IMG/VR virus record: IMGVR_UViG_3300044680_000280
Coordinates: 310,001 to 374,000 of that record
DNA length: 64,000 nucleotides
Direction: 5' to 3' (one strand)
Shown: positions 1 to 64,000 of the stretch, in pieces
Layout: the number at the start of each line of letters is the position of its first letter
How positions within the stretch are numbered: position 1 is the first letter of the stretch
The notes under the pieces: model-generated
What the model was told of the DNA's origin: nothing
What the model saw: only the letters and a program-made list of their open reading frames with translations
Database searches by the model: none
Program-made: the position numbers and the translations under genes

Positions 1-189
1 TTCTTTGTCGTCACGCTTCCGCCTCTCGGCGAGCATCGTGTCGGCCATCTCGGCCGCATCGGCGGCAAGATCCTCCCTTTCATCTTCGCCTACCGGGGTC
101 ATGGAGCTGCTCGAGAAGGCGCCCCTGATGACGGCGGCAGCGAAGCGATCCCAGGCCTTGCGCTCCTCTTTCGTTCGAATTCGATCCAT
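1..189 (-). CDS. hypothetical protein, truncated by window edge (MDRIRTKEERKAW...)
   Basis: Open frame from ATG 189 to the window end; A-motif at 201-207, 11 nt upstream; not in the ORF track. Confidence 0.7.
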   Translation of the reverse strand, partial: MDRIRTKEERKAWDRFAAAVIRGAFSSSSMTPVGEDEREDLAADAAEMADTMLAERRKRDDKE

Positions 190-289
190 GTTCCTCTACA
201 TACACCGACGCGGAGCGGGAGCCGAGCCCGAAAGGGGCTGGATAGTTGACCGATTTGCATGGCTTCGAGCCGGTGTACTTATATTCTAC

Positions 290-511
290 ATGAGCACAGA
301 GGACATCGTAAGGCTTACGCTCTGCATCATCCTATTCACGTTAATATGTCTCGCCTTGTCGGGCGTCTTGGACGAAGGGTCCGACAAGTCGAAGTCCGTG
401 GCGGAGAAGGGCGACGCTCTGTTCACTGAAGCCTGCGTTAACCAAGAGAACAGCGGGTCACCCCCTGAAAGCGGTGTATGGATAAAAAAGAACACCCATG
501 CCCACCGTTGA
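290..511 (+). CDS. small membrane protein
   Basis: A-motif at 271; N-terminal hydrophobic helix LTLCIILFTLICLAL. Confidence 0.7.
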   Translation: MSTEDIVRLTLCIILFTLICLALSGVLDEGSDKSKSVAEKGDALFTEACVNQENSGSPPESGVWIKKNTHAHR

Positions 512-1289
512 CGACGCTGCTTCGCCCCGACCTCAATTTGGCGTCATCTTTGACGTTGACGGGGTCCTTCTGGACTCCCTTCCCGCGCACCTGGACGTTT
601 GTCGAAAAAGGGGTCTCGAGTATGGGCTCAACCTCTCGATCCCGGACCCCGCGGCTTTCCGTTCGATGGTCCGTCAGGGCGTGAAGATCAGCCCCATGGT
701 CGACTTCTTCCGAGCGGTCGGCTTTCCGAGTGACCTAGCCGAACGTGCGGATTACGACTACCAACACAACTTCAGCCGTGAGTACACGTCTCCCCTCTTC
801 CCCGGTGTTTCCGAGATGCTGGCACGGTTCAAGACGGCCAACTGGGAGATGGGAATCGTGACGTCGAATACACGGGGAAATATTCGAGAATCTCTTGGAA
901 GTCTCAAGACGTACTTTCGGCACGAAAGCATATTCACCCGAGAGGACGGGATCTCCAAAGCGGTCGCCATCGAGTGCCTTACCGACCTGTTCTATCTCAA
1001 ACCCCACCAGGTCGTCTATATAGGAGACCAACCCGCCGATGCCAAGGCCGCTCTCGACGCGGGCGTCCGTTTCCTGGGCGTCACCTACGGTTGGGGTATC
1101 GAACGGGGAGACAACGGCATGGAGACGGTCGGTCACCCCAAGGAAATAGCCGATTATCTTCTCGCCGGTTTTACGGGCGGTACAACCCCGACGGAATCTT
1201 CGCCTTTGAGCGAGGATGCCCACATTTCATCAACACGTACATCGGCAAAACCTGCTCCTGCGACGACGCGCCAGTCCAGGAGGTCTTGA
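498..1289 (+). CDS. HAD-family hydrolase (phosphoglycolate phosphatase-like)
   Basis: Motif I FDVDGVLLDS, motif II IVTSN, motif IV YIGDQPAD. Confidence 0.9.
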   Translation: MPTVDDAASPRPQFGVIFDVDGVLLDSLPAHLDVCRKRGLEYGLNLSIPDPAAFRSMVRQGVKISPMVDFFRAVGFPSDLAERADYDYQHNFSREYTSPLFPGVSEMLARFKTANWEMGIVTSNTRGNIRESLGSLKTYFRHESIFTREDGISKAVAIECLTDLFYLKPHQVVYIGDQPADAKAALDAGVRFLGVTYGWGIERGDNGMETVGHPKEIADYLLAGFTGGTTPTESSPLSEDAHISSTRTSAKPAPATTRQSRRS

Positions 1290-1386
1290 AGCATGGGGCA
1301 GACAAAGCACGGCTCTCTAGGTTCAGTAAGCAACCTACACCTAACCACTTTCTTTTGTACGGCGTTGGGAAAGTGGCTTGCTCGCT

Positions 1387-1530
1387 GACCGTGCTCGGTT
1401 AGACTCTCCGTTGTCGAGGCGGTGAGTCGGTCCTGAGCACGGGCCGGTCTTTACAGCGTCGCAAGCCGGGCGAAACGACCGGCTAGAGCCCTGATTCGGT
1501 GTTCCACCACCGGGTCGGGGCTCGTGACTT
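1387..1530 (+). ncRNA. candidate structured RNA (three hairpins)
   Basis: Non-coding gap. Stems at 1389-1396/1435-1442, 1464-1469/1479-1484 and a 15-bp stem 1486-1500/1509-1523 with G-U pairs. Confidence 0.4.
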
Positions 1531-1593
1531 TTGTGGGTTTGGATTGCGGCTAGGACTGTGCCTTTCGTCGGACCCGCGGTGTATTAAAAAGGA

Positions 1594-2019
1594 ATGTCAA
1601 CAATTAATCCGGGAGACATCGTGCAACTCAAGTCGGGCGGTCCCAACATGACCGTCTCTCACCTCAACTCGGAGGGTGGGCATAGGGCTCACTGCTTCTG
1701 GTTTGATGGAAATACCCGACGAGATGCGGAATTTAATTCATGCACCTTGAATAAGGTTACGCCTAAGGTTACGCCAAAGAAGGAACCTCTCCCTCATGGT
1801 GGGTATCTCGAGTACAGTGGTGTCATCATTAATGTGACGCCTACACACCGCAACTTTGCTGTTTCAGTGCAGGTCGATGGGTTCGGGGATTTCGTGGCGT
1901 ATACCGCAGTCGGTCAACATGCACCACCAGTAGGTGCCGTGGCTAAGATACGAATTTACGAAAATCCCAGTCTCAATCGCATCCTAGAGTGGTCGACTTG
2001 CCATCACTCATCGGTGTAA
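1594..2019 (+). CDS. DUF2158/YodC-family N-terminus with unrelated C-terminal domain
   Basis: GDIVQLKSGGPNMTV...CFWFDG signature; A-motif at 1577. Confidence 0.8.
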   Translation: MSTINPGDIVQLKSGGPNMTVSHLNSEGGHRAHCFWFDGNTRRDAEFNSCTLNKVTPKVTPKKEPLPHGGYLEYSGVIINVTPTHRNFAVSVQVDGFGDFVAYTAVGQHAPPVGAVAKIRIYENPSLNRILEWSTCHHSSV

Positions 2020-2028
2020 TGGGACGGC

Positions 2029-2340
2029 ATGAGCACCGATAGGCAAACCCTCATCGAGGACATTCCCTACGGCGCCATTGTTACGGTTCACGGAAATGAG
2101 GGCTCCGTCGTGTCCTACATCGAACGCGACCTCAGTATACGGTCATTCACGATGTCCAGGCGACCCTACCACTGGCACCCTTTCTTCATGGTGCCTCACG
2201 TGTCCTTGGAGATGGAACGCTTCTTGATCGACTCCCTCTGGAGGGAGTCGCCACATGCGGACGAGGTAGTGGTCGCTCGAAGCCTCAACTCGGACGGTAG
2301 TGTTGACCGCTTCCTCTGGTCAATCAAACACGTGCTTTGA
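2029..2340 (+). CDS. hypothetical protein
   Basis: A-motif at 2012, 10 nt upstream. Confidence 0.7.
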   Translation: MSTDRQTLIEDIPYGAIVTVHGNEGSVVSYIERDLSIRSFTMSRRPYHWHPFFMVPHVSLEMERFLIDSLWRESPHADEVVVARSLNSDGSVDRFLWSIKHVL

Positions 2341-3004
2341 CGAATGGTCTTGCCAGTTCGAGCACACGAACGACTTGGGTGAGGTCAAACTGGTCGTCGA
2401 TCCTCACACCGGACTCCATGTCGATCCAGTAGGACTGCTCGAGGGGAATGGCGTTCAACCGTTCGATGACGTCGACGACATTGTCGGGGTTGATGCCGCC
2501 GGCGTACCCCACGGAGATTCCAGGTGGGGGCGCCACCCACTCCGCTTGGGCATCGATACCCCGACCCCCGGATGGGTCCAGGAGAACGCTCGCCGCGTAG
2601 TAATTCCTACCGATCGCTCGAACTTCATCGGCGGCGGCTTTGAGGCTTGGTTCGTTCTTTGCTTGAAGTATGAACTCCAGACGGCGCCAAAGTCGAGCAA
2701 GTTCGACGAAAAGGGGGCTCGGTCGCCAGCCGTTCACTTGAACTCGTTGGTACAAGTGGGATGGGAGACAGAAGCCGCTACCGTCGAGGACGTCTCGGGC
2801 GTAGCTACCGCATAGGTGGGCCGCGAGTGGCATGACGGGCATGCTGGCGACCCATTCATCGCTCGGGTACCGCGGCGTCCCGGTCCGTGCGGCCGAAAAG
2901 AGGATGCCCCATTCGACGAAGGGGAACTCCTTGGAGATACGTCGTAACTCCGAATGGGATACCTCGTCGTCGGCGCCCGTGATCGTGACCTTATTTAGAT
3001 ACAT
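2324..3004 (-). CDS. phosphoribosylanthranilate isomerase-like TIM-barrel protein
   Basis: VTITGAD, VEWGIL, YAGGINPDNV and WIDMESGVR motifs typical of phage PRAI-like proteins. Confidence 0.75.
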   Translation of the reverse strand: MYLNKVTITGADDEVSHSELRRISKEFPFVEWGILFSAARTGTPRYPSDEWVASMPVMPLAAHLCGSYARDVLDGSGFCLPSHLYQRVQVNGWRPSPLFVELARLWRRLEFILQAKNEPSLKAAADEVRAIGRNYYAASVLLDPSGGRGIDAQAEWVAPPPGISVGYAGGINPDNVVDVIERLNAIPLEQSYWIDMESGVRIDDQFDLTQVVRVLELARPFVKARV

Positions 3005-3210
3005 GAACCTACTCCGACTTTACCGTCACACACCAGGAGCTCTGTGTCGTCGTCCAGCATGTAGGAGTAGCGCTTGTAGACGTCTTTGGCCTTTTCCAGT
3101 GTCTCTGGATCGAGCTTATCGGCCTCCGTTAGGAGCTCAACGGTGTGCTTGATTAGATTCCGCGTTTCACGGAAGAGCTCGTATTGCCAGGGGGCGATTC
3201 CGTAGGGCAT
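2995..3210 (-). CDS. hypothetical protein
   Basis: A-motif at 3221, 10 nt upstream. Confidence 0.7.
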   Translation of the reverse strand: MPYGIAPWQYELFRETRNLIKHTVELLTEADKLDPETLEKAKDVYKRYSYMLDDDTELLVCDGKVGVGSCI

Positions 3211-3254
3211 GACTCTCTATTACACCGGCGGTGCCCCCCTTTTGGTGTAAAGGT

Positions 3255-3470
3255 AGAAGGAGGGCACGCCAGTTCTGGTGTCACCGTTGGGAACCCCCCT
3301 CGGCAGCCCTGCAAAAGCTTCAGCCGAGGGGGGCTTCGGTCTTTCTCGGGGCGACTGCATTTGAATCTCAATCACCCCTCAGTGGGGACAGGAAGACAAA
3401 CCCGTCGTTTCAATCCTATGTACGGACGGGCGAAGATAAAGACGTCGAGCACCCTGTTGGGGCACTAACC
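3255..3470 (+). ncRNA. candidate structured leader/ncRNA
   Basis: TGGTGTAA at 3243 is not followed by an ATG. 11-bp stem CCCCCCTCGGC 3294-3304/3323-3333, further stems, and a copy of the 21-bp element. Confidence 0.35.
3369..3389 (+). repeat. dispersed 21-bp element copy 1 (CAATCACCCCTCAGTGGGGAC)
   Basis: One mismatch to the copies at 22985, 25968 and 42027. Confidence 0.85.
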
Positions 3471-3493
3471 ATGTGGGAGGTGGGGTACAAACA

Positions 3494-3736
3494 ATGGCAA
3501 AGACTGCTAAGCAGAAGGAATGGACGCCGAAGCGGCTGCGTAAGGCGGTCACGGCGGGATCGAATGCCGAAAAGGTCGAGCTACTTCAGGAGATCGGGGT
3601 TTTGAAGAGTGACGGCACGCTGACCGAACGCACCGAGGACTGGGGCAATAAGCCAACGCGGACCCCGGAGATTGCGCTGGAGAATAAGAGGGACCCGATG
3701 GTTGAAAGGCCGGCACGACGGAGATCGTGTCGTTGA
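3494..3736 (+). CDS. hypothetical basic protein
   Basis: ORF with upstream GGAGG. Confidence 0.6.
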   Translation: MAKTAKQKEWTPKRLRKAVTAGSNAEKVELLQEIGVLKSDGTLTERTEDWGNKPTRTPEIALENKRDPMVERPARRRSCR

Positions 3737-3978
3737 AACCGATCAAAATCGGAGAGTACCCCATCAAGGGTCGTGCCGCCGATGTGCTGAAAGAGGCAAT
3801 TCGAGAAGCCAACGGCGTGCTTGCGGGCGGGGGTCTGTACCCTGAGACGCTGACCGTGCTTTCCCGTGCTGTGATCGCCATGGCGCCCGTCGTCGAGGCG
3901 GCGATTCAATACTCTGCCGGTAATGTGCCCCTACTGGAATTGGACGACGCTGTTCTCAAATTTGGGGAGTCGGCCTAG
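3727..3978 (+). CDS. hypothetical protein
   Basis: Overlapping-operon ORF. Confidence 0.6.
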   Translation: MSLKPIKIGEYPIKGRAADVLKEAIREANGVLAGGGLYPETLTVLSRAVIAMAPVVEAAIQYSAGNVPLLELDDAVLKFGESA

Positions 3979-4012
3979 GACGTGGTGTAAGGTCGTCGCA
4001 GAGGTACCAACC

Positions 4013-4441
4013 ATGATCAAGCAACTTTTCACCACCATTACATTCGCCGCTCCCCTAATGGTGGGCACGGTGCTCTTCGCGGCATGTGCCACCCCACCCA
4101 AGACCTCAGTGACCCCGCCGGCTCCCCCCGTTGTGGTTGCGACGGTCGCGCCCGCTCCTCCGAAGAATTGGTGTCAGGAGGCATGTGACCACATTGCCCA
4201 CACTTTTTCGTGCTCCGAGGGGAACGAAGCCGCGTGTGTTTCGGCCTACGAGACCATCGAAAAGGCGCCCATTCAAGGCATCGGGGGTCCGGGCTTCTGC
4301 CGGCAGATTGCCGAGGCGGCGAACGTCTCTTCGGTGTGTGACATCGGCATCAAGTGTACGGAACCGAATCCTGCGGGGCTCCTGATGCAGCCCCAGCGGT
4401 GCACGTGGGTCGACGTTTGCGGCAACAGGTGTGTCGACTGA
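4013..4441 (+). CDS. Cys-rich lipoprotein
   Basis: Signal peptide with lipobox LFAAC, Pro-rich linker, paired Cys. Confidence 0.7.
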   Translation: MIKQLFTTITFAAPLMVGTVLFAACATPPKTSVTPPAPPVVVATVAPAPPKNWCQEACDHIAHTFSCSEGNEAACVSAYETIEKAPIQGIGGPGFCRQIAEAANVSSVCDIGIKCTEPNPAGLLMQPQRCTWVDVCGNRCVD

Positions 4442-4770
4442 TGTCGGTTCCGGAGTCTCTACGAGTTGTCCTTTTCGTCGAGGGCGATTACTGGATCGCC
4501 CAAGGACTCGAGGTTGACCAGAACGCCCATGCGAGGACGCCCGCAGGGGCGCTTGCGAATCTGAGGGTGATTCTACGTCTACGAGCGGGATTCGATGAGA
4601 AAGCGGGTCGTCCGTTCCTGTCGCGATCTCGCCGGGCGGACGATGAAATGTTTACCCTTTTCGAGGAAGGGCTCCGCTGGGCGTGTCCCCCGAAGTCCAT
4701 GATGGAAGGGACACCGCCGTTCTCTGAGGTCCGTATGGTGCACAGAGCAGATGGAGTGCTCATCGGATGA
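4441..4770 (+). CDS. HicB-like antitoxin-fold protein
   Basis: DYWIAQGLEVDQNAHARTPAGALANL resembles the HicB N-terminal pattern. Confidence 0.5.
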   Translation: MSVPESLRVVLFVEGDYWIAQGLEVDQNAHARTPAGALANLRVILRLRAGFDEKAGRPFLSRSRRADDEMFTLFEEGLRWACPPKSMMEGTPPFSEVRMVHRADGVLIG

Positions 4771-4997
4771 TGACAAGTAAAGAGCAATGGGGAGTGTGGA
4801 TGCGGCCACTGTATCCCAATGTGGCCGAAGCTCAATGGTACCCGCCGCACTCACCGGACAAAGTTGTGGGGTCCTTGTTATTGGCCACTAGCGAGGCCGA
4901 CAGGCTGACCCGCGACGAATCAGTCGGTGGAGGCACTTGGCCTTGTTGGGCCTTTGAGGCGAAACCCTACGACCCGAGAGTTGGCGCGTCATTTTAA
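4767..4997 (+). CDS. hypothetical protein
   Basis: ATGA overlap with the previous gene. Confidence 0.55.
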   Translation: MMTSKEQWGVWMRPLYPNVAEAQWYPPHSPDKVVGSLLLATSEADRLTRDESVGGGTWPCWAFEAKPYDPRVGASF

Positions 4998-5010
4998 AGG
5001 AGCAACCGGA

Positions 5011-5178
5011 ATGAGCAACGATTTTGATGTAGAACTTTGGGCAACCTACCTTCGCATCGCCCTGGACAGCACGGCCGGTTCGAGCGACTCCCCATCGAAC
5101 ATCGTGGATAAGGCGAACGAGATCGCCAAGATAGCCGAGAGACTCGAACGAGAGACACGGCTAGCGTCGCGGGGCTAG
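5011..5178 (+). CDS. hypothetical protein
   Basis: AAGGAG upstream of ATG 5011. Confidence 0.6.
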   Translation: MSNDFDVELWATYLRIALDSTAGSSDSPSNIVDKANEIAKIAERLERETRLASRG

Positions 5179-5245
5179 AGTTCCCATACCCGAGGGCCGA
5201 ACTTTTCGGACGGTCGCGCTATCCCGTCGGTGTAATGATAGAGGT

Positions 5246-5518
5246 ATGAACAACTCCACGTTTGAGGTCGGATCGACGGTTTATCTGAAGTCGGGCGGAC
5301 CCCGCATGACGGTCATCGATGTGAAAGATGGGCCTCTCTACCGAGAGGTCCACTTGGCGTGGTTTTCGAATGGGGACCTAAAAACGGCCCAGATGGTATC
5401 CGATGCTCTGACGGATGTGAATCCCGCGGTTCCGCCGAAGCCCGCCCGTCCACCGGCCATTCCACCGGCTCCCACGAAGGAGTCCCTCTTTGGGCTCCTT
5501 CGTGGGAACTTAGGGTAG
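5246..5518 (+). CDS. DUF2158/YodC-family protein with Pro-rich tail
   Basis: GSTVYLKSGGPRMTV...LAWF; A-motif at 5228. Confidence 0.8.
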   Translation: MNNSTFEVGSTVYLKSGGPRMTVIDVKDGPLYREVHLAWFSNGDLKTAQMVSDALTDVNPAVPPKPARPPAIPPAPTKESLFGLLRGNLG

Positions 5519-5712
5519 GGGTTTGACATCCTATTTCGTACGTGGCATCTTTGACGGCAATGCTGGCCTCTTAGGAGGCGCAGCAAGCCTCTCGTGCTCT
5601 TGCGGTGAGGGCTGATCCAGCGCCAATGAGCCGGAAACGGACGACGCTGGATCGGTTGTTTACCTCTTTAACGGGGATACCGTTCCGAAGGAATGACGAT
5701 GAGAGGTTCACC

Positions 5713-5973
5713 ATGGCAAACGCGACCACGATGAAGGAACTCTACGACGCCTGCAAGGTCTGGAAGGAAGGCGACGACGTAGGCTTCGCCAACGTCATTA
5801 AGTGCTACCTCAGCTTGACAGACCGCAGCCCGCGCGTCTTGGCGGACGAGTTCGAAGCGGCGATCTCGACCGTCTCTCGATGGGCCAGTGGGTTCGCTAA
5901 GCCGAGACCCCGGATGCAGCGGGAGATCGTGGGCTGGATTGGCAAGCAGGCGGAGATGAGGCTATGCACGTGA
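5713..5973 (+). CDS. XRE-like helix-turn-helix protein
   Basis: LADEFEAAISTVSRWASG HTH pattern. Confidence 0.7.
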   Translation: MANATTMKELYDACKVWKEGDDVGFANVIKCYLSLTDRSPRVLADEFEAAISTVSRWASGFAKPRPRMQREIVGWIGKQAEMRLCT

Positions 5974-6182
5974 TCAGATCATCCGGTGAGAGGATTCGGA
6001 TCGCACATGCCATTGCCCGATTGAGAATCATCCTAGACCAGGTCGAACAGACGCTCGACGTGGACGCGCCCCCGGGGCCGGATGTCGGTCAAGCGGTCGC
6101 TCATACTGGTGTCGATCTTGCATGTTCGATTGCCCGTCTGGAAGCCTACATGCGTGCGGAAGAAGATAACGGTGGGGCGTGA
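5964..6182 (+). CDS. hypothetical protein
   Basis: Overlapping-operon ORF. Confidence 0.6.
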   Translation: MHVIRSSGERIRIAHAIARLRIILDQVEQTLDVDAPPGPDVGQAVAHTGVDLACSIARLEAYMRAEEDNGGA

Positions 6183-6691
6183 TGCCCGATTGGCTCAGTC
6201 ACTTGCTCATCTTTTTCAATGAAACGGGGGTTACCGAAGGCAAGCAGATCCTCTCCCTCTCTGAGCAGTGGCAACCCTTCACGGAAGAACAGTGGGTGAG
6301 ACTGGACTACCGAGTTCGGTCGGTCTGCGTCCGGGAGGCGATGTCGTTCTTCAATATGAGGCTTTTCAAGAGGCTCGGGGTATGTAAGCAGATTATCGAT
6401 CTGTGTGACCGTGCAGGTCGTGGTGAGATAGTCGCCCTTGTTGAGTGGAGCGAAGCTCGCGCCCTGGCGTCAGGTAAGGGTCTGCCAGTCGAGATCGTGA
6501 GAGCAACGCGAGAGCCGTCGTTGGTTGGGTCCTGGGTGGTTCGTGAGTTGGCGTCGTTGGTGTCTAGGAAACGAGGGGCACTGACGTGCGTTGCTCAAGC
6601 CACGTACAAGCTCATCGAGGAAGAGATCCGAGTAACGAGAGCCGCTCGTCTAACCGTCTGGTCGCATCTGATGGACGAGGACTCGGTGTAA
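6179..6691 (+). CDS. hypothetical protein with W-tag (paralog of 52628-53119)
   Basis: C-terminus RLTVWSHLMDEDSV*; shares EQWVRLDYRVRSVC with the paralog. Confidence 0.75.
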   Translation: MMPDWLSHLLIFFNETGVTEGKQILSLSEQWQPFTEEQWVRLDYRVRSVCVREAMSFFNMRLFKRLGVCKQIIDLCDRAGRGEIVALVEWSEARALASGKGLPVEIVRATREPSLVGSWVVRELASLVSRKRGALTCVAQATYKLIEEEIRVTRAARLTVWSHLMDEDSV

Positions 6692-6700
6692 GGATAGGCT

Positions 6701-7528
6701 ATGTCCGAACCGAAAGAGCTAATTCGTGGAGTCGCAGACGCAGAAGTGCGTACGGTTTCAATTGACGTGCCATACGGTCAGGGCTGGCGCGTCTCCGTTG
6801 GGAAGGTTTCTCTCACGTCGGATTCGTCTTTAGCGTCCGTCACCGTCGTAGGACCCAACGGGGGCTTGCGGACCATCGGAATCGACTTGGACAAGGTCAT
6901 TTTACTCAATCCGCCGATGGACATTCCGACTCCCGACAGGGCGGTCGTTCACCATGTCGCAAACGTCATGAACGACGTACGGCGCAGTCGCTTGCTGGGC
7001 GGCTCGGTCGCGAACACAGAATCCGCAACGCAGCTTCTTCTTGAACTCGTCCGAGGGGATGAGTCATCTTTGGGGAGAAGCGTCCTCATCCGTAAGGACC
7101 GTACGAAGGGCACCTATACGGCGCGTTGGATGGAACGGAACGTCATCGGACAGGGGATGACGCTTGAACAAGCCCTTCAGGAACTTAAGGCGGTCATCCT
7201 CTTTCAGGAGAAAATTGACGAGGAGGTTCTTGCCGCGGCTGAGGGAGATCAGCGTCTTGGGTCAGACTCTTTCATCGAATTCGCGCTGAACGTTCCCATA
7301 AACGATCAGTGGCGGGTCACCATGGCACGGATCGGTGCGGACTTGGCTCCCATCGCACATGTGGTTTTTCAATGCCTCGACGGGCGAGAGCATATTACGG
7401 GCATCCATCTTGACAAGGGGATCCTGCTGTGTCCACTCATTCACTTACCAAATCCGACCCCTGAGGTCATGAGCCAGATAGTGTCGAGAATGAATGAAGA
7501 ACGGGCTCGGTCACGGACCTACAGGTAG
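6701..7528 (+). CDS. hypothetical protein with internally duplicated domain
   Basis: DVPYGQGW...GIDLDKVILLNP and NVPINDQW...GIHLDKGILLCP; A-motif at 6684. Confidence 0.75.
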   Translation: MSEPKELIRGVADAEVRTVSIDVPYGQGWRVSVGKVSLTSDSSLASVTVVGPNGGLRTIGIDLDKVILLNPPMDIPTPDRAVVHHVANVMNDVRRSRLLGGSVANTESATQLLLELVRGDESSLGRSVLIRKDRTKGTYTARWMERNVIGQGMTLEQALQELKAVILFQEKIDEEVLAAAEGDQRLGSDSFIEFALNVPINDQWRVTMARIGADLAPIAHVVFQCLDGREHITGIHLDKGILLCPLIHLPNPTPEVMSQIVSRMNEERARSRTYR

Positions 7529-7557
7529 GTCCACTTCGGTCTCAATTCGCAAAAGCA

Positions 7558-7839
7558 GTGGGTCGAAACCATGGGTACATTACAGTCCAGAAGGAAAATG
7601 TAGGTGGTCTAATGGGTCGTCCCGGTGGTAACAGTGGCAAAGGTGGGCGCAATTACCGCCTGAACTGGAAAGACCACGACGGAGTGTCAAGATACTCGAA
7701 GTGGTCGATCCACCTCAACTCTGCTGGGAAGGCTGTCATCTGCTTTGACGGGCAACCCATGACGGGCACCCGCTCCTTCGCTTCCGTGGAGAACGCAAAG
7801 CGGCGGGTGGAGAAGATGATAAGAAAGGCGAAACTATAA
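7558..7839 (+). CDS. hypothetical basic protein
   Basis: ORF; TAATG overlap with the next gene. Confidence 0.55.
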   Translation: MGRNHGYITVQKENVGGLMGRPGGNSGKGGRNYRLNWKDHDGVSRYSKWSIHLNSAGKAVICFDGQPMTGTRSFASVENAKRRVEKMIRKAKL

Positions 7840-8042
7840 TGGCTCAGCACGTCAAGCCCGCTGATCACCCGAACTGTCCCGAATGCCGAGGGGAGACGGT
7901 CGAAGAGCTCCCCGGTGCCCCCGAGTGCTCTCTCGGGTGCCACTTCTACATCCGGAGCCTGGGCGCTTGGTTCGACGCTGACGTGCGAGGGGGCCCGCCC
8001 CTCGCAACGCGGCCGCCGTGCGCCCCCGAGGACGTTGTTTGA
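7839..8042 (+). CDS. small Zn-finger-like protein
   Basis: CPEC...CSLGC. Confidence 0.55.
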   Translation: MAQHVKPADHPNCPECRGETVEELPGAPECSLGCHFYIRSLGAWFDADVRGGPPLATRPPCAPEDVV

Positions 8043-8079
8043 GGTTGAACGTGGTTTCGATCTACGCTGTACTTCCGCC

Positions 8080-8283
8080 ATGGAAACCGTCGAACGTCTG
8101 ATGAAGGAGAACGAAGAGCTTCGGGCTCAGGTCAAAAAGCAACTCGTTTTGCTGAGGTCGGCAGAGTACGAGCTTTACAATGTGCGAGTACGGATGATAG
8201 CCGAAGACAAATACAAAGGCGACGCGTGGACCAGGCTCAACGCGCTACTTCATCTCATTCATGTGGCTACGGTCTCGACATGA
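8080..8283 (+). CDS. hypothetical coiled-coil protein
   Basis: B-promoter at 8045; ATG 8 nt after the TA of the -10 element. Confidence 0.7.
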   Translation: METVERLMKENEELRAQVKKQLVLLRSAEYELYNVRVRMIAEDKYKGDAWTRLNALLHLIHVATVST

Positions 8284-8528
8284 ACGGCAAGGCCCGACTC
8301 ATCGTTCACGGTGTGACAGTAGAGACTTGGACGAAGCGGTACGGCGTTTTACCGTTCAGTCATCCGTGCTCCGAGTGCGGCCGTATGTTGACGACCACGA
8401 TTCCGTTTGCTCAGGGCACGCTTCGCGGCCTGGCGGCTCCTCGCTGCGTTTGCGGAAATGAGGCAACCCCTTACGGTCTCGTTCGAGACTCGGCCTATGG
8501 AGACCTGTTTACGGGTCGGGAACGTTGA
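8280..8528 (+). CDS. small Zn-finger-like protein
   Basis: CSEC...CVCG; ATGA overlap. Confidence 0.6.
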   Translation: MNGKARLIVHGVTVETWTKRYGVLPFSHPCSECGRMLTTTIPFAQGTLRGLAAPRCVCGNEATPYGLVRDSAYGDLFTGRER

Positions 8529-9124
8529 TCGAAGTCGTACACGTCGAAACCGCCGAAGGTTGGGTACAAGGCGACGATCCGGATCTATCGGTCGGGCGGC
8601 GGGTGGTACCCCGGAGCGAGGAGAAGGAGAGGGTCGAAATTCGATCCTCTCTGGTCGGGCGTCGGTGTACCCTGATCGACATGAGCACACTTCTCGAGGA
8701 GCTGAGAAACGCCGGGTTTCAATACCACTCGAATCCGTTATTGGACCGAGCCGCGGATGAGATTGAACGGCTCACGAATGAGCTGGATGTGCTGATCGAT
8801 AACATTTGGCACGCGGGTAAGAACGAGTCAGACATCGTTGCCATCTCGAAGATCGTGGGGTACGAAGGGATCGGTAACCTCATTAGGATGGTCGAGGACC
8901 TCAAGAAGCGTGCCGACGAGGCCGAGAGTTACAAGGCGCAGGTCGAGGAACTTACGCAGAGGCTCGAAAGGGGGCGCATCCTCGAAGCTGCGGAGTCCGC
9001 GGTGACGTGCTTGTCGCACCGTACAGAGTGTCATGCAACGGGTTGCCTTTGCCATGACTGCCGGTCCTTCCGTTTTGCCACCCAGTTACTCGAATCCGTT
9101 AGAAGGGTTGACTCTAAAGATTGA
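8525..9124 (+). CDS. hypothetical coiled-coil protein (possible start 8681)
   Basis: LLDRAADEIERL phage-type motif, C-terminal Cys cluster. Confidence 0.6.
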   Translation: MIEVVHVETAEGWVQGDDPDLSVGRRVVPRSEEKERVEIRSSLVGRRCTLIDMSTLLEELRNAGFQYHSNPLLDRAADEIERLTNELDVLIDNIWHAGKNESDIVAISKIVGYEGIGNLIRMVEDLKKRADEAESYKAQVEELTQRLERGRILEAAESAVTCLSHRTECHATGCLCHDCRSFRFATQLLESVRRVDSKD

Positions 9125-9185
9125 TCCGTGAGCGGGTTGAACTCCGGCGAATCCCCGCTGTACTAGGAGGGAAGGAGTTACGACG

Positions 9186-9395
9186 ATGAAAGCCTACGGA
9201 CTCAATCGAATCGAAGATGGGGATGATGACGCGGTTGGCTGCGCCAGCAACGGGCGTGCCACCCACATTTACAGCGTCACTGGACGTTCGTACCGAAGCC
9301 TTCGAGGCGGCCGTAAGGATGCAGCTCGCCGTACCCACAAGCGCCGCGCCCGTGCCGAGGGCAAAAACATTACCCGCAACTGCGGCGAGGAATGA
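9186..9395 (+). CDS. small basic protein
   Basis: B-promoter at 9137 and SD. Confidence 0.65.
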   Translation: MKAYGLNRIEDGDDDAVGCASNGRATHIYSVTGRSYRSLRGGRKDAARRTHKRRARAEGKNITRNCGEE

Positions 9396-9408
9396 AAGGG
9401 AAACGACA

Positions 9409-9657
9409 ATGGTGATTGTTCAGACCGACTACCAATACAACGCTGAGGAATGGTGGGACGCGGCTAACGCACTGGCGAACAGCATGCGCGACCCGACGTT
9501 TACGCGCGTTTTCAATCTGATCACGCTGGCCGATGAGGTCAAAGTGGAGGAGAGCGACTTCGAGTCCTTCCTGTCGGCCGCTCGCAAGCTCGAGGGGTGG
9601 AGTGATGGCCCCGCAAAGGCCCCAAATCCGATTCTGTTTTCGTACGAGGAGAACTGA
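9409..9657 (+). CDS. hypothetical protein
   Basis: SD-like AAAGGG upstream. Confidence 0.65.
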   Translation: MVIVQTDYQYNAEEWWDAANALANSMRDPTFTRVFNLITLADEVKVEESDFESFLSAARKLEGWSDGPAKAPNPILFSYEEN

Positions 9658-9660
9658 CCG

Positions 9661-10308
9661 ATGAGTCAATGGAGGCTGTTCGAGAGTGGGTTTAACTACG
9701 ACACGATCGAGGCGGAGAGCGTCGAGGCGGCTCTCGAGGTCGCCAAGGACAATGTCGACCGAGACAATTACGAATCGTCCGACAAGACCTTCTACGTTGA
9801 CGTGCTTGTGCAGCGGGACCCGACGTTCGCGGTGTGGGGCCAGGGGGTGAGCAGTAGCGAGCTCATCCGCAACGGGAAGGCAACGGATCGAGCTCGTGCT
9901 CAGGCGGTCGAGCGCTCTGGCCCGATCGAGGGTGATAGGTGGGCGGTCGAGGTCACCTGCTCGAAAGATAAAATCGGCACCGAGGCTATACCCGACGAAG
10001 CGACCGAGTTTTACGCCGAGCTCGAGGGGGAGGAAGAGTCGTCGGCGTTAGTGGCCGTGGAGCCAGAGGAGCCCAAGTGCCCGAACGGGAAACACACGTG
10101 GGAGGAAACGAGCCTCCGTGGTAACGCGGGAGGAGTCATCATCAAGGAAACCTGTTCGACGTGCGGCTGTGTTCGCACGACGAACACGTGGGCTCAGAAC
10201 CCATCGACTGGTCAGCAGGGGCTGAGGTCGGTCGAGTACACCGTTTCGGACGACGACGATCAAGACCAGGTGGTCGACTACCCCGACAGTGCCGAGAGAG
10301 TCTATTGA
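9661..10308 (+). CDS. acidic hypothetical protein with C-terminal Zn-ribbon
   Basis: CPNGKHTW...CSTCG. Confidence 0.65.
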   Translation: MSQWRLFESGFNYDTIEAESVEAALEVAKDNVDRDNYESSDKTFYVDVLVQRDPTFAVWGQGVSSSELIRNGKATDRARAQAVERSGPIEGDRWAVEVTCSKDKIGTEAIPDEATEFYAELEGEEESSALVAVEPEEPKCPNGKHTWEETSLRGNAGGVIIKETCSTCGCVRTTNTWAQNPSTGQQGLRSVEYTVSDDDDQDQVVDYPDSAERVY

Positions 10309-10634
10309 GATCTGTTCAGCCGAAATGCTACCACGCATGCGGTCGCAAAGCCGCGGTTGGGCGACTTTTCTGCTCTACCAAATGTGCCGCAGAATGGGCT
10401 GAGGAACTCGCTCGCGGCAACGAAGACGAATGGTGTGTGCCTTGCCAGGCGTGGCAATCCGCTTCCGTGACGACCACAAACAAGCTCGGATGCGGGCATA
10501 TGCGGGTTGGTCTCCTCGAAGGCATGAAACATGCCGATGCGTCGAAAAAGTACGGGGACGCTATTGGGGGTCAGATAGCGCACTGGGGAGAGGAAAGATT
10601 CACCTCGGAAGAAACACGAAAGGACGAGCTATGA
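10305..10634 (+). CDS. Cys-rich hypothetical protein
   Basis: CGRK...FCSTKC; TTGA overlap. Confidence 0.55.
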   Translation: MRSVQPKCYHACGRKAAVGRLFCSTKCAAEWAEELARGNEDEWCVPCQAWQSASVTTTNKLGCGHMRVGLLEGMKHADASKKYGDAIGGQIAHWGEERFTSEETRKDEL

Positions 10635-10855
10635 TAATTTGGTCCGGAGGTCCACCGCCCGTGCATAAGGGCTCTGCGCCAGTCGATTCAAGACGAGAGA
10701 ACGGGTGGGAACCGATACCCCCGCCGCAGAAGTGCGACCTGTGCAATAAGCTGGCTCGGTACCAACACAAGGAGGGCGGGTTTCGGTGCGCGTCTTGCCC
10801 GTGTCCGCCCTCATCGAAATCTCGCCCTGACGGATGGCATTGCGTCGATGGGTAA
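10631..10855 (+). CDS. small Cys-rich protein
   Basis: ATGA overlap; CDLC...CASC. Confidence 0.55.
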   Translation: MIIWSGGPPPVHKGSAPVDSRRENGWEPIPPPQKCDLCNKLARYQHKEGGFRCASCPCPPSSKSRPDGWHCVDG

Positions 10856-10866
10856 GGGTTGACCAG

Positions 10867-11082
10867 ATGAGGTACTACATCGAAATCGCCCTTCTCGATC
10901 CCGAGACTGATGCGACGGTCGAGACCAGAAAGATGTCAAACGTCTACGACGACCTCATCGACGCGACGAACGACGTCCGTTCCGTTCTTGTCACTGGCGG
11001 TGATCAGTCCGTATGTGTCAGTGTGCGGAATGTCGCGACGGGCAAATTGCTCTATCAGGAGTTCGGCAAGATCTTCCGATGA
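10867..11082 (+). CDS. hypothetical protein
   Basis: Operon ORF. Confidence 0.6.
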   Translation: MRYYIEIALLDPETDATVETRKMSNVYDDLIDATNDVRSVLVTGGDQSVCVSVRNVATGKLLYQEFGKIFR

Positions 11083-11249
11083 ACGGGAGAACCGTTGGTG
11101 TGTGGATTGGTGCCATGCCTACCATTACGGTCCAGTACTTACCGGATACTCTTCCCCCGTCGATCTCCTCGGAGGAAGACTATACGATACGTAGGATAAA
11201 GTATGAACGGTGGGAGCACCTTCGAAGGAAGTGCGTGCTCGAGGGGTAA
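11079..11249 (+). CDS. hypothetical protein
   Basis: ATGA overlap. Confidence 0.5.
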   Translation: MNGRTVGVWIGAMPTITVQYLPDTLPPSISSEEDYTIRRIKYERWEHLRRKCVLEG

Positions 11250-11761
11250 GCGTCGATGTGCTGCCCGGTGTTGGGGGTATGGTCATCAGCGGATCGGAGC
11301 AGATTCTGAAGTGGTTTCAACTTCCCGGGGGCGTCTTCGAGCAACTCAACTTGAAACTCGTGGAGGAAACGACTTACACGGAAGGGGAGTCGAAAGATGG
11401 CGAGGGCGCAAGTCAGACGTCCGGTGTATGTATGCCCCCTATGGGAACGGAAAAAGGTGACGACGTCGCAGAGCGGTTGGGTAAGGCGTTCGGACGATTG
11501 GAGCAGTGGGACTTACGGGTTCGGGACGTGTGGCTCCATCCGAAGCAGATTGCTGAGCTCAAGGGGTCAAAGGCGTACGATCCCGTGGCGGACCGGCAAC
11601 TGCGGGACTTCTTCATCAAGTTGAGGGGCGCCTCCTACGTTGGCATGATTTATGGTGCCCGTGTCTTCGAGTCCGATGCCGTGCTGGAGGACCACGTCGT
11701 GCTGGCCCCCGACGGGCTTGATGCGAAGATTGAAGGTTCTGCCGCCTGTATGCCGTTCTGA
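11210..11761 (+). CDS. protein with C-terminal half resembling an HK97-fold major capsid protein segment (start may be 11279)
   Basis: AFGRLEQWDLRVRDVWLHPKQIAEL...IYGARVFESDAV pattern, recognised from memory of large-phage MCPs. Confidence 0.45.
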   Translation: MGAPSKEVRARGVSVDVLPGVGGMVISGSEQILKWFQLPGGVFEQLNLKLVEETTYTEGESKDGEGASQTSGVCMPPMGTEKGDDVAERLGKAFGRLEQWDLRVRDVWLHPKQIAELKGSKAYDPVADRQLRDFFIKLRGASYVGMIYGARVFESDAVLEDHVVLAPDGLDAKIEGSAACMPF

Positions 11762-11796
11762 TCGGTGTAAGGACAAGGTTGGAGGGTTTATTCCCC

Positions 11797-12087
11797 ATGA
11801 CCGAGATCGAACGACTCGAGATTCAACGACTGACGGCGGAGATTCGACGTGCGAGCGAGATCAACACTCTCACGTTGCTCGTCCAGAGCAAGATGAGGCT
11901 CACGAACATCTTTTGCTCCGAAGCCACGTGCGGGAAGGTGGCGACGTTGTCCATCGAAGGTGGGGAAGACAGCATCTATTCCATGTGGATCCAATGCGAC
12001 AACCACGGGCGGGACAGAAAGGGCGCTCGGGAATTCGAGTTCGCTAAGTTCTGTCGTCGGCTCAACACTTTGATCAGTGGGGAGTGA
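11797..12087 (+). CDS. hypothetical protein
   Basis: A-motif at 11763; Cys cluster. Confidence 0.6.
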   Translation: MTEIERLEIQRLTAEIRRASEINTLTLLVQSKMRLTNIFCSEATCGKVATLSIEGGEDSIYSMWIQCDNHGRDRKGAREFEFAKFCRRLNTLISGE

Positions 12088-12142
12088 TGGAACCTTGCCA
12101 GTGTGGGCGGGTAGAGCCGTGGATCACTGTTTTACTGGGACC

Positions 12143-12436
12143 ATGAAGCATCACGACTGGGTGCAAGAGACCCCACATCAGCCGTTGCATTTCCCCGAAA
12201 ACAAGCAATGGGTATGCCACGGTTGCGGAACTCGCATTATCTCTGTGGCTAGGCCCCAGGTCCTTGAGGATGACGCGGTCTGCTACACCGCGCGGCGAGT
12301 TGACACGGTCACTGGTGACGTTGTCTTGGAATTCTTCGGAAAGAAGTCATTACCTTACATTGTGACAGACTGCAATCTTCAGGGGCTTCACTTACTCTAC
12401 TTCGGTCTCATGGCGACCTGGGTCGCGAAATCCTGA
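12143..12436 (+). CDS. hypothetical Zn-binding protein
   Basis: HDW...WVCHGCG. Confidence 0.55.
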   Translation: MKHHDWVQETPHQPLHFPENKQWVCHGCGTRIISVARPQVLEDDAVCYTARRVDTVTGDVVLEFFGKKSLPYIVTDCNLQGLHLLYFGLMATWVAKS

Positions 12437-12717
12437 GCCTCTTCATCCGCAATCCTAGCGAGGACCTCCCCGTGACACGGTAGCGGGGCACACCAACACC
12501 CGAGGATCTTGCCCTTGAGCTCGTTCTTGACCCTCAGGACCATGTTGGGTTGAGCCAGAAGCCACTCCTCGTAGCGTCTGATCGCTTCCGTTCGAGAGGA
12601 GACTCGGAACTCGGCGAGGGTATCTTTCTTGTGGCTGAACGGGTTTCCCCAGGGTGACGGACGCCCGATGTAGACGTCGTAACGCCTCTTCTTGCAGTGG
12701 ACGACAGAGGTGGTCAT
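12397..12717 (-). CDS. DUF4326-family protein
   Basis: VVHCKK..YDVYIGRPSPWGNPF and LGCWCAPLPCHGEVL signature. Confidence 0.9.
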   Translation of the reverse strand: MTTSVVHCKKRRYDVYIGRPSPWGNPFSHKKDTLAEFRVSSRTEAIRRYEEWLLAQPNMVLRVKNELKGKILGCWCAPLPCHGEVLARIADEEAQDFATQVAMRPK

Positions 12718-12735
12718 GATCCACCCTGCTCCTCG

Positions 12736-13182
12736 TCACTTTGCCGGGACATAACGGGTAGTTGTACGAGGCCCCCGAGCCATGATGCCGGCCAGGGACG
12801 GGGAGAGACAGCCCTTGTGGTCACCCGGATAGACGATCTCATCTCCCGTACGTTTCGGATCCGGTGTGGGGTGAGCTCTATACTCAAAGACTGCGGAGCA
12901 GATAGCCCATTTCAATACCTCTTGGCCCCATGACCCATCCTTCAACTGATTGGTATCCAACTTCGTACCATCCATGAAAACGTCGAATTCGGAGGCGAGG
13001 ACGCCTAGGCCCCAGGCCCAGACGCCGATTTCCCCGGGACGTGAGTGCACCACGGCCGCGTGGACTTCGATTCTAAGTCTCTCGGCGTCGACGCGGGCCA
13101 TCTTCGCGGTGCCCCGTCGAATGGCCTCCTCTATAGTGAGGCGTTCGTCTTTGGTCAACTTGTACGCGTGATGTGTATGCAT
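12736..13182 (-). CDS. hypothetical protein
   Basis: A-motif at 13192. Confidence 0.7.
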   Translation of the reverse strand: MHTHHAYKLTKDERLTIEEAIRRGTAKMARVDAERLRIEVHAAVVHSRPGEIGVWAWGLGVLASEFDVFMDGTKLDTNQLKDGSWGQEVLKWAICSAVFEYRAHPTPDPKRTGDEIVYPGDHKGCLSPSLAGIMARGPRTTTRYVPAK

Positions 13183-13185
13183 ACC

Positions 13186-13356
13186 TCAGGATACACCGAC
13201 TCTGTGGAGCCACATAGACACTGCGGCTCCGATGGCGATGATCGTCGCTGCACCCATGACCGCTGGAGCTGAAAAGGCTACTCCGACGGCCGCGAGCAAG
13301 GTCGAACCGACCGCGACGCTAAGCTCCGTAAGAGTGCGGGCTTCGTCTTTAGTCAT
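13186..13356 (-). CDS. small membrane protein (56 aa)
   Basis: GGAG SD; two hydrophobic segments; below the track cut-off. Confidence 0.6.
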   Translation of the reverse strand: MTKDEARTLTELSVAVGSTLLAAVGVAFSAPAVMGAATIIAIGAAVSMWLHRVGVS

Positions 13357-13597
13357 GGTGCTCTCCTTGGATGACCTTTGGACCGGGGAGACCCGGCTTC
13401 ATTCCGAAGAGCTTGGCGACTCTGTCCAAACAATTCCGGCACGATCCATGCTCGACCAGGTTGGCCATGATCTCACGAGCTTTCGTGTTCTCGTTCTGAA
13501 GACTTTCGATTTCGGCCAGTGCGGCCTCTAGAACCTCAAGTCGGTGTTTGTCCTCCACAATGGCGAACTGGAGGCGCTCTTTCGTAGCTTTGCTCAT
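13349..13597 (-). CDS. hypothetical coiled-coil protein
   Basis: A-motif at 13609. Confidence 0.7.
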   Translation of the reverse strand: MSKATKERLQFAIVEDKHRLEVLEAALAEIESLQNENTKAREIMANLVEHGSCRNCLDRVAKLFGMKPGLPGPKVIQGEHHD

Positions 13598-13645
13598 GTC
13601 CTATATACTACACCGGGTCCCCGCCCTCGGTGTAAAGATAGTCTC

Positions 13646-14569
13646 ATGCCGTTGGACGATGATGAGGTGCGGGTCCTAAATCTACGAATCCTGAATCTTG
13701 AGAACCATCTCGCGACGGTCAACGCGGTTCTTTCTCGTATGGCATTGCTTGAGACACCCTCGGTTGAGCCCCCAACCCCACCAGAGACCCCACCAGAGGT
13801 TGAATTCGATGAAACGGACCTCGCACGTATTTGGGTGGAGTGGGGTGAAGTTGAGGGCCGCATTGTTAACGACGGGCACCACCCCATTACTGAGCACTAT
13901 CCCGACAGTGCGTCCGGGTTCGAGTTGTACAGGGAAGAGTGGCTCGAACTACGAATGGGGTCTGAGGAATCGACATGGAACTCAGCTCAACAGAGCGCGG
14001 CTAGAGTTGTCAGGGCTATGCCGAATCCTTATGTGTTACAAGAGAGGGCTCAGGATGCATGGCATTCCATGTCCAGGTACATACAAGAAACGGGGCATCA
14101 TCCGTTTCTGTACGAGGGGAGAGAGTACGCTGATTCGGCGGCGGGGTTCGAGTTGTTCATTGACTATTGGGTAGAGAGATACGTGGGCTTGTGGGGTCGT
14201 GGGTCCTCAAGGTATGAGCTCCAAACCCGCATTGTGAATCGTATTGTCACCGCAACGCCGAACCCCTATTTGCTAAGGGCGCAGGGCCCGGGTCTTCGGG
14301 ATGAATTTCCAATACAGGCCATCGCATTGACCTCAGACTTCGAGGACGTGCCTCCAAACGTCGTCAAGGCCGAGTCAATACTATTGACTCCTGAGGAAGT
14401 GGCTAGACTCACAGGTTACCTCAAACCCTACGAAATGTCGGTCGGTCAGTTGGCCACCAACCTTTTGCGAGAATGGCTCACCACCCATCGAGAGTATGAA
14501 ATTGCAGCGGTGGATCAATCACCCAAGACCATTTGGGACCACATTATGGACGTCCCCACTGAGGGGTGA
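13646..14569 (+). CDS. repeat-domain protein (2 copies of HP..YPD..GFE..W..PNPY) with W-tag
   Basis: A-motif at 13628; C-terminus KTIWDHIMDVPTEG*. Confidence 0.8.
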   Translation: MPLDDDEVRVLNLRILNLENHLATVNAVLSRMALLETPSVEPPTPPETPPEVEFDETDLARIWVEWGEVEGRIVNDGHHPITEHYPDSASGFELYREEWLELRMGSEESTWNSAQQSAARVVRAMPNPYVLQERAQDAWHSMSRYIQETGHHPFLYEGREYADSAAGFELFIDYWVERYVGLWGRGSSRYELQTRIVNRIVTATPNPYLLRAQGPGLRDEFPIQAIALTSDFEDVPPNVVKAESILLTPEEVARLTGYLKPYEMSVGQLATNLLREWLTTHREYEIAAVDQSPKTIWDHIMDVPTEG

Positions 14570-14898
14570 CTGGGATGGCAAAAGCACGAGGCATGATTGT
14601 CTACCGGGGATCGAGCACCAACCTGCTCGATACGGACAGATTCTACGCAAATTCAGACCCCACAATGGGGTACCGAATTGTGAACCCAGGTTACACACGG
14701 AACGGGGAGACGATAGAGGTCGAAGCTGAACAGGACGGGGAACACGGGAATCGCCCTTCAGGTGAGACCCTCACCTTTCTCTTCATTTCTACCCATTCCG
14801 TTGTGAACATCGTCGGTGGTGCCGATCTGATTCCTATTCCCATCGAACTTAACGGACCTCGGAAGACAATATGGGAACATTTGGTGGGTGAAGGGTGA
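14566..14898 (+). CDS. hypothetical protein with W-tag
   Basis: C-terminus RKTIWEHLVGEG*. Confidence 0.75.
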   Translation: MTGMAKARGMIVYRGSSTNLLDTDRFYANSDPTMGYRIVNPGYTRNGETIEVEAEQDGEHGNRPSGETLTFLFISTHSVVNIVGGADLIPIPIELNGPRKTIWEHLVGEG

Positions 14899-14919
14899 AA
14901 AGTGGTGTAAAATCGGGGA

Positions 14920-15255
14920 ATGCCTCCCTCTGAGAACCACTCAGAATGTGATGCTCGCATCGAGGCACTCCACTCAGAATGTGATGCTCGCATCGTGACA
15001 CTCCAGTTGGAAGTGCGGCGGCTCGATACACGGCTTATTTGGCTCAATACACGGCTCGTAACTCTAGAGGCAACGGTTGAGGAACGGAATGATGAACCGG
15101 AGACGACCTTAGCTTCCGAGGACGGATCACCCCCGTTCCGTGTGCCCAGTCTCTGGTCCTCGGATATCGTGGTATCCCATATATTCGAAGAACATAAGGA
15201 CGACGGTTCACCTAGGGTCTCAGCTTGGGATCACATAATGAGTGAGGACGCTTGA
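14920..15255 (+). CDS. coiled-coil protein with W-tag
   Basis: TGGTGTA at 14903; C-terminus RVSAWDHIMSEDA*. Confidence 0.75.
   Translation: MPPSENHSECDARIEALHSECDARIVTLQLEVRRLDTRLIWLNTRLVTLEATVEERNDEPETTLASEDGSPPFRVPSLWSSDIVVSHIFEEHKDDGSPRVSAWDHIMSEDA
14937..14995 (+). repeat. 26-bp direct repeat, period 33 (HSECDARI x2)
   Basis: ccactcagaatgtgatgctcgcatcg at 14937 and 14970. Confidence 0.9.
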
Positions 15256-15257
15256 CC

Positions 15258-16523
15258 ATGCCCGACGAAGTCACCACCCGAATTGAAGCGCTCGATAGAC
15301 GGATCTCCGACATCGAATCCCTTTACGGTAACCTCAGGGTGGTCAACTTTGAGAGCCAGGTTCGAGCTGCGTGGGCTCCCATTGAGGAGCAGATCCAATC
15401 GAGCGGACGTCACCCTCTCGAGTTCAACGGTTCTACCTACCCCGACACAAGTAGTGGATTTGAGAGGTTCCGTATCGACTGGATCTACGGCATCGTTGCT
15501 GTTGCTGAGACATCCCCACTGTACAACATCAGACTTCAAATTGCGTCTCTAGTGGTGATGTCAGTTCCCAACCCCTACATGTCACTAATCAATGTAGGAA
15601 ATCCAGACATTAATATGGGCTCCGGGGAGTGGGTACAGGTAGGAACCACTCGGTTTGCTGCTGCATACGAGAGTGCGATTCGAAGCTTATGGGGCAGGGC
15701 GATACCGCAAGAGTACGCGAGAGATTGGGTGGGATTTGAGTCTTTTCGTCAGGATTGGGTGACTCTACAGTTGCAGGATTACCCAACGACGAGTCCCGGA
15801 TACGCCGCTAGGGAGCCTATTATTAGGCGAGTGGTGGACGAGACGCCGAATCCGTATCCACGTATGGACAACCCTCAACGGGACATTCCCACTGCGACGA
15901 CTCTTGTCGATCTCGTACAGGCGGGCTCGTCGGCTGATGTAAGGGTCATCGCATTCATAGGTCGGGTTCGAGCTGCATGGGGGGAATCCGCTGCCTTCAT
16001 TGCGAGTAACGGTAGTCACCCCTTGCGTCCCATCTTTGGCATCTATGGTGAATCCGAAGAAGAGTACAATCGTTTCGTCGAGGATTGGATCAGCACTTTT
16101 ATCAGCGAAGATGTGACTGAGGATGAGCCGGACGACACCTATAAAACGATACTCGCGAATGGCGTCGTGTCTGAGACCCTTAACCCCTTTCGAACTCGTC
16201 GGCTTCACGCCTCGGTAGCCGGTGGTTCGATCGCGCCTACCGGCGGAACAGTTACGAATCAAATCGCCGACGATACGGTCGGATACGACATCGCTCTTCA
16301 GGAGTTCTTCATCCGGTTGCCGAATGTCACGCATTCCCAGATGCTTGAGTTTCAGAACGAAGTCTCTCACGTCGTACCCACCCGGGCGGGGGACGCTGTC
16401 GTTGCCTATATGAGGCGCACGGTAGGGGGTTTTTTCGGGACCGTAAAGCGAGATCCCTCGCCCGTTGAAAAAATTGAACCCAAGGTCTCCATTTGGGACC
16501 ATTTAATGGAAGGAGACCGGTAA
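15258..16523 (+). CDS. repeat-domain protein (3 copies) with W-tag
   Basis: Three ...GFE.F..DW...VV...PNP[YF] units; C-terminus KVSIWDHLMEGDR*. Confidence 0.8.
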   Translation: MPDEVTTRIEALDRRISDIESLYGNLRVVNFESQVRAAWAPIEEQIQSSGRHPLEFNGSTYPDTSSGFERFRIDWIYGIVAVAETSPLYNIRLQIASLVVMSVPNPYMSLINVGNPDINMGSGEWVQVGTTRFAAAYESAIRSLWGRAIPQEYARDWVGFESFRQDWVTLQLQDYPTTSPGYAAREPIIRRVVDETPNPYPRMDNPQRDIPTATTLVDLVQAGSSADVRVIAFIGRVRAAWGESAAFIASNGSHPLRPIFGIYGESEEEYNRFVEDWISTFISEDVTEDEPDDTYKTILANGVVSETLNPFRTRRLHASVAGGSIAPTGGTVTNQIADDTVGYDIALQEFFIRLPNVTHSQMLEFQNEVSHVVPTRAGDAVVAYMRRTVGGFFGTVKRDPSPVEKIEPKVSIWDHLMEGDR

Positions 16524-16539
16524 TGAAAGATATGAGGCG

Positions 16540-17028
16540 TCACACATGCCAAAGGAGAGAACGTGGCGCCACGGTGCAGATTCCCTTGGAGGCGGTCACT
16601 AGAGCCGCCTCCTCCCGTGGGTCTAAAGAGACCGTCACCGCGTACTTGGGGTTGCCCGAGATGATCTTAATAGATGGCACATAACGCCGCAGACTCGTAA
16701 TAATGTCCACTTCTCTGCCCGCCGCTGACTCCCGTAGAAGCTCGGGAAGCAGCGTCAAGGTTCTCTCGAGCAGGATTCCTCCCAGTGCCTTTATGGATTG
16801 TTCGAGTGTCACTACCGATGGCAGACGTTCCAGGCTCGAGGTCCGCTGCCAAGCCACGTCGTCTAGTACCTTTGTGGCCGCCAAGACGATCTGGTAGAGA
16901 TCGAGCAGGTCCCTCGCCCTAATGCAGGGCTCATGATTGCATTCCTCAAAAGAACATTTGTGACCCATACCCTCATGGTGGTCTTTACGGTCCTGAGCAC
17001 TTGCTACTGCGTTCACAAAACTACCCAT
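16540..17028 (-). CDS. hypothetical protein
   Basis: Operon ORF, GAAGG upstream. Confidence 0.6.
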   Translation of the reverse strand: MGSFVNAVASAQDRKDHHEGMGHKCSFEECNHEPCIRARDLLDLYQIVLAATKVLDDVAWQRTSSLERLPSVVTLEQSIKALGGILLERTLTLLPELLRESAAGREVDIITSLRRYVPSIKIISGNPKYAVTVSLDPREEAALVTASKGICTVAPRSLLWHV

Positions 17029-17269
17029 TGTCTTGCCCTTCCTCTTCCAGCATGTGTTCAAAGACTGTTTTGGAATTAACCGGTTTTACGGGAATTTCTT
17101 GTGGTTGAGGAACGACTACGGGCTGCTCTGGCACCACCGCTCGTCGGGCTCTCCATCGGTTCCAAAGGGAACCAAAGAGGTTGTTGCGCACCGCGGTGGA
17201 TAGAGCGGCAAAGAACATGCTCACCGCGGTGTATGCCCCAACCTCCATAATGGTGTCGCGCGGTGTCAT
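17021..17269 (-). CDS. small membrane protein with W-tag variant
   Basis: Hydrophobic N-terminus; KTVFEHMLEEEG near the C-terminus. Confidence 0.7.
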   Translation of the reverse strand: MTPRDTIMEVGAYTAVSMFFAALSTAVRNNLFGSLWNRWRARRAVVPEQPVVVPQPQEIPVKPVNSKTVFEHMLEEEGQDNG

Positions 17270-17727
17270 GTCACTTCTCTCGCAGTGGCCTGTAGACCCG
17301 AACAATGCTGCCCTCGTATCCGCGTTCTAACCAGTCAGCTAACAGACGAAGTGCTCGTGACCTACTGACGAACTGCGGCTTCTTTGGGGAAGCAACGTAC
17401 CGTCCGTCGTCTTGCACGTACCATCCGTCTGACGTCTTGACGCGGTACCCTACGTACGTACGAATCCTTTTGCGGACCTTACGGATGGCATCATCCCAAT
17501 CATCGGCATTCAGAAGCCCCCTCTCGTCGAGCACTCTCCTCACGGTGAAGTTTAGTATGTTCTGCATGCACCCCCCTTTTTCAAATGGGGGTAACAGGAT
17601 GATAGTGCCCGTTCCTTCATGCCAATAAAATACATGTGCATGAATAGTCTGTTTCGGGGTGAACCCTAGACTCTTCAGCAGGCCGGAGATAAGTCTTGAG
17701 TCGTACAGCATGTCACTTCTCTCGCAG
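17267..17727. repeat. 19-bp direct repeat flanking gene 17271-17711
   Basis: catgtcacttctctcgcag at 17267-17285 and 17709-17727. Confidence 0.9.
17271..17711 (-). CDS. HicA-like N-terminal domain fused to a second small domain
   Basis: LLKSLGF...HAHVFYWH...LPP resembles HicA; C-terminal part similar to 25601-25891. Confidence 0.5.
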   Translation of the reverse strand: MLYDSRLISGLLKSLGFTPKQTIHAHVFYWHEGTGTIILLPPFEKGGCMQNILNFTVRRVLDERGLLNADDWDDAIRKVRKRIRTYVGYRVKTSDGWYVQDDGRYVASPKKPQFVSRSRALRLLADWLERGYEGSIVRVYRPLREK

Positions 17728-18531
17728 GGCGGAGGGGGTACCCCTCTCTTCGAGAAGTTGAAGAACGGTCTTTTTCTGGTCCCGCCAGGCCACGTACTCG
17801 TCCTTCGTCATGCCGAGCCACGTCCAGACCTCGACACTGCGATCGACCGATTGGCGTTTCTTCCAGTCGTCTAAGTCTTTCAAAACCTCTTCTGGCTCGG
17901 CGCACCCGTGATCCAGACGGTCCATGAAAGGACCGTCTATGTAGTCGTCCTTCCACGAATCGAACCGTTGAGCCAGCTTCGCAAGTCGCCTCTTGGCATC
18001 ATATTGGGCTTGGACCTTCCGGACATAAGCCTCTTCGACGCCGTTGTGGTGATTGTGAAACGCTCGGTAGAGGGCTTCGGCGTCCTCGGGGGACAGTTGC
18101 GGGGCAAGCCTATGGTAGAGTGAAAACGAGTGGCGATCGATGCCCGTTGCCACTCGACCGAGTCCGTAGATGCCGTGAGCGAGGAGTAGAAGCGGAGACG
18201 TCAAGATTAGAGCAGGCAGACCGAGAAGAGCAATGCCGATTTCAGCCGAACCGTAACCACTGGTCCCGCTGATCAAATCCCAAGTGACGCGGGTGAAAAC
18301 GTTCTCTTCAGCGTCAATGTTGATCGTCCAGACGACTCCGCCTTCGACCTGACCGTGTATGGCCAATCGGGCGGGCTGTTCTTCTTCGCTCCCAAAATAG
18401 TCCTTCTTGACCTCACGCGGTAGGTGGAGCGCCTGGATAACAGTCAGCTTCTTCGTGCTGGGGAAGTCAAGAGCCAGCACGGGGGCGATGATCTGGGAAC
18501 CGAGAATGGGTCCTAACGCGTCGATGTTCAT
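17713..18531 (-). CDS. membrane protein
   Basis: AAAGGA SD; central hydrophobic segment. Confidence 0.7.
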   Translation of the reverse strand: MNIDALGPILGSQIIAPVLALDFPSTKKLTVIQALHLPREVKKDYFGSEEEQPARLAIHGQVEGGVVWTINIDAEENVFTRVTWDLISGTSGYGSAEIGIALLGLPALILTSPLLLLAHGIYGLGRVATGIDRHSFSLYHRLAPQLSPEDAEALYRAFHNHHNGVEEAYVRKVQAQYDAKRRLAKLAQRFDSWKDDYIDGPFMDRLDHGCAEPEEVLKDLDDWKKRQSVDRSVEVWTWLGMTKDEYVAWRDQKKTVLQLLEERGTPSALREK

Positions 18532-18546
18532 TTTGTGTCCTTTTCA

Positions 18547-18852
18547 TCACCCAATGTAGGAGCGCTCGTGACCGCACCCCCGGCAATAATTGCTGGGCCA
18601 AGAGGCCTCGTTTTTGCACTTTTTGTTGAGGCAAGGTACGCCTTTGGACGTATCCTTGGGGGGATGAGGTTTCGGAAGCGAGCTAGGCGGCTTTTCGGTC
18701 GTCAGCATGTCGATGTGAAACAGCTCCTCGTAAACCGACTGGCCGCTGAACCACTTGCAGAGGACCCTGACCCTGTCCTCGGCGATGGTACTGGAGTAGA
18801 TGGTCATGGCTGGGCCGCCAGACTTGAGGTAGACGACGTCTCCGATCCGCAT
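18547..18852 (-). CDS. DUF2158/YodC-family protein with C-terminal Zn-ribbon
   Basis: GDVVYLKSGGPAMTI...CKWF; tail CLNKKC...CRGCG; A-motif at 18863. Confidence 0.8.
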   Translation of the reverse strand: MRIGDVVYLKSGGPAMTIYSSTIAEDRVRVLCKWFSGQSVYEELFHIDMLTTEKPPSSLPKPHPPKDTSKGVPCLNKKCKNEASWPSNYCRGCGHERSYIG

Positions 18853-18986
18853 GCCTTACTCTTACACCGTTTGAGAAGCCCCACCCCGTGTTCTTGGCAA
18901 TTTGGTCGCAACGGGGCGGGGGTGGTCGTAGGCCGGGGAGCTAGATAATCGTAGCATACCGGACGAGACCGGTGTATGGTGTCGGT

Positions 18987-19280
18987 ATGGGTGCACATTG
19001 GGCAACCGAACTCAAGGCGAAGCTGGACGAGGCCGATCCTTCTGATGACGCCGTGTTCGCTGAGCTCGTAGGGACCACTCTCGAAGCGACCAACACGTCG
19101 GACGCAGATGCGGCCGAGATACTGGGCGTCTCCCGTCCGACGGTCACTCGGTGGAGGCTGAGACAGTCCGTACCCCATCCGGCTATTCGGTCGACGATCT
19201 TCAAAATGCTGAAGGATCAGATCAGCCTACACACACTCAAGCATTTTCGTCGGCTTCGGCGCGGACAGAACCTTCTGTAG
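18987..19280 (+). CDS. XRE-like helix-turn-helix protein
   Basis: AAEILGVSRPTVTRW..PHPA; A-motif at 18970. Confidence 0.8.
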   Translation: MGAHWATELKAKLDEADPSDDAVFAELVGTTLEATNTSDADAAEILGVSRPTVTRWRLRQSVPHPAIRSTIFKMLKDQISLHTLKHFRRLRRGQNLL

Positions 19281-19296
19281 GGACTAGGACTTTTTA

Positions 19297-19551
19297 ATGG
19301 CAACTGAATTTATCCAAGCGGTTAGAGACAATGAAGACGTCGAGGGCAGTCCCGTTGCACGAGCACGAAAGGCGATTCTGCTCGCGGTCAACTCGACTCT
19401 CGACAAGGTTGAGGTGGAGTGGGAATACGAAGGTCTGTCCAGCACTCTTTCACATGTTGAGGTAAACTTCACCTTTAAGGATGATGGGGATCGATCCGTG
19501 GCCGCCCGTGTGGGACTCAAGTATTCTTGTCAGACCTCACCCAACGAATAA
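19297..19551 (+). CDS. hypothetical protein
   Basis: ORF. Confidence 0.55.
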   Translation: MATEFIQAVRDNEDVEGSPVARARKAILLAVNSTLDKVEVEWEYEGLSSTLSHVEVNFTFKDDGDRSVAARVGLKYSCQTSPNE

Positions 19552-19554
19552 CCG

Positions 19555-19891
19555 TCACGACTCGTCCTCAACGAGGTGGTCCCAAACGGTTCGGCGCGGT
19601 GCTGGAGTCCCCTTTGGGCGGGGATCAAAGGGGATCTTGACGTCCTGTCCAGGTGACAACGGGGGGAGTTTCCCTTCCGCCCTCAACCGTTCCCCTAGTT
19701 CTGAGAAGAGGAGTCTCCCTTGTGCGGTCCTACGATAACCGTCATCTTGGTCAATTGAATCCCAAGGTAAGTCGGCGTAGTACTTTCCGAAGCATCTGTT
19801 GCAGGCCCAATTGACAGAACCCTTCCATAGAAGAATCCCCGCAGCACGGGCACACCGTCAACGGTCCGGTCGCTTCGTAGGTGGGCTTCAT
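19555..19891 (-). pseudogene. frameshifted paralog of 21062-21379 (Zn-finger, W-tag)
   Basis: A-motif at 19902. MKPTYEATGPLTVCPCCG continues in the +1 frame as WACNRCFGKY...GERLRAEGKLP...RRTVWDHLVEDES*. Length is 337 nt (3n+1). Confidence 0.75.
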
Positions 19892-19918
19892 TCTGCCATT
19901 ATACACCGCCGGTTCCCG

Positions 19919-20143
19919 TTACTTTTTGACCGTCTCGAGGAGTTTGAAGGCCTCATTGAACGGTAGAGCCATGCTGGCAAGTCGCGACGAGGAGACGGTG
20001 TGGGCAAGCTCCCAGATCCCATCATTGGGGTTATAGAACCAAGCGGGACCCTCGACCTTGCGAATGATCCACCTGTCCTTGTCGGCCGTGCGAAAAAGGA
20101 CGACCCCATCTTCGCGTGTGAATACTGTAGCTTCAATTTTCAT
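19919..20143 (-). CDS. hypothetical protein
   Basis: ATGA overlap with the upstream gene. Confidence 0.65.
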   Translation of the reverse strand: MKIEATVFTREDGVVLFRTADKDRWIIRKVEGPAWFYNPNDGIWELAHTVSSSRLASMALPFNEAFKLLETVKK

Positions 20144-20667
20144 CGTGGTGGCGCCCCGTTCTGTTCCATGCAGGCGACGCCCATGGCCGCGATTTTTCGG
20201 ACGCTGTGAAGAGCCGCGACGCTGGCCCCCGGGTCCACGTTTCGAGACACGATGCGCATCGCTTCGGTCAGGTAGTCCTGCATGTAGACCAGCCATTCGG
20301 TCACGCTGTGGCGTCCGCCGCTTGACGTGGTCGCCAGATTCCATTTGGCCTCCTGGTACGCACGTTCCACGTTGATGGCTTCGTACACCTCGGCTCTCGA
20401 GGTTAGCAGGGGTACGGTCCGCGTCGGATTCCCGCTGAGTGGGGGTGGGAAGTTCACCGGGTCGCATTTGGAACACCCACATGTCCGCACTAGACCATGA
20501 TTTATGCCTCTCGGGGAGTTGCACGGGCAACCGTCCGTCATCCAAGAGTTTTCTATCAAAAGAGGTTTCCCACAACCTTTACAGTGGAGCGAAATAAGGT
20601 CGCACGCGTGCTTCTCACCACGCCCTCTACAGTTGACGGTTCCGTGTTCACACTCGTTTTCGTGCAT
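20140..20667 (-). CDS. Cys-rich N-terminus fused to a MazG-like NTP pyrophosphohydrolase domain
   Basis: EAINVERAYQ..KW...EWLVYMQDYLTEA...RKIAAMGVACMEQ phage MazG-like pattern. Confidence 0.55.
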   Translation of the reverse strand: MHENECEHGTVNCRGRGEKHACDLISLHCKGCGKPLLIENSWMTDGCPCNSPRGINHGLVRTCGCSKCDPVNFPPPLSGNPTRTVPLLTSRAEVYEAINVERAYQEAKWNLATTSSGGRHSVTEWLVYMQDYLTEAMRIVSRNVDPGASVAALHSVRKIAAMGVACMEQNGAPPR

Positions 20668-20679
20668 GTGGCCTCCTAC

Positions 20680-20781
20680 CTATCGGCGACTGATCTCGTA
20701 CATTTGCCCGGCCATGAATCCCATGACGAATGCGAGGAAGTAATCATAGTGCGCATTCACCCACATCCACAGGGTCGGCAT
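20680..20781 (-). CDS. 33-aa hydrophobic peptide
   Basis: A-motif at 20792, 10 nt upstream; MPTLWMWVNAHYDYFLAFVMGFMAGQMYEISRR. Confidence 0.6.
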   Translation of the reverse strand: MPTLWMWVNAHYDYFLAFVMGFMAGQMYEISRR

Positions 20782-20838
20782 GACTCTTTTCTACACCGAC
20801 GCCCTCTCCCGGTGTAATGCCTTTTCGCGAGGCGAACG

Positions 20839-21078
20839 ATGGAACAGGTGAAGTACCCCAAGTTCGAGTTTTCGGACCTACTCTACCGCAAAACGGTTGT
20901 GTCCGGGCACACGTTTGTGGCAAAGGAGGACGAAAACACTAGTAACCTCGTCGTCTGCTCCGTGTGCGGACTCGAAGGATGGGGCGTTCGCGAGGCGGGC
21001 GTCGACTCGATCAAGAGCTACTCGCCAAACAAGCCGTGCACATCGAAGGTTAGGACGGTAGTCAATCCTCATTCGTGA
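20839..21078 (+). CDS. small Zn-finger-like protein
   Basis: A-motif at 20810; CSVCG. Confidence 0.6.
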   Translation: MEQVKYPKFEFSDLLYRKTVVSGHTFVAKEDENTSNLVVCSVCGLEGWGVREAGVDSIKSYSPNKPCTSKVRTVVNPHS

Positions 21079-21379
21079 GGTGATCCCAGACAGTAAGGCG
21101 AGCCCTCGGGGTGAACGCGACTTGGATGTCTTGATCTGGAGGTAACAAGGGCAGTTTCCCTTCTACCCGCAGGCGCTCCCCGGTCTCTGCGAATAGTTTG
21201 CGCCCTTCTTTGACATGAGAGTTGAGGGGGTCGTGGCCGAGAATTGTATGTGGTAAGTACTGACAATACTTACTGAAACAATCATCGCAGGCGAAAAGTT
21301 GCTTCTTATCCACCGAGATCCCACAGCACGGGCACACCGTCAACGGCCCTTCGGGTTCATAGGCGGGTTGCAATATCAT
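21062..21379 (-). CDS. Zn-finger protein with W-tag
   Basis: CPCCG...CDDC; RLTVWDHLTNED*; A-motif at 21390. Confidence 0.8.
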   Translation of the reverse strand: MILQPAYEPEGPLTVCPCCGISVDKKQLFACDDCFSKYCQYLPHTILGHDPLNSHVKEGRKLFAETGERLRVEGKLPLLPPDQDIQVAFTPRARLTVWDHLTNED

Positions 21380-21430
21380 GCGGGTTCTTTACACCGTAAC
21401 TTTACGGTGTACCGGTGTAGAGAAGTAATC

Positions 21431-21715
21431 ATGAAAATCACCGACAGACAACAGCAACTCATGGGGGCATATACCCTGGCGTTCGGCACCCCCGCCTTTC
21501 TGCTTCTACTCAACGGTTGGGAGTGGAGTCTCATGACCGACGCCGAGCGCGTCACGTCGCTTCTGGCAACGGTCCTCTTTTCAATCGGCCTTGCCTGCGT
21601 GGTTCATGTGCCGTTTTGTAACGATGTCGTCGTGGCAAAATGTGCACGTGAGGGGTGTCGCCGTCCATGCTCCGACATGAGTTATCTCTGTGAAGTAGAT
21701 CACATGTCCCCGTAG
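21431..21715 (+). CDS. two-TM membrane protein with Cys tail
   Basis: A-motif at 21413. Confidence 0.7.
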   Translation: MKITDRQQQLMGAYTLAFGTPAFLLLLNGWEWSLMTDAERVTSLLATVLFSIGLACVVHVPFCNDVVVAKCAREGCRRPCSDMSYLCEVDHMSP

Positions 21716-21770
21716 GGATGACCATGGACCGTATGGTCATCCGCTCGAATCGAGCGATCTAGCAAACTCC

Positions 21771-22163
21771 TCAGGTTGCAGGGGTAACAGCCTCTCGTAG
21801 CAGTCGTATGTCCTCTGGCACTGGAATTTTCCCGGGATGTGCGTATTCGCACCTACAGCAGTCGATCCAATCTCCCCCAACACACAAGGGGGACTTGAGT
21901 TGACGCTTGTCGAAGTCCGCCGTGTAGACGCAATACTCGGGCGTGTGGTGGGACAATGGGACCCCACATTTAGGGCACTCTCGTGAGATGCCCATCATCT
22001 CAAATACGGTGTCGGGGTTGTGGTCGACATGAAGCTCAACTCCCCCAGACGGGGGGTAGTATAGGCGAATATTTTTGAACGACTTCCCCCATTTGAGCGT
22101 GAGATGTTCGACAAGCAGGTCGGTAATTTCAGTGGACGTCCAACTGTATTTCTCGGTGGGCAT
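21771..22163 (-). CDS. hypothetical Cys-rich protein
   Basis: ORF; CPKCG. Confidence 0.55.
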   Translation of the reverse strand: MPTEKYSWTSTEITDLLVEHLTLKWGKSFKNIRLYYPPSGGVELHVDHNPDTVFEMMGISRECPKCGVPLSHHTPEYCVYTADFDKRQLKSPLCVGGDWIDCCRCEYAHPGKIPVPEDIRLLREAVTPAT

Positions 22164-22169
22164 CTGCGA

Positions 22170-22307
22170 TCATCTCCCGATGTAACGTGAATCGTTCCAC
22201 CCGTGGCAGTCCGGGGTGCATTCAATGTACATACTGAATCCGAAAAGGGCGACCAAAACCACAATGGCCCCCAAGGTGAGCACGGTGATGAGGGCGGCGG
22301 TTTTCAT
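22170..22307 (-). CDS. small membrane protein (45 aa)
   Basis: MKTAALITVLTLGAIVVLVALFGF...; below the track cut-off. Confidence 0.5.
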   Translation of the reverse strand: MKTAALITVLTLGAIVVLVALFGFSMYIECTPDCHGWNDSRYIGR

Positions 22308-22310
22308 TCC

Positions 22311-22691
22311 TCACACCCTTGCGATCCAGCGTTCGGGGTCGTCCAACTCTCGAAATCGGCCTTGTCTGATCCAGGTGAGGGCTTTCGGACCATCATAGAC
22401 CACCTCCACCATGGGGATGCCGTGCCTCCCGTGCATGGCAGTCGCGAACTTATCTCGACCCGTGTATGTTGAGAGCGCGGCGGCTACCCTCTCGTCCTTG
22501 TCGTCCTTGTCAGCTTCGGCGAACCTTTTGTGAAAGACCGCTTCGTCCAGAGCTTGGAACTCCTCCGGAAAACTGCGGATGAGAAGGCGTTGGAGTTTGA
22601 GCCGACGGATCCGCCTCTTGTAGTACTCTTCCTGGGTCTCGTTTCCGCGGGGGTCGGGGTCCGTTGTGAGAAATTCGTAAAGGACGCTCAT
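22311..22691 (-). CDS. hypothetical protein
   Basis: ATGA overlap. Confidence 0.65.
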   Translation of the reverse strand: MSVLYEFLTTDPDPRGNETQEEYYKRRIRRLKLQRLLIRSFPEEFQALDEAVFHKRFAEADKDDKDERVAAALSTYTGRDKFATAMHGRHGIPMVEVVYDGPKALTWIRQGRFRELDDPERWIARV

Positions 22692-22903
22692 CGCCTTGCC
22701 CATTCGGGTAGCCTTTTATTGAGCTGATAAAGAACATTCTTGATGTTCTTTTCAACAGCGAGAGCGGTACGTTCTGGTAGCTCCTCGTGAGTCAGTGGAT
22801 GGTGGTATATGTAATCGGCTCCGTTGCTAAGGTCGCTCTGCACACCATCGATGATGGCCAGGTACGCCATTTGCTTCGGAGTGAGCTTCTTTTCTTTTGT
22901 CAC
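22688..22903 (-). CDS. hypothetical protein
   Basis: GTGA overlap, GAGGAGG SD. Confidence 0.65.
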   Translation of the reverse strand: MTKEKKLTPKQMAYLAIIDGVQSDLSNGADYIYHHPLTHEELPERTALAVEKNIKNVLYQLNKRLPEWARR

Positions 22904-23298
22904 AGGTCCGCCTCCTCTTCTGTGAGGTCGAGGGACTCGAGCTGAAGGAGTACGTCGTTTTTGAGTTTCCCGTCGGTCGGACTCGTCCCCATTGAGGGGT
23001 GATTGAGATTCCTACTCAAACGTTCCAAGAAGTTGAGTCGCTCGAGTTGTAGCTTGAGCTTGAGGATTTTGATCGTGCGGTACGGGCGCGAACGTGGCTT
23101 GGCACTGTAGTTCCAAAGTTTGTTGCAGCGGCACATCTTGTCGGCAATCTGGATCGCCTCCTCGTAGGGCCACTCTTTTTTGGGGTACTCCTCATACCAT
23201 TGCGGGTTTCCGTCGTGCCCGACCGGCTCGCACCATACGCCGTACAGCCCGGAGGGCGCGGCGTACACTTCGTTGGGGAGAGTCTCTAGAGAGTCCAT
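22900..23298 (-). CDS. hypothetical protein
   Basis: A-motif at 23309 places the start at 23298. Confidence 0.7.
   Translation of the reverse strand: MDSLETLPNEVYAAPSGLYGVWCEPVGHDGNPQWYEEYPKKEWPYEEAIQIADKMCRCNKLWNYSAKPRSRPYRTIKILKLKLQLERLNFLERLSRNLNHPSMGTSPTDGKLKNDVLLQLESLDLTEEEADL
22985..23005 (-). repeat. dispersed 21-bp element copy 2
   Basis: Reverse complement CAATCACCCCTCAATGGGGAC, extends with GAGTCC. Confidence 0.85.
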
Positions 23299-23367
23299 GT
23301 GGGATGAATACACCGGCCCTGCTTCTCGGGCTTGAACTTTGTACGACCTTGCGGTGTAATCTGAGCC

Positions 23368-23673
23368 ATGGCAGGCACCAAGTCGAAAATGCTGCGGTTA
23401 CGCGCGGAAGCGATCAAGGACAGTTTGAACTTAGGCCTTGCTCAGTACGAGAGCTTTCTGAAGGAGAACTCTCGGATCCTGGCTTCACTGAAATGGCGAC
23501 GCCAAAACCCCGAGCTCGCTGAAAAGTACGAGAAAATCGCGGGAAACACATTTGATGCGCACAAAATGTGGCTTGCGGAGGTGAAGGTGGACCTCGCGCC
23601 GCTCGTTGCTCGTACCAAACAGAGACTTCAACTCGTGGACGAAATCCTCCAACGTTCCATATCCTCGTCGTGA
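23368..23673 (+). CDS. hypothetical helical protein
   Basis: B-promoter at 23332 and A-motif at 23352. Confidence 0.75.
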   Translation: MAGTKSKMLRLRAEAIKDSLNLGLAQYESFLKENSRILASLKWRRQNPELAEKYEKIAGNTFDAHKMWLAEVKVDLAPLVARTKQRLQLVDEILQRSISSS

Positions 23674-24239
23674 ACCTTCCCGATTGCGTAACCGTCCTCC
23701 CCGATTTTCTGACGGGTTCGGAAGCCGCGTCACTCTTCGATGCCCTCATGCAGGAGGTTGCGTGGCGGCAGACGCATGTTCGGATGTACGGGAAGAGCAT
23801 CCCCGTGCCCCGCCTCATTGCCTGGTACGGAGATCCCGGAGCCAATTACACGTACTCTGGAATCGAGAACGTCTCTCAAATGTGAACGCCCGCCCTCGTC
23901 GGAATCAAACCGAAGGTCGATGCCCTGCTCCCCCGAGGACTCAAATTCAACGGTGTCCTCTTGAATTACTACCGGGACGGAAAGGACAGGATCGGCTACC
24001 ATTCGGACGATGAGAAGGAACTCGGAGAGACTCCGTTCATCGCCTCCCTCTCCATCGGCGCCACCCGGCGGTTCCACCTCAAACACAAGGAAACGAAGGA
24101 CCGCGTCGAGATCCCTCTGACAAGCGGTACCCTCGTCATCATGCATGGGCTATGCCAGAAACTATGGCAACATGCGGTGCCGTCCGAATCTCGACCGACC
24201 GGTCCTCGAATCAATCTGACGTACCGACAGGTCGTTTAG
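23670..24239 (+). pseudogene. alkB: AlkB-family 2OG-Fe(II) dioxygenase (ALKBH2/3-like) with in-frame TGA at 23883-23885
   Basis: PRLIAWYGD..YTYSG, LNYYRDGKDRIGYHSDDE, IASLSIGATRRF, WQHAVP and RINLTYR are all in one frame. The TGA falls at the usual W of the WTP motif. Confidence 0.85.
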
Positions 24240-24583
24240 CGGGCCGGCGGGGGAGCCGGGGTGATGTTGACCGTGAAAACGGGCGGAGGCGGCGGAACGG
24301 TTGGAATTAGGCTCGGATTCTTGCTTTGTAGGCTCTTGATCGCAACGTCGTGCCATGCGTCGATGAAAGAGTCGGCGTCGAGGGCCATTGCGATAACCGT
24401 TATCGCCGCAAGAACACAGATGACGACACGGACGATTCGTTGAGTCGTTTGGTATTCGTTGCTGGCGGCCTTCGTTTGGCGGGTCTTCTCTCGCTCGCGA
24501 CGCGTAGCTTCCCTTTCGGTGATCTGGGCCTTTAGGACCTCGGCTCGTTTTTCAGCATTGAGGAGGTAGGTGAATAGGGTCAT
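24236..24583 (-). CDS. membrane protein with coiled coil
   Basis: A-motif at 24597; one TM segment. Confidence 0.7.
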   Translation of the reverse strand: MTLFTYLLNAEKRAEVLKAQITEREATRREREKTRQTKAASNEYQTTQRIVRVVICVLAAITVIAMALDADSFIDAWHDVAIKSLQSKNPSLIPTVPPPPPVFTVNITPAPPPAR

Positions 24584-24595
24584 GGTGAATACTTA

Positions 24596-24871
24596 TTACA
24601 CCGAGGGATCCATGAGATGGTCCCAAACCGTCTTCACTGGAATCTCTTCTTTCGGGGCCGCGGGCGGGTCATTTCCGTAAATGATTGACTCGCTGAGCAC
24701 GGGATGCCCCTCGCAGCATCTTTCATCCCACACGAAATGCGGATTTGCTGCGTGACGGCGAGTTGCTTTGGCGGCTCGTTCTGCGTCGGAAGGGGAATCA
24801 TGGTCGCTGCATCGAAGGCACCAACACTTTCCGCACCCCGCACACACCACTTCTATGCAATGGTTACCCAC
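24596..24871 (-). CDS. Cys-rich protein with W-tag
   Basis: CAGCG.CWC..C; KTVWDHLMDPSV*. Confidence 0.7.
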   Translation of the reverse strand: MGNHCIEVVCAGCGKCWCLRCSDHDSPSDAERAAKATRRHAANPHFVWDERCCEGHPVLSESIIYGNDPPAAPKEEIPVKTVWDHLMDPSV

Positions 24872-24941
24872 AGTGGACTCCCCATATAGCGATCACAGAG
24901 GCGATCGACCACAAGAGAACCGCTACAATGTCGTCTTCCAT
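24864..24941 (-). CDS. 25-aa hydrophobic peptide
   Basis: A-motif at 24951; MEDDIVAVLLWSIASVIAIWGVHCG. Confidence 0.55.
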   Translation of the reverse strand: MEDDIVAVLLWSIASVIAIWGVHCG

Positions 24942-24985
24942 GAAATATCTTACACCGATCGCCCGGGCGGTGTAAGAAAGATGGC

Positions 24986-25399
24986 ATGGACCTCAGAACC
25001 ACCGCCCTCATCGAGGACTTCGCCAAAGCTATCCTTGAGCTACGGTCCGCTCTCCAGAAGCTCATTGGGTGGACCATGGGGGGCACTTGCTCGGACTGTG
25101 ACAAGTTTCGAGAGGGGGCGCCGCGCGATTGGCTCCATCACGTCGAATGTGATCACCTGAAGGCGATCAACGAGGCCTATGTCCTCCTCGGACTACCTCC
25201 CGAAAAAGGACACACGTACAAAGACCCCAAGGGAGAGATGAAGCGTCTCGCAGACGAACGTCTGGCGGCCTGGTCGGTTAAGTACCGTGAAGCCGCCGAG
25301 GAGCTACGGCATTGCCGTTCGCTTCGGGACGGGGCGAGCGCCGTGACCTGCCCCGAGCCTCCGGAGACCAAAACCACGGAAAGCCCAGAGGGAACATGA
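24986..25399 (+). CDS. hypothetical protein
   Basis: A-motif at 24968. Confidence 0.7.
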   Translation: MDLRTTALIEDFAKAILELRSALQKLIGWTMGGTCSDCDKFREGAPRDWLHHVECDHLKAINEAYVLLGLPPEKGHTYKDPKGEMKRLADERLAAWSVKYREAAEELRHCRSLRDGASAVTCPEPPETKTTESPEGT

Positions 25400-25611
25400 A
25401 AAAGACGATCAATGCGAGCGCCAAGCCGTCTAAAAGCTCTACCCGAGCCAAAGAGAAGCGTAAAATCAAAGAGATAATTGATTGCGAGGGCTTCCACTAC
25501 GGCCTCGTCTCCTACAGCGACTTCGAAGACGTCAAGGATGAGCGTTTCCACGAGCTCCTCAAAGCGTATCGTTTGGCCGCGGGGGCAATCGAAGAGTACC
25601 TCAATCTTTGA
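25396..25611 (+). CDS. hypothetical protein
   Basis: ATGA overlap, GAGGG SD. Confidence 0.65.
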   Translation: MKKTINASAKPSKSSTRAKEKRKIKEIIDCEGFHYGLVSYSDFEDVKDERFHELLKAYRLAAGAIEEYLNL

Positions 25612-25891
25612 GCAGATGGTCCCATATGGTCATGGTCGGCTTCTCGCGAACCTCCTCTTTGAGGGTTTTTCTGACCACACGGATGATCTTTGCTCGGTTT
25701 ATGCTTACACGGCCGTGATGGGAATCTTCCCAGGCCTTCAATAATTCACGAGCACGGGCTCGGGTCATGACTTCTGGCCTTTGGTGCGTGTCATACACGC
25801 CCTGCACGTTTAACCCGACCCTCGGGTTAAACGTGACGTACCATTTGTGCCTCTGCGTCCTAACCAGGTACCCTAGGACCTCCTTATTCAT
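25601..25891 (-). CDS. hypothetical protein with W-tag
   Basis: MTIWDHLLKD*. Confidence 0.7.
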   Translation of the reverse strand: MNKEVLGYLVRTQRHKWYVTFNPRVGLNVQGVYDTHQRPEVMTRARARELLKAWEDSHHGRVSINRAKIIRVVRKTLKEEVREKPTMTIWDHLLKD

Positions 25892-25958
25892 CGTGTGCGA
25901 TCCTCTCCCACACGCTCAACTTGGCGCTGAGCCATCGGGCGATGAAATTGGGAATCAT
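25884..25958 (-). CDS. 24-aa peptide consisting mostly of a W-tag variant
   Basis: MIPNFIARWLSAKLSVWERIAHDE*; starts 9 nt after the 21-bp element. Confidence 0.45.
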   Translation of the reverse strand: MIPNFIARWLSAKLSVWERIAHDE

Positions 25959-25967
25959 GACGTTGGG

Positions 25968-25988
25968 GTCCCCATTGAGGGGTGATTG
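25968..25988 (-). repeat. dispersed 21-bp element copy 3
   Basis: Reverse complement CAATCACCCCTCAATGGGGAC. Confidence 0.85.
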
Positions 25989-26190
25989 GGAAACCCTTAG
26001 GGTTTCAAAGACCACATACACCGACGCCAAAGGGGAACGACAATGAGAAAGGCTTGACACCGCCCGGGGACTCGTTAAACTCCGCTCGAAAGACGAGGCC
26101 CCATGAAGTTCGTTTTTGCCGCCGTGTTTTGCGCCATTTCCGTCACCGGGATTGCCGCCGTTTGCGGTTTCTTCTCTCCCTGAACTTCCC

Positions 26191-26394
26191 ATGAAGACCA
26201 AACTGACATCTCTCGACGTTGCCCGCCGTATCGCTAACGGTAAGTGCCCGCTCGATATTTTGGATCACGTTCTCGTGGGAGAACTGACCAGGAGAGCCGT
26301 CGAGGACGGGTTCATCCGTCATAACTACGGTTGCAACGACGACTGGGGCGGGTACTCGGTGACCGACAAGGGGCGCAAGGCACTGGAAGGCTAA
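26191..26394 (+). CDS. small winged-helix-like protein
   Basis: YSVTDKGRKAL wing motif. Confidence 0.55.
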   Translation: MKTKLTSLDVARRIANGKCPLDILDHVLVGELTRRAVEDGFIRHNYGCNDDWGGYSVTDKGRKALEG

Positions 26395-26651
26395 CCTACC
26401 GGCTCCGGAATGGTATACTGGTCCGTGACCAGGTCTCGCGAGGAAACCTACAGGCTTGCTCTGACCGTGCTCGAGGTAGCCCGTAAGAACGGGGACATCG
26501 TGAGTGCGGCTATCGCCTCCGCGGTCATCGCTGCCATTCACCGGTGCGAAAGGAACTGACCATGCCTGATTTCATCGTCGAAATGAGAATTCTCTGTGAG
26601 ACCCTCAAGCGAATCGAACGGCTGTCAACTCGTCGGTGTAATGGGGCTCTC

Positions 26652-27179
26652 ATGGAAGATGAAGTCACCAAATTGCGCCAGCAGGTCGAACAACTGCTAG
26701 GGGACATCCACGCGGTTTCCGAGGACTATGCGGACGCCAAGAAGCGTGCCGAAGAGGCAGAGGGTAAGCTCGACCGTATCCTCAAGCTGCCCCGGAAGTC
26801 CTACGGAGGTGATGTCAATGCTGACGGTTGGAACAACGCCCTCGATGAGATTCAGATCATCGTCGGGGCTCGGCGGGCCGTTTCACCAGAGGAGCGCGTC
26901 GAGACCGCTCCGTATCATTACACGTTCTACGTGCGTCCCCACAGAAACAGCAAACAAGAACCGTGCCCTATCAACAAACTTCACGTGGCGGTTGAAGCGG
27001 ACGGGACGGCCTGTCCGCCTCCGACGGCCTGTCCGGACTGTAAAACGGACCTGCTTTTTCGCCTCGCCACTAGGGGCCCAGCCAACGTGTTCGAGATCCT
27101 CGACAGAGACGAAGGTGTCGTATACGATGAGGACATCAAGAATCTGTGGGGCTCTCTCCTGGAGTCGGAAACGGTGTAA
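26652..27179 (+). CDS. coiled-coil protein with W-tag variant
   Basis: A-motif at 26634; KNLWGSLLESETV*. Confidence 0.7.
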   Translation: MEDEVTKLRQQVEQLLGDIHAVSEDYADAKKRAEEAEGKLDRILKLPRKSYGGDVNADGWNNALDEIQIIVGARRAVSPEERVETAPYHYTFYVRPHRNSKQEPCPINKLHVAVEADGTACPPPTACPDCKTDLLFRLATRGPANVFEILDRDEGVVYDEDIKNLWGSLLESETV

Positions 27180-27188
27180 GGTAGTAGT

Positions 27189-27539
27189 ATGGCATACAAA
27201 CTGACTGTCTACGATTACACCCCCAACGAGGCGGAGCTTCTCGCGATGTCGGAGGCCACGCGAAAGCACGCCGCCCGCACGGCTAAAATCGATAGTGAGC
27301 GCCTCAGCGTACGGGTCGTGAGCACACAAACTGCTCAGATCAACGACAACCCACTCTATTGTTGCCAAACGGCGACCGAGGTCAAACTCGATGGCCGGGA
27401 CTTGAATACCCGCGTCCCCGAGGAGCGACAAATCTATTTTTCGGTTCGAAATGGAATGTGCCACCAAGAGGCACAAATCATACCGGACCCGAGCCGCCTC
27501 CGTTTGGTGCAAATCATCGAAGGACCGTTGGTTCCCTGA
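27189..27539 (+). CDS. hypothetical protein
   Basis: A-motif at 27172. Confidence 0.75.
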   Translation: MAYKLTVYDYTPNEAELLAMSEATRKHAARTAKIDSERLSVRVVSTQTAQINDNPLYCCQTATEVKLDGRDLNTRVPEERQIYFSVRNGMCHQEAQIIPDPSRLRLVQIIEGPLVP

Positions 27540-27573
27540 CGAAACGAACACCGATCCGGTGTATAACTAGGGC

Positions 27574-27954
27574 ATGAATCGTCGAAGCTTTCTCACGTCC
27601 GCCTTTACGGGCGCTCTCGTGTTTATCGCCAGCAAATTACCGTGGAACAACTACGGCGCCGTGTTCGAGGTCGTCTACGAGGACCCCGATGGGAGCGGGA
27701 TGGACTATAGAGGTCACCTTGGCTCACACGTGTTCAATGCCAAACGATGCTGCAACAACTGCACCATCATCTTTGCTGCATTTGCGCCGGGCTCGGACGT
27801 CGACAACGGACCTTGCTTCGTTCCAGGGGAGCTGAAACCAATCAACGGGGCGGCAAAGAGACTCCAGGCTGAGATCGATGTCTCAAGGTTGGATTGTCTC
27901 GTTCCCCTACAAGAGCAGACTCAACGCACGTGGTACGCCGCGCCGCGAGTCTAG
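27574..27954 (+). CDS. putative Tat-exported protein
   Basis: MNRRSFLTSAF twin-arginine signal; A-motif at 27557. Confidence 0.7.
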   Translation: MNRRSFLTSAFTGALVFIASKLPWNNYGAVFEVVYEDPDGSGMDYRGHLGSHVFNAKRCCNNCTIIFAAFAPGSDVDNGPCFVPGELKPINGAAKRLQAEIDVSRLDCLVPLQEQTQRTWYAAPRV

Positions 27955-27966
27955 CCTAAGGGAATC

Positions 27967-28317
27967 GTGACACCCCTCGCTGAAGTCGCTCGGTCCCTTC
28001 TCTGCGAGGGCGGTCTCGTTGCCCGCCAGTGGGCTCAAGACACGTCGAGGGAAGGTGTACGGTGGATTTTCATGGAGAAGCCAGAAGGACTCTCTGAAGA
28101 CGAACTGGCACTCGCCGCGGGACTCGTGGAGATGATGGCCGAGAGGGCCGGGCAACTTCCCCCCGACTGGACCGCCTCGGTTACCCGTCAGGGGGAACCG
28201 ATCTACCTCTTTGACCCCTCGCTGTTCCGATCCCGTAGGATGGCAGAGGAAGGTGGTCCGGAGCCCCTTCGGCGACGGGGTATCTACGCCATGCCCAATT
28301 TTCTGACGTGGGCGTAG
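27967..28317 (+). CDS. hypothetical protein resembling the partner protein of DUF6036-type nucleotidyltransferase pairs
   Basis: LAAGLVEMMAERAGQLPPDW...PEPLRRRGIYAMPNFLTWA pattern recalled from memory. Confidence 0.5.
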   Translation: MTPLAEVARSLLCEGGLVARQWAQDTSREGVRWIFMEKPEGLSEDELALAAGLVEMMAERAGQLPPDWTASVTRQGEPIYLFDPSLFRSRRMAEEGGPEPLRRRGIYAMPNFLTWA

Positions 28318-28340
28318 CTGAGCGGTGTAACAGCCTTGTT

Positions 28341-28730
28341 ATGAGCGATCACGCCAAGGTTGTAGAGGACGCCAAGTCGCTCGTAGCAGCGATTAACACC
28401 CTGAGGGGGTTCGGCATCGGGATCCCCCAGGAGTTCGCTCGACTCGGTCAGTTTGCCGAGAGCCTCCTTGAAGCCGTCGAACACTTCGATCGGTGGAACA
28501 CGGAGAACTGCTCCGATGAGCAATCCGTCAAAAACGCCCAGGAGGATCGCGATAAGGTCGAGGCCAAACTAGAAGAGGAGCAGGAGCTACGCAGGATCTA
28601 CCAGGAGAAGCTGTACAAGGCGAAAGACTGGCTTCGAAAGCTGTGTGACGTAGAGTACATCTACAGAGAATCGACCCTTCTCCTAGCGCTCGAGGACCTT
28701 AGGGTGCCTGACCCATATGGTAAGTTGTAG
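28341..28730 (+). CDS. coiled-coil protein
   Basis: A-motif at 28323. Confidence 0.7.
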   Translation: MSDHAKVVEDAKSLVAAINTLRGFGIGIPQEFARLGQFAESLLEAVEHFDRWNTENCSDEQSVKNAQEDRDKVEAKLEEEQELRRIYQEKLYKAKDWLRKLCDVEYIYRESTLLLALEDLRVPDPYGKL

Positions 28731-28797
28731 ACGGTGAACCCAAAGGCCTCAAAAAGAGTGAGACCAACGTCAATTTCGTCGGTGTAGACTTTACCCA

Positions 28798-29250
28798 GTG
28801 GATCCCGTATTCGTAAAAGTCAACGCCCGCGTCGATGCATCAGCGTCGGCCCTCGTCGTGGCCCTAAGTGAGTTCCCCGAGCTCTGCGTGACTGACAGTT
28901 GGGGTGTCGAGTCCTCCTCGCCTACTGTGGACGTATGGTTCACGTACGGGCGGACCCTTCACGAAGCAGCGGAATTCCTCGTGTGGCTCCCCGAGCACAT
29001 GCCCATTTTCCATGACCACGGCGCTACGTTGAAGGGTCGGAGCGTGAGGGTGCCAGACAAAGGAAAGACCCTCGTGTTCGAGTTGAGCGTGCTGCCTGAA
29101 CTCGTCGACCACGTTGCCTCAAACCTCTGTAAGCTGAGTCGTGAGTACAACGGTGAAACATACCCGCCCGTGCCTCCCCCGCAACCCGCGCTGCTCGAGG
29201 CGGCCCCCAAGTCCGAGATCCAACGAGTCCCGACCCGGCGGAAGAGGTAG
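28798..29250 (+). CDS. hypothetical protein
   Basis: A-motif at 28780; GTG start. Confidence 0.7.
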   Translation: MDPVFVKVNARVDASASALVVALSEFPELCVTDSWGVESSSPTVDVWFTYGRTLHEAAEFLVWLPEHMPIFHDHGATLKGRSVRVPDKGKTLVFELSVLPELVDHVASNLCKLSREYNGETYPPVPPPQPALLEAAPKSEIQRVPTRRKR

Positions 29251-29424
29251 TCAGTCCCTCGAGAAGTCTGTTACTTCTTTCGCAAAGTTCGTGATGCGGG
29301 TACGCGCCTTGCCAAGCACGGAGTCCTTCCCGATATTCTTGATCTTCTTTTGGATCTTGTACGTGGCGACGGCTCCGACGGCGACTCCGCTGATGAACGT
29401 GGCGGCAAAAATGTATAGAATCAT
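29251..29424 (-). CDS. small single-TM protein
   Basis: AAGGAG SD; hydrophobic N-terminus. Confidence 0.65.
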   Translation of the reverse strand: MILYIFAATFISGVAVGAVATYKIQKKIKNIGKDSVLGKARTRITNFAKEVTDFSRD

Positions 29425-29876
29425 AGGATCTCCTTGGTGACCGGTGACCTGTGTGGGTCGTGAACTCGAACCCCGTCCTCGTAAATACTCTCCGCAAGTT
29501 CGTGAACAATCACACTTGTGAGGAACTGGCGCATGAATTCCCGCCAGTAGTTTTTGGTGAGTTCTGATCCGCTCTCCTCGTAGCTGGTCATCCGTGTGAA
29601 AGACACCTCTACGACCGGGGCGCGCGGCTCGAAGTGGCCATCTCTGGATACCACCCGAGTGTAACACTTGACCAGGATGCCGTTTTCGTCAGCATCGGCG
29701 CTGAGGTTTTCGATCCAAGGGAACGCCGACGGACTCAATTGGAAGGTCCGAGCAAACGCCTGAAGTTCCTCGATGACCCTCTTTTGCTTGGAATCGGGCC
29801 TGAAATGGCAGTCCGAGTAGACATAAATGCCCATGGCCGGCGGGGGCGCGACCTGTCTGATGTTCGGGCTCACCAC
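29421..29876 (-). CDS. conserved phage-type hypothetical protein
   Basis: A-motif at 29886; HELAES..DGVRVHDPH. Confidence 0.7.
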   Translation of the reverse strand: MVSPNIRQVAPPPAMGIYVYSDCHFRPDSKQKRVIEELQAFARTFQLSPSAFPWIENLSADADENGILVKCYTRVVSRDGHFEPRAPVVEVSFTRMTSYEESGSELTKNYWREFMRQFLTSVIVHELAESIYEDGVRVHDPHRSPVTKEIL

Positions 29877-29925
29877 TCCAACAAATACACCGGGAAGGCA
29901 GGTTCCGTTGGTGTAATGGTAAGGC

Positions 29926-30396
29926 ATGAGCTTCAAAAGCCAACTCGTCCGGTTCGGGCTCCCTCTCATGCTTCGCACCCACAGCGACATCGAAGCCGTT
30001 TGGGAGAAAGAGTCGAAGCCCGCCCTGACCATGCTCGGAACGGTCAAGGAAATCTGCAAGACCGCTACCGATCTGAAGAAAACCAGCGGCCATGGAGCCG
30101 CCGGCACCTTTCAGATCAATGACGCCTGGCTCATGAGGACCATCGAAAAACACTGCGCGAAGTACCAGCTCGACTACAACAATCCGGTGGGGTCACCTGA
30201 CGACGTCCACTACACACTCGAACCCAAACATACGATCGGGTACCTCGTCAAACACAGTCTGACCGGTTACACGCTCGAGGTGATTGAGGCACTCGATGTT
30301 CGACTCACGGTGCTTCGTCGGTTCGGACGCCTCGCGGGTTGCAGTCTGACGATCGTCACTCGAGAAGAGAAAAGCGGTCCCGTTAAGGTGGTCTAG
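29926..30396 (+). CDS. hypothetical protein
   Basis: TGGTGTA at 29909. Confidence 0.7.
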   Translation: MSFKSQLVRFGLPLMLRTHSDIEAVWEKESKPALTMLGTVKEICKTATDLKKTSGHGAAGTFQINDAWLMRTIEKHCAKYQLDYNNPVGSPDDVHYTLEPKHTIGYLVKHSLTGYTLEVIEALDVRLTVLRRFGRLAGCSLTIVTREEKSGPVKVV

Positions 30397-30399
30397 CCC

Positions 30400-30663
30400 C
30401 TAACTGTACTCCTTCTCAATTCCGTCGTCAGCCCACGGTCCAGTTGGGGCATCGATCGGATCGTCCTGTCCCCGCGCATCGATGCACAGATCGTGCGCCT
30501 CTTGAAGCACACCGTTGAGTATCGCTTGTTGGTTTTGGTTTCGATCGTTGCTGGCCACCCCCAGTGCACGACCGATCTTGCTTTGGAGGCGACCGATCAC
30601 GATGAGCAGGTCCCGACGTGTGGGTTTACGCCTGTCGTTCCGCCTATTGCTCTGCGATTTCAT
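30400..30663 (-). CDS. hypothetical protein
   Basis: ATGA overlap. Confidence 0.6.
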   Translation of the reverse strand: MKSQSNRRNDRRKPTRRDLLIVIGRLQSKIGRALGVASNDRNQNQQAILNGVLQEAHDLCIDARGQDDPIDAPTGPWADDGIEKEYS

Positions 30664-30717
30664 CGAGTGCGTCGCTGTGCGTCCGTCAGAGGGTCCGAGT
30701 AATACGTTATCCGCACC

Positions 30718-31059
30718 TTATCGCCGATGACAGAGATAACAGAAACCGCCCTTGCTGCGTTTATCCCCATGACGTTCGGATCTCTCACACTCTTCGAGAG
30801 AGTCGTACTTGTATTCTGGAAGAACGTCGTCGTCGCACAGATCGGGTGCCGCCTTTCGGACCCGTTTGACGACGAGAAGCCCGTTCCGTAAAACGGCACG
30901 TTCTTCGGTCTCCGCCTCGAACTCCTCGTCGATCATGGCCAGCGCCTCGACGTCACGATCGAGCTTGGCGAGCAGCTCTGGCTTCAGTGTGTCTCCAAGC
31001 TCCTGAAGGTCGAGTAACTCTTGGGGTGTGAGATAAATTTTGTGAATCGGGATTCGCAT
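30718..31059 (-). CDS. hypothetical protein
   Basis: B-promoter at 31100. Confidence 0.7.
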   Translation of the reverse strand: MRIPIHKIYLTPQELLDLQELGDTLKPELLAKLDRDVEALAMIDEEFEAETEERAVLRNGLLVVKRVRKAAPDLCDDDVLPEYKYDSLEECERSERHGDKRSKGGFCYLCHRR

Positions 31060-31101
31060 TTCCGTCTCTTGGATGGAGTACAGCGCGCACGATGGTGGAG
31101 T

Positions 31102-31425
31102 TCAAGCCGATTTTTTCTTGACCGCCTGGTTGATGTCCAGCAGGGCCCGACAGATCTGACAGACATCGCAGGTGCATGGGGACTCTGTCTTGTTCGCGTT
31201 AAGGCGTTCTCCTGCCAATCGGGCGCCTTTTCGCAGGATTCCCCGGATCTGTTTGAGCACCTTCTTCTTCTCGTTCAACTCGGCATGGATGACGTCCGTC
31301 TGCTCGTTGGTCGTCGTGAGCATCATGTCGAGCTCTTCAATACGGGTTTTCAGCCCGTCGTTTTCGGTGGTGAGTTTTTTGATCACCATCTTGTAGCCTC
31401 TCGAAATCAGATCTAGAGTGCTCAT
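31102..31425 (-). CDS. coiled-coil protein with CxCxxC
   Basis: A-motif at 31436. Confidence 0.7.
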   Translation of the reverse strand: MSTLDLISRGYKMVIKKLTTENDGLKTRIEELDMMLTTTNEQTDVIHAELNEKKKVLKQIRGILRKGARLAGERLNANKTESPCTCDVCQICRALLDINQAVKKKSA

Positions 31426-31506
31426 GTCACATCTTTACACCGAAAACCGCCTCGCTCGGGGTTGAAATGGCCTTTCGCTCCGGACGGTTCGGTGTAAGGA
31501 TGGGGT

Positions 31507-32154
31507 ATGGGCCAAACGACCGAGACGAACCCTCTCCTCTGCGTTGATTGCGGCGCTCCAGAGGACTCCCCATGCTCTCCGACGTGTTCCGTGCACTCCG
31601 TTCCCCCGTGCCCCGAATGCGGCGCCCCGGCCGATACGGACTGTCTCCCTTCGTGCTCTGAAGTAGAGGTGGAGGTAGAGGAACCGCCCTCCGACGAGTT
31701 CTTGGACAAGATCATTGAGTGCTATGCATGTTCCCCGCCGGAAGTTGAGACTCGGATGAGATACTCGATCGAACTTCTGGCGTGGCTCATTTCTGTGTAC
31801 CCCGTGTCCGTTAAGGCGGGGGACATGGACGGAATCGAGCTTCCTTGCGAAATCGATCTTGCGAAATTTCTCGGCCTCCTCGATGAGGTATCCTGGGTCG
31901 GAATTACCAACACATTCCCGGCTACCCGTACCCTCAGTTACGGCGCCGCTGTCGAGGGTGTGTACAGAGGGAGACATGTCGTCGTCATGCTTTTTACTCG
32001 AGCTCCGGACAACGTCAAACCTGCGTACGAGATGGTCGTGAATGAGGGAGGCAAGGAGCTCACGTTCGTCAAGCTCGAGGAGCCGCCGACAACTGACGTT
32101 GCTCCGACTGCGGAGCCCGCGGCAGCCCCATCTGAGGCAGCTACGGGGACTTGA
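31507..32154 (+). CDS. acidic protein with duplicated Cys-rich N-terminus
   Basis: CVDCGAP..SPCSPTC / CPECGAP..TDCLPSC; A-motif at 31490. Confidence 0.75.
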   Translation: MGQTTETNPLLCVDCGAPEDSPCSPTCSVHSVPPCPECGAPADTDCLPSCSEVEVEVEEPPSDEFLDKIIECYACSPPEVETRMRYSIELLAWLISVYPVSVKAGDMDGIELPCEIDLAKFLGLLDEVSWVGITNTFPATRTLSYGAAVEGVYRGRHVVVMLFTRAPDNVKPAYEMVVNEGGKELTFVKLEEPPTTDVAPTAEPAAAPSEAATGT

Positions 32155-32155
32155 C

Positions 32156-32236
32156 GTGATCGTTTACTACCTTTTCGGAGCATTTGCGGGCATGTGCCTC
32201 CTGGCGTTCGTCGTTGGCATGCTTTGGCCCCGCTGA
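32156..32236 (+). CDS. 26-aa membrane peptide
   Basis: VIVYYLFGAFAGMCLLAFVVGMLWPR. Confidence 0.45.
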   Translation: MIVYYLFGAFAGMCLLAFVVGMLWPR

Positions 32237-32293
32237 AGTCGGTTGAACCTTTCGACGTCTCGCGTTGTATTCTTCTCCAGAAGGGGAACGACA

Positions 32294-32488
32294 ATGACTC
32301 GAAGCATGGCGGTTCAGCTCGACAAAAAGGGCGACATTTACGTGGACAATTGGGAGGACGGTTTCGGGGTGTTCGGCACGGAATCGGGCTTCTGCTACGA
32401 GCTGTGCTCTGACAGGGGGACTGCTGAGGAGCAGGCAAAGAACCTCCGTGAGAAGCTCGGCATCGTTTCGTGGGGTCAGGATCTGTGA
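32294..32488 (+). CDS. hypothetical protein
   Basis: B-promoter at 32243 plus SD. Confidence 0.7.
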   Translation: MTRSMAVQLDKKGDIYVDNWEDGFGVFGTESGFCYELCSDRGTAEEQAKNLREKLGIVSWGQDL

Positions 32489-32700
32489 TGCCCGAGACCC
32501 ATCGGCACATCGAGGCGAAGTGCGAGAGCTGCGGAGCAAAACTTCGCGTTCGCGTCGGCCTCAAGTCGACCGCCCGTTCGATCAACTGCTCGTGTGGGGT
32601 CCGGTATGTGTACTCGTGCTGGAATCTTCGAGAGTTGCCGGATGGAGGGGGTTTCGTCGACAAGTTCGAGGCGTATCCGATTCCGAAAAAGACCCGGTGA
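32488..32700 (+). CDS. Zn-ribbon protein
   Basis: CESCG...CSCG. Confidence 0.6.
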   Translation: MPETHRHIEAKCESCGAKLRVRVGLKSTARSINCSCGVRYVYSCWNLRELPDGGGFVDKFEAYPIPKKTR

Positions 32701-32787
32701 CTTTCACTGCCGGGGTGCTAAAGTGTATCCCAATGACGTTGTGCGCGTTTGCGGCGCGTCAGGTTGAGCCCCCGTAAGGGGGCTCAG

Positions 32788-33222
32788 TCATTTTGTCACC
32801 ATCGGGTTCTCTTTGTAGACCGGTGTGATGACGACGTTGGGGTTTGGTAGGTCGTCGCCGTCGTCGTCGTAGCACTCGTAATTCCAAATAGACCATCGGG
32901 CGAACTGCATTGAGTTGATGGCGGCGGCTAGTTCGCTCGGGTAGATGATCGACGCGATGTCCGCCGAATTAATGGCAACACCTTTGATCAAGTCGATTTG
33001 ACCGAAGGTGTCCGTACTTGGGTCATCATTCTTTCGAAACAGGATGGTGCACAGCCCTGGGTATCGAATCTTCCCACTGATGCGGCCTTCCACGATTTGC
33101 CAGCCATTTCCCAGGGGAATGTCCGAGAGTTGGACACGGTAGTACACCACCTCAAGAGATGGCCTCACCCCTTCGTGTGGGATAGTAGCTCCGCAATTCG
33201 GACATTCGATGGGTGTGGTCAT
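32788..33222 (-). CDS. hypothetical protein sharing a domain with 6701-7528
   Basis: DIPLGNGW...GQIDLIKG. Confidence 0.65.
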   Translation of the reverse strand: MTTPIECPNCGATIPHEGVRPSLEVVYYRVQLSDIPLGNGWQIVEGRISGKIRYPGLCTILFRKNDDPSTDTFGQIDLIKGVAINSADIASIIYPSELAAAINSMQFARWSIWNYECYDDDGDDLPNPNVVITPVYKENPMVTK

Positions 33223-33235
33223 GACTCGTGATCCC

Positions 33236-33565
33236 TTACGCGACTAGGGTTCCGCACCAGTAACAGTTTCGTCCGACGTCGTTGACTCGTTGGCAACTGG
33301 AGTTTGGGCACGGGGCCTCCCTCGGCGGGATGAGCTTCCACTGTCCAGTAACCCTGGCCGTATGGTGCATGTACAAAACCCTACCACGGTGTCTTGGAGC
33401 GACATACTCCACCGGGGCCATCACCCACGAGTCCTCCCCGGCATCGTTCTCTTCGTTCGGGCGGATCACGTAGCAATGGGCTCCGACGAGCATGTCCTTG
33501 ATCGAAGCGGATGTGTTGTCGCTTCCAACGAATTCCCAAACCTGCCCCACCCTCACGTCGGTCAT
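33236..33565 (-). CDS. protein with conserved C-terminal Zn-ribbon tail
   Basis: CPNSSCQRVNDVGRNCYWCG. Confidence 0.75.
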   Translation of the reverse strand: MTDVRVGQVWEFVGSDNTSASIKDMLVGAHCYVIRPNEENDAGEDSWVMAPVEYVAPRHRGRVLYMHHTARVTGQWKLIPPREAPCPNSSCQRVNDVGRNCYWCGTLVA

Positions 33566-33568
33566 GGG

Positions 33569-34156
33569 TCAATATCCGCCACGAATGTGTTTCTGAAGGT
33601 CCAGGTCAAGAGCAATGCGAGTGAGGGCATCCGCGTGGTGGAGAAACTCGTTTCTTCGGTCGAGCCTTCGCGCGGTTTCCTGATCCTCTTTATCAAAGTC
33701 ATCGGCAACGTGCCGAGCCGCACTCCTCAGTTCTTCTGCTCGAGATCGAATGTATCGTACGACCGGATCTCCGAGACGAATCTCGATCTCTTCAGGTGAT
33801 AGTCCCCCCGCGAGCATGGCAGCAATACGAGCTCGTCCATCGAGTCTGTTAAACGCCACACGAATGTTCGGGTGATCGGAGGCGAATCTCCGCATGTCTT
33901 GCACTTCGATACAAAAGCGCCAGCCTTTTTCCTCCTCATGGGTGGATGCCCGGGCACTCAGGTAGAAACCCAGGGCGGGCGGGAACACCGTTGGGTCGTC
34001 GGATGCGAGCACATTCACCGGGGTGTGCTCGTTGTTCGTGCTCAACAGAATGACACCCACGTGTATCGCCCCCATAAGGTCGAGTACGTTCGAGTACGTG
34101 GTGATGGTTTCTGGTTCGGGCATCGAGAGGTACTTCAGACACTCGCGGGTCAACAT
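33569..34156 (-). CDS. hypothetical protein
   Basis: A-motif at 34167. Confidence 0.7.
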   Translation of the reverse strand: MLTRECLKYLSMPEPETITTYSNVLDLMGAIHVGVILLSTNNEHTPVNVLASDDPTVFPPALGFYLSARASTHEEEKGWRFCIEVQDMRRFASDHPNIRVAFNRLDGRARIAAMLAGGLSPEEIEIRLGDPVVRYIRSRAEELRSAARHVADDFDKEDQETARRLDRRNEFLHHADALTRIALDLDLQKHIRGGY

Positions 34157-34367
34157 GCTCTGTTAATACACCGGGAGCCGTCGCTTCAGATGGTGTAAGA
34201 ATGGGGTATGCGCATCATCGGGCGGATCGGATACGCTGACCATCAAGATGCGAGAACCTCTCGGGGAGCTCTCGGACGAGCAGGTTGCGGCTCTTATGGC
34301 TCCGCGTACCGGTCAAGTGGGCGTTTCTGATTGAACCTTGATCCCTTCCGTGCTCTATTGACCTCCC

Positions 34368-34736
34368 ATGAGCAGCACACCCATTGAGATACCCGTTGCC
34401 ATTCGTAGGGTACGTTTCAATCCGTTACCCGGGGTATCTTTTCGCCTCACCATGTGGGAGACTCGCGAAAAGTCCCTCCTGGGGGGCAACACGATCAGTT
34501 ACCGTCTCATGATGCACGTGACGGGGCATCCGGCCGTTGAGCTCTTCAATGGAACCCAGTTCTCCGTACTCAAACACACTACGGAGTCGGATGAGGCTCT
34601 GAGCCTTCTAATGTTTTACCTTGTGTTCGCGAAAGAGGCGAACCCCGCTACTGCGAAACATCACCAGGAATTCGTCGAAAAATACGCCGTCACCCTTTGG
34701 TCCGAGGTAGAGGACCGATTTGGAGGACTCCCGTGA
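34368..34736 (+). CDS. hypothetical protein
   Basis: B-promoter at 34331. Confidence 0.7.
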   Translation: MSSTPIEIPVAIRRVRFNPLPGVSFRLTMWETREKSLLGGNTISYRLMMHVTGHPAVELFNGTQFSVLKHTTESDEALSLLMFYLVFAKEANPATAKHHQEFVEKYAVTLWSEVEDRFGGLP

Positions 34737-35080
34737 TTGAGAGAGCTGTGGAACGAGTGCGTGTAGGGGCGGCCATTGGGACAGCGTACCTGTCCACCGG
34801 GGTTGCGTATCTGTCGTCCGGTCTGGCCAAGCTGGGGGTCGTTTCCCACGGGTACGCTTGCGGTAGGCACATGGACGCTATCGATGCCCACGAGCTGTGC
34901 CACGACTGGAATGGGACCACGCGGCACATCGAACAGATGGCGCTGGAAGTCGAGCTTCAGAAGGCATGGGAACTCACCGAGGAGCTCCGCCTTCGGGAAC
35001 GACGGTTCGGCCCCCTACCTGCTGACGAAGTCAACCAGATGAAGGCTGAGTCCACCGTGCGGCTTTCGGGGTCCAAGTGA
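34733..35080 (+). CDS. hypothetical protein
   Basis: GTGA overlap, GGAGG SD. Confidence 0.6.
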   Translation: MIERAVERVRVGAAIGTAYLSTGVAYLSSGLAKLGVVSHGYACGRHMDAIDAHELCHDWNGTTRHIEQMALEVELQKAWELTEELRLRERRFGPLPADEVNQMKAESTVRLSGSK

Positions 35081-35511
35081 GCGCGGCGCCCGGCTACTAC
35101 GTGTCGGCTATAAGAGGAGAACTCGTTGCATTGCCCGCCGGACCGTTTGCAACTCATGCCGAGGCCATCGCATCCGTCGACAGTGTTCGAACGCGATGGG
35201 CGGATTTGGACCCGTCAACACACTTTGCGGCCTGGGGCACGTGCCGGGTTCGCGCGGATGGAGAGGCTGCTCCCGAGAAGCCGAAGCGCCGTGTGCGCCT
35301 GCCGCTGTTTGATCCGTTGCCGAGCAAAGGTCGATTTCGCGTGTACGTGAACTCTATCGGCTCACTCTGTTGGCGCCCCGCTGGCGCCCCGATCCCCGAT
35401 AACGGACGATGGGAAGAACTTGCACGCGTGAACATGCCGCGTGGACGAGAAACCGACCTCAACGGCGTGTTTGCTGCATATGACGCGTTGCTTAGGGTGT
35501 ACGCGTTATGA
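35077..35511 (+). CDS. hypothetical protein
   Basis: GTGA overlap; GYYVSAIRG...AGPFATHAEA phage-type motif. Confidence 0.6.
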   Translation: MSAAPGYYVSAIRGELVALPAGPFATHAEAIASVDSVRTRWADLDPSTHFAAWGTCRVRADGEAAPEKPKRRVRLPLFDPLPSKGRFRVYVNSIGSLCWRPAGAPIPDNGRWEELARVNMPRGRETDLNGVFAAYDALLRVYAL

Positions 35512-35621
35512 GTACGGATCTCTACTCTGGTGAGTGCAAGCATTCTTGTGCGTCAACCGGATAAGCATGGCTTGAACTTCTCGCTGGCCGGGCTGTACTC
35601 CCCCCAAGGAAGAAAAAACGA

Positions 35622-35852
35622 ATGATTACATTTGCAGCCGTGATGTCGTGCGACCATCCTGAATGTGAAACGAAGGTTGAAGTTAAACTTTACCTCAGGA
35701 TGAAGACTGGACGAGTCGGGTATGACGGAGGAGTGGGACGAGAAGTCCCAGAGCTGGGTTTTAATCACCCCTTAGGTTGGAGCGAGGAGCAGGACTGTTC
35801 CGGTCGGATGCGAAACTTTTGTAAGGAGCACGTCCAGGGGGAACGACGATGA
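35622..35852 (+). CDS. small Cys-containing protein
   Basis: B-promoter at 35572 plus AAGGA. Confidence 0.65.
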   Translation: MITFAAVMSCDHPECETKVEVKLYLRMKTGRVGYDGGVGREVPELGFNHPLGWSEEQDCSGRMRNFCKEHVQGERR

Positions 35853-36130
35853 AGGCCGCCGACAAGATTTGGATCTACTACCAGTTTTTCACGAAGGAGC
35901 CCGCGTTCAAGGAGATCCTTCGTGATGATCCGAGGCTCGAATGGGACGCTCCGGGCACCCCTCCGGGCACAGTCCGTTACTCCCATCGAAAAGGGGGGAA
36001 GTGGACCTACGCCAACTTCGGCAACACCAAGCAGGAAGCCGCGGACAGCGCCAATCGTTACGATTTCGAAAAGATCGCGAAACTCGAAGCCGAGATCACT
36101 AGGATCAAGGCGAGACTCGTCAAGCCGTAA
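35849..36130 (+). CDS. hypothetical protein
   Basis: ATGA overlap. Confidence 0.65.
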   Translation: MKAADKIWIYYQFFTKEPAFKEILRDDPRLEWDAPGTPPGTVRYSHRKGGKWTYANFGNTKQEAADSANRYDFEKIAKLEAEITRIKARLVKP

Positions 36131-36168
36131 AGGTTGAACTTCCCTCACTCCAGCGCTGTACTACTCCC

Positions 36169-36528
36169 ATGCTCACCAACTTTTCGATCGGTCGCCGCTA
36201 CCTTTGCACTCCAAAGGGTCGCGCCCACTTCTACTTCACGATCCTCGGTCCCGGGCCGAACTACGCGGACAAGCCGTCGAAGACGCACAAACTGTGCCGC
36301 ATCGACGTTCTCCCCGACCATCTCAACATGCCCGGCGGATCGTCCAACGGTTCCGTGGCGACCTACTCCCACTCACATTTGAAGAAATACGGGAAGCTCG
36401 TCGAGGTCAAGTCGCTCGAGGTGAAGCCTGGGGCCTTCTGTATGTACGCGGAGTATGTTACGCTCGAGGGTGAGACCGTCTCGATCAGTCTGGAGGGCGA
36501 GAACCGAGCCCCCGCGAGCCTCACATGA
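36169..36528 (+). CDS. hypothetical protein
   Basis: B-promoter at 36134. Confidence 0.7.
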   Translation: MLTNFSIGRRYLCTPKGRAHFYFTILGPGPNYADKPSKTHKLCRIDVLPDHLNMPGGSSNGSVATYSHSHLKKYGKLVEVKSLEVKPGAFCMYAEYVTLEGETVSISLEGENRAPASLT

Positions 36529-36725
36529 AAACTCGAATGACCAAGGTCGACCGTACTGCCGCGTGGTCCAGGCTCGGTAAAGAGATCTCGCGCTGGCAGA
36601 AGCTCAGTGAAACGGACCTCTTTGAGGAGGTCAAAAGGGAATGGCCCAGCGTCGTCAGCGCGACGCGCGATGAGTGCCTACGATTTCTCGTGCTCAACTT
36701 TGTGTCGCGTCACTTCGACGCGTAG
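36525..36725 (+). CDS. hypothetical protein
   Basis: ATGA overlap. Confidence 0.6.
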   Translation: MKTRMTKVDRTAAWSRLGKEISRWQKLSETDLFEEVKREWPSVVSATRDECLRFLVLNFVSRHFDA

Positions 36726-36758
36726 TAGTCGGAGTCGGAGTCGGTGTACTGATAAGGC

Positions 36759-37007
36759 ATGGACGATCCTCACGTTGAGGTTTGGGTAAAGTGTCTCCCG
36801 TGCAACGGAACGGGTGACGAGCCCCATTTGCCTTTCGAGCAGTACAAGCCCTGGGAAGTACCGCTGGACATCATTGCGACCGGTCATCCACGTCCGTGCC
36901 TCCAGTGCAATGCTCATCACACTGGGAAGCATCCTGGACGAGTTATGATTCTGGTGCCGGTGTCTGAGCTCAAGCCCGCCGTGGACCGTGGGGTGGTCGA
37001 GGCATGA
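36759..37007 (+). CDS. DnaJ-type Cys-motif small protein
   Basis: CLPCNGTG...CLQC; A-motif at 36742. Confidence 0.65.
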   Translation: MDDPHVEVWVKCLPCNGTGDEPHLPFEQYKPWEVPLDIIATGHPRPCLQCNAHHTGKHPGRVMILVPVSELKPAVDRGVVEA

Positions 37008-37303
37008 AGCCCTGCCCCAACTGCGGCTCGACGAGCCCACGGCGCTTGCACGACCCGGACACGGGGGTCTGCAAGAACGAGTACGGTTGTCTCTCCCGCT
37101 GCTGCCGACGCCGCAAGGAAGAGGACGACAAGCGATTCGGGGGCAAGCGGCGGGTGCAGTGCACCGCAACGACCGGACATCTGAGCATCACCTTCTGTGA
37201 GCTGGGAGAAGGGCACACGGGACTCCACCAACGCAATACGAAGCAGTGGGGAGGTAACTGCACGCACCCTCTGGCCGCCGCTCTCCACGCGGGGCTCGCG
37301 TAA
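37004..37303 (+). CDS. Cys/His-rich basic protein
   Basis: ATGA overlap; CPNCG. Confidence 0.55.
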   Translation: MKPCPNCGSTSPRRLHDPDTGVCKNEYGCLSRCCRRRKEEDDKRFGGKRRVQCTATTGHLSITFCELGEGHTGLHQRNTKQWGGNCTHPLAAALHAGLA

Positions 37304-37311
37304 ACCCATAC

Positions 37312-37794
37312 CTACTTCCGAAGGGCTAGCTTCGTTCCCGTGGCGACCGAGTTAACGAAGATCAAGTACCCGAGAGCGACGTACGGCATCGCGTGAAGAA
37401 TCTCGGGCATCGGGGTGATCAGGACGAGCTCGATGAGTGCGACGAAACCGAGCGCCTTTCGCTTGCAGAAAAACGCACGAGCCGTCCACTCGTAGACCGT
37501 CGGGGCGCTGAAAAGCAGGGCTCCCGCGACGATGACGAGGTAGGAGGCGAGGAGCGGCATCGGGGTCGTCGCCGTGATCGCCAGGTGGCTGATGCAGTAG
37601 GCAAACGACGGGACGACTGCTCCGAACGCCCCACCCATTAGGGTAGCAAGGCAGTTCTCCGGGCGGCACGCAACCTGAATCTGCTCGACCACACCCATCG
37701 CATTGATTTCGGTCTTCGACCGCTTCGCGCTGACCTTGCGGGCCGACTTCGGTGACTCTTCCTCGGGTCCAATGAGCTTCAGATTCGGGTTCAT
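37312..37794 (-). CDS. multi-pass membrane protein
   Basis: B-promoter at 37837, AAGGAG SD, four hydrophobic segments. Confidence 0.75.
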   Translation of the reverse strand: MNPNLKLIGPEEESPKSARKVSAKRSKTEINAMGVVEQIQVACRPENCLATLMGGAFGAVVPSFAYCISHLAITATTPMPLLASYLVIVAGALLFSAPTVYEWTARAFFCKRKALGFVALIELVLITPMPEILHAMPYVALGYLIFVNSVATGTKLALRK

Positions 37795-37878
37795 CGTTGT
37801 CTCCTTGGGAATGAGTACAACGCGACAAGTGGGAAGGTTCAAACCCCAAATGGAGTGAATCGGTGTATACGCCTATTC

Positions 37879-38340
37879 ATGACGAAGGACGAACGAATTC
37901 AAGCTCTTTGCATCAGCCTCGCCAGCTTCATTGCTGAGATTGACACCAGTAGCATCAAGGTCGCGACCTATTTGGAACAGAGGTTGCGTCCGATTCTCTC
38001 CGAAGTAAGCAATGACCTGCTTGACCAAGTCGGGAACGACGGTCGGAAGTTGCTCGAGCCATCAGCGCTACCACCGGGCGACGTGGTGAACCCCGTGGAC
38101 TGTCGCCATGGGAATTCCGAATCCGAATGTTGGGTGTGTGCTGACAGCCGTGCCGATGAGACCATTCAAAAACTCCGAGATTCTCTTATCTCTTCAAGGG
38201 AAACTCTGCTCGACTGCCATCGAGCCCTGAGAAGTCTGAAACCGTATCAAGCGATGCTCGTCGCCGAGCTCGAAGAGGCCTTCAAGAAGATCGATGAGAT
38301 TCTCAGTGGGACTTGCGGAGGTCCACGCTCCGAGATATAA
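37879..38340 (+). CDS. hypothetical protein
   Basis: A-motif at 37861. Confidence 0.7.
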   Translation: MTKDERIQALCISLASFIAEIDTSSIKVATYLEQRLRPILSEVSNDLLDQVGNDGRKLLEPSALPPGDVVNPVDCRHGNSESECWVCADSRADETIQKLRDSLISSRETLLDCHRALRSLKPYQAMLVAELEEAFKKIDEILSGTCGGPRSEI

Positions 38341-38468
38341 TCATGGGGATCCTCGGAAGATATTGGCGCCTTAGATCCGAAGGGGTTGTGCTGGGGCTGC
38401 GACCAAGCTTACTGGCACCCCGTGGGGTTGACCGACCGTAACAAGTCGGCGGCCCCACGTTCTTTCCA

Positions 38469-39239
38469 TCAGAATTGCAGTTTCGGACTGTCGCCCGGGT
38501 CGTCGCCCGCTATCGGCTCATCGTTCAATATGCCTCTGGCGATGCATATATCCCAGAAGGCATACCAAACAGTTCGAGTCTCCGCGCGGACTGCATTCAA
38601 GGCGCGGAGAACAATGTTTTTGTCGTCCTCGTTTTCTGCCTTCTCGTAGATGTCTCGTAGATGTTGGATACTGGTATGGAGGACACCCAATCCTGACACC
38701 CAATCCACGTCCTGTTTGATATTTGAGTCGTCGGGTATCAACTTCGTCAGGGCCCAAAGGACACGGTAGATGTCCCCCGTTGAGAGGACGAATCGGTCAG
38801 GATCAGAAGAGTTCCACCGTTTCTCGAACTCGGTTTTCCATTCAGGAGGGGGGTAGAGAGGTGCTTCTGGCGCCCCTCGGAGAAGGAACTTCTTGAGGCT
38901 CGGGAACTCTTGAGCGAGCTTGCATACGCTTGCCCACTGTCGGCTCGTCGGAGCCCTCAGAACGCCATCGAGCGCCTCATTCAAGTGCTCAACCGGGATT
39001 CCGTGCTCAGTGGCGAAGTGAGCACACTGTCGGTCATTTGGATCACAATCCCAACGACGGCCTCGGATAATACGCTTGAGCTCAGTGGCAAGCGAGACGT
39101 TCGTGTAGGCGGCGATGTCGGTCGGAAGCGGGGGCTCGACGTAGACGTACGGTCTCTCTTCTTCCTCGAGAATGTGTTCCCACACCGACTTTTTCGGCTC
39201 CCGCATGGGAGCCTTTGCACGGCGCAAGCTGATTGCCAT
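38469..39239 (-). CDS. hypothetical protein with N-terminal W-tag
   Basis: KKSVWEHILEEEE at about residues 16-28; A-motif at 39251. Confidence 0.75.
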   Translation of the reverse strand: MAISLRRAKAPMREPKKSVWEHILEEEERPYVYVEPPLPTDIAAYTNVSLATELKRIIRGRRWDCDPNDRQCAHFATEHGIPVEHLNEALDGVLRAPTSRQWASVCKLAQEFPSLKKFLLRGAPEAPLYPPPEWKTEFEKRWNSSDPDRFVLSTGDIYRVLWALTKLIPDDSNIKQDVDWVSGLGVLHTSIQHLRDIYEKAENEDDKNIVLRALNAVRAETRTVWYAFWDICIARGILNDEPIAGDDPGDSPKLQF

Positions 39240-39261
39240 GCACCTATACGTACACCGATCC

Positions 39262-39657
39262 TCACGAGACGACTAGAACGGTTTTTGGGGCTAGTTTCCT
39301 GTCAACCGACACGTGCACGGCGCTGGGTGAACCGTCATCCATGAGCGATAAACACCCTAGGATGCCCCGACGGTTCAAGGCCGAGTCGACGACCATCTTG
39401 ATCCGATGCCACGCGTACTGGCGGATGGCGGCGAAGTCCTCCGGGTACAGGGCGATTTGTATGGCCTCCGTAGGGATTCGGTTGATCAAATCGAGGACTT
39501 CGGGCGGGCACCTATTGTCCAGCTCTTTTTCCAGCTCTTGTATTCGATTCCACAAGAGAACTTCCTCTCGAGTGGCTTCGTGTTCTTCACAAGGTGAGCG
39601 GAAACCGACTCTTTCAATCCACCCCGTCGAGTCTTTGTAGTTGAAATCGAAACCCAC
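39262..39657 (-). CDS. hypothetical protein
   Basis: A-motif at 39668; GTG start. Confidence 0.7.
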   Translation of the reverse strand: MGFDFNYKDSTGWIERVGFRSPCEEHEATREEVLLWNRIQELEKELDNRCPPEVLDLINRIPTEAIQIALYPEDFAAIRQYAWHRIKMVVDSALNRRGILGCLSLMDDGSPSAVHVSVDRKLAPKTVLVVS

Positions 39658-39794
39658 ACCGTATCAGTACACCGACGCCCGTAAAATCCTAGGTAGACCG
39701 TTCCCACAAATAAAACGCTTGTACACCCACCCTAAGCTTCAAACGCCGAAGACATTGTCAGGCAAAGCCCGACGCAACGACGGAATGCGTGTCC

Positions 39795-40346
39795 TTACAT
39801 CAAATCGGCGGGGTCGCCCGGCTCGGCGTCCGCCGGACCATCGAACTCAACCGAACCCTTGACGAGGTCCTTTTTGAACTGTCGCTTGAGGAACTTCTCG
39901 AGCGCGACCAGGAACTCGGGCGAGTTGGCGACATCCGAGACGTCCGCCGTCGCTGTAAATAGGACGTTCATCTTGTGGTAAAAAGGCTGCTTGTTCATGG
40001 TGTCAGTACGGCGTGGCGAGTGTGGGGGTTCAAGTGCTTCGTCCATGAGGTGGCTCCAAATGGTGCGACGCGGTCCGTTTGGAGCCACCTTGGGCTCCTC
40101 CTTCAGCTCTTCGACCAAAGACTGACGCTCATCCCGCTCTCGAATGATTCGTCGTAAGACGTCGACGGCGCCCCCATCCGGCCCATGTTCACCGACGTGT
40201 TGGACGAGTATTTGTAGCAGCTCCCCGTACGTGCCTGGAACCGCCATTGCTTCCCCATCCTGAAGCTGAGACAGGAGATCGGAAACGGCATCGAGCTCCC
40301 CTGGGAGCAGGTCACCGAGCAAGTCTCGTTGGAGGGTAAAAGGCAT
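39795..40346 (-). CDS. in-frame fusion of a W-tagged protein and a second gene (own start at 39998)
   Basis: A-motif at 40360; internal RRTIWSHLMDE; internal B-promoter at 40028 points to ATG 39998. Confidence 0.7.
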   Translation of the reverse strand: MPFTLQRDLLGDLLPGELDAVSDLLSQLQDGEAMAVPGTYGELLQILVQHVGEHGPDGGAVDVLRRIIRERDERQSLVEELKEEPKVAPNGPRRTIWSHLMDEALEPPHSPRRTDTMNKQPFYHKMNVLFTATADVSDVANSPEFLVALEKFLKRQFKKDLVKGSVEFDGPADAEPGDPADLM

Positions 40347-40520
40347 CGTCAGATTTACCTACACCGGATCTGGACTTACGGCCCGACGGGGGTTTCATCT
40401 TCCACTTGTCGATCGCGTTAGGGTATGATCCCCCTCGTGGCTCGCGTTGTGAGACGTGGTCGGAACTTTTAGGAACTGTTTTAAGTTGAACCCTAGGGGA
40501 GACCGCGCTGTACTCCCCCC

Positions 40521-40880
40521 ATGGAAGACCGGCTCATTCTAATCTCAGCCTTTTGGCGGAACGATTGCCCCGACGGAGTCGGCTGCACGTTCGAGTTCCA
40601 AGGGAACGATGGGGAAACGATGGCGAAGTTGATCGAGGATACCGTCAAGGTGTACGATCAGCACCCTGAGGTTCCCGTCGAGGAGTACGTTGAACAGTTG
40701 CGAGCGATTGGGCTGACCCCGATAGATCTCCGAGACGAGCAGATGCTGATGCTCGCGATGATCAACATCGCCTGGCTCGAGCGTCGCGGCCACATTCCGA
40801 CGGATGAGTTCAACGGAATGCTCTACGTGCGGTTGATCAAAGGTGAACCCACTCCGTCGAAGGTGCCCTTCACCAACTGA
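40521..40880 (+). CDS. hypothetical protein
   Basis: B-promoter at 40486. Confidence 0.75.
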   Translation: MEDRLILISAFWRNDCPDGVGCTFEFQGNDGETMAKLIEDTVKVYDQHPEVPVEEYVEQLRAIGLTPIDLRDEQMLMLAMINIAWLERRGHIPTDEFNGMLYVRLIKGEPTPSKVPFTN

Positions 40881-40883
40881 GTC

Positions 40884-41558
40884 TCAGAGGTGGTGGAAGT
40901 CGATTTCGATGTGGCTGATTTCGTTGCGATCGATTCGGCGAGGTAGGTAGTCCAGTGGGTACTTGCCGTTTGTTTTGTAAACTTGCCGCCGATGGTCGGC
41001 TCTTTCAATGTTGATGATCGCATCGGTGACCCGCGTCCAACCACCACGAAACACACGGACAGCATCCAAGGACAGTGGGTTGGCGGTGTAGAAGGGCGGT
41101 ATCTGTGGGTGAATGCTCGAGCCGTCGTGGAAGTACATCACTGGGGGTGTGGAGAAAAGCAACCCCTCTTTCTCTCCCCAGAGCTTCCCATCTTGCGTGA
41201 AGACTCGCAGCTCCATTGATGTGTCGATCCTCGGGACGTCCGTAATGGAAAGAACCGCCTCTTTGAAGGTTCTTACGATGCGGGACCCTCTTCTGGCGGC
41301 GCACTGCTCCTCGTACATCTGACGTATGCGGCCCGGTTCTAAATTGCTGAATGGATCGTTCTCTCGTCGCGGCCACAGGCGATTGAGCTCGTTGAGGTCG
41401 ACGGGTAGGGAAATCCGACTGAACCTCGTTCCAGGGAGTTTATCCTCGGGAGTTCTCTCGACAGCCTCTTTGGTCGCTGCGTTGGCACGGGAACCCGCAA
41501 AGAGAGCGGTGGGAATGGCGGCAAGGCCGGATAGAAGGGATCTTCTGGTGGTGTGCAT
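40884..41558 (-). CDS. putative Tat-exported protein
   Basis: MHTTRRSLLSGLAA...ANA signal; TGGTGTA at 41569. Confidence 0.7.
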   Translation of the reverse strand: MHTTRRSLLSGLAAIPTALFAGSRANAATKEAVERTPEDKLPGTRFSRISLPVDLNELNRLWPRRENDPFSNLEPGRIRQMYEEQCAARRGSRIVRTFKEAVLSITDVPRIDTSMELRVFTQDGKLWGEKEGLLFSTPPVMYFHDGSSIHPQIPPFYTANPLSLDAVRVFRGGWTRVTDAIINIERADHRRQVYKTNGKYPLDYLPRRIDRNEISHIEIDFHHL

Positions 41559-41633
41559 GGAGAAAGGTTACACCAACGCCTGGGCGTTTTGGGATTCTTC
41601 GGCAATTTCTCCCAACGGTGTAATCTTTCTCCC

Positions 41634-41981
41634 ATGAGCACCCAATTGCAAATGAATGCTCGGTATGCCGAGACCCGCATCGAAAACGCGAAGGGTCAGA
41701 CCATGGACGAGGTGGTCGAGGAGATGCGACAGAAGCACTGGGTGCCACTTCGCCGGGCTCTACTGCTGGAAGGTGTGACCCTAAGTCGCTACTGCGACTT
41801 TCTCAACGCTTGGCGAAAAGGGATCACGCGTTACATAACCCACGGTTGGCCGGAATTTTGCTACATTCGTCTGCAACCGGGGTCGATTTCGTCGCTGGCG
41901 CACCCGGATCAAGGTCGCGGGCTGACCGAGGTAGGGGTTGTAGACGAGGTTCATGCAGGAAATACAGCGAATGAGCTCTAG
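41634..41981 (+). CDS. hypothetical protein
   Basis: A-motif at 41616. Confidence 0.65.
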   Translation: MSTQLQMNARYAETRIENAKGQTMDEVVEEMRQKHWVPLRRALLLEGVTLSRYCDFLNAWRKGITRYITHGWPEFCYIRLQPGSISSLAHPDQGRGLTEVGVVDEVHAGNTANEL

Positions 41982-42026
41982 AAGTTCAAGAGTTGCGGGA
42001 AGCTAAAGTTTTCCGGAAACCCTACC

Positions 42027-42047
42027 CAATCACCCCTCAATGGGGAC
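42027..42047 (+). repeat. dispersed 21-bp element copy 4
   Basis: CAATCACCCCTCAATGGGGAC(GAGTCC), intergenic. Confidence 0.85.
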
Positions 42048-42179
42048 GAGTCCTGGAAGGCCCCGAGACGGGTCGAGTCGTGACGGGACTCACTCGAGGT
42101 ACGCTGAGAACGGAGCGTTGAATTTTTCACTTGAACCCGGGTCGGGTTGTGGCTTTACTGTCAACACAAGGAGACAACG

Positions 42180-42443
42180 ATGAAGACTTTTCAGGTGGCA
42201 GATCGTGAACACATGGGCGGACACGTTGCGGTTCTCAAGCGGGTGGACAACGCCGAAGTTCAAGTGCCCCCGTCGAAGGGGTTCTACGTCCGGGCCATCC
42301 GAGCCGATGGTTCCCCCAGCACGATCGGCTTCTACTCCGACGAGCATACGGCCAACACCGAAATCTCGTTCCTGAAAGGGAACCGTATCCCGGACCCCAA
42401 GCTGGCGGACGCCGTCGACTTCGACATCGTTCCCGGCCGCTGA
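42180..42443 (+). CDS. hypothetical protein
   Basis: B-promoter at 42131, AAGGAG SD. Confidence 0.75.
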   Translation: MKTFQVADREHMGGHVAVLKRVDNAEVQVPPSKGFYVRAIRADGSPSTIGFYSDEHTANTEISFLKGNRIPDPKLADAVDFDIVPGR

Positions 42444-42486
42444 TTCCGACACACAGAAGACCTCTCACCCACACGCAAGAAAGACC

Positions 42487-42624
42487 ATGGAGACCGACAA
42501 CCAGACCAACGAACAGAACGAGCAGACCAACGAACAGGAGATGCCTGACGCCGAACCGGAGTTCAAACTCACGGTACGGAAGCTCGAAATGCCCGTGCGA
42601 CCGCGCGGCGTCCTGGCCGAGTAA
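42487..42624 (+). CDS. 45-aa peptide, acidic leader plus basic C-terminal core (RiPP precursor-like)
   Basis: METDNQTNEQNEQTNEQEMPDAEPEFKLTVRKLEMPVRPRGVLAE*; followed by a terminator. Confidence 0.7.
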   Translation: METDNQTNEQNEQTNEQEMPDAEPEFKLTVRKLEMPVRPRGVLAE

Positions 42625-42639
42625 CCGACAACCAAAAAC

Positions 42640-42677
42640 AAACGGGGTGTGGGCCTTAAAAGGTTCACACCCCGTTT
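42640..42677. terminator. intrinsic terminator, possibly bidirectional
   Basis: AAACGGGGTGTG / CACACCCCGTTT 12-bp stem between convergent genes. Confidence 0.8.
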
Positions 42678-42695
42678 CTATTCCATACCGTGGAA

Positions 42696-43046
42696 TCACT
42701 CGTCTTCCACGAGGCGTTGCCATAAGGTCGTTCGTGGCTCGGAAGGGGGCTCCTCAGGGCACGGTTCTTTCGTGAGGGTTAGGAGGTACTTCCAGACAGG
42801 ACAGTCGTTGTCGTGTCGCCTCTCGTTGGGCATGATGCTTTCAGAGTCGAATCCGCAGAACAGACATTCCCCTGCCTGTTCTGCGTACTCAACGGCATCC
42901 TGACCGATTTCGGCTCGGGCGATGAGCTCCTCAAGAACGCTTTCAAATTCATCCCACACCTTCTTGGCGTATTCGGGCGAACTGAGCGCCTGGGTCCTCC
43001 TGGCTTTTTTCAGGAGCGCAAGGGCCTCTTCCCCGGAACAGGGCAT
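42696..43046 (-). CDS. hypothetical protein with W-tag variant
   Basis: RTTLWQRLVEDE*; CLFCG..HDNDC. Confidence 0.7.
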   Translation of the reverse strand: MPCSGEEALALLKKARRTQALSSPEYAKKVWDEFESVLEELIARAEIGQDAVEYAEQAGECLFCGFDSESIMPNERRHDNDCPVWKYLLTLTKEPCPEEPPSEPRTTLWQRLVEDE

Positions 43047-43333
43047 CAGTTCGCGGCCGTGTTCCGCGGAGAAGCCTCGGGAGTCGGCATGGCGTCGTTG
43101 TGTCCCCTGTCCCAAGCTTCAACCTGCTCCATAGTAGGCTCGCACCCGACCCAAATTCGTTGTGCGTTGTAGGCCGACATGTCGTAGGAGATGGGGTCGA
43201 CGAGGGCCGCCGTCTCCGCGGCGGCTTCCGTGAGGGTCTCGAGGATTTCGTCGAGATCGAACTGCTCCTTCTTAAGTTCAGCCTCCACGAGGGCCTTGAT
43301 GGATCGCTGAAAGTCCGAGAGCTCTCTGGTCAT
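43046..43333 (-). CDS. hypothetical protein
   Basis: A-motif at 43345. Confidence 0.7.
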   Translation of the reverse strand: MTRELSDFQRSIKALVEAELKKEQFDLDEILETLTEAAAETAALVDPISYDMSAYNAQRIWVGCEPTMEQVEAWDRGHNDAMPTPEASPRNTAAN

Positions 43334-43413
43334 GCTCTAAGCGTTACACCGCCCGGAGCCCCGGGGACGAATCTTTTTCGATCTTCCGCTTCCCGTCGGT
43401 GTAATGCTAGAGC

Positions 43414-44424
43414 ATGGAGATCACCGAGGTGGACGCCATTCGGCTTACTCACTGTGGCCCTATCGCGAAACGGCCCTGTTTCGAATGTGACTTGCCTTGG
43501 ATCGAACGGACCTGTAAAAAGATCGAGGAAACTGAGGTCGTAAGTCTTGCTCCGTGGATCGGTCAGACCCTGCAAACGGCCGTCGAGGCAATTATTGCCG
43601 ACACCTCGAAGAAAAAGGAGTACCTATCCTCCTTCAATTTGTTGGTTCGGAACGATCGTCATATCGATCGTTCCCCGGACCCGGAGTTTCCCGAACTCGC
43701 GGTCAATAAGTATGGGTGGTCGTATAATGTGTCACGGGACTATGTCGTCCAAAAAGGAGACGATATTTTACTCTGGGTCAACACTTACTACCACCATTTG
43801 TGCAGCAAAAGGCGCGTGGAACGGCTCTATCGCGAGCAGTTTGAGGGCATTTTCAAGTCGGCTGGAGTAGAAGCAACCCTCACCAGCATTCCCAACGAAT
43901 ACTGCCCATGCGATAATTGCGGACCCTGGTTCACGGCTCAAATGCCGTTCGGAACGCTGAAGCTTGGGTGGCGGAAAAGGGTCATCAACATCGATTGGTC
44001 TGACACGGGTTTGGACCTACAAGACCTCTTTATCAATGAGAGCACGACCAAAGGCGCGCATTTCATTCACGCTTGGGGTGTCAAGAAGGCGGTCGAGTAC
44101 CTACAGTTGATAGTGAAACATATGCCTGCGAACAACGACCTCGAAGTGAAGAGACGAGAGATCCTCGCGATCCACTACCACAACGCTTTGCTCCACACGG
44201 TCAAGTTGCAAGACGCTTTAAAAAAGGTCGTCAGTTTACTCGGTAGCCCCGAGGCTACCGCTCAACTATCAGCCTTCTCCGTGGCCAAAGCCGCTCTCGA
44301 GAGCACCGTCTCCCCTCCCAACCCTCTTGCCAACCTTTATGATCAGGGGTTCCATACGGGTCACTTGTTTCCCGAGTACATGCATCTGCCTATGAGACCG
44401 GAAGACCCGTACATCGAGCCTTGA
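43414..44424 (+). CDS. conserved phage-type hypothetical protein
   Basis: IPNEYC...PWF...LGWRKRVINIDWS...IHAWG; A-motif at 43397. Confidence 0.75.
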   Translation: MEITEVDAIRLTHCGPIAKRPCFECDLPWIERTCKKIEETEVVSLAPWIGQTLQTAVEAIIADTSKKKEYLSSFNLLVRNDRHIDRSPDPEFPELAVNKYGWSYNVSRDYVVQKGDDILLWVNTYYHHLCSKRRVERLYREQFEGIFKSAGVEATLTSIPNEYCPCDNCGPWFTAQMPFGTLKLGWRKRVINIDWSDTGLDLQDLFINESTTKGAHFIHAWGVKKAVEYLQLIVKHMPANNDLEVKRREILAIHYHNALLHTVKLQDALKKVVSLLGSPEATAQLSAFSVAKAALESTVSPPNPLANLYDQGFHTGHLFPEYMHLPMRPEDPYIEP

Positions 44425-44613
44425 CAGTTACGGTGGGGTGACTTACTCATGTGGTGGGCCCTACCATCGTAGGCCTCATCTCGCTCTGTTCGACCTACCC
44501 TCGAACTCACTGCGGGACAAAGAGGGAGATCCTCGGCGGGGTGCATTTTTCTCTAGTGCGCTGGTCGGTTTCGGGGTGGGCGGGAGCGACCAGTTGCTCG
44601 CTGGAGAACGACG

Positions 44614-45612
44614 ATGCCCACCAACAAGAAGAAGCGAATCCGTGCCCGCATGGCCAAAACGGGTGAGTCCTACGTGACCGCCAAACGCCACGTCGATCCG
44701 CCGCCGACCGAAGAGAAACCCCTCGTTGAGGAGCGGCCCGTTGCCCACTTCAGAGATGAAAAAACTGGGTTGTACTTGGATTCGTATCCGCCCGAAATCA
44801 CATATGACAACCTGAACGACAAAATGGCCCGAGCCCCAACCTATGCAACGATAGGTGAGGGTCACGCCCACTACATTTATCAGAAGCACAATGCCCCATT
44901 GAGAGTTCGCGAAGATGCCACAAGCTTCGTCGTCACTATGTACTATGACTTTGATGAGGCGGCAGCCATTCGAGATCTTTGCAATGTTGGTTGTAATGAA
45001 ATCCTCATCGTTCGGGACGAAATAGGATCTATCGGGGGAGCCACGGGAAGCCGCCCCATCATAGCATCTTGGCTCGGTTCGACCGTACAAAGTACAAGTG
45101 GTAAGTACTACGACTCCATCGGTGAACTGCAACAGGTTATCCTGTACTATAAGAGACTCAAGGGAAGCCTCCCCATCGTCGCGATCACGCATCCTAAAGA
45201 GCTGCGATGGGAATTCAAAGCTGGAAACCTGTCGTGGTTTATTAGAGTCTCGACTTTGGTGAAGCACGGCAACAAGGAATCGGTTCTCAGCTCCTACTTC
45301 AAGACGGATGAGGGACTGAAGGCTCTCACGTCCTTGTGGAACAAAGGCTTCGAGCCTGTTACGCCCTTCGTTGAGACTGTGCTTCGCACGAAGGCCCCTA
45401 CTCCCGAGGTTAACGAACAGGCGGTCGAAATCCTTGCAAAGTCCGAAGTAGCACGGCTACGGCGTGTTGAAGCTGCGGCTAGGACGTGTCTCGAACAACT
45501 TCGAACCCCGAGCTCCACGTACACCCTCAGGGAAACCTCACTTGAGTGCATACTCCTTCAGGCGTTCGACGTTCAGGTTCCCCTTCAGAATCAACCGCCA
45601 CCGACTTCTTGA
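44614..45612 (+). CDS. hypothetical protein
   Basis: N-terminal KKRIRARMAKTGESY motif; long ORF. Confidence 0.7.
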   Translation: MPTNKKKRIRARMAKTGESYVTAKRHVDPPPTEEKPLVEERPVAHFRDEKTGLYLDSYPPEITYDNLNDKMARAPTYATIGEGHAHYIYQKHNAPLRVREDATSFVVTMYYDFDEAAAIRDLCNVGCNEILIVRDEIGSIGGATGSRPIIASWLGSTVQSTSGKYYDSIGELQQVILYYKRLKGSLPIVAITHPKELRWEFKAGNLSWFIRVSTLVKHGNKESVLSSYFKTDEGLKALTSLWNKGFEPVTPFVETVLRTKAPTPEVNEQAVEILAKSEVARLRRVEAAARTCLEQLRTPSSTYTLRETSLECILLQAFDVQVPLQNQPPPTS

Positions 45613-45641
45613 ATTTTAGGCCTTTTGGTGTAAGGTAGAGG

Positions 45642-46298
45642 ATGACCGCGTACTTCGACAAGAAGGGCATCGACCTGGCGAACATGGAGAGGTCGCTGAA
45701 AAACGGCGTCCTCTCTCTGACAGCCTTCGGGACGCAGATCGACGAACTCGAGCAGGAACTCGTCTGGGATGTCACGATCGCAACAGAGTTCCCTGGGTTC
45801 CCGCCAGACCTAGCAACCGAGGTCAATGAGGCCATCCTCAAACGTGGCACGGTGACTCAACCCCTCAACGCCTCTCGCCCGTCGTTCGAGACAGTGGAAG
45901 ATCACGTGTACAACTTGTCGTCTCTTGTCGGAGACTTCCACTCAATCTTCCACAAAGTCTCACAGCGCAAGATTGTCGGGTTCTCCGACGATCCTCGGAG
46001 CCCGCTCCGAGTCCTCTACGCGAAGTCCGAGGAAAAACGGGAAATGATGGTCGAGAGGAAAAACAGGGACGCCAAAATCAAGGAGCTTTACGTCCAACGC
46101 CGCCCCTTGACTCGAAAGAAGCGCCTCAAGGGTCATTTGTCCGAAAAAGACGCTGCTGACCTCGCTCGAATTGAGAGAGAGATCAATGACCTACAGATGT
46201 TGGAGGCGGCGGCCCAACCTCCGTTCGCGAACGTTCTCATAGAGGCGCTGGAAGACTTGAACAAGACGATGGAGCTTCACTTTCGGGTCAAATCTTGA
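45642..46298 (+). CDS. hypothetical helical protein
   Basis: TGGTGTA at 45626. Confidence 0.75.
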   Translation: MTAYFDKKGIDLANMERSLKNGVLSLTAFGTQIDELEQELVWDVTIATEFPGFPPDLATEVNEAILKRGTVTQPLNASRPSFETVEDHVYNLSSLVGDFHSIFHKVSQRKIVGFSDDPRSPLRVLYAKSEEKREMMVERKNRDAKIKELYVQRRPLTRKKRLKGHLSEKDAADLARIEREINDLQMLEAAAQPPFANVLIEALEDLNKTMELHFRVKS

Positions 46299-46344
46299 GT
46301 CGATTTTTTCTTGCATCCGGGTTCCGATGGTGTATAACTTTGAT

Positions 46345-46524
46345 GTGCGCCTGGAGCCGGGACACTGATGGCCCGACTCAGCCGCAGTTACGTGAGTAAG
46401 GAGAGCCCTCGAGCCTAGTCCAACAGGGGGTGTTGTGGGGTCGGGTTAGCTACCCGAATGATTCGGATTCCCCAGTCCGCACGGCCGCCGCCCTTGGATC
46501 CAGGACGGCGGCCGTTTCTTTTTG
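46345..46524 (+). ncRNA. candidate rod-shaped small RNA with its own promoter and terminator
   Basis: TGGTGTATAACT at 46328, no ORF; GCCCGACT pairs with GGTCGGGT and CCGCAG with TTGTGG. Confidence 0.5.
46481..46524 (+). terminator. intrinsic terminator
   Basis: ACGGCCGCCG 46481-46490 / CGGCGGCCGT 46506-46515 followed by TTCTTTTTT. Confidence 0.85.
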
Positions 46525-46559
46525 GTTCCTCTCACGTCTCTTCGGTGTAGCTACTCAGA

Positions 46560-47090
46560 ATGCCCTCAGAGATCAGCAAGAAGTACACGCCCAAAACCAC
46601 TCCGGAGAAACTGGGCTACCTCGTAGAGGAGTGTGGAGAAACCCTCGCGGCAGTGGGCAAAACTCTTCGGTGGGGGTTGGAGAGCTACAATCCCGAGCTC
46701 CCCGTCGCTGAGCGGGAAACAAACCGTGATTGGATCCTGCGGGAGATTCACGACCTCGAGCGGGCGATCACCCTCGTCCGAGAGGCCCTTACAAAAGTCC
46801 GGGTCACCTACGACCACAAGAGTGACGTCCTCTACGTGAAGAATACGGAGACGGACATCTACAGCAGTCAGGAGCTCCCGGACGACACCTTCGTCATTGT
46901 GAACCGAGACTACCACGGGAATCCCGTTGGTCTCCAAGTCCTCGAAGCGAGCAAGACGACCACGGCTTGGCACCTCTACGAGAAGGCTATTCCCAAATAC
47001 TTGTTTGTCGCGGTCTCCGATTGGATCAGTCGGCTCGGTACTCGAGCCGAACTCATCGGTCATTTAGTACAAGGAGAGGAAAAGTCATGA
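46560..47090 (+). CDS. MazG-like domain fused to DUF2283 domain
   Basis: LVEECGE...REIHDL (MazG-like) and VTYDHKSDVLYV...GNPVGLQVLEAS (DUF2283); A-motif at 46543. Confidence 0.65.
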   Translation: MPSEISKKYTPKTTPEKLGYLVEECGETLAAVGKTLRWGLESYNPELPVAERETNRDWILREIHDLERAITLVREALTKVRVTYDHKSDVLYVKNTETDIYSSQELPDDTFVIVNRDYHGNPVGLQVLEASKTTTAWHLYEKAIPKYLFVAVSDWISRLGTRAELIGHLVQGEEKS

Positions 47091-48043
47091 ACATGGCCGA
47101 ACTAGAGTTACGGTTGCGCCGCCAATTTTCCATCGACGCTGGGGAAGCCCTTGTCGACTACATGAACGCCACCGTGGTGAGTAAACTTCAAGCGCTCAAT
47201 GTCATCTGTCGGCACAGCATCTGTCCGCCCGGGGCTTGCGGCCCCTGTTACGACGATAGAGAGTGGCAGGATGAAGTCGCACGAGCCTCTTACGGTAACT
47301 TCTGTCCCCAATGTGGGGCAAAAATGCCCGGTCAGCACGAACTGTCCTGCATGTATGTGTTACCGGCCGATGAGTGTGTTGACGCACTGGTCGATGAGGG
47401 CGTTAACGTGCCCACGCCACCTTCTTCCGAGTCTGAAGATTCGCGCGACCACCTCATCGACGATCTCAGTCGCCAACTCACCGAAATGACCGAACGTTAC
47501 TCGATGGCAATGGGGCCCGGTTCATCGTTTGCCGTCGTCAACCACTTTGAGCGGGCTAAAGAGCTCCTCGGCGCCGGTCAGGAATTCATCGACGAAGCCG
47601 TCGAACGGGTTCTCAAGGCTCGACAAGAACGGGAAGCTGCCCTCGAAGCCGAACTCGCTGAGGCAAAGAAGGACCGCGACACCCTACGAGACCGTGCGGT
47701 CGAAGCTCTACAGCAAAGGGATCGAGCCCGGGATGAAACGGACGCTATTCGAAAGGAGCTGAACGCCCTTAAAGACCAGGGACCATTTGTGCGTTCCGTC
47801 AAAAAATCGCCCAAATCTGACACGTACCGCGTCCCCCGAGCAAAGTGCATCACGTGTGATACGGAATTGAGTTTCCGCCAACACCTTCCCGCCGTACCCG
47901 AGTCTCCTGAAGACCCACCCGGGCCGGCTTTCAATGTTTTCGTTCACACCGACCCCTGTTCGCAAGGATGGGTGTGTCCAGCCGGGGGAAAGATCATCGG
48001 GGCGAATGGATTGGTGCGTTTAAACGAAGCGCCGATGCCCTAG
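47087..48043 (+). CDS. coiled-coil protein with Zn-finger motifs
   Basis: ATGA overlap; CPQCG, CITC. Confidence 0.7.
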   Translation: MNMAELELRLRRQFSIDAGEALVDYMNATVVSKLQALNVICRHSICPPGACGPCYDDREWQDEVARASYGNFCPQCGAKMPGQHELSCMYVLPADECVDALVDEGVNVPTPPSSESEDSRDHLIDDLSRQLTEMTERYSMAMGPGSSFAVVNHFERAKELLGAGQEFIDEAVERVLKARQEREAALEAELAEAKKDRDTLRDRAVEALQQRDRARDETDAIRKELNALKDQGPFVRSVKKSPKSDTYRVPRAKCITCDTELSFRQHLPAVPESPEDPPGPAFNVFVHTDPCSQGWVCPAGGKIIGANGLVRLNEAPMP

Positions 48044-48297
48044 CCGTTCCATGTTGTCCGCTTTAGCCATTGCTCGCGCTGCCAATCGGGACCCGTGGTG
48101 ACGGTAGCTTGGCGATCCCGTAGAGTCTTCTCCCCAAGAGCGGCGACCTCGAGCTTGTCCGCAATGCGATCTAGCTCGATGGCGGCCTGCCTAGGATTGA
48201 ACCCTAAGGGCTTGGTCAAAAGGCGGTGTCTCAGGCTGTCAAGTTCCCGAAGAACCGTGTTCACGTCCGTCACTTTGAAATTCTGCTGAAAAGGCAT
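48040..48297 (-). CDS. hypothetical protein
   Basis: GAGGG upstream of ATG 48297. Confidence 0.55.
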   Translation of the reverse strand: MPFQQNFKVTDVNTVLRELDSLRHRLLTKPLGFNPRQAAIELDRIADKLEVAALGEKTLRDRQATVTTGPDWQREQWLKRTTWNG

Positions 48298-48333
48298 AGC
48301 GCGACCCTCATTCGTCCGGTGTACTACTGTAGG

Positions 48334-48549
48334 ATGAGAGTTCTCTGGTGCTCGTGCCAATGGCAGGTACAACTTTTCAGTAGGGTGTGGACAATTCGTA
48401 GCCCTCTCTGTCAGGCTCACGGGTGGAAGTCCCTTCACCGCTGGCACCGACTGGGGCCCAAGAAGCGGTCTGTCCTGGCTCCAAAGAGCATCCTTCGGAG
48501 CCTCGGAACGGAGCGTCTCAAAAAGGCATTGGATCCGACGAAGCCCTGA
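48334..48549 (+). CDS. small Trp/Arg-rich basic protein
   Basis: A-motif at 48317. Confidence 0.6.
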   Translation: MRVLWCSCQWQVQLFSRVWTIRSPLCQAHGWKSLHRWHRLGPKKRSVLAPKSILRSLGTERLKKALDPTKP

Positions 48550-49030
48550 CCCGGAGGCGAACCTCGTTTGCCTCTTTCAGCGAAAAAAGCCTCAGATCGG
48601 TGATGTTCTGTGGGCGTTCGGTCGCCAAACGCGACACGAACGCCCGTACCGCCATCCCGATCTTTTTGTCCTGCTCCTCGAGTGACGGATCCAAGTGCAC
48701 CCACGGGCCGTCGAACAGGTAAACATGCCCAAAGATTTTGGGCGGCTCATCCGAATTCCACGCACGGTACTCGACGAAAGCGTCCGGCTCCTTACCGCGG
48801 CAATACTCCTCTTGGGCTTCCGTCAGAATCCGTTCGGTCTCCTCCTCGGTGTCCATGTAGTTACGCCAAGCGCCCGTGAGGATCGACTGGATCTCTCCGT
48901 CAACGTAACGGACGAGTTGGTCTCGGTTGGGTCCGTTCCACTGTCGTCCGCCGTTAGCCACGTTGCCGATCCCAGCGGCGAGGTAGTTCGTGATGGCGAC
49001 AACGATCTGGTCGATTTTTTTGGGTTCCAT
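48518..49030 (-). CDS. hypothetical protein
   Basis: A-motif at 49041. Confidence 0.7.
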   Translation of the reverse strand: MEPKKIDQIVVAITNYLAAGIGNVANGGRQWNGPNRDQLVRYVDGEIQSILTGAWRNYMDTEEETERILTEAQEEYCRGKEPDAFVEYRAWNSDEPPKIFGHVYLFDGPWVHLDPSLEEQDKKIGMAVRAFVSRLATERPQNITDLRLFSLKEANEVRLRVRASSDPMPF

Positions 49031-49074
49031 TTGACCATAGTACACCGGTCGTGAGTGGTGTAATCCTAGAAGGT

Positions 49075-49392
49075 ATGGCTTACGATGCGGACACCGTCAC
49101 GGCTCAGGTGGCTCCTCAGTTGGACCGTCTGTTCGCCCCCTGGCGGGTAGGTCGACCCGATGGGTGGATTCCCGACCCACGAACGAAGGAACTCGTCTGC
49201 ATCGGTCTGTGGCTCCGTGAGGAACTCACCCGTCTAGGACTATCCGATACGGACCGTAAGACGCAGGAAGGCTACTATCATCGGCACAGCCGTAGCGACG
49301 AGAACCTTTACGAGCTTGCTGCCAAGGTTCTCAATGATGCGGTCGCTGGGGATATTCCTCAGAATCGCAAACCTCATCGACGGTGGGGCTGA
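49075..49392 (+). CDS. hypothetical protein
   Basis: TGGTGTA at 49056. Confidence 0.7.
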   Translation: MAYDADTVTAQVAPQLDRLFAPWRVGRPDGWIPDPRTKELVCIGLWLREELTRLGLSDTDRKTQEGYYHRHSRSDENLYELAAKVLNDAVAGDIPQNRKPHRRWG

Positions 49393-49394
49393 CC

Positions 49395-49607
49395 TCAGTC
49401 CTTGTCGTTGATGCGATAGAGGTTGATGTAGACGTTGTCCTTCCACGAGATCACGGCGCAAGGATCGAGTTGAATCGAGATTCCTTGCTCGTCTTCCCAA
49501 GCCGCACCGATTCGGTGAAAACGTTTCGCTTCTTTATCCCCTTTGTCTCCCGTCGGCTTGACCTTTACGGTCATGATGTAGTCCGGTTTTCTCGACGCGT
49601 TTGCCAT
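49395..49607 (-). CDS. small conserved protein, ssDNA-binding-like beta fold
   Basis: RIGAAW...GISIQLD; B-promoter at 49637. Confidence 0.65.
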   Translation of the reverse strand: MANASRKPDYIMTVKVKPTGDKGDKEAKRFHRIGAAWEDEQGISIQLDPCAVISWKDNVYINLYRINDKD

Positions 49608-49788
49608 GAGTCGAATACAACGCAGGTAGTCGAAAGGTTCAAGAGTACGTGGCTAGGAGATTTTGCACAGGAGCTTGTTGGCTCCGTACAAGCCAGAGTA
49701 GGTCTGTCTCGGCGTACCGAGCATTCGTTTGAAGTGTAAGGTCGATGCTTACACGAGCACTTCCCCGCCACACCCCGCGCAACGTTTG

Positions 49789-50094
49789 TCAGGCATCCGG
49801 ATTAGATACCTCAGACTTGAGTTTCGTCAAGAGTCGCTCGATTCCGAGGGCGATGTTGTCGTAAATGGGGCGCCTCATCGCTGGGTGCGGGGCGGTCCGA
49901 CCGTTTTTCCAACGTTCGAAACTCGACACGCTCAAACCGAACCGTACTCTGAGGACCTTCTCCTCGTCAAATACCCTCAGTTCTACCATCCGGTTGATAA
50001 GTTCTCGAAAAGTATCAGAGCTGTGCGTGGGGGCCGCCTTCAGATCCTCCATGAGTTTCGTGAGTTCTGCGATACGGTTGGACACGGTAAACAT
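49789..50094 (-). CDS. XRE-like helix-turn-helix protein
   Basis: FGLSVSSFERWKNGRTAPHPAMR. Confidence 0.7.
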   Translation of the reverse strand: MFTVSNRIAELTKLMEDLKAAPTHSSDTFRELINRMVELRVFDEEKVLRVRFGLSVSSFERWKNGRTAPHPAMRRPIYDNIALGIERLLTKLKSEVSNPDA

Positions 50095-50151
50095 TCTACT
50101 ACACCAAGATTCTCGATGAGTCAAGACCTCAGCCGGTGTAACCTGGGAACT

Positions 50152-50886
50152 ATGGGCAACCCGCAAGACCGCATCATTTTCGCTTTGGACCTTCCCACCT
50201 ACAAGGAAGCCGCCGGTTACGTTTCCGCTCTGCGGGAACACGTCGGCTGCTTCAAGGTGGGGCTCGAGCTTTTTATGGTTGATGGCCCTTTAATGGTTCA
50301 CCATATTCAACACGTACACAAAAGGTCGGTCATGCTCGACCTGAAGTTTCACGATATCCCTGAAACCGTTGCGCGAGCCCTCGTCCAGGCGGGGGATATG
50401 GGCGTGCGGTTCGCCACGATTCACGTGCAGCAAAGAGCAACGATGAAGAAGGCTGTCACGGTGGCAAAGCAGTACGGCATCCAACTCCTCGCCGTGACAG
50501 TTCTGACGTCGATGACGGACGATGACCTTTTCGACCTGGATATGTCGCCGCCGTTCCTTGGTTTTTTCCCCGGTGGAGTATCGAACCGTGTCGAACGTCT
50601 GGCAAAGCTTGCCTGGTCGGAGGGTGTCACGGGCTTCGTTTGCTCTCCCATGGAGGTGAAGCGGCTCCGTAACAGTTTGCCCAATGCTGTCCTCGTGACC
50701 CCAGGAGTGCGTCCCGCGGGTAGTGATGTCGGAGACCAAAAACGAATCGGGACGCCGTCTCAAGCTATTTCTGACGGAGCAAACTACATCGTCGTAGGTC
50801 GTCCGATTCGAGATGCCGCCGATCCTGTCGCCGCCGCGGCTCTGATCGCAAAAGAGATCGACTTCGACTTGGTGGACTCCCCTTGA
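50152..50886 (+). CDS. pyrF: orotidine 5'-phosphate decarboxylase
   Basis: IIFALD, FKVGLELF, MLDLKFHDIPETV, VTPGVRP and YIVVGRPI signatures; A-motif at 50134. Confidence 0.95.
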   Translation: MGNPQDRIIFALDLPTYKEAAGYVSALREHVGCFKVGLELFMVDGPLMVHHIQHVHKRSVMLDLKFHDIPETVARALVQAGDMGVRFATIHVQQRATMKKAVTVAKQYGIQLLAVTVLTSMTDDDLFDLDMSPPFLGFFPGGVSNRVERLAKLAWSEGVTGFVCSPMEVKRLRNSLPNAVLVTPGVRPAGSDVGDQKRIGTPSQAISDGANYIVVGRPIRDAADPVAAAALIAKEIDFDLVDSP

Positions 50887-50920
50887 CGTGTTCCCCGGAC
50901 GGGGTAGGATTCGAGCCACC

Positions 50921-51031
50921 ATGAAACAAGAAAGCTCCGAAACCGTTCTAAACATCGTCATTACGACCGCCCTTCTCGCCCTCGGGGTGGCGTTCATCAT
51001 CGGTTCTTACCAAGGGTGGCTCACGCAGTAA
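50921..51031 (+). CDS. 36-aa membrane peptide
   Basis: TTGACG-N16-TAGGAT upstream; single TM. Confidence 0.6.
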   Translation: MKQESSETVLNIVITTALLALGVAFIIGSYQGWLTQ

Positions 51032-51084
51032 GGTTGAACCGACCGCCCTTCCGTGTTGTACTCCCGTTAAAGGACGAGCGAACC

Positions 51085-51429
51085 GTGGCGAACAAGATCA
51101 AATGGGCGTGCCCCAGGTGCGGCGCTCCGGCAAACGAACACGGTAAGGGTGGTCACGACACATGCCACTCTCATAAGCGCGGTGCGGATCCCAACAACGC
51201 ATGCATGGGGTTCATCTGCGATTGCGACTGGGAGACCGGACCTGAGCACGGAGAATCCTACCAGGATCCGTGCGAGGAAGCTTACTGCTACCATTGCGGA
51301 TGGGGTGGCACGTTTCCCGAGAAGCCGAAGGGTCTCCAGTCGTGGGAAAAGAAAGCCCTTGATGCAGGGTGGACGATGCCCGAAGCTCGTATGGCAGAAC
51401 TCGGGCTCGCCACGGAAAAGAAGAAGTAA
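51085..51429 (+). CDS. Cys/His-rich Zn-binding protein
   Basis: B-promoter at 51034; CPRCG, CDC, CYHCG. Confidence 0.7.
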   Translation: MANKIKWACPRCGAPANEHGKGGHDTCHSHKRGADPNNACMGFICDCDWETGPEHGESYQDPCEEAYCYHCGWGGTFPEKPKGLQSWEKKALDAGWTMPEARMAELGLATEKKK

Positions 51430-51433
51430 CCCC

Positions 51434-51721
51434 ATGTCCGTCTTTGTCACGAAAGGCATGCGAATTCGAGCCAAGTGGTTCGAGGCTCGCCTGGAGTCCC
51501 TCTCTGGAGGAGTGCCCAAGGTCGGAGCCGTCGAAAAGGTGGTGACGGGCGTCGTCCGTCACGTTCGTGGAGATCATCCGACGGATCCGAAGACGGTTCG
51601 GGTCTACGTGGAGTCGGAGGACGGACTTGGCGTTCCGTGTGGCCGCTGTCAGGTTCGCGAGATGGAGATTCACCCAGAACACATCGTCGAGGTACTCAAT
51701 TCCCGGACTGTCGTCGGCTAA
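51434..51721 (+). CDS. hypothetical protein
   Basis: VRHVRGDHPTDP; CGRC. Confidence 0.65.
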   Translation: MSVFVTKGMRIRAKWFEARLESLSGGVPKVGAVEKVVTGVVRHVRGDHPTDPKTVRVYVESEDGLGVPCGRCQVREMEIHPEHIVEVLNSRTVVG

Positions 51722-51778
51722 GTACCCGCCAAACGAACGCGGCGCCGAGGATCGCTCCGATGATTGTCGCTGCTTTGA

Positions 51779-52312
51779 TCATGGTCCTACCACCTTCGTC
51801 CCGCACCAGTAGCAGTTCTTTCCGATGTCGTTTTTCCGTTGACAGCTAGAGTTCGGACAAAGAGCCTCCTTCGGGGCTCCTGTCGTTGCTGTCGAGTCGC
51901 CAGCCTGAACGGTGAGTTGCCACCAATTGTAGAAGTCGAATCGTTCGATCTGCGTTGTGCCGACGGGCTCTACTTCAATGGTCGGTTCCCCCAGCCGATT
52001 ACCTAAGGTCACTAAGTGCCTACGAAAGGTGAACTTCTGACCTTGTGACCAAATCCTTGACCCCGTGCTCACTACGATGGTGTCCCCATCCTTGATGGGT
52101 GTGAGGTCCTTCTCGTGAAAGGTGTGCATGGACGTGTTCGTTGGATCCACACTGAACCGTATAGACCATAGTCCCGACGGGGGAGTACCTCCGATCTGGT
52201 CGTACACGACTCCAAGCCAGGACGAGGTTGGTACCCGGACGGGATCCCCTATTTTGGGGACGTAAGAAGCAGCGGCTACGGGATACATCCCGCCAAACGG
52301 GTACCCGAACAA
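51779..52312 (-). CDS. SH3-like protein with conserved C-terminal Zn-ribbon tail
   Basis: KIGDPVRV...; CPNSSCQRKNDIGKNCYWCG. Confidence 0.75.
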   Translation of the reverse strand: MFGYPFGGMYPVAAASYVPKIGDPVRVPTSSWLGVVYDQIGGTPPSGLWSIRFSVDPTNTSMHTFHEKDLTPIKDGDTIVVSTGSRIWSQGQKFTFRRHLVTLGNRLGEPTIEVEPVGTTQIERFDFYNWWQLTVQAGDSTATTGAPKEALCPNSSCQRKNDIGKNCYWCGTKVVGP

Positions 52313-52313
52313 C

Positions 52314-52562
52314 TCAGCCCTCTTTGGTCTTCAGTTTCGAAGCGTTGTCGTCGAGGAAGCCGCGAATCTCGTCGGCCATGTCGAGCACCTTCTCCCACTG
52401 CTCCTTGTAGAGCGTGACGGGGAAGCGCCCGAGGCCGTAGAGCGAGACGCCGCCCTTCTCGGAAACCTTGAGGCTGATTGCTCGCTTCGGTTGAGCCTTG
52501 AGCTTCTCGTTCTCAGCTCGGAGTCGATTGAGTTCGGCTTGGACTTCGGGATCGAGGGTCAT
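52314..52562 (-). CDS. conserved small hypothetical protein
   Basis: LKVSEKGGVSLYGLGRFPVTLYKEQW motif; A-motif at 52573. Confidence 0.85.
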   Translation of the reverse strand: MTLDPEVQAELNRLRAENEKLKAQPKRAISLKVSEKGGVSLYGLGRFPVTLYKEQWEKVLDMADEIRGFLDDNASKLKTKEG

Positions 52563-52627
52563 GCCTTTTTATTACACCGTTTTTTTACACTCGCCGCAGG
52601 TTTTTGGCTCGGTGTACGCTATTGGGT

Positions 52628-53119
52628 ATGCCGGAGTGGCTTTCTAGCCTGCTCAGATTATTCACCGATAATGGGGTCAGGAACGGGATCGTCTCGGATC
52701 TAGCCAGTCGGTGGGGCGTTCTGTCTGACGAACAGTGGGTGAGACTGGACTACCGAGTCCGGTCGGTTTGCATCCGTGAAGCGGTGAGTCACACGAACGG
52801 TATTACGATTCTCGCTGTTTGTGAGACCGCGGCAACTCTATGTGACCGTAGAGGTCGAGGTGAGCCCGTCACTGATGCCGAATGGTTGGACGCCCGCCGC
52901 AAGGCGTCGGCGGTGACAGGGAGTCCGGCGGTGGTGGCGTTGGCGTCGACGTTGGCAGCATCGAATTCGATGCCATGTGCATGGTTGGCGGCGAGTTCGG
53001 CATCGTCGTTGACCCGCATTGCCCAAGCCACCTACGACCTCATCGACCAAGAAATCGATTTGACGCGAGCCGCCAGACCCAAAGCCATGACGATCTGGGA
53101 GCACATAATGGAGAATTGA
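52628..53119 (+). CDS. paralog of 6179-6691 with W-tag
   Basis: A-motif at 52610; MTIWEHIMEN*. Confidence 0.8.
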   Translation: MPEWLSSLLRLFTDNGVRNGIVSDLASRWGVLSDEQWVRLDYRVRSVCIREAVSHTNGITILAVCETAATLCDRRGRGEPVTDAEWLDARRKASAVTGSPAVVALASTLAASNSMPCAWLAASSASSLTRIAQATYDLIDQEIDLTRAARPKAMTIWEHIMEN

Positions 53120-53141
53120 CCCTAGAACCTGCGGTCGCAGT

Positions 53142-53366
53142 CTAGAAGCAGTCCTCGTTGCTGTACTCGATGCTGTCGGTTCCCATATCGTCGGCGGAGA
53201 CGGGGGCGCGCCTTGAGGTGTGGCGAACGTGGGCCGCGGCGGGGGGTGCCGCCTCGCAAACCGCGTGACGGACGGGGTTGCCCTTCACCCATTCGATTTT
53301 TTCGCCGACACGGACGCGGCGGTTGCAGACCTTGCAGAACGAAGCGAACTTTGCTGTGAGGACCAT
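53142..53366 (-). CDS. small Zn-binding protein
   Basis: AKFASFCKVC..GEKIEW..HAVC. Confidence 0.65.
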   Translation of the reverse strand: MVLTAKFASFCKVCNRRVRVGEKIEWVKGNPVRHAVCEAAPPAAAHVRHTSRRAPVSADDMGTDSIEYSNEDCF

Positions 53367-53451
53367 TTTTCTGTTCTCCCTCTCACTCATATAGAACGGA
53401 CCGTTCCGGAGGAACTTGAGAAAAATTCGGCGTTGCGGTGTAAGGGACCGC

Positions 53452-54024
53452 ATGCTCTCGGATCAAACGAAGGAAGCCATTCTCACCGAGTATCTCAAAA
53501 ATGGTGGGCGTCACCAAAAGCCGCCTGAGACCTCATTTGGACCGAAAACTGGGTTCCGTTGTACGTGCGGCGGCCCCCTTTACCAAAGGTACGACCTCTT
53601 CGAGTCGCGACTTCCCCCGCGCAAAGGTCCTCGTCGTAGCAAAAACCGTCGGATCGCCAAAAAGCAACTCAAGAGGTGGCTCGAGGAAGAATGCATGCTT
53701 TATCGGTTCGAGTTCGCGTTGAACCTTCTACGAGGCCCCCGCGGGTATATCTGCGGCTCTTGTTACAGAAACGTTGGATTTTACGAGGCCATCGGCCGCA
53801 ACACCTTCATTGTTGAGCAACTCCCGGACGGCGCTCTGCCGATTTACGACCGAGATCCTGATGTTACGGCGTTCGATCCCGCCTCAGGACAAGCTCTTAC
53901 GGTAGAGAACGTCCTCCCCGGCTCCCAAACCGTAGAGGTCCTCGATCGTTTGGATCCGATACCCCTCCCCAAAGAGGAAGGTACGGATCTCCAGGTTCCC
54001 AACCTTGGCGTCGACGAGGACTGA
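53452..54024 (+). CDS. Zn-finger protein carrying a segment resembling a major capsid protein N-terminal region
   Basis: A-motif at 53436; IGRNTFIVEQLPDGALPIYDRDPDV. Confidence 0.55.
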   Translation: MLSDQTKEAILTEYLKNGGRHQKPPETSFGPKTGFRCTCGGPLYQRYDLFESRLPPRKGPRRSKNRRIAKKQLKRWLEEECMLYRFEFALNLLRGPRGYICGSCYRNVGFYEAIGRNTFIVEQLPDGALPIYDRDPDVTAFDPASGQALTVENVLPGSQTVEVLDRLDPIPLPKEEGTDLQVPNLGVDED

Positions 54025-54366
54025 ACGGACGCCGAACTCACGGGCGCCCTCAACCTCGACGTTCCGGACGAGGAAGGAAGCGATGTGCCGACCCCGCATG
54101 TCGGGACGGACCGTGATGTTTTTAATCTCGAGCGCGGTCGGTTCTGCCATGTGCCGCTGGTAGATTACGGCTCCGATGACATTCCCTCTTGAAAGAGCCA
54201 CGAGAGCCCGTTTGGTCTCATCCTTGAGCTGGGAGTGGACCTTTTGGAGCCATCCGTCGAAGTCTGGGTAGTCCTCGTGTGGGATCCAGAGTCGCGGTCC
54301 CCGCAGGTAGTTCAAGATCTCATCCGCCCGCCGGTCCATCCCGTCGCTGGTGAACAGGAATTCCAT
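53884..54366 (-). CDS. GNAT-family acetyltransferase
   Basis: IKNITVRPDMRGRHIASFL (motif A), F..EGY. Confidence 0.85.
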   Translation of the reverse strand: MEFLFTSDGMDRRADEILNYLRGPRLWIPHEDYPDFDGWLQKVHSQLKDETKRALVALSRGNVIGAVIYQRHMAEPTALEIKNITVRPDMRGRHIASFLVRNVEVEGAREFGVRSVLVDAKVGNLEIRTFLFGEGYRIQTIEDLYGLGAGEDVLYRKSLS

Positions 54367-54369
54367 GGC

Positions 54370-54603
54370 TCAGACCTTCCGCTTTTTTGCCGTCTTTTTC
54401 TTCGCCTGCTTCTTTGGCGCCGGGGCCTTGATCTCGGTAGCCGCAATCAACCAGTCGAGATGTGACAACTCGGCGTTGTTCACGAGCATATTGTAGGCAA
54501 TATGCTCGGCGAGCTCCGTAGGTGTGTAGAGCTTGTAAAAAATGCTCCTCCACTGGAGCTCGACTTCGCACTCGAAGTTTACGAGAAACGTTCGCATCCC
54601 CAT
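54370..54603 (-). CDS. hypothetical protein with Lys-rich tail
   Basis: A-motif at 54615. Confidence 0.7.
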   Translation of the reverse strand: MGMRTFLVNFECEVELQWRSIFYKLYTPTELAEHIAYNMLVNNAELSHLDWLIAATEIKAPAPKKQAKKKTAKKRKV

Positions 54604-54663
54604 GCTCCTTCTATTACACCGTTTGAACTTCGGGCAACCCCGGGTCGTACTGGAGAGGAACAC

Positions 54664-54861
54664 ATGGCCACCAAACCCGTCTTCCCGATTGGCGCCGCCG
54701 TCTACATCGATGGTCGCGATGCCGCGATCGTTCGAGCCGCCTTTCCCGAGGGCTCGTCATCTTTTCTGTTCCCGCACTACAAGGTGCACGTCATCGGCGG
54801 CGACAGAAACATGGCCGTTTCGATGTCCCGCGTTGGGGTGAAACGGAAGGAATCGGTGTAA
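54664..54861 (+). CDS. small SH3-like protein
   Basis: B-promoter at 54623, GAGG SD. Confidence 0.7.
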   Translation: MATKPVFPIGAAVYIDGRDAAIVRAAFPEGSSSFLFPHYKVHVIGGDRNMAVSMSRVGVKRKESV

Positions 54862-54870
54862 CTGTACAGA

Positions 54871-55179
54871 ATGGCCCACGTGTGGACTACAACGCTGCCC
54901 GACAAGACTACAGTGTGGGTGTATTCGCGCTTCTACCATCAGGGTGTCCACTACAACGGGACCTGCTGTCAATACTGCGGAGCCCAAAAGTGCACCGTTC
55001 CGGGGAGCCGTGCGGGTCTTGTTCGCACCCTCTACATCACATTCAAATACGGCAAACCGTATCGTTTTAGTCCCAAAGCCCCGATCTGCATTCGAGAGGA
55101 CGAGACCTTTGCCGTTGAGGTACCCAAACCTCTCCCGAACAGGATGACGGTCTATGACCATCTGCTGAGCCCGAGCTAA
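54871..55179 (+). CDS. Cys-containing protein with W-tag variant
   Basis: A-motif at 54854; RMTVYDHLLSPS*. Confidence 0.75.
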   Translation: MAHVWTTTLPDKTTVWVYSRFYHQGVHYNGTCCQYCGAQKCTVPGSRAGLVRTLYITFKYGKPYRFSPKAPICIREDETFAVEVPKPLPNRMTVYDHLLSPS

Positions 55180-55225
55180 AGTTTCTCAGGGGACTTCCGT
55201 TCCATTGAGTAAGAGGGTACGAACG

Positions 55226-55438
55226 ATGCGAGACTTCACCAACATCTCCCTGCACAGCCCCCGCATGATGGAGCACCACGAGACGGATCCTCGGTTCGAG
55301 CGGTTCGTCAAGCTCGCCAGCAGCATGACCGCCTTTCGGGTCTCGGTGCACGAGGTGTCCAGCGCCCTCAGGTCGATGGGCGCCAACGAGGGCGAGATTT
55401 TCATCGTCATCCACGCTGTGAAAATACTGGAGTCTTAG
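55226..55438 (+). CDS. hypothetical protein
   Basis: GAGGG upstream. Confidence 0.6.
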   Translation: MRDFTNISLHSPRMMEHHETDPRFERFVKLASSMTAFRVSVHEVSSALRSMGANEGEIFIVIHAVKILES

Positions 55439-55465
55439 CCTGCTCATCCGGTGTAAGGTTCTCTT

Positions 55466-55738
55466 ATGAACCGCACCGTTGTCGCTGCCATCCTCTGCGC
55501 CCTTTCCGTCGCCGCCTGCGAGGGTCCCCAGACGCAGCACATTTTTCGCATCCGAGCTCCGTCCGACGTCGTCTACGTTCCCATCGTCGACCACTCGAGG
55601 GAGCACGACAAGGCACTGCAAGAAGCCATCGATAAGGCCGTTCGGGCACAGGAAGTGCAAGATCTCCGGCAAGAAGTTCGTTCCGAGTTGCTCGATATCC
55701 CGAACGGCCCGTCGACCCGCTCGCTCACTCAGCAATAA
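55466..55738 (+). CDS. lipoprotein
   Basis: Lipobox VAAC; A-motif at 55449. Confidence 0.7.
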   Translation: MNRTVVAAILCALSVAACEGPQTQHIFRIRAPSDVVYVPIVDHSREHDKALQEAIDKAVRAQEVQDLRQEVRSELLDIPNGPSTRSLTQQ

Positions 55739-55754
55739 CCGTGTAGGCTTACGT

Positions 55755-55925
55755 GTGCCTAAATTCACCATCCAAGTCCGTCAGTCTCCCCTCATACCTG
55801 ACATCCGGTGCAGGGGCTGCAACGTTCGGCCACCTCGAGACGTGACAGGATGGTTTATCGCAGCCGTCCATCTGATTCTCTGCCCCGATTGTCGTAAGAA
55901 ACCGCTCAAACGTCATCATACGTAG
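55755..55925 (+). CDS. small Zn-finger protein
   Basis: CRGC...CPDC; CCGTGTA variant upstream. Confidence 0.55.
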   Translation: MPKFTIQVRQSPLIPDIRCRGCNVRPPRDVTGWFIAAVHLILCPDCRKKPLKRHHT

Positions 55926-55947
55926 CATTCTGGTGTACGGATAAAAC

Positions 55948-57309
55948 ATGCGAACCTCCTTCTGTGGGCGACTTCGAGACCGTGCTGAGGCCTTTTGGCA
56001 AAAGCACAAGAACTGGGAAGCCCCGCCGATCCCGAAGAACGTTCGACGAGTCGTGGGTGCGGTTCAAACTTTGCTCCCATTCCTGGCGGACAGGGAGGAC
56101 ACCCTTATCCAAAAGACGCTGAAGGGCATCTCTCTCGCTGAAGCCGTATACCGCATAGTGGAGGGGAACCGCCTGATTTCCGAGTATTCGGCGTACCTAG
56201 AACAGTGGGATTTGGTCCAGTCGTCAAACCGTAACCTTGCCCAACTGCTCTCTCAGTCGAAGATCTTGGAGATGCTTCCCTGCAATGAGATCCCGCTTTC
56301 CCACGGTGAGGCCAAATTCTGGGAGATTAATTCCGAGCAGGGGAAGTTTCTACTTGGAATTGGCGAGTACAACTCCAGCCTCGCTTATCCGGAGAATTTC
56401 GACGTACCAGGACTCCTGAACAGCCTCTGGAGCTGGTACGGGAACTGTATAACGATAAGTGTCCCTAAAAGGGGACACGGTAATCTGAGTTTGGAGTCCT
56501 TCCAAGAGCACCACGGGGAAATCCTCGGGAGCGCAAAGGCCACGTACGAACACTTCCTCTCGCAGCATCGCCGCTTTAAGGCGAATGGTAAGTCACGAAC
56601 TTACCTCTTCTACGGACCCCCCGGCACCGGAAAGAGCACCTTTTCTCGTAGACTGGCCTTGGAAACGAGCTCCCGCGTGCTCATCATCGACGCAACCTCC
56701 ATCTCTTTTTGGGGGTGCGACGAACTTCTCTACCTGCTATCAGCTCTTCAACCGGAGTTTGTTCTGCTGGACGACATTGATCGTGCTTCGAGTTCCATGT
56801 TTCTGCCGCTCCTCGAAAGGGTCAAACAAGAGGTGCCGGAAACGTCGTTCGTAATCACGGTCAACGATGTCTCGAAGCTCGACAAGGCACTGTTTCGACC
56901 CGGTCGGATCGATACCGTGCATGAATTTCTTTCTCCGGTGGAGGACGACCGCCGTGAAGTCATCTTGGGTTATCTCAAGCAGAGTCTTCAAATCGTGGAC
57001 AAGGAGACCCTGGAATTCCTAGTCAAAAGTACGGAAGGAATGTCTCAAGACTACCTCAGAGAGCTCGTTCTACGCCTCGACTACGAGGATGTGCCGAGCG
57101 CCCTCCTTTCTGTCATGAATCTGTGGAATCTTTCAGGCGGGAAATCTTCGAACAGCGCACCGGTTCCGGTCGGGTCTTCGTCAGAGCCAGAAGAGTCAGA
57201 GTCGGAGCCAAAGTCGGATAGACAACCACCGGTAAATATGACCAAAAGCACCGTTTCCTGGCGGTCTGTAAAAGATGGCTCAGTTTCGTCATACCCGATT
57301 GCCCGTTGA
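55948..57309 (+). CDS. AAA+ ATPase
   Basis: Walker A YGPPGTGKST, Walker B LLDDID, SRH ITVND...ALFRPGRID. Confidence 0.92.
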   Translation: MRTSFCGRLRDRAEAFWQKHKNWEAPPIPKNVRRVVGAVQTLLPFLADREDTLIQKTLKGISLAEAVYRIVEGNRLISEYSAYLEQWDLVQSSNRNLAQLLSQSKILEMLPCNEIPLSHGEAKFWEINSEQGKFLLGIGEYNSSLAYPENFDVPGLLNSLWSWYGNCITISVPKRGHGNLSLESFQEHHGEILGSAKATYEHFLSQHRRFKANGKSRTYLFYGPPGTGKSTFSRRLALETSSRVLIIDATSISFWGCDELLYLLSALQPEFVLLDDIDRASSSMFLPLLERVKQEVPETSFVITVNDVSKLDKALFRPGRIDTVHEFLSPVEDDRREVILGYLKQSLQIVDKETLEFLVKSTEGMSQDYLRELVLRLDYEDVPSALLSVMNLWNLSGGKSSNSAPVPVGSSSEPEESESEPKSDRQPPVNMTKSTVSWRSVKDGSVSSYPIAR

Positions 57310-57318
57310 GTCTCAATT

Positions 57319-57771
57319 ATGAGTAAACTTCACCACATTTCCCGCAGGTTCGGTTCCCAAGACTCAGCGCGAAGAGCCGTAAGCGCCCTCGTTTCCTCCC
57401 TCCTGGATTACGTTGAGGTTCATGCAACGGGGGACGTTCGCAACGGTCGTCTAGCACCATTTACGGTCTCTGTGACCGTCGATAACCTGGACGATAAAGT
57501 CCTTGCCGTGTCCCTTATGGGAGCGTTCGGCGCTCTTTCTCCGACGATGGCGGAGGACTCGGCGATCGGGTTCGAGGATTCGAACTGGCACCCCCGAGTC
57601 CTGACCTGGGGAGATGAGAAATGGGGAAGCGTGGACCCGACAGTCATGATTCCCTCGTCCATTCGGGTCTACAGCGACGGTTCAGCTCTGGCGGTCCATG
57701 ACGGGGAGGTGAGTAAACCGTTCCCGTCCCTGTCCGAACTCTCAACAACATATCGCATCGACGTCCATTAG
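57319..57771 (+). CDS. hypothetical protein co-transcribed with the AAA+ ATPase
   Basis: ORF 9 nt downstream of the ATPase. Confidence 0.65.
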   Translation: MSKLHHISRRFGSQDSARRAVSALVSSLLDYVEVHATGDVRNGRLAPFTVSVTVDNLDDKVLAVSLMGAFGALSPTMAEDSAIGFEDSNWHPRVLTWGDEKWGSVDPTVMIPSSIRVYSDGSALAVHDGEVSKPFPSLSELSTTYRIDVH

Positions 57772-57790
57772 CTCGGTGTATACTAAGGGG

Positions 57791-58255
57791 ATGGTGTATC
57801 AGCCTAGGTCGGGAGATATTGTTCGGAGTGTCATACCCGATTGCCCGTTGAGCGCTCGAATTGGTGTGGTGCGGTCGCTGACTCCGGGTGGGTCGTACAA
57901 CGTTGCCTTTTCGAATACCTCCGTGGCCGTGTATACAGCCGATGAGATCGTCCCGCTCGTGGAAGGGGTAAATCGAGTCGAGCTGATCGGCGGTGTAAGC
58001 GCCATGGGTACTTATGCTGGGAAGTACCTACATAGTCCGGTGCACGGAATCTCCATCGACTGGGACCAGCACGGACGTGGAACTTTTCTGTTCGTCAACT
58101 CCGTACAAGCGTGTGATTGGGATCGTCTCAGACTCGTTGACAAAGTTGGTATGTCGATGACAGCCCCGAGGGAGATCCCGTGCCCAAACAAGAGCTGCCA
58201 ACGGAAGAACGATATCGGACGAAACTGCTACTGGTGCGGAACCCTCGTAGTATAA
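57791..58255 (+). CDS. SH3-like protein with conserved C-terminal Zn-ribbon tail
   Basis: A-motif at 57774; CPNKSCQRKNDIGRNCYWCG. Confidence 0.8.
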   Translation: MVYQPRSGDIVRSVIPDCPLSARIGVVRSLTPGGSYNVAFSNTSVAVYTADEIVPLVEGVNRVELIGGVSAMGTYAGKYLHSPVHGISIDWDQHGRGTFLFVNSVQACDWDRLRLVDKVGMSMTAPREIPCPNKSCQRKNDIGRNCYWCGTLVV

Positions 58256-58264
58256 TCAAGGCTC

Positions 58265-58651
58265 ATGCCGTATAGCGAAAAAGTCATCAATCACTTCGAG
58301 AATCCTCGCAACGTTGGCTCCCTCGATAAGAACGATCCGAACGTCGGAACGGGCGTCGTCGGCGCCCCGGCCTGTGGAGACGTGATGAAGCTCCAGATCC
58401 TCGTCAACGACGACGGGGTCATCGAGGATGCTAAATTCAAAACCTTTGGGTGTGGAAGCGCGATTGCCAGTTCGTCCCTCGCGACCGAGTGGATCAAAGG
58501 CAAAACGCTCGACGAGGCGCAAGCCCTCAAGAACACGTCCATCGTCGAGGAACTCTGTTTGCCTCCCGTCAAAATTCACTGCTCTGTCCTGGCCGAGGAT
58601 GCCATCAAGAGCGCCATCGCTGATTACAGGAAAAAGAAGGGTTTGACTTGA
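58265..58651 (+). CDS. iscU: Fe-S cluster scaffold protein
   Basis: YSEKVINHFENPRNVG, GAPACGDVMKLQI, FGCGSAIASS, LPPVKIHCSVLAEDAI. Confidence 0.97.
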   Translation: MPYSEKVINHFENPRNVGSLDKNDPNVGTGVVGAPACGDVMKLQILVNDDGVIEDAKFKTFGCGSAIASSSLATEWIKGKTLDEAQALKNTSIVEELCLPPVKIHCSVLAEDAIKSAIADYRKKKGLT

Positions 58652-58947
58652 CTGGCTGGGGTGCATACGTTGTTGTCATGAATCGTACACTGTTGGTCAA
58701 GTTTCCGTTTTTCCACGCTTTCAAATTACTGTTTGGGTATGGCGCAGTGGTCTGTCTGGACGATGGTCTGGAGGGCCACGAACCAGATTTGTACGTTACG
58801 GTGTCTGTCCGACCAGAAGTTGGAGACGGTAAATCTAGATCCACCATCCAAGGTAAGCTGACTCGCGAGGGCTTCTTTCCACGGGGAACTTGGGGAGGCG
58901 GTGGAACGTGGGGTGAATCAGGTTTAAGGTGGGGTAAGAAAGCCTGA
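58648..58947 (+). CDS. hypothetical protein
   Basis: TTGA overlap with iscU; weak support. Confidence 0.4.
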   Translation: MTGWGAYVVVMNRTLLVKFPFFHAFKLLFGYGAVVCLDDGLEGHEPDLYVTVSVRPEVGDGKSRSTIQGKLTREGFFPRGTWGGGGTWGESGLRWGKKA

Positions 58948-59016
58948 AGGCTCACTCCCTCTTTAATTCGTGATACCGCTCTGTCTCTTTCAATTCGGCT
59001 TGACAGAGCCTAACAC

Positions 59017-60090
59017 TTAAACAGGATGACTCTCAATCCAATCCAACACTCGACGAACAATAAGGTTGACTGACTCCAGAGCCTCTCGGGCCTCCTCCGG
59101 TCGGACACCGGGTAACGGTCCAGAGGGATTGTCCGCCAAGAGTCGCCCAGGGTGGATCCACTGGCGAGTTTGACAGAGGCGATCTGCTCTGTCCCGAGCC
59201 TTCGGATCTAGGATCGCGTTCGGTCCCCCTTTTGACGCGCTACTCAAAAGCTCATCAAATGACCACCTTGTAGGTGATTCATTGAAGGTCTTAGACGCTA
59301 GTGTGCCAGAGCCTGTATCTCTAGCCCGCTTGACGACGAACGTTAAAGCCCCCTCCGATAGCGCTGCCGCAAGAACACATATTGTGATGGACGATGTGGA
59401 CGGATTCGCCCTTTGTAGCTCGTCGCATGTGGCGGTCCACCACACTCGAAATCTTCCGTGTCCCAGCGACTCCAATACAGATCCAAAAGCTATTAGGGGT
59501 TCAACAGAGACAGGGCGACCGCTCGTACGTTTTTGAATTACATCTTTGACAATACCGTGGATTTCCGCCATACCGGAACGAGGCTGCTTGTGGAATTGGT
59601 GCGGGACAGTATGACTCGGAAGCCACTGACTATAACTTCGCCCCCGTGGAAACGTAATCATACCGTCGTCTCGCAAAGTGAGCGCCCGGTCATGCAGGTA
59701 GAGGGTGATGGCCACCTCCACATCGTTTTCCGGAATACCATCTTTAATCGCGTTTGCTACAATTACATTGCGAGGCGCCATCGCATTAGCCATCGTCTCC
59801 AAGCGCCCGATATCCTGTAGATAACTGATAACGAAATCAAACGCAAGTGCGTTCCTGTATTCAGGTTCGTAGCCTATGGAAAAATTGGTCAGCATTCCAT
59901 TTTGTGGAAGTTGGTGGCGGCCTTTTTGCGCAGGAAACCCCCGTAACCCGTCGATGATTTCTCCTCGCCGAAAATTCAACCGACTGGCCACCTCAATCAA
60001 CTCATCACACGTCAATCCAGGTTCACGCGGACTATGGTAAACACTGCACTCCAAAGCCCACATAATAACATGCTCAACCGACAAACTCAT
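59017..60090 (-). CDS. lower-GC hypothetical protein, possible C-terminal HEPN-like domain
   Basis: TGGTGTA at 60102; AAALSEGAL...RQWIHPGR. Confidence 0.7.
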   Translation of the reverse strand: MSLSVEHVIMWALECSVYHSPREPGLTCDELIEVASRLNFRRGEIIDGLRGFPAQKGRHQLPQNGMLTNFSIGYEPEYRNALAFDFVISYLQDIGRLETMANAMAPRNVIVANAIKDGIPENDVEVAITLYLHDRALTLRDDGMITFPRGRSYSQWLPSHTVPHQFHKQPRSGMAEIHGIVKDVIQKRTSGRPVSVEPLIAFGSVLESLGHGRFRVWWTATCDELQRANPSTSSITICVLAAALSEGALTFVVKRARDTGSGTLASKTFNESPTRWSFDELLSSASKGGPNAILDPKARDRADRLCQTRQWIHPGRLLADNPSGPLPGVRPEEAREALESVNLIVRRVLDWIESHPV

Positions 60091-60121
60091 ACTCTCCTCC
60101 ATACACCAACGGTTCTCCCGT

Positions 60122-60301
60122 TTATCGAAACATCGGGTCGTCCGAATCCGTCTCGATGATAAGGTCACCGTTCCTTACATCGTCGATCTCGAGAAACTCG
60201 TAAAGCCCAGCCTCTTTGCCGTTGATCTCGAGACATGCCCATCTCCCCTTCGGGAGCACGGCTCCGTCCGGGTGATGTCTCAGGTACACTAAAATGTTCA
60301 T
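60122..60301 (-). CDS. hypothetical protein
   Basis: ATGA overlap. Confidence 0.55.
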   Translation of the reverse strand: MNILVYLRHHPDGAVLPKGRWACLEINGKEAGLYEFLEIDDVRNGDLIIETDSDDPMFR

Positions 60302-60552
60302 TGGACGTCGTCCTCGACTCCGCCGCCGCCCATGAGCTGGGCCTCCAGGCAATCGTACACGCTCTCGGTGATGAGCATGCACCGCATCATTGCTCGATTG
60401 GACAGGGCCTGGGAGTGATACTTGCACGACGCGATCAGTCCTCCGGTAGAGGAGTAGAATACCGTCGGCTTGTTTACGCATACGAAGGGGTTATCGTTGT
60501 CAAGATTCGCCAGGAATAGTGAGGCGAACCCCATGCAGCAGATCCTAGCCAT
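60298..60552 (-). CDS. hypothetical Cys-containing protein
   Basis: TAATG overlap with pyrE. Confidence 0.6.
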   Translation of the reverse strand: MARICCMGFASLFLANLDNDNPFVCVNKPTVFYSSTGGLIASCKYHSQALSNRAMMRCMLITESVYDCLEAQLMGGGGVEDDVQ

Positions 60553-61163
60553 TAGCGAGAAAGGTCCGTGATGTGAAACAGACTTAGAACTCGGTAAATT
60601 CGGCCCCTCTCGGTGTCCTTCAATGGGACATCGAGGTTTGGGTATCTGCGCTCGACAACGGTCACGATTCCGACGACCAAGTATTGGTTGGAGTCCTCGA
60701 GTGCTCGGATGGCTTTAATGGAGGACCCGCCCGTTGTGACAACGTCCTCAACCAAAACGACTCTGTTTAGCCTACCCTCGACCGGAGCGGGACCCTCGAT
60801 GAGATTCTTCGTTCCGTGGTCTTTTGCTTCCTTGCGAACGTGAAGGACGTCCAGGGGGAGGTCCTCGAGTGCGGCTTGGAAGCCCACGAGGCTTGCCAGG
60901 TGGCACCCGCCGAGGGCAACGCCCGCCACGGCATCGAATTGACTAACACCGACGAGCTGAAGCACGTGTTGGTGTAGGACGTAGGCGAGGGTCCGTTGAA
61001 TCGAATGGTGCATCGACGACTTTTTGACGTCGATGTAAACGTCCGACTTCTCTCCAGAGGCGAGGGTGAAGGGCTCCCCCTCCGGTGCGATTCGAACGGA
61101 TCGCTCTTTCATGACATCTCTGATTCGATTCAAATGAGGACGGAGATTCTCTCGGATGCTCAT
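60552..61163 (-). CDS. pyrE: orotate phosphoribosyltransferase
   Basis: FTLASGEKSDVYIDVK, VRKEAKDHGT and the PRPP loop VVLVEDVVTTGGS. Confidence 0.93.
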   Translation of the reverse strand: MSIRENLRPHLNRIRDVMKERSVRIAPEGEPFTLASGEKSDVYIDVKKSSMHHSIQRTLAYVLHQHVLQLVGVSQFDAVAGVALGGCHLASLVGFQAALEDLPLDVLHVRKEAKDHGTKNLIEGPAPVEGRLNRVVLVEDVVTTGGSSIKAIRALEDSNQYLVVGIVTVVERRYPNLDVPLKDTERGRIYRVLSLFHITDLSR

Positions 61164-61633
61164 GTGTTCTCCTTCGCCATGCGGGTGCGGTAGCCCGGGA
61201 TGTAATCGTCGAGAATGATGGTGATGCCATCAACGTAGACGTCCCACTCCACTTTCTCGTCGCCCCAGCTCTCGCAGAGAGTGAGCTCATGCGTAACGGG
61301 GTAAGAGGTGTAGATCGAGTTCTTCCATGTGACGGCGAGGTAGTTGTATCTAAGTTGCTGGTTTTCCCCGACTCGAACTTCCGGTCGGTCGATTGCGTAC
61401 AGGTGAATCCCGACGCTTTCGAGAGTCACGTCATTCTGACCTTTTCCGACGTCCTCGGTTGGAGTCAGACGCTTCTGCCTTTTTCCTTCTTCGCTCGAGT
61501 GAAACCCATTGTGTCGACCCGCAAACACCCCGCACTCTTTGCGGCCCTGATCCGAATCGATCAGGACGGCGAGGGTCGTCTGGTACTGGTGGGGGTCGAT
61601 GACGAGCCGTCCCTGGGAGAAGTCGATGAGCAT
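61160..61633 (-). CDS. hypothetical protein
   Basis: TGGTGTA at 61644. Confidence 0.7.
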   Translation of the reverse strand: MLIDFSQGRLVIDPHQYQTTLAVLIDSDQGRKECGVFAGRHNGFHSSEEGKRQKRLTPTEDVGKGQNDVTLESVGIHLYAIDRPEVRVGENQQLRYNYLAVTWKNSIYTSYPVTHELTLCESWGDEKVEWDVYVDGITIILDDYIPGYRTRMAKENT

Positions 61634-61701
61634 GGGTGATTCTTACACCAGGTTCCGCGAAGGATGGTTGAACTTTCGGGCGGGTGTGTTGTATCTATTC
61701 C

Positions 61702-61896
61702 ATGTCTAAGCGCGGGTTTCGATTCTTCGATGATAGGGAATACATGCTCGTTCAGAAGCACACGGGAGAACTCTCTAAGGAAGCGGCCGATGAGCAGGCC
61801 GATCGTCTCCGTAAGGAGGGCTTCTTGGTGCGGGTCGTCAAGAGTGGCCGCTTTTCACACTCTGTCTACTCGCACCTACCGGACGACTCCCCGTAA
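61702..61896 (+). CDS. small hypothetical protein
   Basis: B-promoter at 61668. Confidence 0.7.
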   Translation: MSKRGFRFFDDREYMLVQKHTGELSKEAADEQADRLRKEGFLVRVVKSGRFSHSVYSHLPDDSP

Positions 61897-62157
61897 TTTC
61901 GCCACGGACGCGAGCAGGTCGGATGCGTCCTTGGTCTGCCTCGTCGGCGGACGGTCATCCTCATCGTCGTCCTCTGGTGGAGTCGGTTGAGCTTCGGGAG
62001 GTTTGGGGGTTACGGGTTGGACGGTGTGCTTGATGGGCTTTCCGACGATGAGCTTGGCGATGAAGTCGTCCCAGCTCATGTTGCCCTTCAGTTGACGGGC
62101 GGTCTCGTAGACCTCGTCGCTGAGCTGGGCTTTAATCCATCGGTAACCAGCGGCCAT
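61876..62157 (-). CDS. ribbon-helix-helix-like protein with acidic/Pro tail
   Basis: IKAQLSDEVYE...MSWDDFIAKLI; A-motif at 62173. Confidence 0.6.
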   Translation of the reverse strand: MAAGYRWIKAQLSDEVYETARQLKGNMSWDDFIAKLIVGKPIKHTVQPVTPKPPEAQPTPPEDDDEDDRPPTRQTKDASDLLASVAKLRGVVR

Positions 62158-62269
62158 GACTCATTCTGTTACTACACCGATCCTGGAAGACTCGGGCATT
62201 TAATCCCGGTGTAACTGGAAGTTCACTCTCCGATCCCGTCCTCGTCAAACTGACCAAGTAACGTAATGG

Positions 62270-62479
62270 GTGCGGCGCCGTCGACATCCACTTCGTCTCG
62301 TGTGGTTGTTGATTGTGCTTTGGTTTCGGAGCTGGCGGCTTCTCTGGAGGTGCCCCATCTGCTCGAAGGTCAGGCGCTGGGGAACCGAACACCCGCTCGA
62401 CACGTATCCGATGTTATGCGACATGTGGAACCAGCCGGAGTGCTGTCGTCGAGAGTTTCCTAAATGGGCGTACGCTTGA
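62270..62479 (+). CDS. small Trp/Arg-rich protein
   Basis: A-motif at 62207; RLVWLLIVLWFRSWRLLWRC. Confidence 0.5.
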   Translation: MRRRRHPLRLVWLLIVLWFRSWRLLWRCPICSKVRRWGTEHPLDTYPMLCDMWNQPECCRREFPKWAYA

Positions 62480-62510
62480 ACTTTCCGATGCTCCGCGCCG
62501 TACTCCCGCC

Positions 62511-62933
62511 ATGGGTCTCATCGAACGTTTAATGCGGGAATTCCAGGATCGAAAAGCTCGTTGGCAACCAATTCGAGCAGCCATCCTCGCCCTTTCTGCC
62601 GAAGAACGCCTACAGTTCCTCGCGGAAATGATCACTGAAATCGAGGACAAAACCCCTAAAGGCAGACAGCTTAACAGCCACGATCACCTGTTAGCCGGGC
62701 CCGGTGAGTACACGTTTGGAGCGTCCAGGTTCCGCCTCAGTCGCAAAGTTGCAAAGAGGGTGGATCGCATCGCCAATGCGCACGGCTTTTGTCTGATTGA
62801 GGTCTCGAACTTTCCTGGTGGCGTGGAGTACCAGCGGTGGTTTTCTGGTCCGAGTCGTGGCAGCCCCATCGATGAAGAGACTGAGGTTGCCATTCTATCC
62901 GACATCGAGAAGGATGGGATCCCCTTGTGGTGA
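62511..62933 (+). CDS. hypothetical protein
   Basis: ORF. Confidence 0.65.
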   Translation: MGLIERLMREFQDRKARWQPIRAAILALSAEERLQFLAEMITEIEDKTPKGRQLNSHDHLLAGPGEYTFGASRFRLSRKVAKRVDRIANAHGFCLIEVSNFPGGVEYQRWFSGPSRGSPIDEETEVAILSDIEKDGIPLW

Positions 62934-62992
62934 CACTCGACGTTTGAACTTTCGGCTACACCACGCCGTACTTTCATGAGACAGGAACTTCA

Positions 62993-63175
62993 ATGTCACG
63001 CCCTACCAAAGCATCGCAATTCGTAGAAAGCCTTACAACGACTCAACGTCTCGCACTGATCGAGCTCATTGCTGGTACTGACGAGCTTGTCGGGCAGAAG
63101 AAGGCGACGTGCATACGTGACGCCCGGGCGCTCCTAGTGGGTGCCCTCGATCGCCTCTGCAAAGAATCTTGGTAA
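62993..63175 (+). CDS. hypothetical protein
   Basis: B-promoter at 62944, CAGGA SD. Confidence 0.65.
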   Translation: MSRPTKASQFVESLTTTQRLALIELIAGTDELVGQKKATCIRDARALLVGALDRLCKESW

Positions 63176-63177
63176 CC

Positions 63178-63471
63178 TCAGTCGTCTCCCATCATCTGCT
63201 CAAAAATACTCTTCCGGGGCGGCGGTTCAGGAGGCGCGGGCGGGGGAGACGACGGTGTTCTCGGACGGTTCCCATGCCACGCCTCGATGTTCTCCAGGCT
63301 CCGCCTAGTCGTCGACGGACACGGTAGCTTCTCAGGATCGGTCTCGCCCGTAAAGTTGATTCCCCACGCCTCCCGCAACTCCTGCCATTCTGGGTGGCTA
63401 TCACAGTACTCACATTTTGCGGGGGCATGAAGTACGGATGAGTCGCAGTGGGGGAATTGCTCGATGGGCAT
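63178..63471 (-). CDS. conserved phage-type Cys/His protein with W-tag variant
   Basis: FPHCD..LHAP..CEYCD..W..LREAWGINFTG; RKSIFEQMMGDD*. Confidence 0.75.
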   Translation of the reverse strand: MPIEQFPHCDSSVLHAPAKCEYCDSHPEWQELREAWGINFTGETDPEKLPCPSTTRRSLENIEAWHGNRPRTPSSPPPAPPEPPPRKSIFEQMMGDD

Positions 63472-63521
63472 TCCCTTCCATACACCACGCACCGTGCCGA
63501 CGGGCGGTGAGTCCGATGTTC

Positions 63522-63872
63522 CTACCCCAGGTCCCCGTCCCGATAGGGCCCGTGATCGTCGCCCAGGCTCGGGCGCGCAAGCACGGACATCGCTCCATGC
63601 TTGGGACCCAAGCATCGGCAGGAATGGCCTTCCTTAGATGGCGCCTTCTCCAGCTCGGGAAGGAGCTTCTCAATGGCGGCCTGGACCTTCTTGAAGTCGC
63701 CTACATAGAGCACGTTCGCGCGCCCTCCCGAGTAGTGCCAGTCCACGGCCTGACCGCTCTCCTTGGCGACGGCCTTGACCCACTTCTCGACCCGGTGCGA
63801 ACAGCCGTCGAGAATGATGGCCGAGTGGCCTTTCTTGAACACCTTGTCGTTGCAGGGCGGCGGCGAGGGCAT
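63522..63872 (-). CDS. conserved phage-type hypothetical protein
   Basis: A-motif at 63883; VDWHYSGGRA. Confidence 0.75.
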   Translation of the reverse strand: MPSPPPCNDKVFKKGHSAIILDGCSHRVEKWVKAVAKESGQAVDWHYSGGRANVLYVGDFKKVQAAIEKLLPELEKAPSKEGHSCRCLGPKHGAMSVLARPSLGDDHGPYRDGDLG

Positions 63873-64000
63873 ACCATATCTATACACCGGCGACGCGTCT
63901 GCCGAGCTTCTTGTTCGCCATGAACGGAACGACACCCACAGGACTCGGGAACTTCACGGGTTTCCCGGTTCACTTTCGTCGATGTCTGGCATCGATGACC

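What the first reader, a model, noticed from the sequence alone, without database searches (positions are those of the whole stretch)
201..63889. CGGTGTA heptamer 10-11 nt before most start codons: a phage-specific leaderless-promoter code
By manual count there are about 60 exact CGGTGTA copies on the two strands, versus roughly 8 expected at about 58% GC (my estimate), plus about 13 TGGTGTA variants. Most sit 9-13 nt (mode 10-11) upstream of ATG/GTG, and these genes usually lack a Shine-Dalgarno. The motif is not complementary to the 16S anti-SD. The spacing fits a -10-type element with transcription starting at or near the start codon (leaderless mRNA; inference). No consistent -35 is visible, which recalls single-element phage sigma promoters such as the T4 gp55 late promoter. 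Almost every gene is therefore its own transcription unit.
Basis: partly seen in the sequence, partly recalled or inferred. Interest (0 to 1): 0.8.

Follow-up and report, generated by a model that had tools for sequence, protein, structure and literature searches.

The report
Leaderless-gene promoter motif of huge phages
A seven-base word, CGGTGTA, sits 10-11 bases before the start codon of about 40% of the genes in this 463-kb phage and in related ~400-kb phages, and it most likely acts as a minimal promoter that makes messenger RNAs with almost no leader.

Summary
CGGTGTA occurs 64 times against 5.6 expected, and TGGTGTA 18 times against 3.4. Of these 82 copies, 57 lie 9-13 nt (mode 10, then 11) before an ATG that opens an ORF of at least 40 aa; random positions do so 2.8% of the time. 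No other single-base variant behaves this way.

The promoter/leaderless reading is well supported indirectly:
- Motif genes lack a Shine-Dalgarno (SD), while other genes carry GGAG-type SDs.
- The motif marks the first gene of same-strand runs.
- Divergent pairs sit back to back, as little as 8 nt apart.
- Nothing upstream of the motif is conserved.
- A few copies lie 22-245 nt upstream of genes that have an SD.

Only 28-41% of genes carry the motif, not most, and there is no sign that every gene is its own transcription unit; terminators are at chance level.

I found a second, bipartite promoter class: TTGAAC, 17 nt, TGTAYT, 6 nt, then A at +1. It is often leaderless too. The two classes together cover 41 of 48 run-leading genes.

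The motif and its spacing recur in several other 370-450-kb viral contigs with 47-66% GC. A stringent probe of 185,579 cellular genomes found nothing above chance, which favours a phage-encoded reader.

This is a new variant of a known kind. The closest known cases are the Deinococcota ORF-adjacent −10 motif and Thermus phages φYS40 and P23-45.

The parts
201..63889 (.). Span holding all 82 YGGTGTA copies (64 CGG, 18 TGG), of which 57 are linked to an ATG start
13609..13634 (.). Back-to-back divergent class I pair, 12 nt between the motifs. It drives 13349-13597 (-) and 13646-14569 (+), both at d=11
20792..20816 (.). Divergent pair, 11 nt apart. The + copy is 22 nt from the ATG of 20839-21078
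21390..21419 (.). Divergent pair with a tandem doublet CGGTGTACCGGTGTA on the + strand. Genes 21062-21379 (-) and 21431-21715 (+)
24951..24974 (.). Divergent pair, 10 nt apart. The + copy heads 24986-25399
26634..28786 (+). Five motif copies (26634, 27172, 27557, 28323, 28780) heading five of the six same-strand genes in this stretch (28072-28317 has none), with no SD
55931..55937 (+). TGGTGTA 10 nt before the AAA ATPase gene 55948-57309. The ortholog in the 435-kb relative L002 keeps CGGTGTA-N10-ATG with an unrelated spacer
50134..50140 (+). CGGTGTA 11 nt before pyrF (OMP decarboxylase) 50152-50886
26017..26023 (-). Distal copy about 125 nt upstream of the run-leading gene 25601-25891 (-), which has its own GGGAGAGG SD. 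This is a leadered transcript
3243..3249 (+). TGGTGTA about 245 nt upstream of the SD-bearing run-leading gene 3494-3736
8045..8073 (+). Class II promoter TTGAAC-N15-GCTGTACT, then 6 nt and the ATG of 8080-8283 (leaderless)
36134..36162 (+). Class II promoter, leaderless, gene 36169-36528
40486..40514 (+). Class II promoter, leaderless, gene 40521-40880
62476..62504 (+). Class II promoter (GCCGTACT variant), leaderless, gene 62511-62933
9137..9164 (+). Class II promoter with a 21-nt leader that contains an SD
37814..37842 (-). Class II promoter with a 19-nt SD-bearing leader, gene 37312-37794 (-)
31077..31105 (-). Class II promoter with a 17-nt leader, gene 30718-31059 (-)
23332..23358 (+). 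Hybrid: TTGAAC lies 17 nt upstream of the TGTA of a CGGTGTA copy (d=9), gene 23368-23673
47087..48043 (+). Example of a motif-less internal gene with a canonical SD (AAGGAGAGG) that overlaps the stop of the upstream gene
17227..17233 (+). Orphan copy inside a gene and antisense to it; 12284-12290 (-) and 10237-10243 (-) are similar. These may be antisense starts or chance copies

Best explanation
YGGTGTA (class I) is the core, -35-independent recognition element of a promoter. Its TA lies at about -12/-11 relative to the A of the ATG when the gap is 10 nt. RNA polymerase carrying a factor conserved in this clade of ~400-kb phages, probably phage-encoded, binds it, melts DNA just downstream and starts at the A of the ATG or 1-2 nt before it. 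The first gene of each unit is therefore translated from a leaderless or near-leaderless mRNA. Downstream genes of the same unit use ordinary GGAG Shine-Dalgarno sites or translational coupling. A second class (TTGAAC-N17-TGTAYT-N6-A+1) supplies most of the remaining unit starts. Shown directly by the sequence: enrichment, spacing, exclusivity with SD, position at run heads, back-to-back pairs, and conservation across relatives.
For: (1) Enrichment and sharp specificity: 64 copies against 5.6 expected. 73% of CGGTGTA and 56% of TGGTGTA copies are linked to an ATG-ORF at 9-13 nt, against 2.8% at random, and other one-base variants are at background. (2) The motif and SD exclude each other: 4/60 against 22/56, p = 3e-5. 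(3) ATG is the start codon in 56/60 motif genes, and the base at -1 is a pyrimidine in 46/60 (41% for all ATGs in the window). The pyrimidine tracks the ATG in both the d=10 and d=11 groups. (4) Run-leading genes carry the motif proximally in 30/48 cases against 27/92 for internal genes (p = 2.5e-4). Counting distal copies and class II, 41/48 heads are covered against 34/92 internal genes. (5) There are 17 divergent motif pairs with only 8-100 nt between them, which leaves no room for separate upstream promoters. No position upstream of the motif is conserved, and sigma70-consensus promoters are at chance level. (6) A few copies lie 22-245 nt upstream of genes that then have an SD. This fits a promoter but not a ribosome-binding element. 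(7) Class II gives an internal calibration. It has canonical geometry, and the 7th base after TGTAYT is A in 20/27 sites whether or not it is the ATG, so leaderless starts are a built-in habit of this genome. (8) Motif and spacing are kept in relatives with different GC content and unrelated spacers. These include the orthologous AAA ATPase gene in L002 and contigs of 372, 398, 435 and 448 kb. (9) Precedent: in Deinococcus radiodurans an ORF-adjacent -10 motif without a -35 was shown experimentally to be a promoter for leaderless mRNAs, used by about 30% of ORFs alongside a GGAG class (PMC12340547). Thermus phage phiYS40 makes most of its middle and late mRNAs leaderless (PMC3594737).
Against: There is no transcript 5'-end data, so everything is inferred from DNA. 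The hexamer does not fit TANNNT: T at the sixth position occurs in only 16/60 sites. The register is ambiguous. If class I is read like class II (hexamer TGTAnn), the canonical start would be the conserved G at -2, giving a 2-3 nt leader rather than none. The pyrimidine at -1 is only weakly different from other genes (59%; p = 0.048). About 12 CGGTGTA copies are not start-linked, roughly twice the 5.6 copies expected by chance, so spurious sites are not avoided. No sigma or RNA polymerase gene could be tied to the motif. The only candidate seen, P0015, lies outside the window, shows only a sigma region 4, and could not be modelled. The host is unknown, so a host-encoded reader is not excluded.
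Confidence: 0.75

Rival explanations
1. It is the same kind of promoter, but it is read by a host sigma factor (housekeeping or alternative) with no phage-encoded specificity factor. The motif would then simply mirror the host's promoter code.
For: Deinococcota and Actinobacteria hosts use -10-only, ORF-adjacent promoters with leaderless mRNAs read by their own RpoD (PMC12340547). Class II looks like an ordinary bacterial bipartite (ECF-like) promoter. No phage sigma with a region 2 was found in about 125 kb examined.
Against: A 21-base divergent-pair probe found about the chance number of hits (20, against about 17 by my estimate) in one genome each of 185,579 species, and none showed extra motif density. 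The same probe and its variant hit almost only 370-460-kb viral contigs. The motif is kept in phages of 47-66% GC, which is unexpected if it merely copied one host's promoters. The probe is stringent and the host may be unsampled, so this is not decisive.
Confidence: 0.2
2. The motif acts in the RNA as a non-Shine-Dalgarno translation-initiation signal, bound by a phage or host protein or by an unusual rRNA segment. Transcription would start further upstream.
For: Fixed distance to the start codon and mutual exclusion with SD are also what an alternative ribosome-binding signal would show.
Against: Only GGUG could pair with the canonical 16S 3' tail, and it would sit 12-13 nt from the AUG, too far for that part of the anti-SD (established knowledge). 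The rest of the genome uses GGAG at normal spacing. The motif is enriched at run heads. Divergent pairs are 8-17 nt apart with no conserved promoter upstream. Copies 22-245 nt upstream of SD-bearing genes cannot act as ribosome sites.
Confidence: 0.07
3. The motif is the binding site of a DNA-binding regulator or an RNA-processing signal next to an unrecognised promoter, not the polymerase recognition element itself.
For: A 7-bp invariant word is also typical of a regulator half-site. Divergent pairs form inverted repeats.
Against: The spacing between the two arms of the pairs varies from 8 to 100 nt, so there is no dimer geometry. Roughly one copy per 800 bp across the ~125 kb examined is far more than a specific regulator would need. 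No other conserved element that could be the real promoter lies within 45 nt.
Confidence: 0.05

Closest known systems
ORF-adjacent '-10-motif' promoters of Deinococcota (TANNNT; D. radiodurans, D. deserti, Thermus), PMC12340547 and PMC4007540
   Same: A short -10-region element a few bases before the ORF, with no -35 needed. It gives leaderless mRNAs, is used by roughly a third of the genes, and the rest carry a GGAG ribosome site. The two signals exclude each other.
   Different: The sequence is YGGTGTA, with five invariant bases upstream of TA and no conserved T at the sixth hexamer position. It occurs in a huge phage clade rather than a cellular genome.
Thermus phages phiYS40 and P23-45: -35-less (extended -10) middle/late promoters; leaderless middle/late mRNAs in phiYS40; P23-45 gp39 blocks -35 recognition (PMC3594737, PMC7403470)
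   Same: A phage with one promoter class that has a -35 and one that does not, the latter giving leaderless messages. This suggests a switch away from -35-dependent initiation.
   Different: Those phages use the host sigma A and a TATAAT-like hexamer. Here the hexamer is non-canonical, the temporal classes are unknown and no gp39-like gene was sought. The promoter details of phiYS40 come from my memory; the original paper was not held.
T4 late promoters (TATAAATA at -10, read by gp55 with gp33 and the gp45 clamp)
   Same: A single short element at -10 without a -35, repeated many times in a large phage genome.
   Different: The sequence is different. T4 late mRNAs have leaders with an SD. No gp55, gp33 or gp45 homolog was seen in the parts examined.
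ECF (group 4) sigma promoters such as B. subtilis SigW (TGAAAC-N16-CGTA; from my own knowledge)
   Same: Class II (TTGAAC-N17-YGTAYT) has the GAAC...N16-17...CGTA/TGTA shape. The GTA core is shared with class I.
   Different: Class I has no -35 at all, which ECF sigmas normally require.

Membership tests
Deinococcota-type ORF-adjacent -10 promoter (leaderless) | Short motif at a fixed, small distance upstream of the start codon | tested here: met
   57/82 copies lie at 9-13 nt, mode 10
Deinococcota-type ORF-adjacent -10 promoter (leaderless) | Motif sequence TANNNT (A at position 2, T at position 6) | tested here: not met
   TA is invariant, but the sixth position is T in only 16/60 sites (A 28). 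Five invariant bases lie upstream instead
Deinococcota-type ORF-adjacent -10 promoter (leaderless) | No -35 element, and a separate GGAG class for the other genes | tested here: met
   Below 0.2 bit upstream. SD words in 4/60 against 22/56 genes
Deinococcota-type ORF-adjacent -10 promoter (leaderless) | Transcription starts at or next to the start codon | not testable with these tools
   No RNA data. Only the geometry and the pyrimidine at -1
Extended -10 (TGn) promoters | TG at -15/-14, one base upstream of the hexamer | tested here: inconclusive
   With TA at -12/-11 the TG falls at -14/-13, one base off. With hexamer TGTAnn the G at -14 is invariant, but -15 is C in 50/60 and T in 10/60
T4-type late promoter (gp55) | TATAAATA at -10 | tested here: not met
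   The consensus is YGGTGTA followed by a weak A
T4-type late promoter (gp55) | gp55/gp33/clamp genes in the genome | not tested
   Only about 125 of 463 kb could be read, and none was flagged there
ECF sigma promoter | A -35 GAAC word 16-17 nt upstream of a CGT/GTA -10 word | tested here: not met
   Met by class II (27 sites) but absent from class I
Shine-Dalgarno ribosome-binding site | Complementarity to the 16S 3' tail at 5-10 nt from the start codon | tested here: not met
   Only GGUG matches the canonical tail, and it lies 12-13 nt from the AUG. The flanking invariant C, U and A are unexplained. The host 16S itself is unknown (anti-SD sequence from established knowledge)
Sigma-70 consensus promoter (TTGACA-17-TATAAT) | Enrichment of consensus-like sites | tested here: not met
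   6, 6 and 3 sites against 7.4, 6.7 and 7.0 expected in three 20-kb scans

The most novel reading that the evidence does not exclude
This clade of ~400-kb phages encodes its own initiation factor (a sigma-2-only, gp55-like protein or a non-canonical polymerase subunit) with a previously undescribed specificity, YGGTGTA. It uses that factor to launch hundreds of leaderless transcription units. A second, ECF-like class (TTGAAC-N17-TGTAYT) is read by another factor, possibly the region-4 protein P0015. Together they would form a phage-borne two-tier transcription programme coupled to leaderless translation.
Probability: 0.3. Interest if true: 0.75.

Novelty: new variant of a known kind. Interest (0 to 1): 0.58.

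Why it matters
If the reading holds, three things follow:
- **Better gene starts.** At least 14 of 135 pipeline-called gene starts in this window would be corrected. The same rule would improve gene calling in a whole clade of ~400-kb phages whose genes are almost all unknown.
- **A ready promoter map.** It gives transcription units, divergent pairs and two promoter classes for an uncultured huge phage.
- **An undescribed polymerase specificity.** The seven bases are invariant, there is no -35 and no T at -7. This specificity could be tested in vitro and might be useful as an orthogonal minimal promoter.

It would also extend large-scale leaderless expression, so far known from Deinococcota, Actinobacteria and two Thermus phages, to huge phages.

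Tried and rejected
- **Close relatives in GenBank phages.** None were found. The two Al-Shayeb-type genomes that share the AAA ATPase (LR756500, LR745208) do not use the motif. Neither do the more distant AAA homolog contigs L124 and L125.
- **First divergent-pair probe (14 specified bases).** It was swamped by chance hits in viral contigs. Longer probes were designed instead.
- **Host phylum from pyrF.** The ESM Atlas gave mixed phyla. The host remains unknown.
- **Literature search for the word.** It returned primers only.
- **Walking along the 463-kb assembly to find sigma or polymerase genes.** About 125 kb was read, almost all ORFans. I saw one integrase, one methyltransferase, a few metabolic genes and one protein with a sigma region 4.
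- **The region-4 protein P0015.** No region 2 was detectable by Pfam, NCBIfam or a full HMMER search. The AlphaFold2 single-sequence model had pLDDT 43.7 and the Atlas model 0.45, so I ran no fold search.
- **Paralog family A1 as a handle to fetch more of the genome.** It is present only inside the window.
- **PHROGs on the ten largest ORFs.** No hits.
- **Hybrid promoters as proof that one sigma reads both classes.** A -35 word at the right spacer is not enriched among class I sites, so I dropped this argument.
- **Original papers on phiYS40 and P23-45.** Not held in the library.


Full report
**What the window is.**
The window matches IMG/VR contig IMGVR_UViG_3300044680_000280 (406,734 bp; roughly positions 310,001-374,000) exactly. 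The same sequence sits in a longer JGI assembly, 3300044797 Ga0480565_0000004 (463,523 bp). GC content is 54-58%. There are no tRNAs and no Rfam hits.

Genes are small, switch strand often, and are almost all ORFans. Recognisable ones are:
- pyrF (50152-50886), a HAD hydrolase (498-1289), and an AAA ATPase (55948-57309);
- DUF2158 and DUF2283 proteins, an acetyltransferase, a NifU-like protein, a phosphoribosyltransferase and a weak PRAI-like hit.

None of the ten largest ORFs hits a PHROG family. I saw no capsid, terminase or tail gene in the roughly 125 kb I could read. The label 'phage' therefore rests on the IMG/VR listing and on phage-like relatives of the AAA ATPase.

**The observation.**
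CGGTGTA occurs 64 times on the two strands, against 5.64 +/- 2.12 in shuffles. TGGTGTA occurs 18 times against 3.43 +/- 1.83. CGGTGTA is the most over-represented 7-mer in the window by a wide margin.

Of the 64 CGGTGTA copies, 47 have an ATG that opens an ORF of at least 40 aa 9-13 nt downstream. So do 10 of the 18 TGGTGTA copies. Random positions do so 2.8% of the time. The ATG-only distance histogram is 9:5, 10:30, 11:17, 12:3, 13:2. Fourteen other single-base variants, including AGGTGTA, CGGTGTC, CGCTGTA and CGTTGTA, are at background in both number and linkage. All seven positions therefore matter, and only C/T at the first is tolerated.

The logo is sharply bounded. Nothing is conserved from -44 to -1 of the motif. 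Downstream there is a weak A at +1 (32/60), a weak a-T-a around +4 to +6, and G at +8/+9.

Start-linked copies, given by the + strand coordinate of the first motif base:
- On +: 271, 1577, 2012, 5228, 6684, 8663, 11422, 11763, 13628, 14903, 18970, 21413, 23352, 24968, 26634, 27172, 27557, 28323, 28780, 29909, 31490, 34191, 36742, 37861, 41616, 43397, 45626, 46543, 48317, 49056, 50134, 52610, 53436, 54854, 55449, 55931, 57774.
- On -: 201, 3221, 13192, 13609, 18863, 19902, 21390, 23309, 24597, 29886, 31436, 34167, 39251, 39668, 40360, 41569, 43345, 49041, 52573, 54615, 60102, 61644, 63481, 63883.

**How many genes carry the motif.**
I used gene calls made independently of me, in the JGI assembly. 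Of 135 called genes in the window, 38 have the motif 9-13 nt before the called start, and 52 have a motif-linked in-frame start in the same ORF. Adding six uncalled motif ORFs gives 58 of 141 genes, or 41%. 'Most start codons' is therefore an overstatement. In 14 genes the pipeline start differs from the motif-linked start, for example 29968 against 29926, 31669 against 31507, and 38469-39206 against 38469-39239.

**Evidence that it is a promoter for leaderless messages.**
1. Motif genes almost never have an SD word at -18..-5 (4/60). Other genes often do (22/56; p = 3e-5; random windows 13%). The phage's translation signals are otherwise canonical (GGAG, GAGG, AAGGAG at normal spacing). This implies a canonical anti-SD in the host. 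The motif shares only GGUG with the extended SD consensus and lies 12-13 nt from the AUG, so it is not an SD.
2. ATG is the start codon in 56/60 motif genes, as expected if the 5'-terminal AUG is what the ribosome recognises.
3. The base before the ATG is C or T in 46/60, against 41% for all ATGs in the window. It follows the ATG in both spacing groups (23/31 at d=10, 16/17 at d=11). This is the usual pyrimidine(-1)/purine(+1) start-site preference, but other genes also show 59%, so this point is weak.
4. The first gene of a same-strand run has the motif proximally in 30/48 cases, against 27/92 for internal genes (p = 2.5e-4).
5. There are 17 divergent motif pairs with 8-100 nt between them, and nine have 17 nt or less (for example 13609/13628, 20792/20810, 21390/21405, 24951/24968, 49041/49056). 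A transcript that contained the motif would have to start inside the neighbour's motif or gene, yet nothing upstream is conserved. Sigma-70-consensus promoters are at chance level: 6, 6 and 3 found against about 7 expected.
6. Some copies are far from the gene they face, and those genes then carry an SD. Examples are 26017 (-), 125 nt before 25601-25891; 3243 (+), 245 nt before 3494-3736; and 20810 (+), 22 nt before 20839-21078. A ribosome-binding element could not work at such distances. A promoter can.

Motif-less run heads often show TTGAAC, 14-15 nt, G-Y-Y-G-T-A-Y-T. There are 18 such sites in the window and 27 in about 105 kb of this genome. Read as -35 TTGAAC, a 16-17 nt spacer and a hexamer TGTAYT (CGTACT in some), the geometry is canonical.

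The six bases after the hexamer are C-rich. The seventh is A in 20/27 sites, whether it is the A of an ATG (14 sites, leaderless) or the first base of a 12-22-nt leader that usually holds an SD. This works as an internal calibration: polymerase in this system starts seven bases after the hexamer, and the genome often places an ATG exactly there.

Class I and class II together, counting distal class I copies, cover 41 of 48 run heads, against 34 of 92 internal genes. Several of the seven uncovered heads are doubtful 25-50-aa calls. The shape GAAC...17...YGTA recalls ECF-type sigma promoters (my own knowledge, not tested).

**Register and start site.**
If the TA of class I is -12/-11, as in sigma-70-type hexamers, the A of the ATG is +1 at d=10. 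If class I is read in the same register as class II (hexamer TGTAnn), the canonical start is motif+9. That base is G in 22/31 of the d=10 sites, which would give a 2-nt leader. Either way the leader is 0-3 nt. The sequence alone cannot decide between the two.

The sixth base of a TANNNT hexamer is not conserved (T in 16/60), so class I is not an ordinary housekeeping -10.

**Transcription units.**
Intrinsic-terminator-like hairpins are at chance level: 20, 21 and 21 found against 17-20 expected. Of the 65 motif-less internal genes, 37 have an SD or overlap or abut the upstream gene. The picture is short operons headed by a leaderless gene, not one unit per gene.

**Relatives.**
- The AAA ATPase has a 33%-identical ortholog on a 435-kb viral contig (L002, 66% GC). 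That gene is preceded by CGGTGTA-N10-ATG with an unrelated spacer, and six of the eight YGGTGTA copies in that 21-kb locus are start-linked.
- Other parts of the same genome show the same density (L058, L128, L130, L131, L153).
- Two 21-base probes for divergent leaderless pairs hit, besides this contig, contigs of 371.7 kb (two independent places), 398 kb, 447.8 kb (15 copies in 11.5 kb) and 23 kb. A 156-kb contig from the sister sample also uses the motif. GC content in these loci ranges from 47% to 66%.
- The first of these probes, run against one genome for each of 185,579 bacterial and archaeal species, gave 20 hits. That is about what I estimate from chance (about 17). None shows extra motif copies, and two are perfect palindromes.
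- More distant phages that share only the AAA ATPase do not use the motif.
- Class II was seen only in this phage and in the 156-kb contig.

Taken together, this favours a recognition factor carried by the phage clade. The host is unknown and may be unsampled, so it is not proof.

**Candidate reader.**
About 22 kb beyond the right end of the window, the genome encodes a 366-aa protein (L130:71-1171, minus strand; P0015). JGI names it a sigma-70 family factor. Only its C-terminal region 4 is detectable (Sigma70_r4_2, 7.8e-10). The ECF superfamily model scores 38.8 bits, below its 42.9 cut-off, and no region 2 was found. A full HMMER search found mostly HTH-only matches. Structure models are too poor to use, with pLDDT 43.7 and 0.45.

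A region 4 would suit the -35-bearing class II better than class I. Its role is speculation.

**Comparison with what is known.**
The architecture is essentially the one shown experimentally in Deinococcus radiodurans: an ORF-adjacent -10 element without a -35, leaderless mRNAs, use by about a third of the genes, and GGAG for the rest (PMC12340547). It was also seen in D. deserti (PMC4007540).

Among phages, Thermus phage phiYS40 makes most middle and late mRNAs leaderless (PMC3594737). P23-45 uses -35-less extended -10 promoters after its gp39 protein blocks -35 recognition (PMC7403470).

What is new here:
- the word itself (YGGTGTA, with no T at -7);
- its scale, extrapolating to several hundred sites in a 463-kb genome;
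- its conservation across a clade of ~400-kb phages;
- its coexistence with an ECF-like second class.

I therefore rate it a new variant of a known kind.

**Verdict.**
- The promoter/leaderless interpretation is likely (about 0.75).
- 'One unit per gene' is rejected.
- 'Phage-specific' is favoured but open.

Noticed in passing
window 8045-8073, 9137-9164, 32243-32271, 34331-34359, 35572-35599, 36134-36162, 40486-40514, 42131-42159, 51034-51062, 54623-54651, 61668-61695, 62476-62504, 62944-62972 (+); 49614-49642, 41961-41989, 40005-40033, 37814-37842, 31077-31105 (-): A second promoter class: TTGAAC-N14/15-GYYGTAYT, then a C-rich 6-mer and an A. About half the sites are leaderless and the rest have SD-bearing leaders. 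The shape is ECF-sigma-like.
   Followed up: yes
L130:71-1171 (-), same as L058:48-1187 (-), about 22 kb right of the window end: A 366-aa protein with a clear sigma-70 region 4 (ECF type) and no detectable region 2; JGI calls it a sigma factor. Its own upstream reads TTGACC-N16-TACGAA-N7-ATG, closer to a housekeeping promoter than to either class.
   Followed up: partly
window 57791-58255 (+), 51779-52312 (-), 33236-33565 (-): A three-member paralog family with a nearly invariant C-terminal cysteine motif (CPNSSCQRKNDIGRNCYWCG), probably a zinc ribbon. It was found only in this genome.
   Followed up: partly
window 1594-2019 (+), 5246-5518 (+), 18547-18852 (-): Three DUF2158 paralogs, each headed by a class I motif.
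   Followed up: no
window 29926, 31507, 39239, 31425, 1594, 5246, 8681, 11441, 26652, 52628 and others: In 14 genes the pipeline start codon differs from the motif-linked in-frame start. Class II also suggests earlier starts for 34452-34736 (34368) and 61744-61896 (61702).
   Followed up: partly
window 1486-1523 (+) and 32762-32789 (+): Two unusually strong GC-rich hairpins followed by T runs (16 and 12 pairs). They are the only convincing terminator candidates in the window.
   Followed up: no
window 17021-17269 (-) and 17271-17711 (-): Adjacent genes with the identical upstream string CTGCGAGAGAAGTGAC before the ATG, which looks like a local duplication.
   Followed up: no
window 58244-58264 (+): A lone TAGTATAAT, a near-perfect housekeeping -10, 8 nt before the ATG of 58265-58651.
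   Followed up: no
L128:2418-3251 (-), L128:8580-9395 (+), L130:2421-3365 (+), L130:10321-11022 (+): The flanks encode a tyrosine integrase, an N6/N4 DNA methyltransferase, NadA (quinolinate synthase) and a GmrSD_N protein. No phage structural gene appeared in about 125 kb.
   Followed up: no
L131 about 8200-10000 (left of the window): Five class II promoters within 2 kb and few class I copies, so the two classes are unevenly spread along the genome. This may reflect different expression modules.
   Followed up: no

What the first reader, a model, noticed from the sequence alone, without database searches (positions are those of the whole stretch)
3369..42053. Four solitary copies of a 21-27 bp hairpin element resembling a type III CRISPR repeat
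CAATCACCCCTCA(A/G)TGGGGAC occurs at 3369(+), 22985(-), 25968(-) and 42027(+). Copies 2 and 4 extend to ...GGGGACGAGTCC, and copies 1 and 2 share upstream GAATCT. It falls in different reading frames or in intergenic DNA, so it is conserved as nucleic acid. It is always co-oriented with local transcription, 10-130 nt before a gene start. The CCCC-N5-GGGG-ACGAG layout matches the 3' hairpin plus handle of type III-A repeats (S. epidermidis ...CACCCCGAAGAAAAGGGGACGAGAAC). Inference: solitary repeat units acting as RNA anti-CRISPRs (Racr) or Cas6 processing sites. Alternatives are a nut/boxB-like antitermination site or an operator.
Basis: partly seen in the sequence, partly recalled or inferred. 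Interest (0 to 1): 0.68.

Follow-up and report, generated by a model that had tools for sequence, protein, structure and literature searches.

The report
Private regulatory motif of a megaphage
A 21-23-base motif with a tiny hairpin is scattered through one ~463-kb peat megaphage; it is a real signal, most likely a control site in the phage's own transcripts, and nothing links it to CRISPR.

Summary
The motif is real and far beyond chance: 5 copies in the window against 0.02 expected. The whole ~463-kb genome holds at least 9 family members. Only yCA[AG]TCACCCCTCA[AG]TGGGGAC(g) is conserved, and the flanks are unrelated. The window belongs to a peat megaphage with 38 tRNAs, a tmRNA, sigma-like genes and a NusG-like gene. 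I found no CRISPR array, Cas6 or phage RNA polymerase.

The exact core occurs only as singletons in 185,579 species genomes, 241 M metagenome records and 2.9 M viral contigs. Five related megaphages lack it. The supposed type III handle (ACGAG) is in 2 copies only. CRISPR arrays caught by a looser pattern (acidobacterial, I-E-like by period and repeat shape) share just two 7-mers with it, on the opposite strand. The Racr/Cas6 reading is therefore unsupported.

Eight of nine copies point with local genes. The five co-oriented exact-core copies lie downstream of the phage's own YGGTGTA promoters. Four of them lie 76-132 nt before Shine-Dalgarno-led genes.

Best guess (0.35): a sense-strand leader or intercistronic site read by a phage factor, nut- or LoaP-like. 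Main rival: a stoperator-like DNA operator. No RNA data exist to decide.

The parts
3363..3389 (+). Copy 1: GAATCT + CAATCACCCCTCAGTGGGGAC. It sits in a 284-bp divergent intergenic region, 119 nt downstream of a same-strand GGTGTA and 104 nt before the SD-led ATG at 3494 that opens a ~9-kb run of plus-strand genes.
14552..14572 (-). It is antisense to the local plus-strand genes. Its reverse complement supplies GAGGGG (SD-like) and the TGA stop at the junction of the genes ending at 14569 and starting at 14575.
14656..14672 (+). Weak relative GACCCCACAATGGGGTA (6-bp stem, CAA loop, no 5' arm), inside a called gene. Membership is doubtful.
22979..23011 (-). Copy 2, the longest shared form (33 nt): GAATCT + core + GAGTCC. 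It lies in the 3' end of a leaderless-type 132-137-aa ORF, 303 nt downstream of that ORF's GGTGTA and 81 nt before the SD-led GTG start at 22903.
25968..25988 (-). Copy 3. Intergenic (divergent region), 28 nt downstream of GGTGTA with a 7-bp hairpin between them, and 76 nt before the ATG at 25891.
42027..42053 (+). Copy 4: core + GAGTCC. It lies 46 nt after the stop of the upstream gene (41981). It is followed by a weak terminator-like hairpin (42101-42128) and a sigma-70-like TTGAAC-N17-TTTACT, and is 132 nt before the SD-led ATG at 42180.
3244..3249 (+). Same-strand GGTGTA promoter-like hexamer upstream of copy 1.
26017..26022 (-). Same-strand GGTGTA promoter-like hexamer 28 nt upstream of copy 3.
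23309..23314 (-). GGTGTA-N10-ATG promoter and start of the ORF that carries copy 2. It is directly preceded by a GCCCGAGAAGCAGGGC mini-hairpin (23316-23331).
41617..41622 (+). GGTGTA-N10-ATG promoter and start of the gene upstream of copy 4.

Best explanation
The element is a strand-specific cis-acting site private to this ~463-kb peat megaphage. On the sense strand it reads as a pyrimidine-rich arm yCA(A/G)UCA, then a 4-bp CCCC/GGGG hairpin with a UCA(A/G)U loop, then AC(G).

It is carried inside the phage's own transcripts. The five co-oriented exact-core copies lie downstream of a same-strand YGGTGTA promoter. Four of them lie 76-132 nt upstream of a Shine-Dalgarno-led cistron: in a leader, between cistrons, or in a 3' UTR ahead of a terminator-like hairpin.

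Most likely a phage-encoded factor recognises it on the nascent RNA, or on the transcribed DNA in an orientation-dependent way. That factor would control read-through, processing or stability for the downstream accessory genes, as lambda nut/boxB or the LoaP leader hairpin do.

Shown: the sequence, copy number, sharp boundaries, position, orientation bias, and absence from relatives and from CRISPR arrays. Inferred: that it acts as RNA, which factor reads it, and what the effect is.
For: - Non-random: 5 copies in the window against 0.02 expected. It is the most over-represented long k-mer in the genome after the tRNA T-arm.
- Conservation is confined to about 21-23 nt with unrelated flanks. 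It is therefore a discrete site, not a duplicated segment.
- Orientation: 8 of 9 family members are co-oriented with local genes. For the 7-of-8 count the one-sided binomial is 0.035. The ninth copy, also co-oriented, comes and the gene table.
- Position: 4 of 6 exact-core copies are intergenic where 13% of the genome is. This counts 386911 as intergenic on my revised start; my own caller places it in a CDS (3 of 6). With 4 of 6, p = 0.004.
- Two copies have a same-strand GGTGTA 9 and 28 nt upstream (p = 0.004). The other co-oriented exact-core copies have one 119-404 nt upstream in the same transcription unit.
- YGGTGTA-N10-ATG precedes 78 genes against about 6 expected. It is also conserved upstream of an orthologous ATPase gene in relatives at variable spacing, usually after a terminator-like hairpin.
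- Genes just downstream of four copies use GGAGG-type SD sites and long untranslated stretches, unlike the leaderless-type majority.
- Mismatches in the diverged copies mostly fall outside the stem, and two variants close the loop with an extra A-T pair.
- Copies 34750 and 42027 have a stop codon, the motif, then a terminator-like hairpin, as nutR precedes tR1 in lambda (the lambda layout is from my own knowledge).
- The phage encodes a NusG-family protein (TIGR00922 E 1.2e-6; phrog_6386 'transcription antiterminator' E 4e-6) and sigma-70-like proteins.
Against: - There are no RNA data. All three runs holding the phage are DNA, so transcription, ends and processing are untested.
- The hairpin is only 4 bp and thermodynamically unremarkable (z about 0).
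- There is no true covariation, because the copies are almost identical.
- One near-perfect copy (14552) is antisense, with no same-strand promoter within 4 kb.
- A convincing terminator follows only copy 34750.
- The NusG-like gene is present in 5 of 5 relatives, yet the motif is in none of them. That protein is therefore not specifically tied to the motif.
- The loop is not GNRA-like and there is no boxA consensus.
- Every positional argument fits an orientation-dependent DNA operator equally well.
Confidence: 0.35

Rival explanations
1. DNA operator of the stoperator type. A phage DNA-binding protein binds the asymmetric 21-nt duplex, which contains a partly symmetric (C/G)(A/T)CCCC-N5-GGGG(A/T)(C/G) core and two yCAAT words 11 bp apart. 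Binding would block or modulate host RNA polymerase initiation or elongation in an orientation-dependent way.
For: - The element has many dispersed copies of an asymmetric site whose orientation follows transcription. Copies sit in intergenic spaces, at a gene junction (14552) and at gene ends. [quoted passage not shown]
- The yCAAT words recur at one helical turn.
- A DNA site works on either strand, which accommodates the antisense copy.
- Copy 25968 faces a divergent 67-aa gene whose sequence looks to me like a winged helix. This is my own reading; no family hit was found.
Against: - No cognate repressor was identified, and the neighbouring proteins hit no PHROG or PADLOC family.
- A 463-kb phage with no integrase or repressor seen so far is not obviously temperate.
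- Identity over 21 nt across copies is tighter than usual for operator sets (my own knowledge).
- The copies sit 76-132 nt from starts and mostly downstream of promoters rather than over them.
Confidence: 0.25
2. Selfish or recombination-related short repeat. This would be a REP/MITE-like unit, or a junction sequence of shuffled gene cassettes in the hyperplastic accessory region. It would have spread by transposition or gene conversion and persist where it does no harm.
For: - Six of nine members lie in the 310-390-kb small-gene region.
- The copies are nearly identical, yet the element is absent from all five relatives, which suggests recent spread.
- The extensions are mosaic: copy 22985 shares its 5' side with 3369 and its 3' side with 42027.
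- One copy is inserted in the opposite orientation exactly at a gene junction, and others sit at gene ends.
- An actinobacterial genome carries a similar C4/G4 hairpin plus ACG in inverted pairs 119 bp apart, MITE-like.
- The phage holds other short dispersed hairpin families.
Against: - No transposase or RAYT was identified, there are no target-site duplications or paired inverted copies, and 21 nt is very short for a mobile unit.
- The orientation and promoter-proximity biases are not expected of a neutral repeat.
- A related word, TCAATCAARATGGGG, sits at the syntenic spot upstream of the ATPase gene in a relative at about 55% protein identity. That argues for an old, selected element.
Confidence: 0.13
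3. Promoter for an unrecognised phage RNA polymerase or sigma factor, as with T7-type 23-nt promoters or N4 virion-polymerase hairpin promoters.
For: - The contiguous conserved block is 21-23 nt and almost invariant, co-oriented with SD-led genes 76-132 nt downstream, sometimes within the 3' end of the preceding gene, and private to one phage. This is the pattern of T7-group promoters (my own knowledge).
- The small hairpin, which becomes a 5-bp stem with a CAA loop in variants, recalls N4 early promoters (my own knowledge).
- Several 1000-2000-aa proteins have no family assignment.
- The phage encodes sigma-70-like proteins.
Against: - No single-subunit or multisubunit polymerase signature motif occurs in any frame of G000 or most of the 56.6-kb remainder. 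No polymerase family hit was found among the 20 large proteins scanned, nor in the Pfam tables of the window and the remainder.
- A sigma-type promoter would show two boxes about 17 nt apart, not one block, and nothing is conserved downstream of GGGGAC(G).
- The phage already has two clear promoter classes for host-type polymerase.
Confidence: 0.08
4. One reading: solitary CRISPR-repeat mimics (Racr) or Cas6 processing sites that titrate host Cas proteins.
For: - I did not check that repeat here, beyond the 8-nt repeat-derived 5' tag described in PMC5389561.
- Two copies continue ACGAG.
- Two copies lie just downstream of a promoter-like GGTGTA, as SRUs often do (PMC10651486).
- Read on the opposite strand, the block is GTCCCC-loop-GGGG plus a conserved TGATTGRR. 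That mimics the hairpin-plus-8-nt-handle layout of the I-E-like repeats found in sampled Acidobacteriota.
Against: - The exact core gives only singleton hits, with no arrays: 20 in 185,579 species genomes, 26 stretches in 241 M metagenome records (one of them a non-CRISPR pair 194 bp apart), and 3 in 2.9 M viral contigs. None carries the CAATCA arm.
- The acidobacterial I-E-like repeats share only TCACCCC and TGGGGAC, have a middle 4 nt longer, and match on the strand antisense to phage genes in 8 of 9 copies.
- None of their 101 spacers matches the phage.
- The tag positions are not conserved.
- The block covers 21-23 nt, whereas SRUFinder requires at least 90% repeat coverage and at least 41.1 bits.
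- Copies lie in ORFs and one is antisense.
- No array or Cas6 match was found in G000, and no array or Cas Pfam hit in the 56.6-kb remainder.
- The host is unknown.
Confidence: 0.05

Closest known systems
Lambda-type nut sites (boxA + boxB), and leader hairpins or ops elements that recruit specialised NusG paralogs (LoaP, RfaH)
   Same: It is a short conserved single-stranded arm followed by a small stem with a 5-nt loop. It is read in the sense of transcription and placed after a promoter or after the first cistron, sometimes just ahead of a terminator-like hairpin. There are several copies per genome. The phage encodes a NusG-family protein.
   Different: The stem is 4 bp and the loop UCA(A/G)U is not GNRA-like. 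There is no boxA consensus and no N-like protein was identified. A terminator follows clearly in only one copy. The NusG-like gene is shared by five relatives that lack the motif. One copy is antisense.
Stoperators and operators of Cluster A mycobacteriophages (L5 repressor sites)
   Same: It is an asymmetric site with many dispersed copies, in intergenic spaces and at gene junctions, with orientation correlated with transcription (PMC9283540).
   Different: It is 21-23 nt rather than 13, with about 9 copies rather than more than 20. It contains an inverted repeat. No repressor was identified, no evidence of lysogeny was found, and the host is unknown.
Solitary repeat units / RNA anti-CRISPRs (Racr)
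   Same: It is a solitary hairpin-containing unit in a phage. It is mostly intergenic, not next to cas genes, and two copies lie just after a promoter-like element.
   Different: No matching CRISPR repeat was found anywhere searched. The block is shorter than a repeat and the handle is not conserved. There are multiple copies per genome, some in ORFs and one antisense.
T7-group phage promoters
   Same: The length (about 23 nt), the near-identity among copies, co-orientation with SD-led downstream genes, and specificity to one phage.
   Different: No phage RNA polymerase was detected. The phage already uses YGGTGTA and TTGAAC-N17-TGTACT-type promoters.
PeSL (promoter-early stem-loop) cassettes of T4-type hyperplastic regions
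   Same: Short conserved regulatory sequences with stem-loops punctuate a region of small ORFan genes. The PeSL description itself is from my own knowledge.
   Different: The element is not itself promoter-like, and there are far fewer copies than genes. The GGTGTA promoters and the GCGAAGC mini-hairpins in this phage fit the PeSL picture better than this motif does.

Membership tests
SRU / Racr (PMC10651486) | Matches a known CRISPR repeat over at least 90% of its length (SRUFinder bit score at least 41.1). | tested here: not met
   No repeat database was available. As a substitute, the exact 17-nt core gave only singleton hits in genome, metagenome and viral collections. The looser CACCCC-N4-9-GGGGAC pattern found I-E-like arrays in 4 of 401 Acidobacteriota. 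They share only two 7-mers, with a 4-nt length difference.
SRU / Racr (PMC10651486) | Solitary, intergenic, not associated with cas genes or further repeats. | tested here: inconclusive
   Each copy is solitary. No array or Cas6 match was found in G000, and no array or Cas Pfam hit in the 56.6-kb remainder. However, 3-4 of 9 copies lie in called ORFs and one is antisense.
SRU / Racr (PMC10651486) | [quoted passage not shown] | not testable with these tools
   All three runs that hold the phage are DNA. Two copies have GGTGTA 9 and 28 nt upstream.
SRU / Racr (PMC10651486) | The host carries a CRISPR-Cas system of the matching subtype. | not testable with these tools
   The host is unknown. The 101 spacers of the acidobacterial I-E-like arrays gave no match to the phage.
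   After GGGG the copies read ACAGGAAG, ACGTCCAT, ACGAGTCC, ACCCCAAC, ACGAGTCC and ACGTCAAG. Only AC(G) is shared.
Lambda-type nut site | Lies in the transcribed region after a promoter and ahead of terminators. | tested here: inconclusive
   A same-strand GGTGTA lies upstream of the five co-oriented exact-core copies. A strong terminator-like hairpin follows only copy 34750, and a weak one follows 42027.
Lambda-type nut site | boxA consensus, plus a boxB hairpin with a 5-bp stem and a GNRA-like pentaloop (definition from my own knowledge). | tested here: not met
   The arm is yCA(A/G)TCA, the stem is 4 bp and the loop is TCA(A/G)T.
Lambda-type nut site | A cognate N-like arginine-rich antiterminator. 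| not tested
   Small ORFans near the copies have no family hits. No search for arginine-rich motifs was made.
NusG-paralog recruitment element (ops / LoaP leader) | A specialised NusG paralog is encoded by the same genome. | tested here: met
   A 320-aa NGN-KOW protein lies at about G000:189.5-190.4 kb (-), read as L128:1045-2004. It matches TIGR00922 at E 1.2e-6 (below the curated cut-off), gives weak UpxY, LoaP and RfaH hits, and matches phrog_6386 at 4e-6.
NusG-paralog recruitment element (ops / LoaP leader) | The element and the paralog co-occur across related genomes. | tested here: not met
   The paralog is in 5 of 5 relatives at 44-72% identity. The motif is in 0 of 5 with up to 2 mismatches, and the covariance model finds nothing in G001.
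Stoperator / operator set | An asymmetric site in many dispersed copies, oriented with transcription. | tested here: met
   There are 9 family members and 8 are co-oriented.
Stoperator / operator set | A cognate repressor and a temperate life style. | tested here: inconclusive
   No repressor or integrase was recognised in the regions read. One Xre-type HTH gene lies in the 56.6-kb part. The IMG/VR 'provirus' label seems to stem from metabolic genes in that part, not from host flanks.
Phage-polymerase promoter (T7 / N4 type) | A phage-encoded single-subunit or virion RNA polymerase. | tested here: not met
   No motif A/B/C or DFDGD-type signature occurs in six frames of G000 and most of the 56.6-kb remainder. 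No polymerase family was found among the 20 large proteins scanned. A very divergent enzyme cannot be excluded.

The most novel reading that the evidence does not exclude
Read on the opposite strand, the block is GTCCCC-ATTGA-GGGG followed by a conserved TGATTGRR. That is a miniature hairpin plus an 8-nt 'handle', laid out like the I-E-like repeats (GTCCCCAC-GCAC-GTGGGG-GTGAACCG) that I found in sampled peat-type Acidobacteriota.

The phage might therefore carry about nine minimal decoys for a Cas6e/Cascade of an unsampled host. Equivalently, its sense transcripts might carry an 'anti-repeat' that pairs with host pre-crRNA repeats. Either would be a multi-copy RNA anti-CRISPR of a new design.
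Probability: 0.04. Interest if true: 0.8.

Novelty: new member of a known kind. Interest (0 to 1): 0.3.

Why it matters
If the element is a leader or intercistronic control site, it gives a handle on how an uncultivated ~463-kb megaphage schedules expression of its large accessory-gene region. The other parts of that handle are the YGGTGTA leaderless-type promoters, the sigma-like genes and the family-wide NusG paralog noticed here. Gene regulation in such phages is essentially unexplored.

The case is also a caution for scans. A C4/G4 hairpin followed by AC(G) is not enough to call a CRISPR-repeat mimic. In the genomes I sampled, the same shape turned up in I-E-like repeats on the other strand and in a MITE-like element. 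As a stand-alone finding it is a modest, phage-private motif of unproven function.

Tried and rejected
- CRISPR array search. TRF on G000 and on the 56.6-kb remainder found no arrays. The exact core in viral, genome and metagenome collections gave singletons only. Looser patterns in viral contigs also gave singletons.
- Cas6 family search in the phage: no match.
- Expression. No RNA run holds the phage. Read laying on 21201-27000 with three peat DNA runs showed identical sequence and no strain variation, so it gave neither transcript ends nor comparative information.
- Relatives. Five related megaphages lack the motif. Proteins next to copies 25968 and 42027 have no relatives in IMG/VR, so there is no syntenic comparison for the strong copies.
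- Neighbouring proteins. There are no PHROG or PADLOC hits and no similarity among the downstream genes.
- Rfam at gathering thresholds over the window: nothing.
- Generic sigma-70 and terminator scans around the copies were at background level.
- Reverse-strand promoter idea. The TTGAGG / GGGTGATTG word on the reverse strand resembles a -35 box, but no -10-like box lies at a fixed distance, so I rejected it (reading).
- Mini-ORF idea. The loop carries ATG or GTG in 9 of 10 members, but the ORFs from it run 3, 6, 14, 29, 31 and 47 codons (with one long ORF) with nothing in common beyond MGT. Rejected as a coding signal.
- Host link by spacers of acidobacterial I-E-like arrays: only 12-17-nt chance matches.
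- Replication-polarity reading (Ter- or Chi-like): the strand pattern along the genome shows no polar switch.
- Phage polymerase search by signature motifs and PHROGs: negative.
- The first look-up of encoding contigs failed because the called start differs from mine.

Full report
**What the window is.** The window is positions 310001-374000 of a 406,734-bp IMG/VR record. The record carries 38 tRNA genes and a tmRNA gene. It also carries tail sheath, baseplate, tail fibre, DNA polymerase and helicase genes.

Positions 0-250 kb hold large genes, nearly all on one strand. Positions 250-406 kb hold small genes on both strands with no family assignment. The same sequence lies on a 463,523-bp JGI contig and on Logan contigs from peat metagenomes. 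One Logan contig bridges both ends of the record. The genome is therefore about 463 kb, circular or circularly permuted, and the record lacks 56.6 kb. I read that part through six loci. It holds small ORFs plus metabolic-looking genes, which probably explains the 'provirus' label.

**The observation.** All four reported copies are present as described, including the shared extensions. With up to three mismatches the window has five matches against 0.02 expected.

Genome-wide there is another exact core at 386911(-), one-mismatch copies at 34750(-) and 93667(-), and a diverged copy at 287907(+). There is also a 24-bit copy in the 56.6-kb part. Apart from the tRNA T-arm, this is the most over-represented long k-mer in the genome.

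Alignment of the copies with 200-nt flanks shows that only about 21-23 nt are conserved: yCA[AG]TCACCCCTCA[AG]TGGGGAC(g). The hairpin is a 4-bp stem with a 5-nt loop. It is predicted in five of six copies, but the folding energies do not differ from shuffles.

**The CRISPR reading.**
- G000 has no tandem array and no Cas6 match. The 56.6-kb remainder has no array and no Cas Pfam hit.
- The exact 17-nt core, searched on both strands, occurs as 20 singletons in one genome each of 185,579 species. It gives 26 stretches in 241 million metagenome records, one of which is a non-CRISPR pair 194 bp apart, and 3 singletons in IMG/VR. None has the CAATCA arm.
- A deliberately loose pattern (CACCCC-N4-9-GGGGAC) in 401 Acidobacteriota genomes did catch CRISPR arrays in G287, G162, G278 and G058. 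They have a 61-62-bp period and a 29-nt repeat that reads GTCCCCACGCACGTGGGGGTGAACCG on its sense strand. I call them I-E-like from the period and repeat shape; I did not check their cas genes.
- Those repeats share only TCACCCC and TGGGGAC with the phage element, have a middle 4 nt longer, and match on the strand antisense to phage genes. None of their 101 spacers matches the phage.
- A similar pattern in 301 Actinomycetota gave one outlier, G579. Its hits are inverted pairs 119 bp apart, which is MITE-like and not CRISPR.
- Some genomes in those two samples are flagged unpublished (G035, G412, G459, G499, G531). No claim here rests on them.
- The SRU/Racr criteria in PMC10651486 require at least 90% coverage of a known repeat and at least 41.1 bits. 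A 21-23-nt block whose best partner shares two 7-mers is far from that.
- For a type III system the 8-nt repeat-derived tag is the constant part of mature crRNAs (PMC5389561). Here only AC(G) is conserved after the stem, and ACGAG occurs in two copies.

I conclude that the resemblance is a generic property of C4/G4 hairpins.

**Context of the copies.** While looking at relatives I noticed that this phage family uses a short promoter-like signal. YGGTGTA lies exactly 10 nt before ATG at 78 genes in this genome, against about 6 expected, with no -35 box. CGGTGTA is also conserved upstream of an orthologous ATPase gene in relatives, at variable distance from the ATG and usually just after a terminator-like hairpin. 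This argues for a -10-like promoter element giving leaderless or near-leaderless mRNAs.

A second, sigma-70-like class is clear in relative G001 (GGTTGATTC-N12-13-GGGTTGTAGT) and is seen as TTGAAC-N17-TGTACT/TTTACT in this phage.

Against this map, the five co-oriented exact-core copies of the motif lie downstream of a same-strand GGTGTA, at 9, 28, 119, 303 and 404 nt. Two within 40 nt has p = 0.004. The copies are placed as follows:
- Copy 3369 sits in the leader of a roughly 9-kb run of plus-strand genes.
- Copy 22985 sits in the 3' end of a leaderless-type first gene, ahead of SD-led genes.
- Copy 25968 sits in a leader, behind a 7-bp hairpin.
- Copy 42027 lies 46 nt after a stop codon, ahead of a weak terminator-like hairpin.
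- Copy 34750 lies 12 nt after a stop codon, ahead of a strong terminator-like hairpin (-23.5 kcal/mol) and the next GGTGTA promoter.
- The copy in the 56.6-kb part lies between two co-oriented genes, 89 nt before the second.

The genes just downstream of the four reported copies use GGAGG-type ribosome sites after 76-132 untranslated nt. Eight of nine members point with the local genes.

The exception is 14552. Its reverse complement provides an SD-like GAGGGG and the stop codon at a junction of two plus-strand genes.

**Transcription machinery.** No single-subunit or multisubunit RNA polymerase signature was found, and none of the 20 large proteins I scanned hits a polymerase family. The phage does encode sigma-70-like proteins and a 320-aa NusG-family protein. 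The latter matches TIGR00922 at E 1.2e-6, gives weak UpxY, LoaP and RfaH matches, and matches phrog_6386 'transcription antiterminator'. That protein is present in all five relatives examined.

**Relatives.** Five related megaphages (44-72% identity in the NusG-like protein, 53-66% in the ATPase) have no copy with up to two mismatches. A covariance model of the element finds nothing in the closest relative, G001.

G004 has two good and two weak copies of TCAATCAARATGGGG. One lies at the syntenic place upstream of the ATPase gene. This hints that the arm and the (A/G)TGGGG part are older than the present hairpin form, but the evidence is thin.

**What it most likely is.** The sharp boundaries, near-identity, intergenic enrichment, orientation bias and placement inside transcription units mark a functional cis element read in the sense of transcription. 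I favour a site on the nascent transcript that a phage factor recognises to control read-through, processing or stability ahead of SD-led accessory genes, working like nut/boxB or the LoaP leader hairpin. My confidence is 0.35.

It is not a member of those families. The stem, the loop and the arm do not fit boxA/boxB, and the NusG paralog does not co-vary with the motif.

An orientation-dependent DNA operator of the stoperator kind (PMC9283540) explains the same positional facts and accommodates the antisense copy. I give it 0.25. A selfish or recombination-derived repeat gets 0.13, a promoter for an unrecognised polymerase 0.08, and the Racr reading 0.05. No RNA data exist for this phage, so the decisive test is experimental.

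**Verdict.** This is a real element, private to one phage, and probably regulatory. Interest is modest. The promoter architecture and the NusG paralog of this megaphage family, seen in passing, may deserve more attention than the motif itself.

Noticed in passing
Whole genome. In the window, for example 1578-1583(+), 2013-2018(+), 3221-3226(-), 5229-5234(+), 6685-6690(+), 23309-23314(-) and 41617-41622(+).: YGGTGTA lies exactly 10 nt before ATG/GTG at 78 genes against about 6 expected, with no -35 box. This looks like a leaderless-type promoter class. CGGTGTA is also conserved upstream of an orthologous ATPase gene in about ten related megaphages, usually after a terminator-like hairpin. G001 has 31 GGTGTA-N10-ATG sites.
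   Followed up: partly
Relative G001 (L073-L091). In this phage, window 42131-42159(+) and about G000:386803-386831(-).: There is a second, sigma-70-like promoter class. In G001 about 18 copies of GGTTGATTC-N12-13-GGGTTGTAGT lie a few to ~25 nt (mostly 5-10) before start codons, often as divergent pairs. In this phage the form is TTGAAC-N17-TTTACT/TGTACT.
   Followed up: partly
About G000:189.5-190.4 kb (-), read as L128:1045-2004; also G000:187532-188446 (-) and G000:395876-396163 (-).: A 320-aa NusG-family protein (NGN + KOW with a ~140-aa C-terminal extension) is conserved in 5 of 5 related megaphages. Sigma-70-like genes lie beside it, and another lies at about 396 kb.
   Followed up: partly
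G000:297188, 297440, 297818, 298089, 301498, 301717 and 390751; window 23316-23331(-).: There are eight copies of GCCCGCGAAGCAGGGC, a hairpin built around GCGAAGC. Six are clustered at 297-302 kb and three directly abut a CGGTGTA promoter.
   Followed up: no
G000:77859, 143090, 282595, 359706 (window 49706-49722, -) and 406008; window 41658-41674(+) is a variant inside a gene.: There are six copies of GCTCGGTACGCCGAGAC, a 5-bp stem with a UACG tetraloop. Most lie in leaders shortly after a -10-like TGTAC and before a start codon. Like the motif under study, it ends in GAC.
   Followed up: no
G000:164951-246034.: There are 38 tRNA genes, all but one on one strand, within about 28 kb at 218-246 kb. 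A tmRNA gene with tag ANDNGIPDLAIAA lies among them.
   Followed up: no
JGI contig Ga0480565_0000004 positions about 109,012-165,800 (loci L121-L127).: The IMG/VR record omits 56.6 kb that closes the genome to about 463 kb. This part holds PurA, dihydroorotate dehydrogenase, an amidohydrolase, CoaE, peptidase M32, HSP20, AAA, DnaJ, PTH2, a Ser/Thr kinase, a SNF2-like 1247-aa protein, GmrSD_N, NADAR and an Acb1/2H-phosphoesterase-like gene. The 'provirus' call looks like an artefact of these bacterial-like genes.
   Followed up: partly
Relative G004: 53908-53923(-) and 86021-86036(-).: TCAATCAARATGGGG recurs in G004, with two weaker copies. One copy is at the syntenic spot between the terminator-like hairpin and the GGTGTA promoter of the phrog_8638 ATPase gene, where this phage has its imperfect copy 34750. 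It may be an older form of the element.
   Followed up: partly
Window 14937-15005.: A 33-nt tandem repeat of 2.1 copies (CCACTCAGAATGTGATGCTCGCATCGAGACACT) lies about 370 nt from the antisense copy 14552, just after a GGTGTA.
   Followed up: no
G579 (Actinomycetota genome), for example C1:185264-185399.: At least 14 dispersed inverted pairs of ACCCCCGTTTAGGGGACG lie 119 bp apart, which is MITE-like. This shows that the C4/G4-hairpin-plus-ACG shape is not specific to CRISPR.
   Followed up: no
Window about 19822.: The JGI contig and the IMG/VR record fall out of register near this position, probably through a small indel. They are therefore not byte-identical assemblies of the phage.
   Followed up: no
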